Assembly: GCA_965178125.1 (NCBI GenBank)
Contig: OZ237740.1
Span: 1,302,001-1,366,000, forward strand
Source: Bilabrum cf. latius
Lineage: Eukaryota
DNA length: 64,000 nucleotides
Direction of reading: 5' to 3'
A model generated the notes under the pieces. The model was not told the origin of the DNA. It searched no databases and saw only the letters and a program-made list of their open reading frames with translations. This document shows, one piece after another, positions 1 through 64,000 of this stretch. Positions within the stretch are counted from its first letter, which is position 1. Each line of letters begins with the position of its first letter. A program made the position numbers and the translations under genes.

Positions 1-1767
1 AATCGCACCCGTCCAACCGCCGTGTCAGGCACCCTACGCGCGCGGCCCATCAAGCCCATGCCCTCCAAGGTGGCAAAGCCGATCGTGCACAAGGTAGCCG
101 CCCCTGCGACTGCGCAGCGCAAGGCTCGTCCGGCCCAGCCGGTCGCTGCCGGGAGTATCAGCAACGATCGCGATGCTGCGGATGAGCTTGCCGCGGTGGA
201 AAGCGCGATGGTGACGCCTGTTCCTTCGCCCAACCGCCAGAACAGCTCGTCTAGCGGTCGAGCACCCGCTGTAGACTTAGCGAGCGTGGCAACGGCCAGC
301 ATGGGAAGCGTGGGTCGCACGCCCGGGCCCGGGGGCTTCGATTCCCCTCGACGGCTCGGTCCTGCGGCAACGGGAGGGCAGGGACAGGGGCAGCCCCAGG
401 CCCAGGCCCAGACCCAGACCCATGGCTTCGACGACGAGAGGGAGCGGGTGGGCTTCGACCCTGCCCGCGCGCAGCACCACCTAATGGGTCAGCCTCGCCC
501 AGGTGGGGTCACCCTCGCCCACGGCATGCGGCTGGGAGGTGCCGATGAGTATCAGCGAGACGGCGGATCCATGGAGCCGGAGCTGGCTGCGGGCCAGCAG
601 CGCGGGTCGCACCCGCACGAAGCGATGCGACGAGACGGCGGGGCCGTGTATAGCCCTGTCGGTGGATCCGCCGGATCGGACGCGGCGCCGGGTCACGGTG
701 CGTACCCCACTAGCCTCGAGGGCGGCCCGTCAGCGGGCACTACGATCGGGCTGGGGCCCAACCTGCTGGCCGCCTTTGGGACTGCAGCGGCGGTGCCAGG
801 GCAGGGCGAGCACGAGCGGTCCCCCGGGCGACCGATCCCGGGGTCGGGTGCGCGCGACGAGGGGCACAGGGAGTAGGCCGGGCCCTCGGAGCTGGAGCGG
901 GAGACCTCTGCTGGTCACGTGTCCCAGGCGTCCCCCACCGGGACCGTGGACTCGCTGGGAGACCGCATCGACATATTGGCAGTGGCGCGGCAGCAGCAGC
1001 TCGAGGACGAGGGCAGGCGCGCCAGAGGCGGGAGCTACTCGGGCGGATCTGCCCTCAACCCAGATGCAGCGGCCTTTGTCGCCAGCGGAGCTGTGCCTGC
1101 GAGTGCCGTCCCGACGCTGGACGCCCCCCCTGGCCTGGTCACGGGGGCCTCGGGGGGGCTGCTGCACGGGTTCGAGGCTCCCGCGGCTGCAGAGCAGCAG
1201 GGAACAAGGGTCGGGGTTGTGGTGTCGGGCGGGACACGGCTTGATGTGGACGCGCCCAGGTTCGTGCCGAGCAGCGCCGGGGGGCAGCGTTCAAGCCCCC
1301 CGGGACCGGTCTCGAGCGGATTCGAGGCTCCGGCAGTGAGCAGCGGCGGCGGCTTGGTCGGCCTGGCGGGGCCGCCGACGAGCACAGGCATGGGCGGTCT
1401 GAGCCTGGGAGGCGTCTCTGTGGGGCTCAGTGCGGTGACCGGCGGTTCCAGTGGCATGGCGACGTCCACCACTGCATCTAGCTCGGGCATGGGCATGGGC
1501 ATTGGCTCTGGGCTGGCGTCGTTCGGTGGCCTGGGCGAGTTTGGTGCCCCCGGCGATGCGGGCCTGGGCTCGAGCATCTGGGGCTCTGGGGGGGACGAGG
1601 GGATGATTGGCTTTGGCGGCATGGGGGACCACATGCAGCTGAGAGCTGGCGTCCGCGGTGAGGAGCAGCAGGGCACAGGGGGGGAGAGTGGCTCTGAAGA
1701 CCGGGGCAGCACGGACGGGGACGGAGAAGGAATCGCGACCGACGCAGTGTCATCGCTGTTCCAGTGA
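1..1767 (+). CDS. 3' part of a low-complexity Gly/Ser/Ala-rich protein with two PAM2-like motifs (5' end outside the window)
   Basis: Frame is open from base 1. ORFs 22..876 and 919..1767 share a frame and are separated by one TAG (874-876). Ends at TGA 1765-1767. Motifs SALNPDAAAFV (~1048-1080) and RLDVDAPRFVP (~1237-1269). Confidence 0.7.
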
Positions 1768-2027
1768 GGAGCATAGATGGCTTGCGCTGCCAACTTTGAA
1801 TGATCCATAGCACAGCTACAAGTGAGTTTAAGCGGCACTACACTTTCTGTACCATGTGAGCGGTGCCATAACGTCGATACTTGGCCAAACTACGGGTAAG
1901 CCGGGGTGCTCTGCCCTCCTGCGTGGCGAGGATCACATTGTGATCATAACTTTGATGAAAAATGCACGCCACTCGCTCCGACCCAGCCCGGCTCACTTTA
2001 CATCTTTGAGGCCTACCCTGGCCCAAG

Positions 2028-5000
2028 ATGGAGCCTATTGAACTTTTTCGTATTAATATTCGCCTAAAAGATGGTACTGTGGTTGCTGTTCCGTTCAAAG
2101 ACGGTGATAACCCGTATCAATTGGCGGAGCAGTTTAGCGATACGTTCAGGCTGGATTTCCAAGCAAAGTAGGCGATTAGCGCAGCCTTATCAGAGAAATT
2201 GGCGGAATTTAACGCGAGATTATTCCAACATTCTGGTGCAGTCGACAGTCATGCCGAAACTTAGCATGAACCAGACCCTAGCATCCGCGGCACACATGCG
2301 AGCCACAGTTTGGAGCCTCAAGGCGGCACAGCTGCGGTCTGGAATAGAAGCCACACCCAAGCTTATGATCAAAAGGTACATCATGGCGCCTCATCCACTA
2401 GTTTGGGGGCAAGGCAAGCGCAATAGCAGTCATTTTTGCCGGCTGGCCAGCGCAGTTTGGAAGCGCCTGAACATGCCGCTTCTGTTGATCAGCCGAACAA
2501 AAGCACGGTTACTCCAGAACCGACGTACGTGATGCCTCTTGATGGAAAGGCAGGGGGTGATGACTCAGCAACCTTAGCAGAGCGTCTCGGTAGCACCTTC
2601 AAGGTTCACGACCTTAGCAATCGCTAGTTTGGTTTTGAAGACATTGATAGCTGGCTGCGGGCTCTGCCGTCGTACGATGTGGGGCAACTCAGCCTTGCAC
2701 GCAACCAGCTGCAGCGATTTGAAGCTCCACCGACTCTGGAATGCCTGCTTGTACTGGACCTCAGCCACAATCTCCTGGAAAGCTGCCCAGATCTCAAGAG
2801 TTGTGTGCGGCTGGTCAGTCTTAATATCAGTAATAACTTTATCAAGTCTCTTGCCCCTCTTGCTGGCTGTGTTCCGGCCCTGCAGCGGATTGACGCGAGG
2901 GGCAACGCGCTGCAGACTGCGGACGGGCTCGCGGCGCTTCCATCTTTGCGTTCTGCCGATCTTGGGGAGAATTTGCTCGGCGGAATGGCTTCCATCCGTG
3001 ACCTGTCAGCTAGCCGTACTATATAGGATCTTTCTGTTGACGGGAATCCCTTGTGCAAGCGCCGCAGTCCCGGCCGAGCAAGCAGGCGAGTTGCCTCCGA
3101 CGAGAGCAGCAGGGGAGCAGGTCCCAGCGACTGGGAGGCGCTTCGCATCGCAATCTCTGGCGTGCTGCCCCGCCTGACCACTTTGAATGGGCATGCCATT
3201 CGACAGCCGGTCCAGGACAGAAACCCAAGAGATCTAGGTTCGGCAAGAGGAACGTCGTCCAGCTCGCAGGTGTAGCGTGACAGCAGTCGGCCCCAGGAGC
3301 GCGGGAGGAGAGAAAGACCATCGTCACGCCGAAAGGGGCGGGATACCAGTAGCAGCCGCCCCGCAGTCGCATTTGGAAGAACGCTTCCGAGCAACGGCGT
3401 CAGAGGCAGGAGCATCAGTCGGAGCAGGAGCCGAGCCTCACGCGGCCGTCCCGGCTCCACGCACTCACAGGTGCGGCGACCCTCAATGCGATCAGGTAAT
3501 TCGCGCGACCGAAGTTCTGCGCCCCGCCGCCCCTCTGTCTATAGCCAGACTGGGTCGGGGCACGCGCGCACCCGGTCTGCTTCGAGGCCCAGGCCGTGGA
3601 GGGAAACCCCTGCGGGGTACAGGGCGCGCTCGTCAGCTGGAGCGCGCTTGCATCAGGGCGACAAGGGGTACTCTAGCCGGCGCACAGCACGCCGCGTCCC
3701 GCCTCCACAGCTGCCGGTGGAGTTTACCCCCCGAGTGCAACAGGCAGGTGACAGCTTCCAGTTCTCCTCCGTCGGTAGTGGTGCTGGCGAGATGAAAAGC
3801 AGAGACAATTTGTTGGAATCGACGCTCAATGCAGAGGTAGTTTCCGACGGCTGGCGAGCCGGCAATCGCGGGGAATCGTCGACTCGACCAGATCGACCAG
3901 CCCACGATCGCGACAGCACCCAATCCATCGTGGAACAGCTGCACCCAGCCTCGCGGCAAACGAGGCCACGGGGCCAAAGAGTGCGGAACAAGCATGAAAC
4001 GGGCAGTCAAGTAGCGGAAGAACCAGCTGCACACTCCAAGAGTGGGACCAATCGGGCGGTTGCCCCTTCGCGATCAGCCGGATCACCACAGGACGGGCTA
4101 GCGGACTCGGCACTGGCGAGAGACACGGATGCTGCCGAGGCAGGTCGCGGAGGCCGCCCTGCCTTGCATGCGTCGGCCTCGGCCACACAAGGTACCCTGC
4201 CCTCAGCAAGCTCCTGGTCCTCCACGCCCTCGAACGGAGCGGCCCACGGGGAGGGGCCGGTGCTGCGAGGGCCTGACACGCGGCCGCCCCCATCGCGGCC
4301 CATCCTCTCGCCTGCCCCAGCCGTGGAGGGATAGCAGGCTAGTTTCCCGGCGCAGGTGGCAAGCTGTGATGGTGAAGTCGCAACCAGCTAGAACGGTAGT
4401 GTATCCAGCAGCTTGCACGCAGCACCAGAGCTGCCTCCGGACCTGTCTACCGCAATCACGTAGGCCCAGTGGTGCGTGCAGCGCCTGCAGCGCATGGACA
4501 AGCATCTGCAAGGTCAAGACAACAGCGCGCGGCGGTCCGTCCGAACTGATCTATCGGGGGCCCTGCAGACTGCCAAAGGAGCTCTCGTTCTGGCGCGGGC
4601 CACGGGGCAAGCGGTGAGCAGGTTCGGCCAGGGCGAGCTGTCCGATCGGCATGCTTCCGCTGTGGAGTCTACCTAGAGGGCCACCTCGTCTGCATCGCAG
4701 CTGGTGGCCCTTTTGGAGGAGCGCCTCGAAGAGCTTGGGGTGCGTCTGCCGGACGATGCAGAGGGCTAGCGGGACGCATCGCATGCTCGCGAGTCAAAGT
4801 CACCGCCATCACCGCCAAAGGCACTACGATTGGACGCCAGCACGGACGTCGCGGCGGTCGATGTGCCTTGCGCTCCTCCAGGCCGGAGCCCCGCCACGTC
4901 TGGAGGGCAGGGCAGCCCCAGGTCTCACCAGAACGGAACACAGACCCGGCAGCCAGAGTTTGGTCAGTCGGAGATCTTCAAGCGGGCCCTGGCGAGGACC

Positions 5001-6572
5001 GCGTCTGCCAGGATAAGCCGAGGAGAAGGGCAGGAAGAGGGCCGGGCGCTCGGCCCCAGAGGCTCTCCTGCTGTCAATCTAGCTGGCCGCTTCGACAGCA
5101 GCTCGGTCACGTCTGGTTTCTCCGCCTCTATCCGTCGCCCAGCGAGCCGCCAGGCTCCGGGCGCGCGGTCTCCTCCCAGCAGCTAGCCGCTGCCGGCCCA
5201 AGACGTGTTTGAGCTCACCTCGGGACTGCCACGCAACTTATTCGGCGCTTCGCAAGGGGCATCAATAGAGCAAGAAGCAACGTTGGCGCCTGAGGATGAG
5301 CAGCAGGAATCTGATGGCAGGGAGGATATCGAACCGCCCAGCACGCTTGCTCCAACGGAACACGACGAGTCGCTTCTCAGCCATCCAATGTCATCGAGCA
5401 ACGGCGGTACGTACGCATCGGGCGGTGAGGCCGAGGCGGCGAGACCAGCAGGCCCCGACACATCGCACCTTTCGGAAGGGCTGCGTGCAGCCTACGGGTC
5501 TGTAGGGCTCATCAGTAGCCCAGATCGACCGGGCAGCGAGTCTCGTCATCGGAGCAGCCGCAGCAGGCGCACACCCAGTTCGTCTAGGCCTGCTTCTTCG
5601 AAAGGCCACAGCGCCGCCCCGGTAGAGCGGCGAGCAGAGCTGGTCTAGGACTCTCCTTCCATCCGTATGCTGCAGGGCACGGCTGCCTTGGCTGGGAACG
5701 GTCGGCTGCACCACGGTGAGCAAGACGAGCCTCCCTTCGAGTCGGGGCACTAGGTTGGACCGTCCCATCCCGATGGGGCGTCACTGTACGCTGGCTTGCA
5801 GCCGACCACTAGACGCGTCGATGAAGCGCCCGGCCATGGCAGCGCGCACGTGGTGTGGAGACCAGGCAGCGCATCGGTGTCGGCCAGAGGACCTCGATCG
5901 AATGGTCGGGCAGTGCACGGAGGAGGGCGCGCATCGTACAGCAACTCCAACGTGTCGCACGACTACCTAGCACGGCAGCTGCCTGAGCCCGGTGCTAACA
6001 GGTCACAATCGAGCCGGCTCCAGCCGCGCTCCATGCGCGTGTCAGACACCCCAGGCCTGGCTGGCGTGGTGGCGGCAGAGAATGCCATCAAGGCTGCCAG
6101 GAGACTGGGCACATCTGGCTCCGGTGTGCATTCAAACGGCGGCAGACCCGCAGAGGGACCGGAGGAGTCGCTTTCGGTGCGCGACCGTGCGACGCAAGGG
6201 GGCCAGTCTCGATTCATGCAGTCGTTCGCGCAGGCTGCTGATCGGCCCGTGCCCAGGCAGTCTCAGCCTGTGCTGCAAAGCCAGCCCGCCGCTCCCATGC
6301 ACGAGCCCCATAGTGCGCGAAGGAAGTTCGGCTCCGCGGCTTCCTCGACTGCCAGTGGTGCCCACCCACCGGATTTGGGTCAAGCCAGCTCGCTTCGGCT
6401 TGGCCCGCACGCGGTGCACTAGCTCCGCAGTGCCACCGCGAGCAGTGCGCAACATAGCCAAAGTAGCGCCACAGATGTTGCTGCTACGCTGGGCTCGCTG
6501 GTGTCGAAGCGCCGGGCTGCCATGGCGCGCCTGAGGCACAGGATCGCGCACGACCACGGCGCGCGGGGTTGA
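2028..6572 (+). CDS. Leucine-rich-repeat protein (SDS22/centrosomal-type LRRs plus LRR cap) with a long disordered tail, ~1514 aa
   Basis: ATG 2028 (MEPIELFRINIRL...) runs in one frame to TGA 6570-6572 through about 15 TAG codons and no TAA/TGA. LRRs LVLDLSHNLL, LVSLNISNNFI, LQRIDARGNAL, LRSADLGENLL and cap I*DLSVDGNPLC...LPRLTTLNG at ~2610-3200. Confidence 0.8.
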
Positions 6573-6839
6573 TCGCTGAGGGGGGGACGGGCACACTGAT
6601 GTTCCTGGATAGGATCCGGACATCTATTGCTGTGCTGTTTGGTGTTAGTTGTTGTTTGTTGATGTGAGAAGAAAGCTGAGAAAGAAAGGCAGGTCCGCTG
6701 CAGGTACTGCTACTACCCGGCAATGCGCACTCGTCTGTGACAGAAAGAGCCAAGCAGAAAGAGCCAAGCCCACTGCTGGACGCACAGCCCGCCCCGCGCA
6801 CGCCCTCGAAATCAGGGCATCTGTCTCAAATACAGGTGA

Positions 6840-8537
6840 TCACATGCCGATGCACTTCACGTTGTTGTCCTTGCACACGTTGCCTTCTGTCTAGAGGCCC
6901 GGTAGCGACTTGATGATCCCGATGTTCTCGCTCTCGAGTACCGTGTTCTTCTCGATCGTGTTGTATTCGACCTTCTGCAGGCCATAGTACGCCATGTAGC
7001 CGCTCGAACCCAAGGACAGATCGTTGTTTGTCCACACGTTGCGGGCGCCCGTGTTTCCATCCTGCGGCTGCTGCAGCACGCCTTCCCCGTCCGTGGTGCT
7101 GTACCCCGAGGTGGTGCGCTGCCTGTGGATCTCGCCCGTGTTGCTGTCCACGAGACTGCCCGCACCGGTCTGGTCGTATCCGCGGTTCTCATTCGTGTCG
7201 GCTCCGCCCGCGCACTTGACGCCGTCGACCGAGTAGCAGGTCGAATTCGCCCTGACCTGCACGTGGTTGCCGCGGACTACCATGCCAGTGCCCTGCGCAG
7301 GCCCGCCGCGACCCGACCAAGCCACCGCGCCAGCGCCGAGATCGTCCTGGCCGTCGGGGCCTCCGAAGAACACACCGACCCTCCCGTTCATGTACACGTA
7401 GTTCTCCAGCAACGAGGCGTTCCGCACCGGATTCGTGTCCCCGGGGGCCATGCCGAGCGAGACGCCGTAGCGGTTGTCGTAGGGGAACTCCAGCGTGCCC
7501 TTGAACTCCTTGCAACCGCCCTTGGCCTCGAAGGTGACCTTGGTGGATGCCTTGGCAGTGGCCTCACCCACGAGGTTGTTCCCCACCAGGGAGTTCTGCC
7601 CCTGGCCCACCGAGATGGCGGTGGCAAACCTCCACGGCCACTCGTTCTCGCCTTCAATAGACGTCACAGGGGATCCCCAATGCCTCATGGCAGACTGCTA
7701 CGGCGGCCCGCTGGGGTACTTGTACGCCACGTTCCGCACGCGGTTGCCCAGAACCAGCAAATAGCTGGAGTTGACCCCCGATCCAGAGAGAGAGATTCCC
7801 GCCCCGTCGATGTCCAGGTTCACCACGCCCGTGTTGAAGCACGACCCAGCGGTCAGCGGCGTAGACCCGAGAGTCCCGTGCGCCGCAACCTGCTTCTGCT
7901 TCATGGGCGGCCAGCGGGCGTCGCCTTCACCTCGCTGAGCGGCAGCGCGCACGTGCGCGGGGACGAAGCCGGGGGACTCGCAGCCGATCCGCTTGTACTC
8001 GCGGTCCGGGAAGACCAGCTTGGTTGAGGGGGCCAGGGTGCCCACGGACCTGGAATGCGGCGAGATGGCTGGTCGAGTGTCTGGGTCACCCCGAAGGACG
8101 AGCCCAGGCGGCACGGCAAGATCGTCCTCGAGCTTGTACGTCCCTGCCGGCACATAAATGACACCATAGCGACCAGAAGTAGTATTTTCGTTTGCATAGG
8201 CATCTGCGGCAGCCGCTTTGATCTTGTCATCAAGTAATTTTCCGCTGTAGTCGCTGACAGACTGCGTCAAGGTGAATACACTTCGATGGGAGCAAGAGCA
8301 GAGGATAGAACGCGCTGTTGTGATCTTACGGATACACATTACCATACTCACATATACACACTGCCAAGGTACTAGTTCAGTCCACGCAAGATCCTTCTTG
8401 AGCGTGGGAAACCTAGTCAAGACAGGATTCGAAGTCGGGCACTAGTGTTCTGCTGCTGTGCAAGACTTGGAGCCGCACTACGAGGCAGACACGCCAACCG
8501 GAATTAAACCAATAGCAAAGAGCGCAGCACGAATCAT
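6840..8537 (-). CDS. Secreted pectin-lyase-like right-handed beta-helix protein (putative polysaccharide-active enzyme)
   Basis: Signal-peptide-like start MIRAALFAIGLIPVGVSAS. Motif IKAAAADA...GVIYVPAGTYKLEDDLAVPPGLVLRG is typical of the Pectate_lyase_3-type N-terminus, followed by Asn/Gly-rich beta-helix turns. Four in-frame TAG. Ends ...KCIGM-TGA (6840-6842). A possible in-frame 81-nt intron near 8281-8361 is unresolved. Confidence 0.7.
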
Positions 8538-8648
8538 GCTTGTCTCGAACAAGTGTCGCTGCTCGAGCAGTGTGATTGAAACGCGCTCCGGATCGAGCAA
8601 GTGCAACTTGTTGAACTGCCGCGATTCAGCACGCCCACACTCACCCGC

Positions 8649-11600
8649 ATGCGCCCGAGTGTTGCACAATTAGTTGCAGTGGTACTGCTTGTGCATGCAA
8701 CTTTGGTTCGGTCGGCTGCCAACTTTTCTGTTGAATTCCAACCCGTCGTGCAGCACTGCAGCACGGTCGATGGTGCGCACGAGGCTCCTCAGTGCGGCTT
8801 TGGCTACACTGGAGCACTCACTGAAAGCCCAATTATGTTAAGCGGTAAGCTCTCCTGGGGCGACTTTGAGACGCGGTGCAGCTATCGCTAGATGTCGGGC
8901 CCGGCGCTCTCGAAGATAGAACCTACGTGGAACACTAGCGTGCATCACGGGGATAGGAACGCCTCGGCAACGTTCTAGTACCCTGGAAACTACACGATCC
9001 GACTCCAGGCAGAGCGGAAGGGTGTGATTCGATTCGAGGACATCAGCGTGATCGTCCGGCAACGCTTGCTCGATGACGCCAGCCTCGTACTACCTAGTGC
9101 AGCACTGGCAGGCGATGCCGGCGCCGTCGAGACCTTCCCCTTTGTTACGCACTGGAACGATACTGCCAACGGAACCGCAACTGACGCGTGGTGGGTGCGC
9201 TCCGCCGGTCCTCGGGCGGGGGCAGCCGGACGGATCCTGCCGAACGTCTCGGACGCCGGCCGGTTCTGGCAGGCCGGGCGCAGGGTGCGCCTGTGGGGCG
9301 CCAACCTGTGCTTCGGAGCCAACCTGCCGGCCCATGACCTGGCTTCGTCCATCGCTGGCCGGATCTCCAAGCTCGGGTTTAACGCCATTCGGCTCATGTC
9401 GATCGACGAGAACGGCCTGGGGCCGGATGGCAGGCACTTTAGCGCCAGCAACATCCCGGGAGAGGGCATCAACAGGACGATGCTGGATCGGCTGGACAAT
9501 CTAGCAGCTGAGCTGGCCAAGAGGGGCATCTACCTTCGGCTGGGGCTGCACGTGAACAGATACTACGGCAACGTCTCGTGGCCTGAGGACTCGTACAGCC
9601 GCACCAAGTATGACAAGGGGCTTGGCATGGTGGTGCCCGCCTATCTCGAGTCCTGGAAGGGCTGGACCAGGCAGCTGCTCACCCATGTGAACCCGTACAC
9701 AGGCATGTCCTGGGCCGCTGACCCCGCCCTGGTGACCGTTGAGATCACCAACGAGGACTCGCTGGTGACCGAGTGGGTCAGGGGCCAGCTGGACGAGCCG
9801 TGCGCCAACGCGTCCACGGGGTACGGGGAGGTGCTGGGCGGGCTGTTCGAGACCTGGATCACGAACGGCACCGTGTATGGGCTTGATTCTCCGCTGACTC
9901 TCGCGTGCGACGCAGCCTCGGTGCCACCAGAGGACAGGCGCAGGTACATCCCAAGGGCAGGGTGGGTGCACTCGGTGCCCTCGAACAACACCAGAGCGTG
10001 CTGGCTGGCCTTCCTGTTCGCCGCGGAGAGGTCTTTCTTCGAATCCACGGCTCGGTTCGTCAAGCGCGACCTCGGCTTTGGGGGCATCGTCGTGGGCACG
10101 CAGGCGCACACGGACGCGGTCACGTCTCAGTTCCTGAGTCCCTCCGTGGACGCCATCGACGTGCACAACTACTTTGCCAACAACGAGAATGGGCGCCTGC
10201 ACAACGTGCCACAGAGCGGGCTGTCCTCCGGGGGAGCGCTTTCCACCATCGCGCCCTACCGCGCCGCGGGCATGCCCCTCACGGTGACCGAGTTCAACCA
10301 GCCGGACCCCTCCCAGTTCGGCGCAGAGGTGGGGCCCCTCCTGGCGGCGTACGCGCGGGCCCAGGACCTCGATGCAGCGTATCTGTTCACGTTTGCGGCC
10401 GTGCATTACGTGCACGGGTTCGGGGACGAGACATCGCTCGTGGAGGAGGACGGGTGGCAGGCGGGGCGTGTGATCGAGTACTACCGCATAACGGACGACC
10501 CGCACAAGATGGTGCCGCTCGTGGCTGCCTCCAGGACGATGCTCCTGGGCGATGGCGTGGACACGTGGGAGGGACTGCGGCCGGGTGCATGGGGTGGGGA
10601 ACACGGGGGTGGTGACCTACGTGGCGGGCCATCGGCAGCTCTTGGGCTGCCCGGGAGCAGTGGCAGCGGCGGGAGGCAGTCCGGCAGCGGACCGATGTAT
10701 CTGAAGCTGAGTCCGTCAGAGTTCGACTCGTGGATTCTCTCGCGATTGAACGACCCCTCGCTGTCCACGTGGCGTGGCGCCATGCCGTGCGCTGCTGATT
10801 TGGGACTACCCGCCAACTACTCGATCGGCCGGATTGTCGGATTCGACTTCGGGCCCAGGCCCAAGGTTGCCGACAATGGCGAGCATTCGGGCGGACGAAC
10901 AGTGAGCAGTGCGAGCTCGCCCCTGCCTGACATGAGCCCGCGTGCCACTGGCACTGGCACCGCCCCGAGTGCGTCCCAGCCCGTCGTGGGCTCCTCGCGG
11001 CCGTGGGTCTGGGAGCACGGGGAGGCGCAGGGGTACGCCCTGGTGCGCGGGCAAGGCACCAAAGCTGCCTCTGGATTCATCGCGCGGGAGCAGTGGCCCG
11101 CTGGTGGCCTGCCCTTCGTGTCCAGCGGTGGGCAGATCGACCTGGGCGATCAGGTGGCCGTGACGGTGGGCAGCCTCTCTCGGGATGGGCATGGGGATGG
11201 GGCGAGCTAGGTGCAGGGCATGAAGGTGCAGGCGAGGGCGCCTGCCCTGGGCTGGGCGGTGGTGACTCTAACCGGGGTTGGTCTGCCGGGGGCGGGTGCC
11301 CCGAGGGCTCTGCTCGCCGCTGTGGGGGCCTGGACCAACACGGGGATGGAGGCCCTGTGGGCGGATGTAGAGAGGACGTGGCTGAACAGCAGCAGCATCG
11401 CGCTGTGGGGGTCGGACCCTTCCCGGCTCGAGGGGGTGCTCCTGGAGGTGGTGCTGCCCTGCGAGCCTCTTCAGGCGTGGGGAGGGAGTGCCGGCGGGCT
11501 GGGCAGTGGCAATGCCGCTGCGGCCGCTGGTGCTCGCGTGACCGTGTATGCGCTCGACAGCACTGGCCGCAGGATGGGAGAGCCTGTGGCTTCGGTCCAA

Positions 11601-11696
11601 TGCGACGAAGCTGCATAGGAGCAAAGCACTGTCGCGATAGTGCTGGATGGGCTGGTCCATCGCACCGTACAGTATGAAGTTGAGTATTCGCGATGA
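8649..11696 (+). CDS. Secreted clan GH-A (GH5-like) glycoside hydrolase, ~1015 aa
   Basis: Signal peptide MRPSVAQLVAVVLLVHATLVRSA. Motifs RLWGANL, KLGFNAIRL, LLTHVNPYTG..WAADPAL, acid/base EITNED (~9741-9758) and nucleophile-like TVTEFN (~10281-10298). TAG at 8889, 8976, 11208 and 11616 read through. TGA 11694-11696. Confidence 0.8.
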
Positions 11697-11938
11697 TGAT
11701 GATCGTGGAAGCCTGGCTTGGTGGTTGGCGCCGCGCGACGTGTTGGTTCCGCTAGTTGCACTTGCGATCGACAGCGACGCATCATTCGGCTTGTGTTCGT
11801 GTTGACGTCCACACATTCCCTTCCGTGTCTTAAAGCGTGAGCCAAGTTGTTTATATTGATATAATCGATACATGAGCCCTGTTCAATTTGTTCCAAGATC
11901 CGCGTAGTATGCTGTGCTCATAGCTCGCAGATCACATA

Positions 11939-14616
11939 ATGCTTGGCGCGGCATTCGCACTCGCCGCAATTTCTTGCGTGCATGCTTATTACAAGCCCGA
12001 TTACTCTCTACCATGGATGAACAAGTAGGATTCCGCTGACCAGCGCGCGAGCATCCTCCTGCAGCACATGAATGTGACTGAAAAGATCCACATGCTCCAC
12101 GGCTCGGCCACCTCGCCAGAGGCGGGCCGCTACGTCGGCGGCGTTGGGTACCAGGCGCGGCTTAACATCCCAAACATCAACTTGAACGATGGCCCCCAGG
12201 GCTTTCGCAACGCCGACAGCTCGCTTCGCGGGACCTCGACTGCATGGCCTTCGGGATTGACGATCGGATCCACCTTCGACGTTCAGTCTGCTCGCCTGTG
12301 GGGCGAGATGATGGGCGAAGAGTTCCTCGGAAAAGGCGCCAACGTGCAGTTGGGCCCGGGAGTGTGCCTGGCCCGAGTGCCGCAGTGCGGTGAGTACCTC
12401 CGCTTGAGACCCGGGCTGTTTGCTCGTCGATTGCCTACGAATGCTTAAGCCTGAAAAGTTGTTTGCCTTCGAATGGTTAAACCTGACTTGTTGTTTGCCT
12501 TCGGATGGTTAAGCCTGAATTGCGAGTTGCTCCCATCGCAGGCCGCGCCTTTGAGTACATTAGCGGCGGCGACCCCTTCCTCGGGTACAAAATGGTGCAG
12601 CCCGCCATCGAGGGGATACAGTCCTACGGCGTGGTCGCCAATGCGAAACACTACATCCTGAACTCTTAGGAGACGAATCGAACGACGACGACGGCTGGAA
12701 TCGATGAGAGGACTTTCTTTGAGATGTACATTCCTCCGTTTGCCGGCGCATCGGAAGCAGGGGTTGGCAGTATCATGTGTTCATACAACAAAATAAGCTA
12801 CGACGGCAAGCCTACACGGTGGAGCTGTGAGAACAACGACACGCTGGGCGTGGACTTCAAGAAGAGGATCGGATTCGAGGGATGGGGTGAGAGAGATTGA
12901 GCTGTCGGATCGAGGCCCATCGCATCGAGCACACAGTGTTCAGCCAACCGCGCTCGTTAACCCTTGGCACCTGCCTTGGCAAATCCACAAGACGCACTGT
13001 TGTGTCAAAAGCCCGTTCCTCACTCTAGACTGTCCGCAGTGATGTCCGACTGGGGCGCCACCCACTCGACCTCGATCAACCAGGGTCTGGACCAGGAGAT
13101 GCCGGGGGCCCACTACATGGGCGGCGAGACCGGCGGCGAGTGCACCGAGCTGTGCGCCGCTGTCAAGAGCGGAGAGGTCTCCATGGACAAGCTTGACGAC
13201 TCGGTCTCTCGCATCTTCAAGCAGCTCTTCAAGATGGGCGTCTTCGACAGGGACCAGTCCAACACCACCAGCAACAACGTGACTTCGCCCGCGCACAACG
13301 CCGCCGCCCGGGAGCTCGCGGCCCGCTCCACCATCCTGCTCAAGAACGACGGCGGACTCCTGCCCATCGACGGGACCGCCTCCAAGATCACCATCGCCGT
13401 GCTCGGCGCCCAGGCGCAGCACCCCATCGTGCACGGCGGCGGCTCCGGCCAGGTGTACCCCTACTACACCTCCAGCCCGCTGGACGCCATCTACGAGGAG
13501 CTCGGCATCAAGAGCCCCGGCCCGCCCCCGAACAACTGCTCGGACGGACACTTCAGCAAGGGCATCGACTACTTCAACCAGGACGGGCAGACCCAGGCGC
13601 CGGCCGCCTCGGCGGAGGCCTGCTGCCTCCTGTGCGCCGAGCGAGGCGAGCCCTGCGAGGCCTTCAGCTTCACAGACAGCGGGGAGTGCTACATGAAGGC
13701 TGACAGCAAGAACCCTCAGCCAAACTCGAAGGTGACAGGCGGGATCGTGGTCTCCAAGCCCAACCAGCAGCCCGTCTGCGACTCGTCGGGGGACAAGTGC
13801 GTCTACTACGCCGACGGCACCAACACCTCGCTGGCCCAGGAGTACGCCAGCAAGGCCGACATCGCGCTCGTGTTCGTGGCCACCACCTCCCACGAGGGCG
13901 CGGACAGGGAGACCCTGGACCTGGACCCCCCTGCCAACACGCTGACCTCCGCCGTGGGCCAGGTGCAGCCCAAGACCGCCGTGCTCATGGTACACCCGGG
14001 CCCCGTCAACACGCCCTTCCGCGACGACGTGGCGGCCATCGTGGCCAACTTCATGCCGGGCCAGGAGTACGGACACGCTCTCATGGACGTGCTCTTCGGG
14101 CGGGCCAACCCGTTCGCTCGACTGCCCATCACCTTTCACGCCGAGAACCAGACGGTGCTGACCCCGCAGCAGTGGCCTGGATTCAACAACCATGAGGAAT
14201 ACAGCGAGAAGCTACTGGTGGATTATCGTTTCTACGATGCCCATGGACTCGAGCCGGCCTTTCCCTTCGGACATGGCCTGTCCTACACGGCATTCGAATA
14301 CTATGGCCTCAAGGTCAGCTCGGGCATGGTCACCTTTTACGTGAAGAACAAGGGCAACGTTGTGGGCTCCGAGATCGCGCAGGTGTACCTGGGCTTCCCC
14401 GAGTCCGCCGGTGAGCCGCCCAAGCAGCTCAAGAACTTCATCAAGCTGGACCTAGCCGCGGGGGCCCTTTCGCAGGTCAACCTGCCGCTGGACGACCGCA
14501 GCAAGTCCATCTGGGACGTGGAGCAGCACGACTGGAAGGTCGTGTCGGGCGAATTCAAGGTGTACGTGGGAGCCTCCAGCAGGGACATCCGCCTGACCGG
14601 GTCCTTCACCGTGTGA
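11939..14616 (+). CDS. Secreted GH3 beta-glucosidase (exons 11939-12389, 12542-12886, 13040-14616) with PAN/Apple-like insert and C-terminal Fn3-like domain
   Basis: Signal peptide. Motifs DGPQGFR, GANVQLGPG, GRAFEY, AKHYILNS*ETNR, IMCSYNK, GWVMSDWG (catalytic Asp), EGADR, PAFPFGHGLSYT, VYVGASSRDIRL. Two GT-AG introns restore the motifs across the junctions. TAG at 12026 and 12667. Confidence 0.93.
12390..12541 (+). other. Spliceosomal intron 1 of the GH3 gene
   Basis: GTGAGT...CCCATCGCAG. Splicing yields the conserved VPQCGRAFEY. Confidence 0.88.
12887..13039 (+). other. Spliceosomal intron 2 of the GH3 gene
   Basis: GTGAGA...TGTCCGCAG. Splicing yields the conserved GFEGWVMSDWG. Confidence 0.9.
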
Positions 14617-14932
14617 ATCCATCCGGTCGAGAGGGAGGCGCGGCGCTGATGGATGTGTCTGGCGGGCCCTGGCTGCCCGACCACAGTGTGTGCAGAGGAT
14701 CAGCCACCTACACCACGGGCTGGTTGTGTTTTTGCAAAGTCAGTCGCACAGAATATCCACCTTAGCTGTTAGCAACAAGGCAGAAAGAGTAGAAAGTTGT
14801 AGAGATATTCATCACCGGTGTCCTTGGGCGCAGCATGACGGTAAGAATCTCAAGCAGCACACGATCCATCGAGTTTGTGAGCACTGAACTCAATATCCAC
14901 CTCTACGACATTGACGTGGCTCACCTGCTCCA

Positions 14933-16579
14933 TCACGTCTGCATGGGCCATTGCCCCCGCCCCGCGTGTACTTCTGCATCGCCCCTTCTGCTCGTACCAC
15001 CGCCCCCGGTGCCGCCCGAAGGTCCCAGCAGCCTCCTCGATAGCCGCAGCATGCTGGCCGCGTACGACACCCTCTGCTCGGGACGTAAGAAGAAGCCCAT
15101 TGGCGGCGCGAGCCCGCTCCTTCTCCCTGCACCGGCAGCAGAGGAGGAAGCCGATGCCTGCGCGGAGCCCCCCCCCTCCCCCTCCCCGGCTGCCAGTCTG
15201 CTAGGCGTCCCTAGGCCGAGACTAACAAGACCCATTTCGGACGCTACCTGCTTCGTGATGCGCATCCGCTGCTGTCTTAGCGCTATGCTGCGCGCGGCGT
15301 CATGCTTCGCCCCAGTATCTGCAGCTGCTGCTCCAGTCCCTGTATGGGTGGTCTTCTATGCTGCTGTGAGTGGCACCAATGGGCCCTTCGGAGAGTTGCC
15401 ATCCGACGAGCACGCCTTGCCTCCGCTAGCTTCCTTAGACCCGGTGCCTCGGGGGCTTTCCATTGCAGCAGATGGTACCGCCGTCGATGCACCACCTGAA
15501 CCGGACGTGCCTGCTCTTTGGGTTCGGTGCAAGCCGGCACCAGCCACGGGACGTGCCTGCTCCTGAATTGCACCATCGTGCTCGACGGCTACATCGGGCA
15601 GCCCGGGCTCCATGACCGCGATGCGAGGGGGCAGTGGCAGCTCCCCGCCCGCCACCCGTCTGGCTAGCACGAAGGCCCGCTGCCTGGCCCGGACTGGCAC
15701 TGCGGGAGGGGGCATGTGCGCCGCCCGGGCGAAGAACCTGGGGAACACGGAGGACCAGGACGAGAGCGAGTACCTGCGAGCCACGTCAGTCTCGGACTCG
15801 GATTTGGGCTGGGCCGCGCTGCCACTGCCACTGCCACTGCCACTGCCACTGCCACTGCCACTGCCACTGCCACTGCCACTGGAGCCGGCACTGGAGCTGG
15901 CGCTGCTGGGCGGCGAGCTGACTGGGTGCTCGGCCCCTACTGCGGTGTGCCTGTCGATCCAGGGCGCTGACACGGCCGGGATGGGAGGCTTCGCGAGCTG
16001 TGCTTCCCCCAGCGGGGGTGCTCGCTCAAGCAAGTGCTCCCACTGGAGCGACCGGAGTGCTCTCTGCACGGCAGGGGCGAAAGCGACCGACGTCTGCGCC
16101 CCGCCGAACCGACTCACCGGTGCGACAGAGATGCACTCTGCCTCCCGAACCAAAAGGACTGGCTCGGGCAGCCATCGGCCGGGGACCCTGCACGATCGCA
16201 GCTCGGCGGCAAGGATTCGAAGGATTCGACGCTCGAGCATGGCGCCCGGGGATCCTTCTTTTGAGCCCCTGTCCCAAACACGGTCTTCGTCTAAGCGATC
16301 GAGCTCCTGTGGATCCCACGACTCTGTGACTCTAACATCGAGCTGCTCCAGGGCTTCCTCCGTCAGTGCAGCCTGCATAAAGCACTGGCTATCGGCAAGC
16401 ATGGCAGGCACGCACACAAGAGGATCAGATTCCGTGGTACCAATTTCAACGGGAGTATTGCCTACGGCCATCACGTACGCATTTTGTTGCTACATTGTAG
16501 ATCGTTGCTGCGCTTTGCCCTCTAGTGTCATGGCTACCAGATTTGCGACCCATACTTCGCCCTGCAGCAAAGACGACAT
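14933..16579 (-). CDS. Hypothetical protein with an N-terminal TPP1/Est3-like OB fold and a disordered C-terminus
   Basis: ATG 16579 (MSSLLQGEVWVANLV) to TGA 14933 through two TAG. The pattern WVANLV...AMLADSQCFMQAALTEEAL...RRILRI...PEPVLLVRE resembles the TPP1 OB domain by eye only. Confidence 0.55.
15820..15880. repeat. (GCCACT)n hexamer microsatellite encoding a (Gly-Ser)n linker
   Basis: About 10 perfect copies of gccact inside the 14933-16579 CDS. Confidence 0.95.
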
Positions 16580-16757
16580 TCAACAAGTGATGGATAGACA
16601 ACACATGTAAAGATGCAGCAGGTATTGCCCAAACTGCAGCGTCCTGGCCACTGGATTTGAAAAGTAGGCTCCGAATCAAGCCTCGCGCACATCACTTAAT
16701 TCTCCCTGACGATCAACCAAGACCACATAGCCGGCAGTTGGCGGTGTCACTGCAACG

Positions 16758-18818
16758 ATGGTATCCACAGGGGTGGCACGGGGCTTGCGATCATTTTTGA
16801 GATCGCTACCGCCATCAACAGAGTGGGCCAGGATTGCAGCAGGAAGTCACCCCACTTGTCCTGGGCCTTTGAACGTTGTTGTTGGAAATTAGGCGGCGGA
16901 TGCGGATTCTATCATAAGTTCGGTGGTTATGGCTTTCGCTCTGCAGCATGGATCCTCGTTTGCTGGGGCTCAGGAGCATCTGGCGGAGTGGGGCGCTGAG
17001 CGCTGGCGCCCGTCTTGCACGACAGATACCGACCTGTCGAAGACTCACGGCACGTTTGTCCCAATGGTTGCCACCAAAATAGCAGAGCTACCGCTGCGGC
17101 GCGAGGCAGTTTTGCTAGTCGAGGCCTCCACGGATGGAAGCTCAACAGAAGGGTTTGACCCGCTCGCGAGGATCGCCTGCCTCGATTCTGAAGGGATTGG
17201 GGAAGTGAGCAGTGCGTTGGCGAGTATATCTAGTAGCACAACAGGCTGTGGAGGCTCGACTTCTTCCTCCCCCTGCTCGGGCCTCGGCATCGTGCTCATG
17301 GACCACAACCGGCTCGAGCCAGGGGTCGTGCGGGCTCTTGGGTTTGGAAAGGAGGACGGCGGGCCGAGGGTTGATGCCGGTGATGGTGGCAGCAGTGGCT
17401 CGGCTCCGGATGGTTCGAGCGATGCAGCAGCCACAGGAGGCTCAGGCGAGCCCATTCCAGCAGCTGCCAGCGGGTAGGGGGCGTCTAGCGCTTCGGTCGC
17501 TCGCCACACTGGCACGGCCAGGGCCAGGGCCAGGGCTGTGGACCCTGGCTCGCTCGTCTGGGCGATCGTTGACCACCACGAGGATGAGGAGGTACATTTG
17601 GATGCTGCCGGTGGTTGCAACCGGGTCATCATGTTCGACAGCAAGGCGGGCAAGGGCATAGGAAGCACCTGCTCCATTGTCGCCGCGCATCTGCGGAATC
17701 TCGACCAAACGAGCGTTGACGTCAGCGGCGCCGCGCTGGCGCTGGCAGGCGTGGTTGCGCTGGACACTGCGTGCTTCGATCCGTCGAGAGGCAAGACCAC
17801 GGCCTTTGACGAGGCGAGCAGGGACTGGCTGCTGGAGCAGGTGCCCGGGGCCAGCCTGCTCGCCGCGGCGGGAGCACCCCCGTGCGATGCACCCACGGGT
17901 CTCTTGGAGGCCGGTGGTGGGGTCATGCCCGGCCTGGCAGTCAAGCAGGCGGCGCTGGCTCGCCTCTACGATCGGCTGCAGGTCGCAAAGTTTGATCCGA
18001 TCATGTGGGGCGCCATGAAGCCCGAGCTCGTGATAGGATTTGACCTGAAAACGCGGGTGCTGGACGTTGCACCAACAGTTTTAAAAGCCAAAAGTGGCAG
18101 TGCAATAGAGGAGGCCGCAGGTTCGGCCTGTGGCAGTGGCAAGGGCGCAGCACAGGTCGCTGTGGCAGCTGCCCTGTCGCCGATCGCTGGCCTCCTCCGC
18201 AGTCCCACGCTGGCGTCTGCCTGGGTTCGCGCCATCAGATCGTACTGCGAGTCCACCGGGGCGCGGCTGCTGGTCGTGATGACCCTGTGCCTGCCCTCAG
18301 CGAGGGCGGGTGTGCTCGCTGACCTCTACCGGGACAATGCAGGTCCAGGGGCAGGGGCAGGAGCAGACAGGGTGAAGAAGGCAGGTTTGCTGGATTGGAC
18401 TGTCCCCAGTCCAGCAGCAGAGGCCCGATCGCCAGGCAGAGCGGGCACGAGCACTGGTACCAGCGGCGCGGCAGAGAGCGAGAAAGAAAAATAGAAAGAG
18501 CAAAGCGCGTCGCGAGAGAGAGCGCCGCAGCGGGAGGCCCTGGTGTTTGCGCCTCGAAGAGAGGATGCGGTCGTAGCGGCAGAAATCTTGCTGAAGGATG
18601 GCAGCTTGCAGTGCTCTATTTGGTCGCAAGCGGACGCGCCCTCGTACGGCAGACCAGCTGGAGACGCGCCTGCTGAGTGTGATGCGGCTGCGCTCCTGTC
18701 CGAGGCATCAGGGGATATGGCCGGCAATTTCCTGCTCTTACGACAAGGGAACCAAGTCGCGTCCAGAAAGCAGCTTCTTCCTGTGTTAATGAAAGGACTG
18801 CAGGCCGCTTGGGGCTGA
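16758..18818 (+). CDS. DHH-family exopolyphosphatase (PRUNE/PPX1-like)
   Basis: Motifs VVVGN*AADADSIISS, LPLRREA, LMDHN, AIVDHH, GIGSTCSIVA, LAGVVALDT, FDLK and C-terminal QGNQVASRKQLLP. They form one protein only if TAG 16890, 17475 and 18492 are read through. TGA 18816-18818. Confidence 0.88.
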
Positions 18819-19025
18819 GCTTGACACGAGCTCGCCAGCTAAACCAGATTTCACGAACCTGCTCGATAGATTGCACTGTACTATCTGCGAGTCCGACAAA
18901 ATAATAGAACCCTTGTAGATCCCGTTATCGTGGCAAAACTTCGATTCAGTGATTTCCAAACTAATAGTTGTTATAAAATTCATCGTAGCCTGTTGTATCG
19001 AAGCAGTTGACTGCTTGCGCTGGTC

Positions 19026-22000
19026 ATGGAGCCGCCGCACTTGCAAGGGTCGGTTGGGCTCGGAAATTATCGTGAGCCAGCCGGTAGGGGCCCACATGGT
19101 CGAACTGTGTGGCCCCCACCAAGGCGTCAAACTAGGCTTGCACGACTTGGCACGCCAGACCATGGCATTGATGAAGGGAAGACTCAATAGCCGGCTTCGC
19201 AATCTCGATCAACGTAGCTACGCGGCCAGACAAGGCCGTAGATCGTCCGAGGCAGTCAAGTTGACAGCAGCTCACTCTCTGCGAGGCTTTTTGCAGCTGC
19301 ACGGCGAGGACGGGAGCGTGTCGGGATGTACTCTGGTACGCTCACTCCGCCGCAAGGTGCTGGGGGCGGTGCCACAGTCGGGCATAGCCAGGATTATGCG
19401 CCTCTTGAAGCTCTCCTTGCCGGAGACAGGTCAGTATCGTAGCAGCAGCCTACAAGTGGCGAGTCCATGCCTATCAACGGCGTATCAAGTCCTAGACTCG
19501 CCATGCTGCAGGCCTCCCAGCCAGCCTCGCGACACCGCCCCCACCTCGGGCCGTCCTGGAGCGGCGCCAGCTCGGCAGTCGGTAGTCCACCGCACAGCGA
19601 CACGATTGGATCCAATGGGTACTCTCTGAATGCCTCGATTCTAGGGGCACCTCAGGCAGAGTTACACACCACGAGGCACGGCCAGAAGTCGAGCCCATCT
19701 GATACCCCCAAGGAGCGGCTCTCGGCCGGCCGCAGCCTAGGAGCACCCTCTGCCCCACCGCTGTTCGGAAGCAGCAGTCTTCAGACAGCCGCATACCAGG
19801 CCGCCTCTCATCACCACCGACCGTCTGCAAGCGACCCGGAGGATGTGCTGTTCCCCGCACCTGCTTGCTCGCTGGATGATGTCTTGGGCGAGCTGGTGCT
19901 CGGTACCAGCACGCACGCCCGCGCCGCCTCGCTGGCAGCAAGCACGGCGGGTGCAGGGGCTGCCGGCGCTCCCTCTTCCGACTTAGTGGATCGTGAAATG
20001 GGTGGGTCGAGAAGGTACGGCAAGCGCGGTTCACCAGCATCAAGTAGATCCCTGCGAGACAGAGAGGGTTACTCACCGTCTCAAGCAGCTGCAGTGCGCA
20101 TGGACGTGAATGAGCGCTTGCTTCGCACCTCTCGCGCCGATCTGCTCCGTGACGTTGAGGAAGACACCGGCATGTTTCCGATCACGGTGCGGCTGACTCT
20201 GTTCGGGTGCAGGCAGCGCGAGAGAAAGGCCAGGCTGCATCGGGCGGATCTTGATGAGCTGCGGCTTGTGGCTGGTGCGCATTTTGGGCACATGCTGCCG
20301 CGAGGAATAGGTGGGCAATCGGGCAGGGACCAAGGTCGTGATGGACAGCAAAAGCGCAAGCAGCAGCAGTCATCGTGGGCCGCTTCGGTCTCATCGATGG
20401 GGCTGTTTTCGGACCGTACCGATATCGACACTGTGTCTGTCGATGTAGGGACAAAGCCCAGGCTTGAGGTGCGCGCTGCGGCACTCAGCGAGCTGCAGAG
20501 CGTCTCGGACGCGCAGCTGGGAGGCAAGCGCCGTGATGAAGACGGAGACGAAGACCAAGATGGTGCTCTTGAGCCAGGCACAGAGAGCGGGCAGGCCCCA
20601 GGCATTGCGTTGATGCGGGCATCTAGAGGTCCGCTGCTGCAATCTAGCGAGGATCTGGCGGCATATTTGTCGGCGTGGCAGAGGCGCAGGGCGGACGACT
20701 TGACCAGCAGCAGGACGCAGGTGCTGTCCTCTGCCCCGCTGGTGGTGGTGACTCTGCCTAGGGCGGCTGCACTCGTGGCCGCGCGGCTGAGGAGGGGTGA
20801 GTCCGGGGAGGGCTGTGATTGGGTCGGCAATGGAGGTAGCGGCAGCGACGGGTGGGTCTTCGAGGCTCTGGCCGCGCCGAGAGGCTCTGCTGTGGCTAGT
20901 GGCCAGGTCGGCTCGCTGGCGCTGGCGCTGACGCCTGCTCGGCTGGTCTCTCGCGCACCGTCGCGAGCCGCGTCGCCAGTACGTATGCTTGGCGACGGGG
21001 CCCGCAGTCTGGGCAGCTCAGGCTCCGTTGCGAGCGTCAAGAGCGGGTCTACTGCGGGAGACGATGAAGGCCTGGTGGGCTCTCGAAGGAGACGTGGCGC
21101 TGACGAAGGCGGTGGGCTATAGGCTGCCGGCCTTGGGTCGAGTGGACGCAGCGTGGGCGCACCCGTGGGGCTTGATGTCGAAGAGGTGGTAGTGAGGTTG
21201 AAGAAGCGGGGCGCTGCCTCGGGAGGCAGAGGCGGCATGCATGCGACGGACGGGCTCCAGCGTGGTTCGTCTCGGCGTGGGCTCCTGTCACCGAAGTCAG
21301 TGGCCTCCATGCTGGAGAGAAAGAGGCGCATGGCGGAGCCAAGGGTGGAAGGGGATTCGGGATAGGGGCAGGATATGGACAGTGTGAAGGAGCTGGGAGA
21401 CTCTGATTGGCTGCATGGCGTACGCGAATCGGTGGTAGACGAAAGTGTTACGTTGATCCAGGCAGGGGGCAAGGGCGTGGAGAACTCTGAGACTAGGCAC
21501 GACGTGGATCCAAGCAGTGACACTGGTGAAAGGGGCATTCGTGGCAGCGATAGCGGCAAGGGCAGCATAGCCAAGCCAGGATCTGCGACTGCTCGTCCAG
21601 ACGGCACACCCAGCCCGTCGGACGATCAGGCTACTGCAAGACCACTCTCACGAGATGGCCAGCACCATCCCATGGAGCAGGAGCGACAGGTCGACTTGAA
21701 GACTGGAAGCGAGCAGGGACGAGGGGCCGCTCGCTCCCGGCCCCCGTTGCGAGCGCCGGTTCGGATGTACGAGTCGCCCGCCATCACGCCAGACTCCACC
21801 CCGGCCTCAAGCAGGGCAGCAAGTCCCAAGCGCCCCCCCGGCAAACCTCCCGTGCAGCGCGCCGGCACATCATCGACGTCAGTGAGCGCTGAAGCGCATT
21901 CCGTACCAATGAGATCCAGGAACAGATCAAGAGCCGAATCCCGCGACAGCACGTCCACCACTGGCCCCATGCTGGCCGAGCCGCTGGGCCATCTGTCGTC

Positions 22001-22994
22001 ATCCGGCCACAAGGACCAGAAAGCGTCGCCGCAAGATGGCTCCAAGAATATGCCTGAAGCTGCAGCTGCCCTCTCTCGTGTGACAGACAGCGCTGAAGCC
22101 GCAGCTCCCCTCTCTCGTGTGACAGACAGCGTTGTGACCCCTCCTCACCGCCGGTCCAGGCCAGCCAGCGGCCGGGCTTCCCCTGCCAGAAGCTCACCGT
22201 CTATATCGGGTGTCTCTAGCAGAGCCACATCTCCAGGTGCGGGCCAGCGGATGGGAGGCAGTGAGCACGGATCGCGCGGTAGCAGCATCGGCAAGAGTGC
22301 AGGTAGACACGTCAGCGAAGCTAAGGACAAGAACGCAGATGCAGATGAAGTGAGCAGCGCCGGCGGCGGGCCCCCGAAGCCCAGCCCTCGCTACCGCGTG
22401 CTGCTAAAGCTCAGCCCGCATGCAGCACGCAAGGTGGCGAGCTTCAGGAGCAAGCAGCCGGGCGCAGTTTCCAGCGACGACCAGGCTCCGACACGGGCCA
22501 GCTTGCCTCCGCATGCGATCGGGCGCCCTGTCCCGACTCCTAGATACAGGGCAGCGAATCAGCACGCCGCCGGCAAATCGCGTACATCGGGCAGTTGGAA
22601 CCCGGGCGTTGCCCCTGAATCAGGGGGGCCTAGCTCCGGAACGAGTGGGCAAGGCGCACAGAGAGCATCGCCGGGGCGGTTGCACATGGCCGCGCAGGTC
22701 GCGACGAGTCGAGCAGAGGAAACTGCTCGCGCGTGGCGAGAGAGCAGGGCGCGAGCTGCCGCAACCTCACAGGGTGGCAGCAGTGTCCATGCCCAGCGCG
22801 GTCCGATGCCCACGGGCAGCAGCCCGGCAGAAAGGTTGCTGCGGCGAGGGTGGGTGCCTCCCCACATGAGCAGGTCAGCGGGCGGGCTCGCGGGGATCAG
22901 TCCCTTCGCTAGTCACAGGGCCTTGCTGATGCAGGACTCGTTCGGACCAGAGGGGCAAGGATTGGATGCCCCACATCGGCGGCAGGAGTATTGA
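19026..22994 (+). CDS. Hypothetical, largely disordered Ser/Arg/Pro-rich protein, ~1322 aa
   Basis: Single frame from ATG 19026 to TGA 22992-22994 with six TAG. No recognisable domain. Contains a 39-bp tandem duplication (EAAA(A/P)LSRVTDS x2, ~22053-22130). Confidence 0.65.
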
Positions 22995-23140
22995 AAGGAG
23001 TGACGTTTGCACCATGTCGGTAGCGCGTTGTGAATGTGGAATACGTTGTGGATCCTGACAGTAGGCAGCGGTCGATAGGATCTGGAATTGTAGCATAGCC
23101 TACAAGACTTTTCACCATGTATAGTTTAGATCAAATCCGA

Positions 23141-24979
23141 TCATTTCCTAAACGGGACCATGCCGAACTTGCGGTCCCGCATGGCCTGTTCCACTGCCTC
23201 GGAAGGCACCCCGCTGGCCCCATGCGCATGGTGCATGCGCTACTGCCATGCCTGCTCCCCGAGGATCGCCCGAACCATGCTCTGCTCGGCCTCGTCGTTG
23301 AGGAACGGGCAGCCCCCCGCGCCGGATGACCCGCCCCCGTGGCTGTGCCCCGCAGCCTCGCCCTCCTCGTCTGAACCGCTGTCCGCACCGCCCCCACCAG
23401 AGGCATCGATCCGGTCAGCCCAGAACCTCCCGCTCTCGCTCGTGTCGACAGACCTCTTCTGCTTCTATTTCCCACCCGCTGTTCTCCCTTCGATCGCATC
23501 CTCGATCCAACTCGCCGTGCCGTCGCCCTCCCCCTGCCGGCTCTTCCCGCCCCGTCTTCTGAGATCCTTTGCACCTGCATGCCCTGCACCTGCACCTGCG
23601 CTCGACGAGCCAGTGCTAGCACCACCTCGCGCCGAGCCGCCCCTGGATCGGCTGGGCGATCGCGTCTTGGCTTCGAAGCCATCGTCCCCGGAGTCGTCCT
23701 CCTCGTCCTCGTCCCTCCCCTCCTTGGACTTGGACCGACTCTCGGACCCGCCTCCCTGTTTCTTGGCCGCCTGCTTCCTCTTGCGCTCCTTGTACCTCCT
23801 CGCCGCCTGGTCCAGCACCTCGAGCATCTCAGGGTCCTGCAGCCACAGCCAGAGGCGGTACACCCACAGCGTGCCCTGCCCGCTGTCCGCCACTGCCGCC
23901 CCCTTGTGGTGCTGCAGGTAGGCCCAATCGTCACACAGGAATGAGTACCACAGCAGACCCACGGGCGCGGAGGTGAGGTGCCAGAGGGCATGCGCGTCCC
24001 ACAGGCCACCAAGCAGAGGCGGGAAGTCGCTCACCTCGAACGCCGCCGTCAGCGCCGCCACGAGCACCATGCTAGCGACACCCTTCCAGCTGTAGGCGAT
24101 GGACTTGAAGGGGACCTGCCCGCGCCAAGCAGCCACCCACTGCATGCCCGTCTGCAGGGCCTGCATCACAATGCCAAGCACCCCCACGGCGATCGAGAGC
24201 TTCACGTTGAGCCCGTAGTCGAAGTGCACCAGGTTCATATACAGCGCCATGAGCAGCGTGGAGCCTGCCGCGAAGGTCAGGGCGATTGTGGCCGCAAGCT
24301 TAGACCGGAGGAGAAAAGTTCGCAGAATTACTACGGATGTCTGCACAGCAACCAATGCGAATGCCGAGTTGTAATCTAGTCGTTCCGTCAGCCATGTATC
24401 GGAGGCGTGGAATGCCGCGGCACATGTCCACGTTACCGCACCAACAATGCCGTAAAGGAGAAGCCATGGTGATAAAAAGTAACTCCGATCCATAGGAGCG
24501 TACTAGTGCTGGCTGCGAAAGCGAAAACGCCATGATACTGGTGTTTGGGATGGGATTGCTCAAGATTGGCGGACTAAATGGCCGCGGCTTAATCCTCACT
24601 GATAAGACATAAAATAGAGATGAGGCAGGGCATTTGCGAAAGCCCCGAACGAAGCAGCGATATCATCAAATCCTAACACCCGTGCGGTTGGCCACTTGCC
24701 GAAGTACTACAGCGGTTTGAACGCGTCTGGTCGCTGCCTCTGGCGCAAAGCCTCCGTTTTGTGGATACACAAATATCTACAGTCACTTTCGCAGGTCCAT
24801 CCGAACATACGCAATTCTCGAGGCAGCTTCATCTCGTACTCAATCGGATTGCTACAGTTTGCAGATACACATGACCCTGCGCAGTCTTTAAAGTACGGCT
24901 AGCGATCGCCGGCAGACGCATCTGCAAGCGAGCATAGAGTGCCAAGAAGTATAAGCAAACGATGCCCGGACACAATCAT
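23141..24979 (-). CDS. PGAP3: PGAP3/Per1-like GPI remodelling protein (intron 24513-24599) with an acidic/basic C-terminal extension
   Basis: Signal peptide then SAGDR*PYFKDCAGSC, GWTCESDCRYLC, PL*YFGKWP, AAFHASD..LTERLDY, HFDYGLN, FEVSDFPP..GLWDAHALWH. Intron is GTGAGG...TTTCGCAG (87 nt). Five TAG. TGA 23141-23143. Confidence 0.9.
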
Positions 24980-25159
24980 TCCTCCCGATGTGTAACGAGT
25001 GCGGCAAGCAGAAAAAATGAACCTAAAATGCCGGTTGCAACCAACCACTGTTGAACTTTCAAGAAGAAGATTAAAACCAACCACTCATATTGAATATGGC
25101 CGACATCACGCCAAGCAACTTCGGGGTGGCAAATTTGGCCCGCCGATCCTGTTACCTCA

Positions 25160-25962
25160 TTACTATCCGGCACCAGCACCATCTCCAGCACCACCCTTCG
25201 CAGCCCCTTCCCCGGCGTACGAAGGGGCGTCCTCCTTACCGACCAGCTCCTCTATGCGGGCCTTCCACTCGTCCAGCCCCCAGCTGGAACCGATAGAGCC
25301 GTCCTCTACACCATTTACATACACAGTAGGGGATACGTGGACTCCCTGCTTGCGGCCAGCCTTTATATAGTGTTTCAGGCGCTTCATGACGAGCGACCCC
25401 CCTTCCTTCAGGAACTCAAATCGACCCAGGAACGCCTCCTTGTCCACTCCAACTCCCTCCGCGAGCTCGGCGGCGATTCCCCAGATGTCCCTCACGCTCT
25501 TGTCCAGCGTGGCCTCATCGCTGAAATGCTCGCGCTTCGAGTATAGCACCTGCATTAGCTCGACAGCCTTCTCCTGCCCAGCCACGTCTTCCGCAGCAAG
25601 AACAGCAGCATTCATTGTGTTGGAGTGCATGTGCCACGGCTGCGGGAAAGGCATTGCTACGATCTTAACCTTGCCGGGGTGCGTGTCTCTCAGCCACGGG
25701 ACCACCTTGCCCATGACCGTGCTGCTCATTTTGGCGCAAAACGGGCAGTACATGTCCTGCAAACAGATCGTAAAACAAATTGGATAGCATTTCTACTAGA
25801 ATAATGGGTGGGGAGGCAGTAACACCGAAACAGATTTGGATCGATGGCAGAGGTCTACTGCGGGCTCACGTGCCAGATTGTGACCACAAGTTTCGGGGCG
25901 GCAGCACGAAGCAATCGAATACCAAGGGGTCTTGCTGGGATGATTGCGGCGGGAGTAGCCAT
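25160..25962 (-). CDS. DsbA-like thioredoxin-fold protein (intron 25757-25869)
   Basis: Spliced VVTIWH|DMYCPFCAK gives a CxxC motif. Also PFPQPWH and GRKQGVHVSPTVYVNG. Ends GGA-TAG-TAA-TGA, so the stop is 25160-25162 if TAA terminates. Confidence 0.85.
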
Positions 25963-26070
25963 GGCTTGGTTTGAAATGTTCTTGCGGTTGCAGTAGAGTT
26001 GCGCGCAGATCGGTCGTTCCGTCATCGCGTGTCGCCGCGCAATCCGCGGAACCACTGCGCACGACCGAGA

Positions 26071-28011
26071 TCAGCCCCGCGGTGGCGCCCCATCGCTTCC
26101 ATTCATAACTTCCTGGTCCTGCGCCTCCTTCCACATCTGCAGCCCCAGCCTCCCCACCGCCGCCATGTCGGCCAGGTCCACCGCCAGTCTCCTCAGCCGC
26201 GGCAGCTCCCTCAGCCGAGAGGACACCTCCTCCACACACTTGCACAGCTCACCCACACCCTTGCCCGAGTCCAGCACGATCCGCGCCGCTGAACCCCGCC
26301 TGTTTCTTACCCGCCCCTGGTCTGCCTCACCGGACCTGCGAGCCTCCACTGCATGCGCCCGTCCATACTAGTGCTCGTGCTCGCCCCAGCCGGCAGCACG
26401 AGCAGGTGCTGCACCGGCAGCACGCGAGTTATGCCCTTGGCGCAGCGTGCGAACAGGAACAGGTCTAGTAGCTAGGCGCACAATGCCGCCCCCTGTTCCC
26501 CGAACAATACCGCTCTCCACAGACCCCCGCCTGTTCCACCGCCTTAAAGGTGACTTGGCCCCCGGCTCTGGTCCTGGCTTGCCTGATTCCACTGGTCCTG
26601 GCGGTCGGGGCTTGTGCCTGCTCGGCCGCGGGGCGCGGGAGCTGCCGCGAGATGAATGTCCATCGGTGGCATCACCACGGCCCCCCGCTCCCTTGGCCCG
26701 CATGTTACCCCCCCTCCCAAACACCACGAGCCCTGCCACCACCTTTCGCATCGCTGACCGCACCGTCCTCCTGACTTCCTCCCGCCGCCGAAGCCTTGCT
26801 CCCGCTGCCTGCGCACCTCCCGCCGCTCGCATGAACGACTTGGTGGGTCTGAGAGACCGGGGGCCAGGGCTCAGGTCCTAGTGCGGGTCTTGCGCAGCGC
26901 TCGTAGTGCCGGTGCCGGTGCCCGGTTGGCTAGGACAACCCCCGGTGGAGCTCTCGCCATCGCTGCCGCCTGCTCCACTTGAAATGGATCCTGTACTAGC
27001 CGCAGATATGCCATCATGGGTGCTCGTGCCAGCAGCACCAGCAGCATCGGCAGTCCACAGGCCACTGGTACCAGCCCTCATGGCACTGGCCCTGAGGCCA
27101 CCCCTCGCTCGCTCCTTGTCGACTTTGCCTCGGCCCCGTGTATCAGGATCTACTGCTCGTCTTCCAGGACCATTGAGGCGCAGATGCACGGCGTGCAGAT
27201 CGGTGGCATCCATCGCGCGGAGGGAGTCCACCACGGGCTGCAAGAACCGGCTTGCAGCGCGCACCCGACCAAGCTCAACGTCTGCTCGGAACCGCAGCTG
27301 CCTGGACCTGGATGCCTCCGCTTCCTGCCGCGCCCTTGCTTCCAGCCTGCCGATACGTCTCACGCGATGATTTACTCGTGCCTGTAGTCTGGACTGCGGC
27401 GGTTTTGCAGCGGCTGGTGCGTTTGGCTCGGTGCTTGCAAAGCTACTTGTTCTGAATACTACACAGGTCCTCGGTGTTCCCGGCTCAGTTCTGCTGCTAA
27501 CATGTCGTTTAGCTGTTTGAGCACTTCTACGAATTGCGTGGATTTGCCGCTCGAGATTCGTGTGCTCCACGCGAATTGCGTCCAGGTCGCTCCTTGCGCG
27601 ATCTCGAATGTGGAGCGTAATGTCTTTCCTGGCCTACGCAGACTCAATACGGCGATGGAGCCGCAGTACATCATCATACACAGAGGAAGATTTAACCGCC
27701 CAATCTGGGACGTCGTCCAAAAGGCTGTCCGCGTCGAAACCGCTGACTTTGGACTTCTCTCTTTCAACCCTACTATGCTCGGCTGGATCCAAGACACTGA
27801 TGGGCCGCTTGGTCAGAAATAATAGCCCAGCAAAGGTTTTAAGGGCCCCATGGTTCTCATGCGATTCTAGCAGGACCCTTCTATCGATTTCACGCTCTCT
27901 TTCCAGAGCGGATACAAGCTGCGATCGTGCCTCATCTAGCTCCCTTCTGAGCCTCAACACGTCTGTATCCCTGTGCACTCCATAGCGTAACGAGTTCTAA
28001 AAGTTCTTCAT
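26071..28011 (-). CDS. Hypothetical coiled-coil/Arg-rich protein, ~646 aa
   Basis: ORFs 27634..27978, 26878..27570, 26368..26832 and 26071..26349 share one frame and are joined by TAG only. ATG 28011, TGA 26071-26073. Confidence 0.65.
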
Positions 28012-28158
28012 ACTGTGTTTAACTTAAAAAATCTCGCATCATGAAGAAAAATGACACGAGAAAACATGCCACAAAAACGGCCACATTGCAGCGCACTGCA
28101 AGAGGTTGGCCTGCCCTCCACGTGGTCGCAGCAGCGAACGCGGTCGCACCGTCGTGCC

Positions 28159-31100
28159 TCACACACCATCAGGCAGCAGCCGCGACTTCTAAACCTCCAC
28201 GGATTCCTCAATGTCGCACGCGTACGGCCCCATCCCCGCGTCTCTAGCCTCCTCTAAGGCGAGGCCAGCCAGCAAGAACGTGTCATTCGCGGTCCCGTGA
28301 CGCAGCCGTGGCAGCCCCGACACGATCATGTTGGAGGACTCAGGTCCGCCTAGCTCGATCTGCCCACCGAAGAACAGCGCGACCCGCGGCCACCTCAGGT
28401 GCACTGCCTGCATGCCCATCCGAGGCCCGGGGGGCTGGCCCCGCATGCACAGGCTGGTAGTGCTGTGCCACACAGCCACTGGTGCCTCTGGCGCGCGTGA
28501 AAGGGGTCCTCCGTCCAAAGGCGGGAACAGAGACTTGTGGCTAGACAACGCACCGCATGTGTCGTTGTTCCTTGAGCTTTCCTCGCCACGCTTCGCGAGA
28601 TGATCTTCGTCGGCTGGCAGGAGGTTCACCTCGCTGCCGTCGCAGGACACTTGCAGACGGACCGGTGCGTTGCTGCCGGCCACCTGGATCGGCAGCCGGG
28701 TCAAGTTGCTGATACTGGGCCCAAGGCATGCAGCCGCGTCGGTAGCGTCGCCGGAGGCATTGCTAGACTGGTTGCGCTGGCCCTCGGAAGCCGGGTCCAG
28801 CGGTGGGGCATGGGCTGCCCCTTGAGAGACAGACCGGAATCTCTGCAAAGAGCTATGGCGGGTCGAATCTGCGCGCGAGCCTCGTGCCACAGCCGAATCG
28901 GCGAGGGACTCGAGCACTTGGACAGCAAGTGAGGGTCCGACCCCTTTCAGCGCCAGGTGGGCCGAGCGCAGCGCAGCGTCCAGGGATCGGCGAGCACCGT
29001 GTGGATGCAGCGTGGGAATGAGAGGCAGAAAGTCCCGCCCGTGTAACCGTGAGCTCCTGGCGCGAGACTGGGCCTCTGGTGCGCGAGATGCTGGCCCCAG
29101 CTTGCCTTTACCAGCCTGTGCCGCTGCCTGCAGCTGCAGCACCCGATCCAGCTCGCCCCGCCTGGTACTGCATCGCCTCGAGAACAGAGAGCGCAGCAGC
29201 TCGCATTGCTACTCTAGCACGGCACCAGTTCCTCCAGCAGCGCCCATTGAGCCAGCGAATTCGACAGAGGCGCCCGCTAGAGGCCCCTGCCCGCCCAGTA
29301 TTGCAGATGCGGACGCTGACGCCGCATCTCCCCACAGCGCGGTCAGCTCCTCTTGCATGTCTGCCATTGCGGCAGTGGCGACGCCCGCCAGCTGACTGTT
29401 CTTTTCACCCTTAGAAGGCCCAGCACTCTTACCACCGTGCTGAAGCAGCGAGCCCTGGCTATCGTCCAGCGTAGAGGCGCCGAGGCCGCAAGCAGCAGCC
29501 GCATCGCTGGTCTGCATCTCCCAGCAGCCAAGGAGCCACCCGAACTCTTCAAGGTTGCGCCTGCACTGCGCGGGCACATCATGCGCAGCGAGCGCACCCA
29601 CGGCTCTGGTCTTGCTCACGACTGGCTCACAGCCGCACCCACCGCCCACGTGGCCAGTCCCGATGCGTGCAAAGGGGGTCCGAAACCTGCGCTCAAGCTC
29701 TGGCACACGCAGCTGGCACTGCTGGTTCACCGTCCACAGGTGACCATCGAGCGGCTAGGTCCGCACAGTGTGCCCGTGGTTTTGCATCGATTCTGTGCCT
29801 GTGCCGCTCGTGGCGTTGATCGCGAGAAAGGAGCCCAGCTTGCTCAACTAGCGTTTGCGTTTCTTCTGTTGCCGGCTACGCTTGCGCTTCGGAGATGTGG
29901 TCTCGATCCACTGCTCCCTGGCTGCGGCCACCTCTGGCGGCACGTCAGCATCGGCCAACTTGTTCATGGCAGAGGAGAGCCGCTTGGCAATCGCGTGGAA
30001 GGTTCGCAGCGCGGACTCGGCCGCGCACATCGGGGCATTCGGGTACCTCCTGCGTGTCTCTATCCTGTAGGGCCGCCGCGTGCTGAGGCCCGAGCCGGCC
30101 GTGGTGGAAGCAGCAGCAGCAGCAGCAGCAGCGTCGAGGGTACCGGAGGCACCAGCTTCGTCGTATATCTTGATACTGTACGTCTTGGGCTTTGGAGGTG
30201 CCTCTGGCGGTAGCATGGACAGCGCAGCTCCCTCGCTCCGAATGCCCCTGCGCCACACCACCACCGGGACCTATACGCCGCCTTGCTCCGAAGCAGACCC
30301 GTCGATCGTCATGGCCGATCCTGCAGATCCCGCCGGGGCTGAAACCCACTATAGCGCCTGCTGATTCCCAGTGGGGGCTGCATCTACCCCGCTCCACTGC
30401 AAGAGCTGCTTTGCCGCCTGCTCCTTGCCACTGAGGGGAGAGAGATCCACGGACACCTTCGGGCCATCGGTGCGGCGGCCGTCACCCGGCATGCGCACGC
30501 CAGGATTTCTGGTCTTGGGAGGCTTCTTATCCCCGTCTAGTTCTGCGCTTTCGCTCTGGAGCAAGCTCGCCGCCGCATCGGGGGCGGACAGAGGGGTCCC
30601 CGGGGCAGCCTCCACGCAGTCGCACACGGCCACAGTATCACTAAACACCCTGAGACGAAGGCAACGGCGCCCGCCCACCCACATAGAGATCGCAGGCCCC
30701 CGTGGTACCTCCCAGATCCCACCGTCCTCGCTGTACGACTGGTCCTGCAGAGAGTTGAAGGCAGCTCGGCGCGCCCCCGCAAGTTGAGTGACAGGCAATG
30801 TGGTGCCCCAGGAGAAGATCGCCGCCTCTGTGGCATCGGCTGCTCCGGCAGCACCGCCGAGGAATCCCGAGCCAATCACGAGAAGTGGCCCCCTTGGGGG
30901 TCCATCCACAAGCTTGGAGGGATACACGGCGGCCAGCCGCGGCGAGCCAATCGAGACTATCCCGCCACCGAGCTGGCCGCCTCCGGGCATCTCGTCCGCA
31001 ATTTGCCACGGGTCGGAAGACGCGTCTGCGGTGGAAACTTTGTTTTCTTCATCGCCGGTATTGCCGCTTACCATTCCCCGCGCGTTTGCATCCAGCCACA

Positions 31101-34100
31101 GCCTGCCCAAGGTGGCCGCTTCCTCTGCGTTCGTCCTTCCATCGCGCAGGTGCACCACCACCGTCTTGGAGGCATCCCCCGGCTCGCTTGGCGAGAGCTG
31201 GCAGCTGATCGCGTGCTGGCTGTGCCACACGATGCCCTGGCATTCGTTGCCTCCTACGAGGACCGCCCGCACGTTGGGATTGTTTCCTGCCCAGCTGGAG
31301 TAGTTCGCTCCGCACTCAGCCTCCCGGCGATAGCCCAGGCGTGGCCGAATTGGCTCGATGCGACCGTCCAATATGCGAGCCTACGCAACATGATAGGGAA
31401 ACGATCCGTTGCGACTGCCCCGGACACTCATCGCGGGCATGCCGCCAAGGGCACCCCCTGCCGGATGCGAGGGCAGCCAGCCGGGCTAGTACTCTCTGCA
31501 ACCAGCCACGCACCGGTTGATGCCATCCACGAAGGCCCATTCGTCGCAGGCTCCCAGCCCCCGGCCATACACCCACATCCTCGAGTCGTCTGCTTCAGTA
31601 CCATTCCGAGCAGAGTCAATTGCACTCGAATTGTCCGACTCGGTCGCACTGGTCGCCGTCAAGTTAAGAAAGCTGGTCTCCTGCGCGGTCGGGTCCACTC
31701 GAGTGACCCGTGGCAGGCCGACATCTAGCACCGCGGCATCGCCGAGGGACCGCACACCGGCATGGCGCCTATCCTGCATCCAATCGCCTGAGGCCTGGCT
31801 TCCCGCCCCGTAACCACCCATCACAACGAGCCGTTGCTGCAGCACGAGCGCGGTGTGGCCGTGCCTCGCGATCGGTGCATCCCCTGCCTTGCGCATCCGG
31901 CGAAGGACCATGTGAGTGGGCAGGCCGTTCGCTCGACCGTGTTCGCAATGCAGACCTTCCGCTGTGACTGCCAAGGCTGGACCGCGCGCAGCCCGCTGCA
32001 TGGCCCCAGACCACGCCTGTGTGTCCGAAGCAAGGCCACCCACTGCAACCATACAAGGGAAGCTGGCGCCCGAAAACCCGGCGAATGAGATATGCCACAA
32101 GTCACCGTGCACGTGATTGCCTACACCACCATACACATACACTGACGCACCAATTGCGGTTGCCGAGTGGCTGAACCTCCCTGGCATTGGTCCATCGGGC
32201 TGCACGACCTCAAGGTCGAGCCACCTCATGCTGGGCGCATGCAGCACATGCACGTCGCCCAGCGGCACAGCTTCAGACAATGGGGCGGTCACCCCATCGC
32301 ATGCACCGTGCTCGCCCCCAGCAGCCTTGCAATAGGCAGTTGCGCTATTCTTGCCCCTGTACCCGCTGCCACCGGTGATGACAAGAAGCTCGTTTAGCAC
32401 CACAGCAGCCGCGTGCTTGTGCCGCGGCCCCGGGCCGTTTCCTTGTACGCTCGGTTGCTCCCATCTCCAGCTCCAATATTGCGGTTCGTACGTCGCCTTG
32501 TAGTGCCAGGGCCCAAGCCTGCTTTCCGAGGCTGCAGTATACAGCGATCTGGCCTCGTCGGACGTGCTACCGTCTGGTTCAGCAAGCCCAGCGACTACAT
32601 CCTTGTCCGCCTCAGTGAGATCCTGCACGTCGATCGGCTCCAAACCTCCTTGCAGCAGGAACGATGGTGCTCTATGAGGGTTTGCTAGATGCAGGCCAAT
32701 GGAGCTTGGACGCTTGTGCTTTCCGGCCGCGGCCAGCTGCGAGCTCCCGTCCTCCTCAAAGGCACCACCGAGGCATTCCATAGAGTCGCTTTTGGGGGCC
32801 ATGCAGCCCGATGCAGCAGCAGCTACCGCCCGTCGCAGCATTACCAAGTCACCGCGCAGGACCGGAGACAGTGAATTGCCGTCAGCTAGGCCATGGACAC
32901 GATTGGCAGGCCCCAGTCCACCGAAGACAACGATGGCGTCTCCCAGCGACGGAGACCGGGGCGCATGTGTCCCGGCATACCCATCTCGATCCACTCGCAT
33001 CCACAGCCGGCTAATCGGCACGAAATCCGTATTTTGCGTAGTGCCTTGGATCTTGCTAGCGTGATTCTTACGGAATGCCTCCGGGTTTGCCGCAGCCTCC
33101 TTAAGGATACCGTTGGATGTGGCAGTGTCTACGGTGGGCGATACACCGTGCTCGCCAGGCTGAACCTTAGATCCCTTTGCTAGCCGGATTTCGGTTGCAG
33201 ACAAAAGGTCGTGCCGCTCAGCCCCCACAGCAGCCGAAAGGGTGTCCTGCTTGTAGTCACTCCCGCCCTGCAAGCCAGCCTCGGCACCTTTTGAAAGTGT
33301 CCCAACGTGCAAGGCGCCGTTCTATGTTCCTTTCGCTGCCTGGCGATCGGCAGCCTGGCGAGAGAGTAGAATTGATTTCGCTTTGGAAACGTCACCGTCC
33401 GCAAATAGCCTATGGAAGGAACTGGCAGAATGGAAGGCGCGGGGCAGCATGGGCACCCCTTCGGCGGGTTGAAGGCCGCCGCCTGCATCGGTGCCGCCCC
33501 CCAGAAGCTTCCAGACATGGCCAGTAGCTGCAAGACCACTGCCATGCCAGCCTTTCGGGGCCCGGATAGGGTTAGAGGGCGACACCGTCGACGCAGTCCC
33601 CTGCCACTGCGCTGCCATCGAAGATCCCGGCCCCACAGCTTCAAGGCCCGCATCGGCCGCTGCCTAGTACTGGGGCGGCAGCGGCTCGACCGGTGTGTCC
33701 GATACTGTTCGAGGAGCAGCCGCGGCATGATATGATGCCGAATTTTCTGGAGTGGTACCCGCCGAAGACTGTAGCAATGAACTTGCCTTGGTGGCAGCAG
33801 TGTCTGCATCCAGGGCCTGCTTGAAGCCAGCCACTAGAGCAGGCACTTCTTCGGGTCCGACCCCTGTCCCCGGCTTCATAACCCACACGCCGGCAGTGTA
33901 CACTGTATCACTTCCTGCTAGCCCCAACGCAACACCTCTCTCCAACCCCTCGCGGCACACCCCACCCGTGAGAACGACTGCACTACCGCCATCGATGGGC
34001 ACCAGTGCGGAACCTTCCATAGGCGGTGGGGCCATGGCCCCGGTCTCGGGATCCGCTCCGCAGTCGCACACGCAATCCAGCTCCTCCTCATCCTGCATCC

Positions 34101-37100
34101 ATGATGAAATTGGCTCCGTCGTACCTGCTTCGGGCTCTGCCGGCTTGGTCTCTGCATTCTCCTCCTCCTCCTCCTGCTACTACTGAGCCTCTAGCGCAGC
34201 CCCCGCAACTTCCTCCATGCCTTGCATTGCCGAATCGATGGAATCACGGACGATTGCATCGATGTCCGGTCCGGGCTCCTCGCTTTGAGTGTCTGCGGCA
34301 GATTTTGCGGCTTGCTTTAGCTTGTTTCCAACACGAGAGACGAGCTTCGAGATCGGATCAGCACGTCTCCTTGACGAGCTAGACCAAACGGATAGGAGCT
34401 AGAGAGCGCTAGGCACCTACTGCAGATCTGAGTGTCGACCAGAAGCTCCAATAGAATGCAAGATGCGGTCTCGCATCCAACGAGCATCCGCTAGAATATG
34501 GTTGAGCTGCGAATGACCAGGCATCTACGGATCATCGAGATGACTCGCGGTGACCCCGCCATGAATGGCATGCGCAGCTGCGGCTGTGCCCAGAGCAATG
34601 ATAGGGCACTCAATAAGAGCATGCTCAGCGGGTACTTGTTGCGTCATCGCCACAGTGGTGCGGTTGCACCATTCAAATGCAGCCTCTGCGTGGTCATAGG
34701 CGCAGTCAATCCCGCAGCGCAACTGTGATCTTCTCCGTCGTCCCACAACCCAATGTTCTGTGTGCTGCAACGATACGCGCGGCACCGATGGCAAGGGGTT
34801 CGGACCAAGCTGCAGCAGCGATATGGATTCGCTGACTCCGTCGGCTGCGGCCACTGCGTTGTGCTGGGCGGCAGACTCGATCGCATGTCCTGCCAGAGAG
34901 CTTAGCTGTGCTAGACCCAGCACAACTTTCATGATCGCCTCGATGATCTTGAGGATGATGCAGAAGATGAAGAAGGGCAGGTTTGTAAAAGGGTTGGGGT
35001 CGCAGTCCCTCGGCTTGAACTCCTTCATTTCCGATTCTTGCAGGTCCAGCTTAAACTTCTAGCTAAACTTTGTCTTCTTGATTGACAAGGACTTCTATGT
35101 GTGTGTTCTGGTCTTTGTCCTGGTGATGAGCCGGTATTCGGGCGACTAACCGCTTGGCGCACACACTAGGTCGCTGCCCTCTGGTTCCGGGCCGCTGCAG
35201 AGGCACCCCTCGCCTGTGTCTATGTCGCAGTCTGGGAAATCGTCTTCGTCCTCCTCGCTGGCAGGACATCCACCTCCATCAGCCTGCCTGGGGACACACT
35301 CCCAATCGGGACTGCGACTGAGGTACCCCAGTCTGCCCCACTTGCCCAATCGCACCTCGCCGTTGCCCTGGTCCTCGATCTGGGCCCAATCGAAGTGTGA
35401 TGCGAGTGGCGCAGCACCACTCGTGGCACCGGCATCCAGGAGAGCGAGGGAGGCAAGGCCTGCGCCGGACATGAGCGCTTGATCCAGCACACGAGGTGCG
35501 GTAACAGGGCACGAGGCTTGCCACTCCTGGCTGTGCATGTGGGGATACACTGGGAATTGGGAGACATTCTGGTTCTGCGCCGTGCCATTCGATCCTGCAG
35601 TGATGTTGCTCGGAGTTGCCTCCTACCCTGAGGTTGCATTGCCCTTCGGCACGACTGCTGACTCATTGTGAGTCACAGGTATAGGAGCTGGCGCGGGTCG
35701 ACACGGGCGGACACTCCATGCATCAAGCTCGTCGTCCGTCTCTGACGGCCACTCAGACTAGCCCTTGGCGTGCGAGCGATCAACAGGACCGACATGCCCG
35801 GGGAGGTACAGCGGGCACTGCCATGGCTCGCCAACCCCCGGATCAGAGCCAGCGCCATGTAACGTACACTTGTTCTCAACCAGAGTAAAATCAGCAGACG
35901 CGAGCGGGTGGGAGGGAGACTACCCGTTGATAGGAGCCTTGCCACCTCCTGCCAGTCGTCTGACATCGCCAGCTCTGTTTGACCTTGCGACAGACGAAAG
36001 CGCCATGGGATACCGCAGGGGCACGAAGGTGTTGGCCGGTTTCCACCGGCCTCTGCCCTTTGTGGTAGCTGTCGCCATCATGCACTGGGTGCGGTTCTCA
36101 AAGAGACCAGCGGCACTCGCAGCTGCCTGTGCCTGGCTCGCAAGGCGTGCAGCTTCCTTTGCTTGCCCTTCGCTTACTATTTCGTCCAAAGGCACGCTTC
36201 CGATGTTCGTTTCTCCGGCGGTGGCGATGTCGGGGTTTTCTTGGGATGCCGCATCTATTGGAGAGCCGGGGTCCTCTTCACCATCAGTGAGCAGTTGGGC
36301 TGCCCTTTGCTTGGCCTCCTCCTGCAGATGGGGCGGAAGCAGGTCTACCCTAGTCAGCGTGCACTACCCTTCCTAGTCAATGCAGTCTCGCTCGTTACTA
36401 GCCCCCGACAGAGGCCCGCACACACCCTCGATTTCGGCTCGGCATCCCTCCCACTACTAAAGCTGGGCGGCTTTCTCGACCTCGGCTGGGTCCGGTGGCA
36501 GGACGACATCACCGTCCACTAGGGTGCTATTTCGGAGATCGATCGGCTGGTGGCCCTCAGGCGCCTCCTTGGGCAACACAACCGGCTGAGTGCCGGGGAT
36601 ACCGGGCGGCACGGCACCCGGCAAGCTAGGAGGCTCGGGCTGAAAGGGTCCATCTGTGATTGTGGCGGTAGCATCGCGCGGAGCATCGGCTGATGCTTTT
36701 GCCATCTGAGCAATGATGTCAGCTACTGGCACAAGCCGTGCAAATACGGAGTCAGAGTCGAACGCAATGGTGTCCACTTGTACTGCTGCTACCGTTGCAC
36801 GTTGCAGAGCCCTCGCATTTGGGGCCTGGTACTCAGCGGCGTAGGACCACAGCCCACCGATGGGGACAGCACCAAAATGGGTGGCGTTTATGCTTGCTTC
36901 AAGCGAGAGATCTCGCAAATCCCATAGCCCACGCAACAAACTGCTGCCAGCAAGAGCGACAGTGGTGAAATTCCAGGCTTGAATGCCCTATTGCCCCCGA
37001 GAGACGGACTCGTGGAGCCCAGGACCCAGAAAGCCATCCAGCCAGCCGTGCCGTGCCGCCTGAAATGCAGCTTCAGGTCGGATCCCCGGCACAGGCCACG

Positions 37101-40100
37101 CATGCTGCCTGGCCTAAGCTCGCAGAAACCGTGAAACGGACTTCGACTGCTAGATGTATTCGCTGTCTTGAAGCTGTGAGGGAACCCGCACAGCCTGACT
37201 GGTACCTAGCTACGCCACGACAGCCGCATCGGATGGATCCAGGAGGAAATCTCCTTGGACCGCTCGAAGCAGAGGTACCGCTGCTTCATCATCCGCGTGT
37301 TGGTGGCAGTGCTACCCGCCGAGTGCAGCGCAAAGGGCTTGGGCGGGACCCGGGAGGGACCCATTGGACAGCAAGGCAAGAGAGCTAATGACGTCATCGT
37401 GGCCATACAGGTAAGCTCTTGCCAGTCCTTCCTTGCACCGGACAGGCCCTAGTCGCGCGCAGATGCAGTCAACGGTCACGGGAAACCCAGAGCGATGGAA
37501 CCTTTCAGAGGCAATCTAGATCGGGCTGCCAGCCACTGTGGAGAGCCCGTCGTCCAGCTGCAACACGCTCGCACTTGCAGCAGGCGAGAAATGCTCCGCT
37601 TCAGACTTAATGCCTCTTCGACGCACCCTAAGCTCTGCCTTGACGGCGCTTTGATGATACCTTTGGCTAATGCCCAGCGCGCCGTGCACCGGGTCCAGTT
37701 CGTACCCGCTGCACGCGCGCGCCACAACATCGGGCCAGAGGATGCTGCCTGGAAACGAGGGCGGCTTCGAGTGGCTCCCGCTTGCGGTGTCCCAAACGCT
37801 GGCTGGGGAAAATGACCCGCCCACTGGCTGGTCCAGATACGTTCCGATCAAGGCTGTGGCTTCGGCCTCTGGTACCATGGCGGCGTCGGCGGCGCGGACT
37901 GCAACTTCAAGTTGATCGATTGCGGATCTCTAGCGGTGCACGCCAAGGTCACTGGAGATGTTCGAGATATCGCGGAGCGACGAGTGAATGGCGCCATACC
38001 CAGATGACGCGCCGTCTAAAGCCGCCTGTGATTGCTCAATTGCGACCATCCACTGCCGTCTGGCCTCTGCTGCCCGGTGCACCAGGGCTCTTCGCCTGGC
38101 GAATGCCGGATCCGAGCCTAGTGTTGATAGCAGCAGCGACCGCATGGCACCCTGCACGTCCGAATCGCCGCGGGCCTGTGCCTGGGCAATGGTCTCGCGG
38201 CACCGGATTGGCCCCACCTGAGCGCACACGCTCTGCGCAGGGGGGCGGGTGAGAACACGGAGCGCAGCTCGAATGTCGCGGCGAGCGGAGGCAGCTGCCT
38301 GCGTCCACATCATCTGGCAAAGCTTGCTCGCCCGCACTAGTTCCGCAAGGGGGGCTGAGTACTTGGGTGGCTCACGGCCATGCAGCTTAGCATCTTCTAC
38401 TGCAAGGCTCCAGCATATAATATGGGCGGGAGAGCCCACGTCGGGAGCCACCCTCGATGCTGCAACCGCTGATGACGACTGCAACAGCTCGCTGCCTGTG
38501 CTCAAGTGGCCAATGCCGCTCGGATTGACCAGGTTGATCGCATTTTCAAAGCTCAAGGCTCCAGGACCCACACCGATTAGAGGCGGGAGCACCACGGGAG
38601 CCTGCCGGCTGTTGCGAACTGCATCGCCTTGAGAAAGACCTTCAACGTCGGCGGGTTCCTTCCCGCGAGGGTCCGAAGCGACGACCCCGTGGGGTGACAT
38701 CAAGAAGCTGCTTTCTGGTACTACCTGAGCAGTGCGTCCAGCACGCAGAGCTAGCATGTGCTGCCTGCGCACCCTCTCCACCGCCCGTTGCGCATCCGCT
38801 TCCTTCGCCTGGACCATCGAGTCAGCCGTCCACAGCGCCTTGCGGAACTGCGCCAGCTGCGCTCTTCGTTGCTGCTTTCGCTTGAGCACAGCCTTCTTCA
38901 TGGTGCTTCCGCTGGCAACATTCTCGTCTAGCATGGCACCTGCAGCTACAATCCTCTCGCGCATCTCCTCCGCCCCTGCGAGGGCTTTGATCTCTCGCCA
39001 GGGGCTCACCGTCTCGGGGTCCGGGTCTGCTTCCCTGGTGAGGGTGGGATCCATGGGAGTGGCCGGCAACACTCGCAGGGGCTTCCCCTCTGCGACTGCT
39101 TCGGCCTGTTTGACGACGGCTTGCAACCGCTGGGGCAGTGGGCTTGCGCTCACCGAGGCGGGCTGTTTCTTGCCAGGTGCCTCCGAGCTTGGGCTGGGGC
39201 TGGCACTCGAGGCAGCTGGGCCCCGGGAGGGCGACGGGGTGGGGAGAACTTTCACCGCATCGTCCACAGCCCGCTCGATAGAAGCATCAACGCCCTCTTC
39301 CGTTGTGTCTGGCGGCAGCACAGGCGCGTCTGCCTGAGCCGCCTCGAGGACTTGCTCGTCCTCTTGGATCGACTCGGCCTCTCGGGCTGCCTCCTCAGGC
39401 GGCTTCTCTGCAGCCGTCTGTGCTTGCTACTCCTCAGCTGCTTCATCGGGCTGCAGAACCTTCTCTATCTCTTTCAACGCGCTGTGAGCGGCCTGCTTGG
39501 TCTTTTCCACGGCTTGCATTGACTCGGCCGCTGCTCGCTCAAGAGCCGGAGGCACCTGCCCTTTGGCCAAGCTGCTGTGCTGCTCCTCAGGAGTGGGGCA
39601 TTTGCAGCACGGCCACCTGGGCTGATTCTTCCTCCCCACGGGGTTCAATGCTTCTTTGTCTCCCCTTTCGCCCCACACGTACTCCGGGTGTCCCATCTCC
39701 GTCACGATCGGAGACCCGCGGACGCCCTTCCACCGTAGGTCCGGGTTCTCCTCCGTGCACGCGCAGCATTGCTTCCCCTTGTCAGCCGCCTCCGCTGACG
39801 TCTCCATGTCACTGCCCGCAGAGCCTGTCCCCCCACCGTCCTGCCCCTTCCCCTGCTCCTCGAGCGGGTTTGGGAAGAGCTCCTAGCTCGGGTGTGCGGG
39901 ATCCACGTACTGAGGGGGAGGGGCCTTGGAGGTGTCCACCCCAAACGTGCCGACGAGCGGATCGCCATTTCTAGGATCTGGGCGGACGGCATCGAGGGCA
40001 TCTTGCCTCGCGTCGTCCTTGCCGTCACCCAGCTTTGGGGCGCGTGGGAAGCCATCGGTCTCGTCCCCCTGCTTGCTAGGCTAACGCGCATCATCAGCCT

Positions 40101-40621
40101 GGCTTGCCTATCTAGACTCCCCGATAGTTTGGCCTGGACTTGCTTCCGAGGCGCCCTATTCTTTGCCCTGCGGCGACGAACCGCTATTGTGTTTGTCTTG
40201 GCGGGATGCAGTGCTGGCCTTGGATGGCGGGTACACTCGAGTACGGTGATCAAAATCTTCCTCAGACATGTCAGAGAGTGTCAAAATGGCACTCAAATCA
40301 TTGGCTTGCAGTGCGTTCGCCAAAACTTCACCGATACTCTGTGCATCGGGGACTGGGACGACAGAATCCGGCTGGGAGTCGACGCCATGCGAGTAAGGAG
40401 ACAACCTGTCTCCATGTTGCAACTGCGGGTGGCAGAAAGCAGGGAAATGATTCACACGATATGCTGTATTGTAGATGAGCCATAATGATTGCCTACAAGC
40501 TCCAGCTTACGTGTGGTCGGATTCTGGCGTTCTTCTCGCTGTGTATATCCTTTGCCGTGTTCTACGGTGCTGACACAACCCCGAGTGCGTAAAGAGCGAT
40601 GAGAAGAAACAACACAATCAT
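28159..40621 (-). CDS. Giant secreted protein (~4124 aa) with Kelch repeats, IPT/TIG-like domains and Cys-rich patches (intron 40423-40510)
   Basis: Signal peptide MIVLFLLIALYALGVVSA and a GTAAGC...CCCGCAG intron, then one 12.26-kb frame with over 35 TAG and no TAA/TGA until TGA 28159-28161. Kelch motifs PGPRHKHAA..LLVITGG, PGRFSHSA..VYVYGG, PIARHGHTA..LVVMGG (~31720-32480). IPT-like PRVTRVDP..MWVYGRGLG, VLVGGNEC..ISCQLSP, PRLAAVYP..LVIGSGF (~30600-31720). Confidence 0.8.
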
Positions 40622-40749
40622 AGCATCAATGGCATTTCACTCATTAAGCTACAGGAGAGCAGCAAAACTGATCTGCCACGGCTGGCTCTCAGGTGCAGCG
40701 CACTGCTATGCCAACGGCATGAAGCAGCCCTTCCTCTCCCGCTGATCAT

Positions 40750-43700
40750 TCAGTCGCCGACTCTTGGAAAGTCGCGAGAATAGCGGAAAGCAGTAGACAT
40801 CAGCCTTGTTTGGGCAAGGCCAGGTACAGACTCGCCTGGCATTCGTGCCGCGCTTTGCTTTGCAGGTGCCTGCGCTGCCTGTCCATGTGATTTTGCAGCC
40901 GACACCTCGCCCCCCTGGGTGCCTTCGCCGTGGGGACCCCTAGCACCCTTCCTCTAGCCCCCATGGGCGTAGGCACCTCCCCCAGCCCCAGCTCTAGCCC
41001 CAGCTCCATTCCCAGCTCCAGCGGCAGCCACTGCCACTGCACCCACCCCTCTCACCAGAGCCCTCGCCCTGGCAGCCGGCGAATGGCCCAGAGAGTCCAG
41101 CACGCGGCCCAACCTGGCCGCGTCCAGGCTGCCGGTCGCGCCTCCAACACGTTCCATTGGACCAGGGCCACCCACTCCGTCCATGTCCTCCACAGGGTCA
41201 CCCCCACTGGCCCCACCACTCGCACCGGCCCCGCCTGCCGACCTGCTCTCCACCGCCAAACCGCTCGCGCTTGCTCCTGTGCCCAGCTCATCAGCGGCAG
41301 CGTCCAGGGAGCCTCGCCTCGAAACTGCCCTTGAGCTGGCAGGGCTGGCCCAAGGAGACATCCATGGGGTCAGCGACCCGGGTGCACCGCCATTCCTGAA
41401 TGCACGAGAGGAAGCAGCAGAGAAAGCAGGTGCGCTATCGACTGGCCCGAGGGGGCTGTCTGCATCCGCCGCCATCGCACCTGCGCCAGCTCCTTTGGAT
41501 ACTCTAGAAGGAGAGAACGGTGCGACCCCTGATGCTCCAAGCCTGCTCTCCGCACCTTCAAGCCCCCCTGTGCTACTCAGCGCGAACTAGTCGGCTCTGC
41601 CGCCAAGTCCAGACGACCGAACGGGCCGCATGGCCAGCCGGGCAGCGATGGCGGCAGCCCCATGCGTCGACGTACCGTCCCACACTGAGCGTGAGGCTGC
41701 AGCACCGGACTTGCCCTCGCTTTCTGCATCGATGCGGGCGCGGTTCAAGCCATCCCCGAGTACAGCGCGCCTGGCATCGTCAGACAGCTGCTCCTCCGCC
41801 TCCCGCAACATGGTCTCGATCTCGGAAACAGAGGGCACCTCTGGGGCACTGCTTCCCACTGGCCTCGTTCCTCCTTGCTCGTGATCCTGCGCACCGTCCC
41901 CCGTCTTCCAGGCCAAAGTGCCCGTGGAGTCCACAAAGGCGCCTTCTTTCGCTGCAGGCTGCGTCTCGGCACCAGTGCCGCCGCGCGAGCCAGCGGACAC
42001 CCGCCACGGCACAGACAGCTCCGTGCCTGCCCCGCCTCTCGCCCTCGCGCACCTGGTGGTGTGGATGGCGAGCACATGCCGGCTCTTGCCCCTCCTCGCA
42101 AGGAACTCCTCAACGTAGTTTTCGGCCTGGTCCGAGGGAGAGACGCAGCGTAGGACGACCAAAAGCAGCGCTGAAGCAGCTCGGGAGCTGGCTGGGCGCG
42201 GGTTGTGTCGCATCTGCTTGCATAGCTGCAGAATGACTTCGTCCTGCAGCCATGGGCATGCTACCACCTGTTGCACCACCGCTGCAGCACGCAGGTCTGG
42301 GTCTGGCTCGGCCCGGTCTAGGCACGCGCCGAGGATGCTGCGGAAGGCGCGGCGGGCCATCATGGGCCGTTCTGGCATCGGCGCGGAGGTGCTGCCAATC
42401 CCACCGACTGGCACGTCTGGCCGATCTTGCAATGTCGTGATCGGCTGCTGAATCGTTGTGTCGGTCCAAGAGAGCGACTCGGGTGGTGATCCGCTCGCTG
42501 CCTTGGCCCGTGTGGCATTGGCCCGAAGCACGGGGCACTCGTGCAGCGGGAAAACCGCCCCCTCCGGCGAAAGGCCCAACTTGCGGCGCCTGTTCTCAAA
42601 GAAAGTGGCCTTGGCCGCCGCAGTCGCCGCAGCCATCTCGTAGACAGAGCCAGACCGGCTCGCCTGCTCCAGCCGCAGTCGCAGGGCGCGGCCAGGGGAG
42701 AGAGCCACCAGAGCCTCCAGGGCTTGCTGCACGTCCACCTCCAGCTAGATGCCGGTAGCACCAGCCGAGGAAAGGCACGCCCTCGCCAGCTCCTGGTCCG
42801 CATGCCTAAGCGCTTCTGCTGCGTCTACCGTCACGTGCGCCGCTGCCATCCTCCGCGCAGCCGCCTTGCGCACCAACCCGCTAGCGCTGCTTTGACCCGT
42901 CCCGGCCAGGTCTGCCCGCACGCCCAGCCTCAGCGCCCGCTCCAGCGCCGCGTCCAGGTCCGAGGTGGACCCCGATGCAAGTGCAGCGGAAAGCTGGTCT
43001 TTGAGTGCCCCCAGCGCGGCGAGCAGCTGGTGCGCCTGCTGCAGCTGCAGGCTGAGCACCCTCAGCGGATTGGCCTCCTCCGGCAGGTTAAAGGCCAGAG
43101 AGCTCTCCAGCAGCAGGGCCCTCTGCTCCTCTTGCAGAGACGCGTCTAGATCCGCGCCAGAGGGGGTGCCTGCTTCACCGGAGTTCTCGTCTTGGGTCCC
43201 AGTCGTCGAGTTGCCGCCGAGCGCACTCTTCCCGGACCTGGAAGCGCTCAGCCGGGCGTCAATTTCCTGTAGCTCGTCCTCGATCTTGGACTCCTCGCGC
43301 CCCGGCGGCACGTCGAGGATGGCCCCGAGCAAATTGCGAGCCGCTCTAGAGGCAGCCGCTGCCTACGCATCGGTGGAGACTGCTCCTGTCTCCGTCGAGC
43401 CGGCCGCAGGCAGCTGCCCAGACGTAGCCTCGTCGGCTCCTCCTGCTGCTGGCACTTCAGCAAGAATGGACGCAGATCCGGGCAGCGCAAGAACCCGCCG
43501 CTCCACCCGACGCACGAGATCGCTCAGCTTTTCTTCGTCCCTGCTTGTCATGGCCTGCCGAATCTCAACGGATTGCGCCGGTATACCGCTGAAAACGTCA
43601 CCTAGCTCGGCTGCCGTGCAGATTTCAATGGCTAGCCAGGCAATGATGCTGGCTACCTTCAAAAGGACCGAGCGGCTGTCGCTGCCATGCACTGCTTCGG

Positions 43701-46700
43701 GAATAACATCCGAGGTGCGACTGTCAGGGTCCTGGCTCAGGTGATCAGCAAGCATGGCAGTCGCGACGCGAACCGCGTCCCGATCAGCGGCCGACACACT
43801 CGGACTTGAGGCAGTCCCATCGCCTCGAGGAGATGAAGAAGCGCTAGCGGCGGCAGCTTCGATATCGCTGGCATCCGCAAACGAATCCGCAATCAGGTCC
43901 AGCACCGCTTGGCATCTCTGCAGTAGGGCCGTAGTGCGGTGTGACAGAGCCGTCTTCCGTGCCTTGTCCCACTCTTCCAGGGAGCAAAGCATCGCGACGC
44001 TCTCGGCTGCAGCAGCCATGGGTTCGATCAGACCTGCACACACCGACAGACGGGACGGCAGGTCTGTGCTCCTGGCACGCAGCCGGCGAAGGCATTCCAC
44101 GTGCTTCATGTTCCCGCACATGCAAGAGCTTGCTTTGTGCTACATCTCGTCGCGCAAACTCTAGGCAGTGCCGGACGAAAAAGGGGGGACAACTGTCGCA
44201 CCGGCCTCCAGAACTACCTTTAGGTGCAGCTCGTCTCGTGCAAGGAGTAGTTCTTCCACCGCTTGGGCGCCAGCTGCATGCTCTAACCATGGACCGAATA
44301 GTGCAGCAGCCAACTGCTCCACCCCAGAGGTGGCTTCCTGTACTGCAGTCCAGGAGCCTCGCGACAGCCCACTCCTGCACGCAGCCACACGCCTCGCAAG
44401 CTCTGTGGATGCCAACCCGCTCTGCATCACTTGCGTGGGATCAAAGCTCTCCCTTGTCGCCTCGATTTGGCCTCCTGCAGCACCGGATTGGCCGGAGGGC
44501 GACCGAAGGGCGGTAGCGAGGGCCTGTAAGATAGAATCACCAACATCCCGGCCGCTGGTCTCCTCGCGCAAGGCAGCCTGCAGGTATCTCATAGCTTCGT
44601 GCATTCCCAATGCGTCCTTCTCGAGCTTTGCAAACGAGATACCCGCAGTATCCAGCGAGCCACACTCGCCCTCCACCGCTCCGACAGAGAGCGACTTCCG
44701 TACAAGCTGGCACGCATGGGCCGCTCGACACACAGTCGCGCTGCCCTCGAGCAGCTGGACTGATTTCTGCACGATATCAAGCAAGGCGTCATTCCCATAA
44801 GGCTCACCTGCACGAGTTTCTTTCTGCTTGGTAGACCCATCCAGGTCCCCTGCCCCCGACAGATCGTGTCGCCCAGTGGCTAGCAGCTGATCGACTTGCG
44901 CCTGCACCAAGGCGAAGTCCTCGGTCCCGCGCAAGAGGGACCTCGCGGCCTAATTAGACCGAATGGCAATGCTACATGCTGCTGCTAGCCTGTACTGCAG
45001 GCCGCGATGCCCGCCAGTGCCCAAGCTACTGGGTTCAACAGTGATGTTCACCGCCGTGAGCAGCCTGTCCGCGGTGTCGATGGCCAGAGAGGGCGGTAGT
45101 GCGCCGAGCAGCAGTGACCCTGCACCATTCAGCCACTGCGCCTTGCCAGCCGACGGGAACTCTTGGAGAAGTCCGGTTGGCGCGGACTCCGGCTCTGCTT
45201 CGGCTGAGACAGCCGCTAACGAGGTGCCCTCTGCAGCTGTAGCTGCTGGCATGATGTGGCGGAATCTAAATCCAGTCGAGCGAGAGGCTTGTGCCAACAA
45301 GTTACCGGCAACAAGGAGGGACACCAGCCTCAGCGATCGCTTCTGGATGTACGTGTATCCACCTTGTCCCCGTACGCAGGCAGCCACCACGCCCGCTAGC
45401 CTGCTAGCTGCTTCCAGCTGCAGCGCGGACGCAGCTGGTTTGGGTCCACCCCATGCAGCATGCGCGACTGCAGATCCAGGTGCTCCGTAGCATCGCAGTG
45501 CAATGCTGTATGCGCTTCCAGCAGCTGGACTCAGCACCGCTCCCACCGCACAAAGCTCATCGGCCCAGTCCCACAGGAAGGCCGCTCGGAGCCTCCTCTC
45601 GAGCCCCAATAGAACAGCGTCCCCCCGCAACCTGGCGATACGACGGGCGACGGACTCCCAGTCAGGACTGGTACCGTCCACCGGGCCATCCTCGAGGCTC
45701 CCGTCTTCGGTGTGGTGCTCAGACACAGCATCCACGCCGCCGCCCAAGCCCTCGGGCCACCTGCAGCTGTCCATCTGGCGGAGATGGCCCCTACCCGAAC
45801 CAGCAGAAATGCATGCCTCGCTCTCTTCGCCAATGCACAGCATCCCGTCGCGGATATCACGCAGCGAGCTCGCGTCGGCGGGGTCCACAGTGGGCCGGGC
45901 CATCAGCTCCATCGCGCTCGTGCTCGCCCAGCTGACAAGGTCCCTCAGCTCCAGCATGGCCCCGTCTAACCCGTCCAGACTGACATCCTGGAGGCCAATT
46001 GCCGACATCAGCGCGCTGTGCTGCGTCCGTGTTGCAGCCGAGGCAGATGACTGCGCCGTTGATGCAGCCATGCCGTCGGTGCTATCTGCTGATCGTGTCG
46101 CGTACCCGCCTGCCAAAGCCAGCTGCACGGTGCCAGCGCAAGTCCTGCACCTGCGCACGAGGTCTACAAGGAATCGATTCGCCTCCTTGGAGTGCGGTGA
46201 AGACGACGGTATCAGGTCAGCCGCAGGTGGGGTACCTTCCGGGACTGGCGGTGTAGCAGTGCGCACGTTGGGCTGTTTCCGCGGCGTTGCTTGCTCAAGT
46301 AACGGCCTCGTGGAAGCGGACTCGTCTGATTCTACAAGCTCCAGCTCCTGACTGCCGTTCGATTCATCGCTTGAGGCTGCCTGCGTGGCCGCACTGAAGT
46401 ACGCCCCACCTGTCCACTCCTACTTGGCGGCTAGGTTTTGGGCACTTGTGCTCTCGCTTGCCAAGTCAGACTTGCCCGCTTCCTTCTTGTCGCCATCGGC
46501 TTCCTCCGCCTTGCCAGCACCAGCACCAGCACCAGCACCAGCAGCCACATCTGACACACCGGCATCGCCCTGCTCTTCCTTCTTGTCGCCATCGGCTTCC
46601 TCCGCCTTGCCACCACCAGCACCAGCAGCCACATCTGACACACCGGCATCGCCCTGCTCTTCCTTCTTGTCGCCATCGGCTTCCTCCGCCTTGCCACCAC

Positions 46701-49131
46701 CAGCACCAGCACTAGCAGCCACATCTGACACACCGGCATCGCCCTGCTCTTCCTTCTTGTCGCCATCGGCTTCCTCCGCCTTGCCACCACCAGCACCAGC
46801 AGCCACATCTGACACACCGGCATCGCCCTGCTCTTCCTTCTTGTCGCCATCGGCTTCCTCCGCCTTGCCAGCACCAGCACCAGCACTAGCAGCCACATCT
46901 GACACACCGGCATCGCCCTGCTCTTCCTTCTTGTCGCCATCGGCTTCCTCCGCCTTGCCAGCACCAGCACCAGCAGCCACATCTGACACACCGGCATCGC
47001 CCTGCTCTTCCTTCTTGTCGCCATCGGCTTCCTCCGCCTTGCCAGCACCAGCACCAGCACCAGCAGCCACATCTGACACACCGGCATCGCCCTGCTCTTC
47101 CTTCTTGTCGCCATCGGCTTCCTCCGCCTTGCCAGCACCAGCACCAGCAGCCACATCTGACACACCGGCATCGCCCTGCTCTCCCTTCTTGTCGCCATCG
47201 GCTTCCTCCGCCTTGCCAGCACCAGCACCAGCAGCCACATCTGACACACCGGCATCGCCCTGCTCTTCCTTCTTGTCGCCATCGGCTTCCTCCGCCTTGC
47301 CAGCACCAGCACCAGCACCAGCACCAGCACCAGCACCAGCAGCCACATCTGACACACCGGCATCGCCCTGCTCTTCCTTCTTGTCGCCATCGGCTTCCTC
47401 CGCCTTGCCAGGACCAGCACCATCTGTATGCATTGCGGCTCGAGAATACACACCACTGGCAGGTGACCCCGCCTCTGCGTGCTGGGTCATCATGGCTGCG
47501 AGGGTGCTTGCAACATCGATGTCTGCCTGCACGTCATCGCCTAGCAAAATATGGAGCCCGCCAGTACGGCTTGTCACTTCATCTGCGGAAAGGGAGGAAT
47601 GGTTGCGACAACAGATGCGTAGCTCAAGTCACTCAAGGGCACGTAGTCTCGGCCGACTATAACATGCAGGCGACTGCAAGCCAATTTTCTCACGGAAGTT
47701 TTGAATAGCCCGTTGAATATCTACGGGGGGCGATGTTCCGTCGCTGCAGCAAGCCAGCACTGCCCTGTACGCCCTGGTTTGTTCTGCCGGGACAGTCACA
47801 TCTGGCAGAGTGCACTAGATCTCTTCGATTACCTCTAGGGCCTCTTCCAGGCCGGCCAGATCCACAGGATAAACCAAATGGGACGGTGACTAGTTAGGGG
47901 CAGCGCCCCGGGGCTCCGGCCTCTCCCCCTCAACCCAGCGCAGCATCGGGGCATCCTGGAGTGCAACTTCGAGGTGTTGCGCGGCTAGTCTATGCTCGGC
48001 AATGGTGGATGCCTCGTGCACTTCCGGCAAGATGCACTCGTCCAAATCGGCGTCTTCATCCTCAACGCCATCCACCACTTCCTCCACCAGAGCCCAGTCC
48101 CCCTCCTACAGAGCCCGTCTGAGTGCCAGCACTGTCTCGGCGCTCCTCATCATGCGCTCCAGATCGACCGGCACTTGGTCCTCAGGCACAGAGGTGGCAT
48201 ACTCGATCCAGTCAGGCAAGACATCCAGCTCAGAGCTGTCTGGTACAGGCTCCAGGCCGTCGAATATTGTCCCATTCTGCGACATGGCCGTGCGGAAGTC
48301 CTGCCAGACGTCTGCCTCCTACTCCTCCGCCTCCCCACCATCCTGCCCATCGCCCTCTCCCTCCCCACCATCCTGCCCATCGCCCTCTCCCTCCCCACCA
48401 TCCTGCCCATCGCCCTCTCCCTCCCCACCATCCTGCCCATCGCCCTCTCCCTCCCCACCATCCTGCCCATCGCCCTCGCCCTCCCCACCATCCTGCCCAT
48501 CGCCCTCTCCCTCCCCACCATCCTGCCCATCGCCCTCGCCCTCCCCACCATCCTGCCCATCGCCCTCTCCCTCCCCACCATCCTGCCCATCGCCCTCTCC
48601 CTCCCCACCATCCTGCCCATCGCCCTCTACCTCCCCACCATCCTGCCCATCGCCCTCGCCTTGCCCACCTTCCTGCCCATCGCCCTCTCCCTCCCCACCA
48701 TCCTGCCCATCGCCAGCAATCTCCTCACCCGTCTGCTAGGGAGTTTCTTCAAGCTGGCACACACGGTCAGCGTAGACAAGGGAATCGCACCTAATGGCGT
48801 ATTTTTCTACACCTGCCTACACAATTACTTCCGATAGGTCTCCACTTCGTAGTGTTGCAGACTAGTATCCTGACCTTCTTGTAGGTTGAGTCTGGCAACA
48901 TCTGAAGGGCGACGCATTCCGTCGATAGCCCGGTTCATTTCTTTTCAATAAGGCCAGCATGTTCTACCTTAATGCAGCGTCGACAAAATAGAGCAACACG
49001 TGCAAAACCTCTCGGTACAGGTGGCATTGGCACTATTCGTTTGCCTGAACCCGCCTCTTATCTCCAAAGTATTCATGCTACGGTCGTCGATCGCGAAACA
49101 TGACCCGCATCTGTGGAAAGTCTACAGTCAT
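40750..49131 (-). CDS. Large MyTH4-domain protein with alpha-helical middle region and two acidic repeat tracts (probable intron 47583-47693; start codon uncertain, 49131 or 48960)
   Basis: Eight annotated ORFs share one frame, joined by TAG and one intron. MyTH4 signature AFRSILGAC...LQDEVILQLCKQMRHNP..SSRAASALL...CVSPS...YVEEFL (~42060-42470). A 111-nt GTGAGA...TTTCCGCAG intron removes the only in-frame TGA. TGA 40750-40752. Confidence 0.72.
46481..47410. repeat. Coding minisatellite: 10 full plus 1 partial units of about 84-108 bp, KAEEADGDKKEEQGDAGVSDVAA(GA)nG
   Basis: Near-identical core with a nested variable-length (CCAGCA)n hexamer. Confidence 0.95.
48331..48715. repeat. Coding minisatellite: about 13 copies of 30 bp (ctccccaccatcctgcccatcgccctctcc), encoding GEGDGQDGGE on the minus strand
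   Basis: Directly visible head-to-tail array with few substitutions. Confidence 0.95.
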
Positions 49132-49465
49132 ATTCTCCAGTTATACACCTTGTCGGACCTGAGATGTTGTATGCAAGATGCTGCAGACCCATGCATACGG
49201 GCACGCACGGCAGTTGACGCTGCTTTAAATTGCACGGAACAATTAATAAATACGATTTCTGCGAAACACCCGAGAAGACTAAAGGCATCAAAGCGGACTG
49301 CAATTTGCACTGAGTTTGCATTGAAGTAAGCTTTTCAAAGTAGCTGCAACAGCGAAAGCCGACGCGGTATTGGAGCTCAAGTTGGCGTGATCCAGGATGG
49401 GCAAGGGATACGGGTAGGGTCGCGGCCGCGGAGGCGGGCGCGGAGCTTGTGATGCCTTGACAGAC

Positions 49466-50586
49466 ATGGATGACACACTTCTGTACGGGGGTGGGTGCTG
49501 CGTGGGGCTTGCAGTGGTGAGTGCTGGGCCGTCCTTGTGCAGCGGTGTCTGCGTATGGTGCCCAAGTCAGCTTGCTCTGGTGCCGCAAACCATCACCGCA
49601 GGTTATTACGGCAATCGTGCTCATTGTTGTATCGTTTTCTACGATCGAACCCACTGAAGTGGGCGTGCGGTACGATACGGTGACATAGTCTCTAGACGAG
49701 ACTTAGGCTTGGGAAGCTGGGCGCTACTTTATTGGACCAGGACGAAGGTGAGATGAATCCTGCTCGGCACCCGCAAACATCGAAAATGTATTGATCCCGC
49801 TGCCCACTCCCGCTTGCTTTCCGTCACACCTCGCGCAGGTTTATCAAGTATCCGACAACTATCCAGACTGTTCGGTACGATGACGAGCAGGCTCCTCTGA
49901 TTCAGGCACGCACGAGGGATGGCCTGCCTCTAGGCCTGTCTGTAAGCTTCAACTACCGCCTGCAGACGGACATCACCGCGCTGCTGGACCTGTATTTGGA
50001 CTACGGCGAGCTTGGGGAAGTGCAGCTAGCCTACGATCGGACCGCCAGGAACTCGATCCGCGAGACAGCCAGCCGATTCCCAGTGTCAAGCTTCGTGGGC
50101 GACCGCGAGAACGTGACTCGAACCATGCAGCTGGAGCTGGACCAGGAGCTCCGCCAGCAGGCCGGGGTGATTGACTCGTTCGAGCTGCTGCAGTTCACCT
50201 TCCCCGAGGCATTCGAGGACGCCAGGAACCAGCAGAGGGCCGCCGAGGAGGAAACCAAGCAGGCAAGCAACGAGAGGGAGGTGGCCGAGGTCACGGCCAG
50301 CACCACCATCCGGCAAGCGACCATCGAGGCGGCCGCCATCATCACCCGGGCACAGGGCGATGCGCAGCAAATCGTGCAAGACACCATCGGCGCCATCGCC
50401 TCCTTCAGGCTGCGCCTGGAGGCCGAGGCCTCTGCCCTGGCCAACATCGGGCAGCGGCTTGGCTTCAACCAGAGCGAGCTGCTGGGGTACCTGTACCTGA
50501 GCCAGCTGTCCGAGGCCGCCAAGAACCCTGCCATCACGGCTGACGTTAGGTTGGACGTGCCCTCTGAACTGGACCCACAGCTTTGA
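49466..50586 (+). CDS. SPFH/Band 7 (prohibitin/stomatin-like) membrane protein (exons 49466-49516, 49602-49747, 49839-50586)
   Basis: N-terminal hydrophobic anchor, then SFSTIEPTEVGVRYD, GRYFIGPGRRFIKYP, IQARTRDGLPLGLSVSFNYRL and an Ala/Glu/Gln coiled coil. Two GTGAG...GCAG introns. TAG at 49686 and 49704 lie in exon 2. TGA 50584-50586. Confidence 0.85.
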
Positions 50587-50789
50587 TTTCGTACACATGA
50601 AATTGACTGTCTTGTGTGTTGGGTATTTCGTGCCTATCATCTCACACAGATGATCGCCAGGCTGAAATACAGAAATATATACAGGCTGATGGCGATGCCT
50701 TTGTCCCGTGCACATTTTGATGAGCACTGCAAAATCAGATGGCCGACTCCGCTGCAGCAACTGCGGCATTTGCGTGACTATCGGGCCCA

Positions 50790-53700
50790 ATGGGCCAGAC
50801 ACCGAGCACCGTACAGCAAGCGGTGCTATCGCTTCGAACACTCAAGGATGAGACTTGGGAAGATGTTCTGCAGAGGTTCAACGAAGACGTCCCAGTTTGG
50901 ATCAAGGTGGGTCTTCTGCTAGTTGGACTCAGCACACTGGCATAGGTCCTGTTCACCTGGTCCTTTCGTATCACAAATATTTTTCCATGTATCCTTCGCA
51001 GGGACACGACGGAAGGCTTCGGTTCAGCTACGATTGCACAGAATCAAAGGTATGCACCCAGCAGCAAGCCAATCCGATGGTGATGCTATCCATGCTTTCA
51101 ACGTCTCTCTGCGTACGATGTATCCACTCTATACGTATCTCAGGCATTTAGCAAAGTCATGGGATACTTGGAGCACGAGCTAAAGGATGTGGAGCTCGAC
51201 GCACGCGAGTACAACTTTGATGCTGCCAAAGTAGCGACTTTGCTTGGCGCCATGGATAGGCTTCTCGCCGCCAAAGGAGTGTATAAAACTGCATATACAA
51301 CGGACTTTGCACCACTTATCGTGCTTCTCAGAGCAGCCGTACGTGCTGAAGATGCCCGGACCATATGCTTGGCTCTTCAGGTATGCTTCACTTGGGTCAC
51401 ACGAGTTGGCTTCCCAGAGACGCGCAAGCGCGCCAAAGAGACGAATCAGGTTGCGAGAGAGAAAATTATGAAAGAGGCGTTCTTCAAAGCGGATGGGTAA
51501 GCAGCATGCCGCACGTATTGGCGCACCTTCATTCGCCTGCCGTGCGCCCGCCGGCACTCACTACCTCCGCGCTCAAATCTCTAGCGTTTTTTCCCCTCTA
51601 AAAATTGCAGTCTTGCAGCCGTGCTTGAATGTCTGGAGTTTATGCATGCCGGAACCCCTCCCGACTGTGCAGAGGCCTTCTTGCGCCTGCTCCTGTCGAT
51701 CGCGGTCACGAACCAGAGCACCACCCCATTCGAGCACACAGAGGCCGTCCTACAGGCCGTGCTTCAAAGGCAAGGTCTCCTGTGGGAGTGGTCCAGGAAC
51801 AGGGCGAGCGCATCCTTAAGGGTGGCGGCCTGCGGCATGCTCCGCGGGCTGCTGATGGAGCTGCCAGCGCACCAGGCGCGCGAGGTGCAGCGGGGGGCGC
51901 TGGACTGGGGCGGCCTGCTGTACCACCTGCGGCTGGCGGTGGCACCTGCCGTTGCGGATGGAGCCTTCTCTAGGCTGTGCGGGGCCGTTGCTGCCGAGCT
52001 AGAGAGGGCGGCGCAGAGACGGATGCGTCCGTTCCGACGGGCGCTGGCGGCGGGTGGCGTGGGCGGTGGCCTTGCAACGGCTGGCTCCGGAGCTGGGGCT
52101 GGGGCTGGGTCTGGGGCTGGTGGTAGGCAGGGAGCAAGCGGTGGCAAGGGGAGCGGGGAGCAGAAGGTGGGACCGGGTCAGTCTCTGGCGGCTCTGGCGG
52201 GGAGGCACACAGGGCTCGTGCTCGCGGATGGGCCCGCTGGGCCGGGTGGGAGCGGCGGCAGCGGCAGCGGTGGCAAGGCGGGCCCGCAAGACCGGTCCAC
52301 AACGGCGTGGGCTGCGGGCGCCGCCGCCACGCGGGCCGCCGAGGCTGCGTCCAGCCGCGAGGACGAGGACGGGAGGTACTACGACGAGTCCGAGATCGAC
52401 GCATCCAGGCTGCCGAAGGAGCTGCTGGCGCGTTGCTCAGAGGAGTGCGTGCATCCTGGCGCGAGAGAGGCCTCGCGGGAGGTGGTGGCCATGGTGTGCC
52501 AGGGGAACGAAGGGGCCATGCAGGTCCTCAGGAGGTGCCTCCCTCCCCATGTGCTAGCCCTGCTGACCAGGCCGGCCCCCTCTCCAGCATTCAAGGACGA
52601 GAGCAGCGGCAAGGCTGCCTCCAGCGGAGGCAAGGGGCAGGCTGCAGGTGCTGCGGGTACGGCGGGGAGTAGAACGGCGGCTGCTCCGGCATCGGCGTCA
52701 GAAGGCAGAGGTTCAGCAGGTGCTGCAGCAGAGGCGGCGAGCAGTGATGGCGCCGCTGGGGCTGGGGCTGGGGCCGCGGAGGGTGCGTCGGCCGGCAGCG
52801 GTGGCGAGGCAGCGGTGTCTCCGTCGAATGAGACCCCTGCCGAAGGTGTCGACGTGCCGGCGGGGCCCGGCGCTTGGATCTGCGAGGCCCACCGGCCGTC
52901 GCTGGTGGACGCTGAGCCGCTGATCGGAGTGGGCCGGCCCGGGTGCCTCTGGTGGGACGCCTCGCAGACTCCCCTGCTCAAGACGAGGGAGCAGCGGGAG
53001 GCTGCCGCGGCCAGGGCCAAACACTCGCTCTATCCCGGATCCGCCAGCCCGGCCAACGCCCCGGCCTACAAGCAGCTGCAGGGCGCGCAGAAAGCCGCGA
53101 CCCGGCTGGACTCGGGCGCGGCGGTCCCAGACGCCAAGAAGGCCAAGGACGCAGAGCTGCTGCGGCCGCCCACGTGCACGGAGGAGATCATGGCGTGCCA
53201 GGCGGCCTCTGTGGGCCTGAGCTCCTCGCAGCTGGCCTGGTCCCGGCTGTGGACCTTTGTGCTGAGCGGACCCAAGGATCACCCCACCTGCGTGTGGCGC
53301 GGTGTATCTCTCGCCGAGCTGAGGCAGGGGCTCTGGGAGGAAGAGGCCGCGCTGGACCGCACCCGACGGAGCTTCAAGCGGCGGTCGGGGGACAGGGGCA
53401 GGAAGCGCACGGCCGGGATGGCGGCCCTGATTGCGGGCGCGGTCAAGGAGGCCGACACGAGGAGGACGGCAGCGGGGCGGGCATGGTTCGGCAAGGAGGA
53501 CAGGCTGGAGGACAAGCCTGAGGTGCCTGACACGAGGGGCGAGTGCCCGGTCCCGTGGGAGCACGCCGCCGCCGCAGTGAGGTACAAGAGCCTCGAGGGC
53601 ATGCTGCGCGTGGGGGAGCTCTTCGTGGCCCCTCTGCTTGGGGTGCTGGAGCGGGCGGCCCAGGGGCACGCGCAGATGGCGCTGCCGCCCAGCTTCCTTG

Positions 53701-56700
53701 CGGACGTGCACATGGCGCTCGCGGGAGAGACCAACCCAAGGAGGGGCCTCGCGCTTCTGCGTTGCGCGCGGCTTGCGGCCGCCTGTGTGATCCTCGACCC
53801 GGACGCGGACACGGACGTGGACCCGACCGCCATCCCCCGGGTGCTTGGTCACCACACGGACAGGCTCGTGCCGAAGAAGCCAGCCGGTGCAGGCGACGGT
53901 GGTGGTGCATCTGCCCCTGCCCCTGCCTCGGCCCCTGCTGCAGCCACAAAGCAGCAGGGCGTGTCTCGCTCGTCCATCTCGCAGTTCGTGGCTGACCGCC
54001 CAGGGCAAACCATCGGTGGTGCTGCGCTGGGCCTCTCTGCGCATGCGCTGGACAAGTCTGAGCTGGTACCACTGCTGGTGAGGATGCTGGCGGCGTGCAA
54101 CGCCGGCCTTGGGGACGTAGCGGTGGGCCGGCCCGTCGCCGGAGTGGAAGCCGGGTACTTTGGCCGAGCCGGAAATGGGCCTGCGTTCGCTCCTGCCGGC
54201 AGCGGCAGCGTTCTGTTTCGGCAAGACGCCGAGCTGGGCGGCTCGGCGATCGTGGGGAAGGACCCTCTGCGGTTCGGCGTGCCGCTGGTGGGACTAGCGG
54301 GGAAGTCCGGTCCCGGCGACGAGGAAGCGAAGACAGGGGGAGGCTATGAGGAGGAGGAGCACGACAACGAGGAGGATGATCCGCTGACTGCAGAAGACGA
54401 GTTCGGGGGGTCGGCGGCCGGGGGACGATCTGGGGGCCGCCCAAGCAGGCGACCGTCATCGCTTCGGTTCGCTGCCGCCATGGAGGCGCGCCGGGAGCAG
54501 CAGGTCCGAGACAGCATGCGCACTGTCTGGCTGCTGGACACCATGCAGCGGCCCTCGAGCGTCCCCGGTATGCCCCTGCATTTCTTGCTCGCAGTACGCT
54601 AGGAGTGTGTGCTCGCGCTGCGGCTGCTGCTGACGCTGCCCTCCAACGCGGAGAGCCTGCTGAGGGAGGATCTGGGGATCGACGCGCTGCTACCGCTGCT
54701 CGTGGCCCCTGCTGATGCCGACCCTGAGCCACTGAAGCCGCTCGTAGGCGAAGGCGCCTCGAGTGGGGGGGCGGCCTCTTAGGATCAAGACGGGGACGGG
54801 CCCGCGAGCGGCGCGGGGGCCGGTGGAGATGCGGGCGAGGAGGACCACGACCACGACGACGACCAGCTGCATGCTTCGGAGGACGAGGGCGATCAGAGCG
54901 ATGGAGGCGGTGCTCGGGGCAGAGGAAGCGGCGGCAAGGGTGGTGGTGAGCCGGGTGATGGGGGCGAGGACGATCAGGAGGATAAGGGAGGGCTCGCTGG
55001 CGCGCGGCAGACGGACGTGTACTCCGCGCTGCTTCGCATCGATCCGGACACGAGGCTCGAAGTCTCCGAGGCAGCGCCTCTCACCGCTGCGCAGGCTGCC
55101 CGCGCGGCCTGCGAGGCGCTCATCGTGGGCGTCTGGGCCGCCCCCCGAGTGGCGCGGTCCTTCGCCCGTGAGGACCGCATGCAGGCCCTGGTGCTGCCCC
55201 TGCTGCAGACCACCTCGCACCCCCGCCTGGTGGCATCTGTGCTCAAGCTGTGCCGCGAGGTGCTGCCCAGGTGCCCCCTGTACCACCCCGCCATGCCCAG
55301 GCATGCAATCTTCCGCGTCCTGCTGCTCACAGGCGACTCGCTCTCGGCGCACAGGCAGCGGAGCAGGGCCAACAGGGAGCGCGAGCAGCGGTCGCGGAGG
55401 GCGCTGGGCCAGCGGGCGCGCGGGGCCGGCGGCGAGAAGCGGTCGGCGCAGCGCACCCGGGACGCCGAGGCCACGGACGAGGCCTCCGCAGAGAACCAGT
55501 TCCGGTTCACGCGGGTGGGGGAGGGCCTGTGCTTCGACGCCGCGGCACTCATCGAGGAGCTGCACCTCGCCCACGCGGACGCGTTCTATGCCGGGGACAA
55601 GGAGCTGTCCTCGGCGCCGACCCTCGCCATCGCGAGACACAAGGCCTCCCCGCTGTGCGACGAGGCGGCGGGGGCGGACGGCCTCGGCGAGCGGTCGCTG
55701 GGCCTCCACAGCGCGGGTGCCTCCCGAGCCGTGCTGGGGCCCTCTGACCCCACCCACGAGCTTGCCGACGTGGAGGCAGCTCGCGCAACCCAGTGCGCTG
55801 AAGAGTCTGGGGCTCGGCTTGCACCCGCAGTGGGGGGCTACCCAGCGGCGTACGGTGGCGTAGGCGGCATCGCCGCGGGGCAGGCGCCTGCGCTCAACAG
55901 CGCCGGACTGCTGTGTGCCGGCGCGGGCGACGGGCTGCCGACCTGGGCCTCCGCAGGAGGGGGTCTCGGCGCGTCGGCTGCGGCAGATGGGGGCCTGGGC
56001 TTGCTGGAAGGAGGAGGGGCTGCGTCGGGAGCGGGGGCGGGTGAGATGCCTGGCGCCGCCGCTGCGGCCGCCCTGCGACCCCCCGGGCTGGGCTCGCTGG
56101 AGCTCGCCCGCCCGTCCTTTCGGTCCTCGCTGCGGCGCCGTCGGACCACCACCAAGCAGGAGCACACGTTCGACCAGGCTTCCTCGCTGCAGATGCTGCT
56201 TCCCCCGAGCCTTGTGAAGCTCGTCCGCAAGCGAGGGGCCGCCGCCCTCTGCCGCGTATTCAACGCGAAGCTGCACGCCTCCAGCGACGCCCTCTGGTCT
56301 GCCGACATGCGGCGCACCCTCATGCGGCAGCTGCGCCGCAACCTGGCCCCCCTCCTTGGTTGGGTCAAGCACAGGGCGCTCGCTAGGCGGAGGCTGCACC
56401 CCGCTGCCCCGCTGACGGCCATGGAAGACCCGAGGGGTGGGCATGGCCTCTCGGGGCTGCCCGCGCTCTCTGGGACCGGCAGGCTGCCGAGTGCATGGGA
56501 CTGCGGCGCCGTGCAGACCTCCCCGCTCGGCCTGCCACCGGTCACGGGGGGTGCCCAGTTGGCCTACCCGTCCGTCCTGCACACGCCCGCCCCTCGGCGC
56601 GTGCGGTTTCCGCAGCTGGACGACGAGCCCCGGGTGGCTGGGGTGTACCTGCGCGTGTACGTCGGCGGGGCCCCGCTGCCGTGTGCCTCCAAGCGGTTCC

Positions 56701-59700
56701 TGCGCTCTTTGCTCAGGGGGCTGCACGAGGAGGTGGCGGCGCTGTCCGCGGCGCACCTGACGCTGGTGGAGGGCACGGTGGATGCGGCGGCGAGGCTGGC
56801 TGGCGTGGAGGTGAAGGGAGCGGCGACGGTCAAGGCGCGGGCCGGGGCGGCGGCCAGGGCGGGCGGGGTAGACGTCGGCAAGCAGGCCCCGGGCATGGAT
56901 GGCGGGGCTGGCAGTGCGCTGCACCGAGACGGCGGCGTGGCCATCGCGGAGGTGGGCGCCACTGTGGACCCTTCTCTGCTGCTGGCCAAGAAACCGGCGC
57001 CTGGTGACTCCGACGGCGGGGATAACGAGGACGGGGGCGGTGCCGGTCCGGGAGGGAAGCAGGGGCCCCACGGCGGGGGCTCCTCCTCTGGGGGAGGCAG
57101 GCGCAGCGGCGAGTCCGCGTGGGACCTTGCGCGGTCCTATCTCGGAGAGTCCGATCTGTCGGACGACGACGAAGCGGCCGTGGCTGCTGCGGGTGGCAGG
57201 CGGATACTGTCTCCCACGGCGCTCTACCGCAGGCACCACTTGCGCTGCCTCGTGACTCTGCAGGCGCTCGCTCGCTTCCTCGAGGACAGCCCGGGGGCGC
57301 CTATGCCCCTGCACGTCTTCGGCGCGCTGGCCGTGCTCATGGGGCTGCCGCAGGGGAGGTACCCGGCGGTGGCGGCGCAAGGGATCGACACGGCGGGCGG
57401 GTTTGCAGTGGACGAATCGGGGCGGGTCGACGCGTCGGGCGCCAACGTCGGCGGCGGGGCCGCGGCCTCGCCTCTGCCGTCGAGCTTCGGGCTCGGCGGG
57501 GGCGCGCCCGGGGCCGTGCCTGCGGCCCGCGGCTCGATTGCGTCCGGCATGTCGGAGGGTAAGCAGAGCGAGGGCGGCGGCAGCGGCTCGGACGACTCGG
57601 GGTCCTCCTCGGACGACGAGACGGCGCACAAGGGGCAGGTCGGCGCTGCCTCTAAGCCGAACGCCGCCAAGCTGCGGCTCTCCCTGGACACCACGTACTC
57701 CATCGACAACCTGCCTCCGCTGCCGGCGCCCCTGCTGCTGCTGCTGCCCCCGGCGGCAGTGTTCGACCTGGACGACGACCCTTTCAGGGACGCGTTCATC
57801 GACGCCACGCGGGCCGCGAGCTCCAGAGCCGGGGAGGAGACCGGTGGCGGGGGCAAGCAGAGGCCGCCGGGCCCGCCGAGCAGAGGCAGCGGCAAGGGCA
57901 AGGGCAAGCGGGGGTCCGCTAGGGTGCGCTTCGCCGGCGCATCCGACAACAGCGAGGCGGCTGCGAGCGGCGGGGCTGCAGGCGGCGGCCTCGGCCCACT
58001 CACCGCGGCGGACAGCGCGGTGTACGCTCCCCTCCGAGAGCAGCGGCAGGCAGAGCGCGTGCGGGGGCTGGCGCAGTCCGCCGAGCTGCAGGGGGAGAGC
58101 CTGCTGACGGCGGCCATAGCGTGTCTCAAGTCGGCCATCTGCCCCGCGGTGCAGCGGGTGGCCTCAAGGGAGGCCGTGGAGGACGCGGCGGACGGGGGCA
58201 GCCTTGGCGCTCTCCTGGGTCTCATCGGATGGTGCGTGCCACTAGAGTCGGCCGCCTGCCGGGAGATCCTGCGCAAGGCCGGCGCCGACGAGAACGTGCC
58301 TCCCATCGCGGCATCCGCGGACCACGGGCCGATTTTGCCGTCCAGCGCCAGCCCGGCGGCGCTGTCTCGCCCGGAGAGGGCTCGGCTGTGGCTCATGGAG
58401 CCGGTGCTGAGCAAGGGGCTCGACGTGGTGCGGCTGGCGTGCGGGAGCGACGCAGGGGTGCAGCTGTTCCTGCGGGCGCCGCACCTGGCCGCGCCCCTGC
58501 TGCGCTGCGCCAGGGCGCACTGGGACGAGTTCGATGCCGCGGCGAGGGCCAGGCGCGAGCAGGCCGCGCTGCAGGGGGCGGGGCGGAGGGACGTGAGCGG
58601 TGGCGCTAGTGGGCAAGGGGAAGAAGAGGATGCTGCTGGCGGGCGGCACCCTTCAGGTGCGCGAGGGGGGCAGCAGCAGGTGGTGGTGCTGGCCGGGGGT
58701 ATCGGGGGCCAGGGCATGTGGGTGCCTGACGATTTCCTGACGGCGCAGTCGGCGATGCGGCTGGTGGCTCCTGCCCTCCGCTGCCTCAAGGGCCTGTGCG
58801 AGGTGTACTGCCTGAAGCGCGCGCTGCTGGACATGGGTGTGGTGGTGCACCTCGTGCAGACCGCGGTGGCCGGGCCCAACGCCCTCGGGCAGTTCCCCCT
58901 CGCCGGGGAGGACCCGGACGAGGTGCCCTCGCCAGAGGCGCTCGGCTCGATGGGCGGGACAGTGCGGGAGGGGGAGGGGCGGGGGGCGGCCTCCGGTGCG
59001 GGTGGGCGGAGGTCCACTGCGGCCCCCACGCGCCGCCGGAAGTGGGCCCTTCTGGAGGACGACTCGGCCGCGATGCTTGCCGATGCAGGTGAGGAGCTGT
59101 CCATCGTGCAGGCCGTGACCATGGGGATGAAGAGGGCCTTCGCGGGAGCCAAGCAGGGACGCGGTGGGGAGGGGGGCGAGGGCGGCGGGGGGACTGGCAG
59201 TGAGGGAGGGGGAGAGGAGGAGGACGAGGGCTTCGACACCCACTCGTCTCGCCGAACGGGTCGGATGGCGGAGCAGGCCTCCGAGGTGAAGGAAGAGGAC
59301 GGCTGGAGCGAGATCCAGATCAGGAGGCTGGCGGAGATCGCGCTGCGGGTGCTGGTGCGGCCCCCCAAGCGAGTGGTCTCCGAGGCGGAGGCCAAGCGGA
59401 GGGACGAGGACAAGAGGCGGCAGGGGGTCATCGGGGGGGGCAGGCCGGCCGCGGGTGCTGGTGCAGACTCTGCCTCTGCTCCCGACCCGGCCTCGACCAC
59501 CCCACCAGCTGCTGCTGCCGCTGCCACCGGCGGGAGTGCCGCGACTGGAGACGCCTCGGACCAGCAAGCAGCCAAGCGCGCCAGCGATCGGATCAAGAAG
59601 AGGCAGAGCGTGTTCGTCGGGGGCGGCAAGGGAGCGGACGGGGGTCCCTTGCGGCTGGACTCGGCTCAGATGGTGGCCCTGGTGCAGGCCAGCAAGCAGG

Positions 59701-62700
59701 CCAAGGTCGCCAAGGCCAGCCCGCTGAGGGAGGAGGCGGCGGAGGAGGACTCCAGGGCCACGGAGCAGGCGCAGGCCGTGCTCAAGTCGCTGCTGACCCC
59801 GGGGCTGTACAACATGATCCGGCCCCCGCCCACCGCCGAGGAGAGGCTGGCAGCGGCCCGGAGGGACAGGGAGGCCGCGGCTGCCTCAGGCGCAGGGTCG
59901 GGCGCTGCCGGCGAAGCGGACTCGGAGCAGAATGCGCCCGGTGCAGGCGCGGGGGCCCAGTCGCAGTCGCAGTCGCACGAGTCCTTCGTGCGGGTTGCCC
60001 TCCGCGGGCGGCCCACGGAGAAGCCGAGGGTCATCTGGACGGAGCACCTGCGGAGGAGGCTGCTGCGGAGGCTGAGCCACGAGGCAACTTACGCGGACCA
60101 GCGGGCCGTGGCCCAGTGCCTCCGGGAGACCGTGGGCGTCGGTTCGCCCTGGAGCTGGCGGGACGTGTCCAAGAAGGCGAGGCGGAGGCTGAGCAAGGCG
60201 GTGCGAGGGATCATGGCCACCGGTCGCATGTCGGCGCTGGCGCGGATGGCAGCGAGAGGCAGGGACGGGGAGGAAGACGAGGACGAGGACGAGGACCCGA
60301 ACGAGGACCCCTCTGGCAGCGGCACCGGCTCTAGAGGCGTGGCCAGAGGAGGCGCTGCCTCTGCGGCTGCGGCGCACGAACAAGAGGCGCAGGACGACGC
60401 TGCCCAGCGCGCGATCGAAGCCAAGATCGTCCACGGGCACGTCGCGGCGAGACTCGGTGCCAAAACAGCGGGGGGCGGCGTTGCTGGAGCGGGTCTCGGC
60501 GCGCTGGGCGGGTCCCTCGGCGCGGGGAGTGCGGGCAGCGCGCTTGGCGGCGGGTCCGGGGTGGGCCCCGGTGGCCTCGGCGCGTTCGGTGCCAGCTCCG
60601 GCGTGGGGGGCGGTCCCGTGGGCGGTGTGGGCGGGCTCGGTCTGGGCTCGTCGGGGGAGGAGTTCGACACGGTGCTGCTGCCTCACAAGCGGGCCCCGCA
60701 CCCCATGCTGTGGCAGGGCGAGAGGTACTCGTCCCCCGACGAGTACCGCACGATCTTCCCCACGCTCGCCGAGGAGCTGGTTATCGAGGGCGTGTACGTG
60801 AGGCTGTACCTTCGAGAGAAGGACCTGAGCCAGGCCAAGCCCGAGCCCCGGTCCCTCGCCCTCTCGCTGCTCAACGACCTGCACGACCTGCACGACAAGT
60901 ACAGGGTGTACGACCCCATCCCGGAGAAAGAGCTCCGCGTCATGGCCATGCTGCTGCAGTCGGGGGCTACCCTGCTCGTGCGCATGCCCAGCCTGCGCTT
61001 CGTGTGCGCCGAGAGCGCGCACCTGCCCGCCCTGGTGACCATGCTGACCCGGGACCTCCTCGCGCACACGCGCACGATGCGGATGGGCCGCGGGGAGGGC
61101 GACGAGGTGGGCGGCATGGTGGGCCACCTGTGGGCCAAGGCCATCCACTCGGCGGTGGCCATGGCCTCCGTGGTGGCCAACTCACCCAAGGGCGCAGAGG
61201 CGCTCAGCTCCCAGCTGCACGCGGCGCACCTGCTGCTCCGCCGAGAGGAGATCCGCGGGGACGACGGGAGGTGGAGGGAGGCGCGGGAGGGGGAGGAGAG
61301 GGCCGCGCCTGGGCAGGGCACCGGCAGGAAGGCGGGGCCAGGGGAGGAGGAGGAGGACGAAGAGGTGGAGGAGAGTAGCGACGAAGAGGGGGGAGGGCAG
61401 GAGGGCGAGGGCCTGGGTGCACTCTCCACCCGCGGGGCCAAGCGGCTGTACATGGGCGAGGCGGCCTCGGGGATGCTCATGGACCGGAGGATCAAGCGCA
61501 CCGTGGCGACGTTCTGCCTCAGGCTGCTGGGGCACGTGCTGCGGAGGCACACGCCCTGCCGGCACATGTTCGCGGACCACGGTATCGCGCTGACTGTTCT
61601 CTCGGTCCTGTCCGAGGCCCTGCAGAAGCAGTCGGACGAGAAGCGGCTGCTGGCGGTGCGGGCGATCGTGGCTGCGGCGGGAGGAGGGGCCGCGCCACCG
61701 TCGTCGAGGACGTCGAGCGGTGGAGGCACGGCCCCGGCGGCGGCCGTGGCGGCGGGGGGGGCTGCCTCGGGGGCCGGGGCGGGAGCGGGAGAGCAGGCCG
61801 GGGGAGGATCGAGCCAGGAGGGTATGGACGGGGAGGCGGCGCTGACGATGCAGGGAGGGGTGGACGCCGCGAACGACACCAAGAGCGCCGTGGCGGAGGG
61901 GCTGGGCGACGGGGAGGCAGAGACGCGGGCGCTGGGATACGTGTGCCAGGTGCTATGGCCGCTGTTCGATAACAAGCTGCGGAAGAGGCAGGTGCTGGCC
62001 CGCGGGTGGGCTTTGCCCCAGGGCGTGGTGGCTGCCTGGAAGCAGAACTTGCGGGAGCCGCACATCTATTGGGGCAAGGACACGAGGGAGGACGTGGTGA
62101 ACTTTGTGATCCAGGAGTGGACCGCCATGGACGACTGGCTCGCGTCCAGGCCGGAAGAGCCCTTCCGTTACCGCCTCGACTCTCTGCGGGACAGGCTCAA
62201 GCGTCCCGCGCTCGAGAAGCAGCTCATCGTGGCCGACGTGTTCGTGCACGCATTCAACCGGAAGCCTTTCTTCCGGGACCTCGAGCCCAAGCCCTTTTTG
62301 CAGGCTCTGCTGGAGCGCGCGGGGACGGCCTACCCCATCGTGACCAACCCGGGGGTCACTCCCGAGCAGCTGGCAGACGTGCACGGCCTCTGGCGGGCCG
62401 TCGGCCACGTGCTGGAGTCGCACTCGTCACTCAGCGAGGACAAGGTGTGCGTGGACGCGGTGCCCCTGCTCCTGAGCTACCTGCTGCCCGCGGTTGCCTT
62501 CCACGCGCAGCACGCCGTGCTGGGCGTGCTGCACGCACTGGTGCAGGACACGGCCATCGTGGAGGCCGCGGATGCGTGCAGCCCCACCACCGCCGCGCGG
62601 GTGCTGGCGGTGTTCCCTGCCGCGCGGGGGGCAAGGGGGGCCGGTGGTGCTGGTGGTGCTGGTGGTGGTGCGGCAGGCGGGGCGGCGAGTGGGAGCGGGG

Positions 62701-63347
62701 CCTCGGGGGGTACTCAAGCCGCCGCCGATGACGTGGACAGCGTGCAGGACGGCAGCAGCGACGAAGATGAAGATGGAGATCAGGACGACGGCGACGAGCC
62801 GGACCCACTCCCTTCGGGCGAGTCGCTGCTGCTGGACACGATCGCTGGCATGTGCAAGCGGAGCAGTGCCCTGGGCCGGAGGTTCTTCCTCTCTGGTGTG
62901 GCTCTATATGCGGTGCACCTGCTGGCGACTCACGCGGGCGACGATGCCGCGGTGCCCATGGAGGTGGCTGCCCCTGCCGCCCGCGTGCTGTGCACCCTTG
63001 TGCTGGACCGGTCCCACGGGATGGCAGTCAAGGAGGTCGTCTGCGACATGCTGACGCCTTCCTTCAGCCTGCAGACGGCCTTCGAGCGCAAGCCCGAGGC
63101 CTTTGTGCGGTACTTTCTGAGGGACCACCGGGACGAGTCCTCTGGCCGCCGGTGGAACGGGGAGGCGAGGGAGAGGCTGCAGCAGTTCCTGGCCACGGAG
63201 ATATCAAACCTGGAGCAGGCCGTGAAGCGGGCAGGGGTGGACTCGTGGGATGGGAGGTCCCCACGCTGGGATTCTGCGAGGCTGCGGCAGCTGCACGCCA
63301 CGCCGATCGACGTGGCAGTGTTGCGGGAAGGGGCTGCCGGGGACTGA
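50790..63347 (+). CDS. Giant ARM-type protein (~4084 aa) with RME-8/DNAJC13/GRV2-like IWN repeats (introns 50907-51001, 51050-51143, 51497-51610)
   Basis: Repeated W-containing motifs, most followed by EL-hydrophobic strands: VWRGVSLAELR..MLRVGELFV, LWSADMRRTL..EPRVAGVYLRVY, IWTEHLRRRL..EELVIEGVYVRLY, YWGKDTREDV..QLIVADVFVHAF, RWNGEARERL. ORFs 51621..54602 and 55017..63347 are in frame and linked via TAG 54600 and 54780. TGA 63345-63347. The 5' exons are inferred from splice signals. Confidence 0.68.
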
Positions 63348-63552
63348 TTTGTTGCTACTCGCCAGTTGGAGCCTTTTGCCTTTTGATTGCGCCGCACATC
63401 ACATCGGACTGAATTATAATCCGATGTATTTTGGGGTTCGAACCCACACAATCGAGCCCAGGCGTGCTTGAAACGGTCACGCCGGCTTATGTGGCCGAAC
63501 GACTCCGAGTCGTTCAATTTCGGCCCACATTGGCACTTCCTTCCTTCACAAG

Positions 63553-64000
63553 ATGAAGCGACTATGCTCGATTCTGTTGCTCCCTTTTATCGTTGAGCTT
63601 GGGTCAGCACGCACCTCCGTGGCATTCTAGGGCGGTGGGGCGCTGGGACACGCCGCAGCGTCGTATTTGCTATCCAACTTGCAGCTAGTTGCAAACGTCC
63701 AAGCGAATGCTACCGATGCTCAATGCCTTTCTGGTGGATATGACCTCTGCGTTACTGTTGGAAACACCTACTTGGCTCATCAGATTGCGGGCGTGCCTCT
63801 CAATCTGTCTACACTGGGCAGCGAAGCATTCGGCGTAGCGACAAACCAGAGTGGAACGACGCTTGTTCTGGCGGCATATGGTAACGCGTACATCAACAGC
63901 AGCGGGTTTAGCACAGAAGGGCCCGTGAACGGCGCCCTGTACGGGGCATTCGCAATCTTGGAATCGCTCGGATTCGGGTTTCTGCATCCGCTCGAGCCGC
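63553..64000 (+). CDS. 5' part of a secreted protein with a GH20/GH67-N-terminal-like (DUF4838-type) domain
   Basis: Signal peptide MKRLCSILLLPFIVELGSA and TAG at 63628. Motif LGSEAFGV...GALYGAFAILESLGFGFLHP. Open to the window end. Confidence 0.55.

What the first reader, a model, noticed from the sequence alone, without database searches (positions are those of the whole stretch)
1..64000. Non-standard nuclear genetic code: UAG is a sense codon across the whole window
Seen: all 16 genes, on both strands, contain in-frame TAG (about 100 by manual count) but no internal TAA or TGA. Same-frame ORF fragments abut at TAG, for example 9024..11210 with 11211..11618, and a 12-kb chain on the minus strand. 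TAGs fall inside intact conserved domains (GH3, PRUNE, PGAP3, LRR, SPFH). Fourteen of the 15 visible gene ends are TGA. Knowledge: nuclear reassignment of UAG alone is rare (UAG=Gln is NCBI table 15; reported for Iotanema), and UAA and UAG usually change together. Inference: this GC-rich, intron-poor protist does not look like a ciliate, so it may be an undescribed independent code change.
Basis: partly seen in the sequence, partly recalled or inferred. Interest (0 to 1): 0.97.

Follow-up and report, generated by a model that had tools for sequence, protein, structure and literature searches.

The report
Stop codon UAG encodes glutamine here
In this GC-rich eukaryotic DNA the usual stop codon TAG occurs about a hundred times inside expressed genes and stands for glutamine, a rare genetic-code change known from only a few other protists.

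Summary
Sixteen reading frames bounded by TAA/TGA (19,504 codons, both strands) contain 104 in-frame TAG, 0 TAA and 0 TGA. The two other frames of the same stretches hold 35-46 TAA and 235-304 TGA. Spliced contigs from three public runs carry the TAG codons unchanged, so this is not editing, introns or assembly error.

TAG means glutamine. Protein fragments from close relatives (84-95% identical) cover 12 TAG positions of the 4115-codon frame: 9 Gln, 1 Lys, 1 Ser, 1 His. Gln is favoured over Lys by 10^12.6 and over Glu by 10^19. TAG also falls on a conserved Gln in GH3 (5 of 5 solved structures) and in the Per1 family (best Pfam score of 15 residues tried).

TAA is not a sense codon: 0 seen, about 30 expected. 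TGA ends every frame. The relatives' fragments break only at our TAG, CAG or GAG codons (8 of 8), so they seem to share the code.

The code matches NCBI table 15. The lineage is unidentified but looks non-ciliate. No published report was found. The tRNA and eRF1 could not be examined, because no genome is held.

The parts
1..1767 (+). ORF open at the window's 5' end, low-complexity protein, 1 in-frame TAG, ends TGA
2010..6572 (+). 1520-codon ORF with leucine-rich repeats, 15 in-frame TAG, ends TGA
   Evidence: Pfam LRR_4 at residues 247-285; counts; TAG contexts
6840..8669 (-). 609-codon ORF with signal-peptide-like start and a weak pectate-lyase-like match, 4 in-frame TAG, ends TGA
   Evidence: no solved relative
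8580..11696 (+).
11931..14616 (+). GH3 beta-glucosidase gene with exons 11931..12388, 12541..12885 and 13039..14616. TAG at 12026..12028 and 12667..12669
   Evidence: Spliced contigs in X5 and X7 with GT..AG introns and 0 other letters. TAG 12667 aligns to Gln in 5 of 5 solved GH3 chains shown. TAG 12026 aligns to Gln in 2 of 3 shown and lies next to it in the third
14933..16579 (-). 548-codon ORF with no family match, 2 in-frame TAG, ends TGA
16710..18818 (+). PRUNE/exopolyphosphatase-like (DHH) gene, TAG at 16890..16892 in the N-terminal motif plus 2 more inside the protein, ends TGA
   Evidence: The only homolog found, P0001, has Glu at the motif TAG. A conserved C-terminal motif lies 80 codons after the last TAG
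19011..22994 (+). 1327-codon low-complexity ORF, 6 in-frame TAG, ends TGA
23141..24981 (-). Per1/PGAP3 gene with exons 24600..24981 and 23141..24512. TAG at 24899..24901, 24707..24709, 24503..24505 and two in the tail
   Evidence: Spliced contig X6 record 16 with 0 other letters. Pfam Per1 score is highest with Gln at 24707..24709 (57.8 bits, against 56.3 Lys and 54.4 Glu)
25157..26248 (-). Thioredoxin_4 (DsbA-like) gene with intron 25756..25868. It ends with the tandem TAG TAA TGA at 25165..25157
   Evidence: (joint in X5, X6, X7)
26071..28023 (-). 650-codon ORF, 4 in-frame TAG, ends TGA
28159..40506 (-). 4115-codon ORF (Kelch and TIG matches) with 37 in-frame TAG. 12 of them are covered by close relatives' protein fragments: Gln x9, Lys, Ser, His
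40750..49140 (-). MyTH4-domain gene made of two same-frame ORFs (8 + 10 TAG) joined across an inferred 111-nt intron 47583..47693 that holds an in-frame TGA
   Evidence: the intron is inferred from GTGAG...CAG ends and was not checked by reads
49521..50586 (+). SPFH/Band 7 gene with an inferred first exon to about 49746 carrying TAG at 49686 and 49704. The second exon has no TAG and ends TGA
   Evidence: exon 1 is inferred from sequence only and Pfam does not match it alone
51501..63347 (+). 3948-codon ORF with high third-position GC (GC3 0.84), a weak RME-8 N-terminal match, 3 in-frame TAG, ends TGA

Best explanation
This is nuclear DNA of a GC-rich, intron-poor eukaryote whose ribosomes read UAG as glutamine. 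UGA is the working stop codon, and UAA is not used as a sense codon. The code therefore matches NCBI table 15.

Shown here: TAG is in frame in expressed, spliced messages; TAG corresponds to Gln; TAA is absent from coding frames; TGA lies at every gene end.

Inferred, not shown: decoding is by a glutamine tRNA with anticodon CUA, derived from tRNA-Gln(CUG) by one anticodon change. It would be accompanied by an eRF1 that no longer recognises UAG efficiently. The change was probably eased by the rarity of TAR stops in a GC-rich genome. UAG behaves as a minor Gln codon (12% of Gln codons). It is rare in the frames with the highest GC3.
For: (1) Frame statistics. 104 TAG, 0 TAA and 0 TGA in 19,504 in-frame codons, while the other two frames of the same DNA hold 81 TAA and 539 TGA. 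The 4116-codon frame alone has 37 TAG, and its other frames have 21 TAA and 126 TGA.

(2) Transcript evidence. Runs X5, X6 and X7 hold contigs that skip GT..AG introns (152, 153, 87 and 113 nt), while X1 runs through them. 24 of the 34 in-frame TAG in 11500..31499 lie in the listed pieces of those three runs. The only two letter differences (28267, 29510) are not in TAG codons. X6 record 16 also carries both Per1 exon-1 TAG.

(3) Amino acid. Close relatives' fragments cover 2391 columns and 12 TAG columns of the giant frame: Gln 9, Lys 1, Ser 1, His 1. Our own Gln columns are Gln in the relative in 86.4% (n=110); our Glu columns are Gln in 1.3% (n=150). The log10 likelihood is best for Gln, with Lys -12.6, Arg -13.7, His -15.8, Glu -19.3, Ser -33 and Leu -36.

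(4) Conserved sites. The GH3 TAG aligns to Gln in 5 of 5 alignments shown. For the Per1 TAG, Gln scores 57.8 bits, the best of 15 residues tried; X scores 53.8.

(5) Translation continues past TAG. The PRUNE-like C-terminal motif follows three TAG. The last TAG of the giant frame, 9 codons before TGA, is Gln in relative P0035, whose alignment runs to the same end.

(6) TAA. None in frame, against about 30 expected if TAA were used like CAA relative to CAG (173:589). Reading through TAA only adds 4-138 codons at 5' ends.

(7) Stops. 16 of 16 frames have TGA at the end or, in one case, directly after TAA.

(8) The relatives' fragments end at 8 places that are TAG (3), CAG (3) or GAG (2) in the window.
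Against: - The TAG in the PRUNE-like N-terminal motif aligns to Glu in the only homolog found.
- 3 of the 12 relative-covered TAG columns are not Gln.
- The Pfam GH3 and DHH models do not discriminate between residues.
- No tRNA gene lies in the window and no genome is held, so neither a CUA-anticodon tRNA nor eRF1 was seen.
- There is no peptide evidence.
- That TAA terminates is not shown: the single TAA at a frame end is followed at once by TGA.
- The relatives' DNA was not seen, so that their breaks are TAG is inferred.
- The runs with spliced contigs are recorded only as 'RNA?' guesses.
- All Gln evidence from relatives comes from one gene.
Confidence: 0.9

Rival explanations
1. Both UAA and UAG encode glutamine (NCBI table 6, as in many ciliates, hexamitid diplomonads and several ulvophycean green algae), and TAA is merely rare because the genome is GC-rich.
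For: TGA is the stop at all 16 frame ends, as in table-6 organisms. TAA is rare everywhere in the window, at 45-54 per frame. No gene is shown to terminate at TAA alone.
Against: 0 TAA against 104 TAG in frame. CAA is 23% of CAR codons (173 of 762), so about 30 TAA would be expected. Reading TAA as sense joins no two coding frames and adds only 4-138 codons at 5' ends.
Confidence: 0.04
2. UAG has two meanings, glutamine inside genes and stop at some gene ends, depending on context, as in Condylostoma, karyorelicts or Blastocrithidia for other codons.
For: Not excluded. A gene that truly ended at TAG would look like a frame running on to the next TGA. One gene ends TAG-TAA-TGA. Long low-complexity tails follow the last TAG in some frames, for example the Per1 tail.
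Against: The last TAG of the giant frame lies 9 codons before TGA and is Gln in a relative that aligns to the same end. The conserved C-terminal motif of the PRUNE-like protein lies after its last TAG. 16 of 16 frames reach a TGA.
Confidence: 0.05
3. There is no dedicated CUA tRNA. UAG is read by near-cognate tRNA-Gln(CUG) through first-position mispairing, made efficient by a weakened eRF1. The meaning is the same but the mechanism differs.
For: No tRNA gene is in the window, so nothing speaks for a cognate tRNA directly. UAG is rare in the frames with the highest GC3 (0-0.8 per 1000 codons against 3.5-20 elsewhere), as expected of a poorly read codon.
Against: A frame with 37 UAG needs near-complete decoding at each. 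The other UAG=Gln lineages discussed in the passages read of PMC5304391 are explained there by cognate tRNAs derived from tRNA-Gln(CUG).
Confidence: 0.1
4. The TAG are not translated. They would be assembly errors, pseudogene lesions, edited sites, or lie in introns.
For: None found. One in-frame TGA does lie in an inferred in-frame intron, and two TAG of the Dsb-like frame lie in a real intron.
Against: TAG codons stand unchanged in contigs of four runs from three studies, including spliced ones. Total absence of TAA and TGA from the same frames is incompatible with decay. TAG falls on conserved Gln positions.
Confidence: 0.01

Closest known systems
UAG=Gln with UAA kept as stop (NCBI table 15): Iotanema spirale (Fornicata), Protocruzia tuzeti, and the phyllopharyngean ciliates Hartmannula sinica and Trochilia petrani
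   Same: Only UAG is reassigned, and it goes to glutamine; UAA is not sense (passages of PMC5304391, and PMC11687900). As in the rhizarian of PMC5304391, the reassigned codon is scarce in some genes.
   Different: In the two phyllopharyngean ciliates UAA was the stop at 93.5-100% of aligned protein ends. Here TGA ends 16 of 16 frames and TAA is nearly absent. The genome is 58-74% GC in 4-kb windows with multi-kilobase genes on long contigs, unlike the ciliate nanochromosomes I recall. The lineage is unidentified.
UAR=Gln (NCBI table 6) in Ulvophyceae (Dasycladales, Trentepohliales + Cladophorales + Blastophysa), many ciliates, hexamitids, oxymonads and an aphelid
   Same: TAG means Gln and TGA is the functional stop (passages of PMC8271138).
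   Different: TAA is also Gln there. Here there are 0 TAA in 19,504 in-frame codons against about 30 expected.
Scotinosphaera (Ulvophyceae): TAG=Ser with TAA still a stop
   Same: A UAG-only reassignment in a non-ciliate (PMC8271138 passages; PMC11687900).
   Different: The meaning differs. Ser is disfavoured here by 10^33 relative to Gln, and Ser scores at baseline in the Per1 test.
Rhizarian exLh (Sainouroidea): UAG=Leu
   Same: A UAG-only reassignment with UAA and UGA as stops. UAG is rare in highly expressed genes (PMC5304391 passages).
   Different: The meaning differs. Leu is disfavoured here by 10^36 and gives the lowest Per1 score.
UAG=Glu (uncultured oligohymenophorean ciliate with UAA=Lys; peritrichs and Blastocrithidia with UAR=Glu)
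   Same: UAG is a sense codon. One TAG here aligns to Glu.
   Different: Glu is disfavoured by 10^19. None of the 12 relative-covered TAG columns is Glu.

Membership tests
NCBI table 15-type nuclear code (UAG=Gln; UAA and UGA stops) | UAG occurs in frame inside protein-coding sequence of mature messages | tested here: met
   104 in-frame TAG in 19,504 codons with 0 TAA and 0 TGA. TAG is kept in spliced contigs of X5, X6 and X7.
NCBI table 15-type nuclear code (UAG=Gln; UAA and UGA stops) | UAG corresponds to glutamine | tested here: met
   9 of 12 TAG columns are Gln in close relatives, with a likelihood margin of 10^12.6 or more. GH3 gives 5 of 5 Gln. Gln gives the best Per1 score. One contrary column aligns to Glu.
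NCBI table 15-type nuclear code (UAG=Gln; UAA and UGA stops) | UAA is not a sense codon | tested here: met
   0 in-frame TAA against about 30 expected. No coding frames are joined by TAA.
NCBI table 15-type nuclear code (UAG=Gln; UAA and UGA stops) | UAA still terminates translation | tested here: inconclusive
   The only TAA at a frame end is followed directly by TGA. 16 genes are too few to tell.
NCBI table 15-type nuclear code (UAG=Gln; UAA and UGA stops) | UGA terminates translation | tested here: met
   TGA lies at the end of 15 frames and one codon after the end of the sixteenth. There is none in frame except in an inferred intron.
NCBI table 15-type nuclear code (UAG=Gln; UAA and UGA stops) | A tRNA-Gln with anticodon CUA | not testable with these tools
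   No tRNA in the window and no genome held.
NCBI table 15-type nuclear code (UAG=Gln; UAA and UGA stops) | eRF1 N-domain changes that weaken UAG recognition | not testable with these tools
   eRF1 is not in the window and no genome is held.
NCBI table 6 (UAA and UAG = Gln) | UAA used as a Gln codon alongside UAG | tested here: not met
   0 TAA against 104 TAG in frame, with CAA:CAG = 173:589.
UAG=Ser (Scotinosphaera), UAG=Leu (rhizarian exLh), UAG=Glu (some ciliates) | UAG aligns to Ser, Leu or Glu respectively | tested here: not met
   log10 likelihood relative to Gln: Ser -33, Leu -36, Glu -19. Per1 scores: Ser 53.9, Leu 52.8, Glu 54.4, against Gln 57.8.
Context-dependent stop/sense codes (Condylostoma, karyorelicts, Blastocrithidia) | The same codon also ends genes, and is depleted just upstream of true stops | tested here: inconclusive
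   TAG occurs 9 codons and 1 codon before stops, and no gene is seen to end at TAG. However, 16 genes cannot exclude occasional TAG termination.

The most novel reading that the evidence does not exclude
This is an independent, so far unreported origin of the UAG-only-to-glutamine code in a GC-rich, non-ciliate lineage, possibly a heterotrophic stramenopile. Relatives in public assemblies appear to share it, and more distant fragmented homologs come from environmental assemblies. In this lineage UGA has become effectively the sole terminator and UAA is an almost unused codon. That would be a natural example of stop-codon capture driven by GC pressure, with genome and transcriptome data already public.
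Probability: 0.45. Interest if true: 0.75.

Novelty: new member of a known kind. Interest (0 to 1): 0.62.

Why it matters
UAA and UAG nearly always change meaning together. The passages read name a handful of nuclear exceptions: a rhizarian, Iotanema, Scotinosphaera, Protocruzia, some phyllopharyngean ciliates and one uncultured ciliate. A further case in a GC-rich genome that terminates on UGA would help in three ways:
- It gives a contrast for testing how eRF1 separates UAG from UAA.
- It allows a test of whether GC pressure first made TAR stops rare (codon capture).
- It allows a test of how a new Gln codon spreads through genes of different codon bias.

There is also a practical consequence. 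Any annotation of this assembly and its relatives under the standard code will shatter genes. The database fragments found here are broken at exactly these codons.

Tried and rejected
**Searches for the decoding machinery and more sequence**
- No whole genome is held.
- ARAGORN found 0 tRNA in the window and Rfam found 0 families.
- Earlier findings of this scan: nothing by place, words or sequence.
- The look-up of sequencing runs listed no RNA holder on record; three runs were only guessed to be RNA.

**Homolog searches that found little or nothing**
- The giant frame against proteins of similar length: no hit.
- Two scans of metagenome contigs, with the giant frame and with relative P0004: no confirmed locus.
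- The PRUNE-like protein: only 1 homolog by the word-based search.
- Solved structures: no match for the PRUNE-like protein, the 8649..11696 protein, the 6840..8537 protein, the RME-8-like stretch around its TAG (one chance-level hit at E 0.76) or Per1 exon 1.
- No paralogous segments within the window.

**Scoring tests that did not discriminate**
- Scoring alternative residues at TAG against Pfam was uninformative for GH3 (35.1-35.9 bits) and DHH (13.7-15.6 bits).
- The same test was uninformative for the first Per1 TAG, which lies outside the model.
- It was also uninformative for the inferred SPFH exon 1, which gave no Band_7 match.

**Context statistics**
- A neighbour-residue likelihood did not discriminate.
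- Gln is enriched next to TAG (16 of 201 neighbours, 2.0x). So are His, Lys, Asn and Tyr, so I read this as local base composition and not as evidence.

**Taxonomy**
- The ESM Atlas look-up of the SPFH protein gave only generic Band 7 clusters and no help with taxonomy.
- Names for relatives: 1 of the 21 proteins looked up carries a species (Incisomonas marina, EukProt). The rest are unnamed.
- Fragment ends of distant relatives (30-58% identity) could not be interpreted.

**Rejected readings:** pyrrolysine (eukaryotic genes, TAG aligns to Gln), pseudogenes, RNA editing and TAG confined to introns.

Full report
**What is in the window.** The 64 kb are 58-74% G+C in 4-kb windows and contain no tRNA and no Rfam family. 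Read with the standard stops, the longest frames are 2854, 1157 and 1005 aa, and many same-frame pieces abut. Read with TAG as sense, frames of 4115, 3948, 2292, 1520 and 1327 aa appear on both strands. Making TAA sense instead leaves the longest frames unchanged. Making TGA sense gives many more frames but no comparable lengthening. Pfam matches mark these frames as eukaryotic genes: leucine-rich repeats, GH3 with PAN and Fn3-like domains, DHH (PRUNE-like), Per1/PGAP3, Thioredoxin_4, MyTH4, Band 7, Kelch/TIG, and a weak RME-8 N-terminal match.

**Is it more than chance?** In the 16 frames I take as genes (19,504 codons) there are 104 in-frame TAG, 0 TAA and 0 TGA. The +1 and +2 frames of the same DNA carry 132/129 TAG, 35/46 TAA and 235/304 TGA. 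TAG is therefore about as frequent in frame as out of frame, while the other two stops are excluded completely. 99 of the 104 TAG lie after the first ATG of their frame. Seven more TAG sit in upstream exons of GH3, Per1 and (inferred) SPFH.

Fifteen frames end in TGA. The sixteenth ends TAG-TAA-TGA. One in-frame TGA separates two same-frame ORFs of the MyTH4 gene. It lies in a 111-nt stretch with GTGAG...CAG ends, similar in size to the confirmed introns, and I read it as an in-frame intron. This was not verified.

**Are the TAG in the message?** Seven public runs from three studies hold the giant gene. I laid four of them on 11500..31499. X1 runs colinearly through everything. X5, X6 and X7 hold contigs that skip GT..AG stretches:
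- 12389..12540 and 12886..13038 in GH3;
- 24513..24599 in Per1;
- 25756..25868 in the Dsb-like gene (the last two on the minus strand).

So these contigs derive from spliced RNA, although the records only guess 'RNA?'. Of the 34 in-frame TAG in the laid stretch, 24 lie within the listed pieces of these three runs. The only two letter differences reported (28267, 29510) are not in TAG codons. X6 record 16 also carries both TAG of Per1 exon 1 with no other letters. The table of pieces was truncated, so coverage is a lower bound. Contigs cannot exclude rare variants. The DNA run may be the window's own source and is not independent support.

**Which amino acid?** Early single-site evidence was split:
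- The GH3 exon-2 TAG aligns to Gln in all 5 solved GH3 chains shown.
- The GH3 exon-1 TAG aligns to, or lies next to, a Gln in 3 chains.
- The TAG in the PRUNE-like N-terminal motif aligns to Glu in the only homolog found.
- Scoring the Per1 exon with 15 alternative residues at the TAG in a conserved motif of the family gave Gln 57.8 bits, Lys 56.3, Arg 55.2, His 54.5, Glu 54.4, X 53.8 and Leu 52.8.
- The same trick was uninformative for GH3, DHH and SPFH.

The decisive result came from relatives. An exhaustive HMMER search with 1200 residues of the giant frame gave 26 hits. A word-based search for shorter proteins added four fragments. Twelve fragments from three Logan contigs (11.9, 5.2 and 5.0 kb) are 84-95% identical to the window's protein, cover 2391 of its 4115 columns, and span 12 of its TAG. 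There they read Gln at 9 positions (360, 997, 1119, 1173, 1583, 1628, 1787, 3766, 4106), Lys at 208, Ser at 859 and His at 1131.

As a control from the same alignments, the window's Gln columns are Gln in the relative in 86.4% (n=110). Its Glu columns are Gln in 1.3% (n=150). With substitution frequencies taken from those alignments, Gln is the best reading by 10^12.6 over Lys, 10^19.3 over Glu, 10^33 over Ser and 10^36 over Leu.

These fragments were called under a code in which TAG stops, so their Gln are ordinary CAA/CAG codons. The differences are therefore TAG/CAR exchanges between relatives. All of this comes from one gene. The GH3 and Per1 sites are independent support.

**Do the relatives share the code?** The close relatives' fragments end at eight distinct places. 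In the window these are TAG (3), CAG (3) and GAG (2), so all eight are TAG or one first-base change from TAG. The simplest reading is that the relatives carry in-frame TAG there too. More distant homologs (30-58% identity) also occur as strings of short fragments on single JGI/ENA contigs, but their ends could not be interpreted.

**TAA and termination.** CAA makes up 173 of 762 CAR codons. If TAA were used like TAG, about 30 in-frame TAA would be expected. None is seen. Reading through TAA only extends frames by 4-138 codons at their 5' ends or joins them to antisense shadows. TAA is thus not a sense codon. Whether it still terminates is open, because the one TAA at a gene end is followed immediately by TGA.

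Dual use of TAG as an occasional stop cannot be excluded with 16 genes. However, TAG nine codons before the giant frame's TGA is Gln in a relative that aligns to the same end. The PRUNE-like protein's conserved C-terminal motif also lies beyond its third TAG.

**Usage.** TAG is 12% of Gln codons overall (104 of 866). It is scarce in the frames with the highest third-position GC: 0 in the GH3 exon-3 frame and 0 in the SPFH frame, and 0.8 per 1000 codons in the RME-8-like frame. Elsewhere it runs at 3.5-20 per 1000. This resembles the pattern described for the rhizarian with UAG=Leu (passage of PMC5304391).

**Mechanism (inferred).** The most likely machinery is a tRNA-Gln with anticodon CUA, derived from tRNA-Gln(CUG) by one anticodon change. 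This is the explanation proposed for Iotanema in the passages I read of PMC5304391. It would work together with an eRF1 that discriminates against UAG. Neither could be looked for, because no genome is held.

**Comparison with what is known.** I read passages, not whole texts, of three papers. Supplements were closed.
- PMC5304391: UAG=Leu in a rhizarian and UAG=Gln in Iotanema, with UAA retained as a stop.
- PMC11687900: UAG=Gln in Hartmannula, Trochilia and Protocruzia; UAG=Ser in Scotinosphaera; UAG=Glu with UAA=Lys in one ciliate; and the remark that table 15 is misnamed after Blepharisma.
- PMC8271138: TAR=Gln in three ulvophycean groups with TGA as the stop, and TAG=Ser in Scotinosphaera.

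The code here is the table-15 type. It differs from the two phyllopharyngean ciliate cases read about in relying on TGA and not TAA for termination, and in its genomic setting. It is not table 6.

**Who is it?** Unknown. The only species name attached to any homolog is Incisomonas marina (EukProt), for a distant match of 35% over about 180 residues. From recall, that is a heterotrophic stramenopile, so this is a weak lead only. The GC-rich, Ala/Gly-rich proteins, the few short GT..AG introns (87-153 nt) and the multi-kilobase genes do not resemble ciliate macronuclear DNA as I recall it.

Eight full-text searches found no report of UAG reassignment in labyrinthulomycetes, other stramenopiles, or any GC-rich non-ciliate protist. 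The library lacks most subscription journals.

**Verdict.** The amino acid is glutamine. The code variant is already known. The lineage appears to be a new bearer of it, with relatives that share it.

Noticed in passing
window 25157..25165 (-): The thioredoxin-like gene ends with all three classical stops in tandem, TAG TAA TGA. Under the inferred code the protein gains one Gln and then meets two stops.
   Followed up: partly
window 47583..47693 (-): A 111-nt stretch (a multiple of three) with GTGAG...CAG ends holds the only in-frame TGA between two long same-frame ORFs. It is probably an in-frame intron joining them into one MyTH4 gene of about 2750 codons. It was not checked by reads.
   Followed up: partly
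window about 46400..47400 and 48300..48750 (-): There are long tandem amino-acid repeats in the MyTH4 gene: about a dozen copies of a unit of roughly 28 residues (KAEEADGDKKEEQGDAGVSDVAAGAGAG) and about 14 copies of GDGQDGGEGE (translations).
   Followed up: no
window 34900..35100 (-), residues about 1800-1870 of the giant frame: An AT-richer, Lys-rich stretch with three TAG is followed by a hydrophobic, membrane-span-like segment. Several distant homologs (P0007, P0012, P0014, P0018) end at or near this point, while the window's frame runs on for another 2200 codons. This may be a fusion, or an exon boundary in the others.
   Followed up: no
window 51501..63347 (+): This frame has much higher G+C (0.68-0.74) and third-position GC (GC3 0.84) than its neighbours. 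It has four repeat motifs that from recall look RME-8-like (IWN-type), but Pfam finds no DnaJ domain.
   Followed up: no
window 26003..31499 and beyond (-): One 14.8-kb contig of run X5 is colinear across the 26071..28023 gene and into the giant gene. Its length would carry it to about 40845. Contigs cannot show whether this is one transcript.
   Followed up: no
runs X1-X7: Near-identical sequence is held by runs filed under three different coded organism names in three studies. The organism may therefore be filed under several names, or live with other organisms. I did not pursue this.
   Followed up: no
window 12961..14616 (+), residues 203-258 of that frame: The GH3 C-terminal domain carries an inserted PAN/Apple domain (Pfam PAN_1 and PAN_4). 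From recall, this is an unusual architecture for a beta-glucosidase.
   Followed up: no

Follow-up and report, generated by a model that had tools for sequence, protein, structure and literature searches.

We conclude with high confidence that the in-frame TAG at positions 24709-24707 (minus strand), which lies in the conserved Per1 motif of a PGAP3 gene, is an ordinary glutamine codon. It is found in a window of 64,000 nucleotides, i.e., the whole stretch of DNA that was analyzed. TAG is a sense codon throughout this window, and UAA and UGA are not sense. The sequence evidence points strongly to a nuclear code in which UAG is read as Gln, with UAA and UGA as stops (the pattern of NCBI table 15). 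The host is a protist with GC-rich, intron-poor nuclear DNA and UGA as its dominant stop codon.

The minus strand from 24718 to 24686 reads AAA CCG CTG TAG TAC TTC GGC AAG TGG CCA ACC, i.e., KPL*YFGKWPT. The frame that opens with the ATG at 24979 was compared with Pfam, the TAGs being read as X. PF04080 (Per1) matched both exons of the gene, with E-values of 5e-14 (exon 1) and 2e-34 (exon 2) and scores of 53 and 120 bits, above the gathering cut-off of 25.3. The first-pass annotation had placed the TAG within the Per1 family motif, and this placement was correct: the codon occupies the column before YFGKWP. The gene is organized as follows:

24600-24979, minus strand: PGAP3/Per1 exon 1, starting at the ATG at 24979, with a hydrophobic N-terminus and a Cys-rich part
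24901-24899, minus strand: in-frame TAG in exon 1, codon 27, at a variable column
24686-24718, minus strand: Per1-domain motif KPL[TAG]YFGKWPT (sequence read and Pfam match)
24707-24709, minus strand: in-frame TAG, codon 91, at the Q/K column before YFGKWP
24513-24599, minus strand: intron of 87 nt, GT..AG, with the joint present in X5 and X6 contigs
23141-24512, minus strand: exon 2, with the remaining Per1 domain and a low-complexity tail, ending in TGA
24505-24503, 23467-23465 and 23242-23240, minus strand: in-frame TAGs in exon 2

The apparent TGA after exon 1 is the 5′ end of the intron, and 24600 is joined to 24512 in the contigs of runs X5 and X6, which come from two studies and are putatively RNA. 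The spliced model has two exons and codes for 583 amino acids, with five internal TAGs and a terminal TGA. Over ∼23570-24981, a region that spans the three N-terminal TAGs of the five, no other letter was observed in the X5 and X6 contigs. The PGAP3 gene is intact and, X5 and X6 being putative RNA, apparently expressed. At the level of consensus contigs, assembly error and editing are both ruled out for the codon-91 TAG. The family motifs GKWP, ERLDY, DFPP and DAHALWH are all kept, and the protein differs from the Per1 family in having T instead of F after GKWP and an extra low-complexity C-terminal tail of ∼250 amino acids. A word-based homologue search with exon 1 returned no matches.

In the Per1 motif the residue at this position is expected to be Gln in animals and fungi and Lys in plants. 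A HMMER search over 1.84 billion representatives gave 638 PGAP3 matches (E≤0.001), and the column was tallied in the best 150 of them, where Q was present in 101, K in 46 and H in 3. Exclusion of 14 vertebrate-like PGAP3 rows from these best 150 of 638 left 136 rows for the final counts (Q 87, K 46, H 3). Neither in the best 150 of 638 nor in the 136 was a single E, L or Y observed. The closest homologue among the matches listed, P0003 (62% identity), has Q. When each residue was put at the TAG, which is the sole TAG within the matched stretch, the Per1 HMM scored 56.9 bits for Q, 55.4 for K, 53.5 for E, 52.9 for S, 52.3 for Y and 51.9 for L. This alignment had been proposed in the first-pass annotation as the check on its claim that the motif favors Gln over Glu, Leu and Tyr. 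Q came out on top, with K 1.5 bits lower, and the column was neither variable nor Glu-dominated. As support for Gln the motif thus stands against Glu, Leu and Tyr, but it does not stand against Lys, a real rival at codon 91 with 46 of the 136 rows. Judging from the aligned homologues, the column excludes Glu, Leu and Tyr and by itself is compatible with Lys. Lys there occurs beyond plants as well, since P0012, which has K, is a Paulinella sequence.

The behavior of TAG was then compared with that of TAA and TGA across the window. The 15 gene models, which amount to 18,775 codons, contain 100 internal TAGs, present in 14 of the 15, and no internal TAA or TGA. Since the models were delimited by TAA and TGA, the absence of these codons follows in part from the procedure; it is still meaningful, because frames of 2247-4036 codons were obtained and ∼19-33 TAA would be expected if TAA were decoded like TAG. 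The most extreme case is the following gene:

28159-40269, minus strand: Kelch/TIG gene of 4036 codons, with 37 internal TAG, no TAA and one terminal TGA

The five other frames of the Kelch/TIG gene carry 4-16 TAA and 37-83 TGA. The internal TAG excess is far beyond chance. The terminal codons of the 15 models are TGA in 14 cases and TAA in one; TGA closes 15 of 16 gene ends and TAA the remaining one, and none of the 16 (few genes, most with C-termini that lack homologues) requires TAG as a stop. TAG behaves as a minor synonymous codon: it is spread along genes, makes up 12% (100/823) when counted with the Gln codons, and is rarer where GC3 is higher (rho −0.60, p 0.017, 15 genes). The window has a GC content of 55-74%. 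Its spliceosomal introns (87, 113, 152 and 153 nt) and eukaryotic domain matches mark the DNA as eukaryotic, the matches being Per1, MyTH4, LRR, Kelch, SPFH, GH3 and RME-8-like. No tRNA genes were detected within the 64 kb, and no eRF1 was encountered.

Relatives of the window were sought by a metagenome scan, in which 6 loci (L001-L006) were retained out of 116 pattern matches. L003-L006 are distant PGAP3 loci and are uninformative on TAG. The sequences of L001 and L002 are 99.9% identical. Both share synteny with the window across three genes (57-67% protein identity), and they use internal TAG too. Between these orthologues TAG and CAG are exchanged in both directions. The window TAG at 24709 (PGAP3 codon 91) is CAG in L001/L002, and the window CAGs at 25642 and 26139 are TAG there. 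The features concerned are:

26137-26139, minus strand: CAG in the gene at 26071-28011, TAG in L001/L002 (orthologue alignment)
25160-25962, minus strand: thioredoxin-like gene with an intron at 25757-25869 and a TAA end (Pfam, contigs and orthologues)

The CAG at 25642-25640 of the thioredoxin-like gene stands in the context PFPQPWH, in which 10 of 10 neighbors are identical in L001/L002, and a distant homologue, P0157, also has Q in this column. The last sense codon of the same gene, TAG at 25165-25163, corresponds to Q in the sister proteins P0155 and P0158 (∼95% identity). This terminal Q is presumably encoded by CAG or CAA, because the same protein collection cuts the relative's protein (P0156) at TAG. 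In total, four TAG/Gln swaps were found between orthologues. In other orthologue pairs a window TAG is matched by L, D or E, and a TAG in the relative is matched by H. Where the context is conserved, Q is the partner of TAG at 3 of 6 sites, of ordinary Q codons in 14 of 30 counts and of E codons in 1 of 49. The sister runs X8 and X9 cover a 20-kb stretch at ∼90% identity; 40 of the 2105 differences between the window and X8/X9 were listed, and none of those 40 falls at a TAG codon. Since internal TAG is used on both sides, we infer that the code had already changed when the lineages of the window and of L001/L002 (57-67% protein identity) diverged. The tail of PGAP3 (23141-23900, minus strand) ends in a block, GGCPFLNDEAE...HAHGA, that is 64% identical in L002 (3250-3915), and this conservation suggests a small module. 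Synteny with the window stops in L002 at 4311-5741 (minus strand), an AAT/C45-family gene with 3 internal TAG.

The fit of each residue was also evaluated on fixed LG+G4 trees by assigning it in turn to the individual TAGs, the sums being made by hand. Ten sites were testable, seven in the window (of its ∼100 TAGs) and three in the relative. Summed over the ten, Q was preferred over E by ∼7.0 and over K by ∼18 log-likelihood units. The three sites of the relative contributed 5.9 units to Q over E, and counting them assumes a shared code. For the window's seven sites, Q exceeded E by ∼1.1 log units raw and ∼3.8 when weighted by codon share. Codon 91 of PGAP3 is the strongest single discriminator of Q and E among the ten (Q over E by 4.0, Q over K by 4.2). 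The best residue was Q at 5 sites, E at 2, and L, D and H at one each, in this small sample. Q at 5 of 10 is in line with the figures in the accessible text on Iotanema spirale (PMC5304391), where, at 90%-conserved columns, 41% of UAG and 44% of ordinary Gln codons lie on Gln-dominated columns. A two-class neighbor-context test was weak (Q vs E p ∼0.06, Q vs K leaning to K) and was not counted. An amino-acid context model for TAG was dropped, since its own controls failed (in all 12 draws CAA sites were assigned a residue other than Q). A search for internal paralogy within the window gave no TAG-bearing alignment.

Two further conserved motifs with an in-frame TAG bear on the choice between Gln and Glu:

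11939-12389, 12542-12886 and 13040-14616, plus strand: exons of a GH3 beta-glucosidase gene
12667-12669, plus strand: TAG in the GH3 motif KHYILNS[TAG]ETNR, middle exon
16890-16892, plus strand: TAG in the PRUNE/PPX1-type motif GN[TAG]AADADS, the sole conserved site favoring Glu

UAG could stand for glutamate, with the PGAP3 and GH3 sites being Q-to-E substitutions; there is a precedent, as PMC11687900, in its accessible text, attributes UAG = Glu to the ciliate of PMC10553269. The PRUNE-type site, which was absent from the first-pass annotation, speaks for it: among 106 bacterial matches the column has E in 96, D in 3, Q in 2 and K in none, and E is also present in yeast Ppx1, the sole eukaryote sampled. 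In addition, the PGAP3 TAG at 23242 lies opposite GAG in L002, and the raw preference for Q over E from the window alone is small. On the other hand, Q is found at the PRUNE-type column not only in those 2 matches but also in family II PPases, and the Pfam DHH model scores Q and E nearly equally there (15.0 vs 14.8 bits). If TAG is Gln, this site implies a rare E-to-Q change. The GH3 column points the other way. Of 26 bacterial loci 25 were aligned, with Q in 17, E in 1 and K in 0, and among the PDB matches listed (of 45 in total) Q was present in 5 of 5. The Pfam family-wide GH3 model is near flat at this TAG (S 36.9, Q 35.9 and E 35.6 bits). With E in only 1 of 25 GH3 sequences, in none of the 136 PGAP3 rows (filtered from the best 150 of 638), and with four TAG/Gln swaps between orthologues, the glutamate reading is improbable.

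A dual meaning of UAG, in which two tRNAs deliver Gln and Glu or in which, after the manner of context-dependent codes, internal UAG is Gln and UAG close to the 3′ end is a stop, is still less probable. It would accommodate the conflict between Q-type and E-type conserved sites, and also the end of the thioredoxin-like gene, which reads TAG TAA TGA (25157-25165, minus strand; the sole TAA stop of the 16 gene ends), with the relative's orthologue likewise ending in TAA. Against it, that last TAG is matched by Q in the sister proteins, and none of the 16 gene ends needs TAG as a stop. A single E-column site in ten is unremarkable, given that in I. spirale no more than 41% of the UAGs at 90%-conserved columns lie on Gln columns.

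Lysine fits the PGAP3 column alone, in view of the K rows, the small HMM difference and the leaning of the context test, but it is largely refuted and has almost no probability left. K is missing from the 25 GH3 and the 106 PRUNE-type sequences, and the ten-site likelihood lies ∼18 units below that of Q. At codon 91 itself, Lys is ruled out by the CAG of the orthologue and by these other sites, and by nothing else. That the TAGs are true stops (in pseudogenes or through assembly errors) or are RNA-edited (UAG to UGG or CAG) has nothing in its favor beyond the bare stops themselves and is refuted as far as consensus contigs, in which rare editing would be invisible, can show: internal TAGs number 100 against 0 TAA/TGA, contigs from two other studies carry identical letters at the TAGs, spliced ones included, with no editing seen, and an independently assembled relative has the same TAG usage.

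Glutamine is therefore, of the residues weighed, very likely the one inserted at UAG. By analogy with known cases, the mechanism would be a tRNA-Gln with a CUA anticodon that decodes UAG, derived from tRNA-Gln(CUG) by one base change. Such a tRNA would be unable to read UAA, so that UAA would stay a stop codon, and eRF1 might have lost or weakened its affinity for UAG. The accessible text of PMC5304391 describes tRNA-Gln(CUA) as one base from tRNA-Gln(CUG) and as reading UAG and not UAA, and reports for I. spirale an eRF1 with T32G in the GTS motif.

Codes with UAG reassigned and UAA kept as a stop are rare. PMC11687900 lists four species in which UAG alone is reassigned to Gln, namely I. spirale and the ciliates Hartmannula sinica, Trochilia petrani and Protocruzia tuzeti. 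In the literature searched (mostly without subscription papers and supplements) we found no further nuclear case, nor any in stramenopiles, and the accessible text of 10.64898/2026.07.28.741278, PMC10120064, PMC13524828, 10.1101/2025.03.26.645542 and PMC11412368 adds none. I. spirale (Fornicata) resembles the window in that UAG is Gln, UAA and UGA are stops and UAG is no terminator there, but its dominant stop is UAA (104 UAA vs 15 UGA, according to the part of PMC5304391 that is accessible), whereas in the window TGA closes 15 of 16 gene ends. No evidence links the organism of the window to fornicates. In the table 15 ciliates (H. sinica, T. petrani and P. tuzeti), too, UAG alone is read as Gln, and it ranks as a minor Gln codon or as the second one. 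By the figures of PMC11687900, UAG accounts for 18.5% and 31.8% of Gln codons in this group, compared with 12% in the window; 91.9% of H. sinica genes terminate in UAA and UGA serves as stop in 8-13% in two of these ciliates, whereas the window uses mostly TGA; and phyllopharyngean GC is 27-54%, against 55-74% in the window with its introns of 87-153 nt. The same source gives UAR = Gln codes (table 6) for many ciliates, hexamitids, Streblomastix, ulvophytes and Amoeboaphelidium. Table 6 shares UAG = Gln with the window, but TAA is sense only in table 6. This code was rejected for the window, where TAA is not sense (0 internal vs ∼19-33 expected).

A nuclear code of the table 15 type is thus probably present here in a further protist clade, beyond the reported lineages. 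We lean towards a new, independent origin of UAG-only-to-Gln in a GC-rich protist clade outside ciliates and fornicates, shared across 57-67% protein identity. From the style of the proteins, the organism may be a Cafeteria-like bicosoecid (Stramenopiles). A quick-mode tree of 92 PGAP3 rows gave no clear placement, no close homologue with a name turned up, and cluster look-ups yielded distant names only. None of 10 window ORFs was present in the protein collection, and atlas searches and three scans of viral contigs were empty or unspecific.

If this is true, UAG and UAA would have been decoupled in a genome that is free of AT pressure, and UGA, not UAA, would be the main remaining stop codon, the first such case in the literature searched, as far as its accessible text goes; in the three UAG-only-to-Gln species with figures in the accessible parts of PMC5304391 and PMC11687900, most genes stop at UAA. 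In a GC-rich, TGA-terminating clade one could test whether the change requires codon capture under AT pressure and how eRF1 drops UAG yet keeps UAA and UGA. Public data exist at three levels of relatedness, namely an identical sequence in three studies, sister sequences at ∼90% DNA identity and the relative at 57-67% protein identity, so that dating of the code change and direct reading of the TAG/CAG exchange are possible. Gene calling with the standard code truncates such genes: only the first 26 residues of PGAP3 would be called, and P0156, the protein collection's version of the relative's thioredoxin, begins just downstream of its TAG. In the public protein sets P0155, P0156 and P0003 are truncated calls, cut at TAG or at introns, and automated annotation appears to have missed the code.

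Several other genes of the window deserve mention. The Kelch/TIG protein (28159-40269, minus strand; 4036 amino acids), which has the highest TAG count, carries recurring SLLQ-like motifs. A MyTH4-domain protein with acidic tandem repeats of ∼29 amino acids (40750-47493, minus strand) is adjoined by a frame with GDGQDGGEGE repeats and 10 TAG (47629-49131, minus strand), and the two may be exons of one gene. An RME-8-like giant gene (50778-63347, plus strand; 3901-aa frame, GC3 0.84) has 2 TAG only, with probable upstream exons at 50778-51500. The PRUNE/PPX1-like DHH protein (16758-18818, plus strand) is highly divergent with long low-complexity inserts, and neither a word-based homologue search nor a PDB search gave matches for it. 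A PKD-like segment had no match in the PDB, and a plasmid search also gave none. The GH3 gene (11939-14616, plus strand), with its two TAGs both in upstream exons, codes for a C-terminal domain that is interrupted by a PAN domain, and its best PDB matches are the fungal-type beta-glucosidases 3zyz and 4i8d. Finally, secreted-looking carbohydrate-active genes of bacterial style are located at 6840-11696 and 63553-64000, with a pectate-lyase-like fold and a glycoside-hydrolase-like protein of 1015 amino acids without a Pfam match; their style makes an origin by gene transfer possible.
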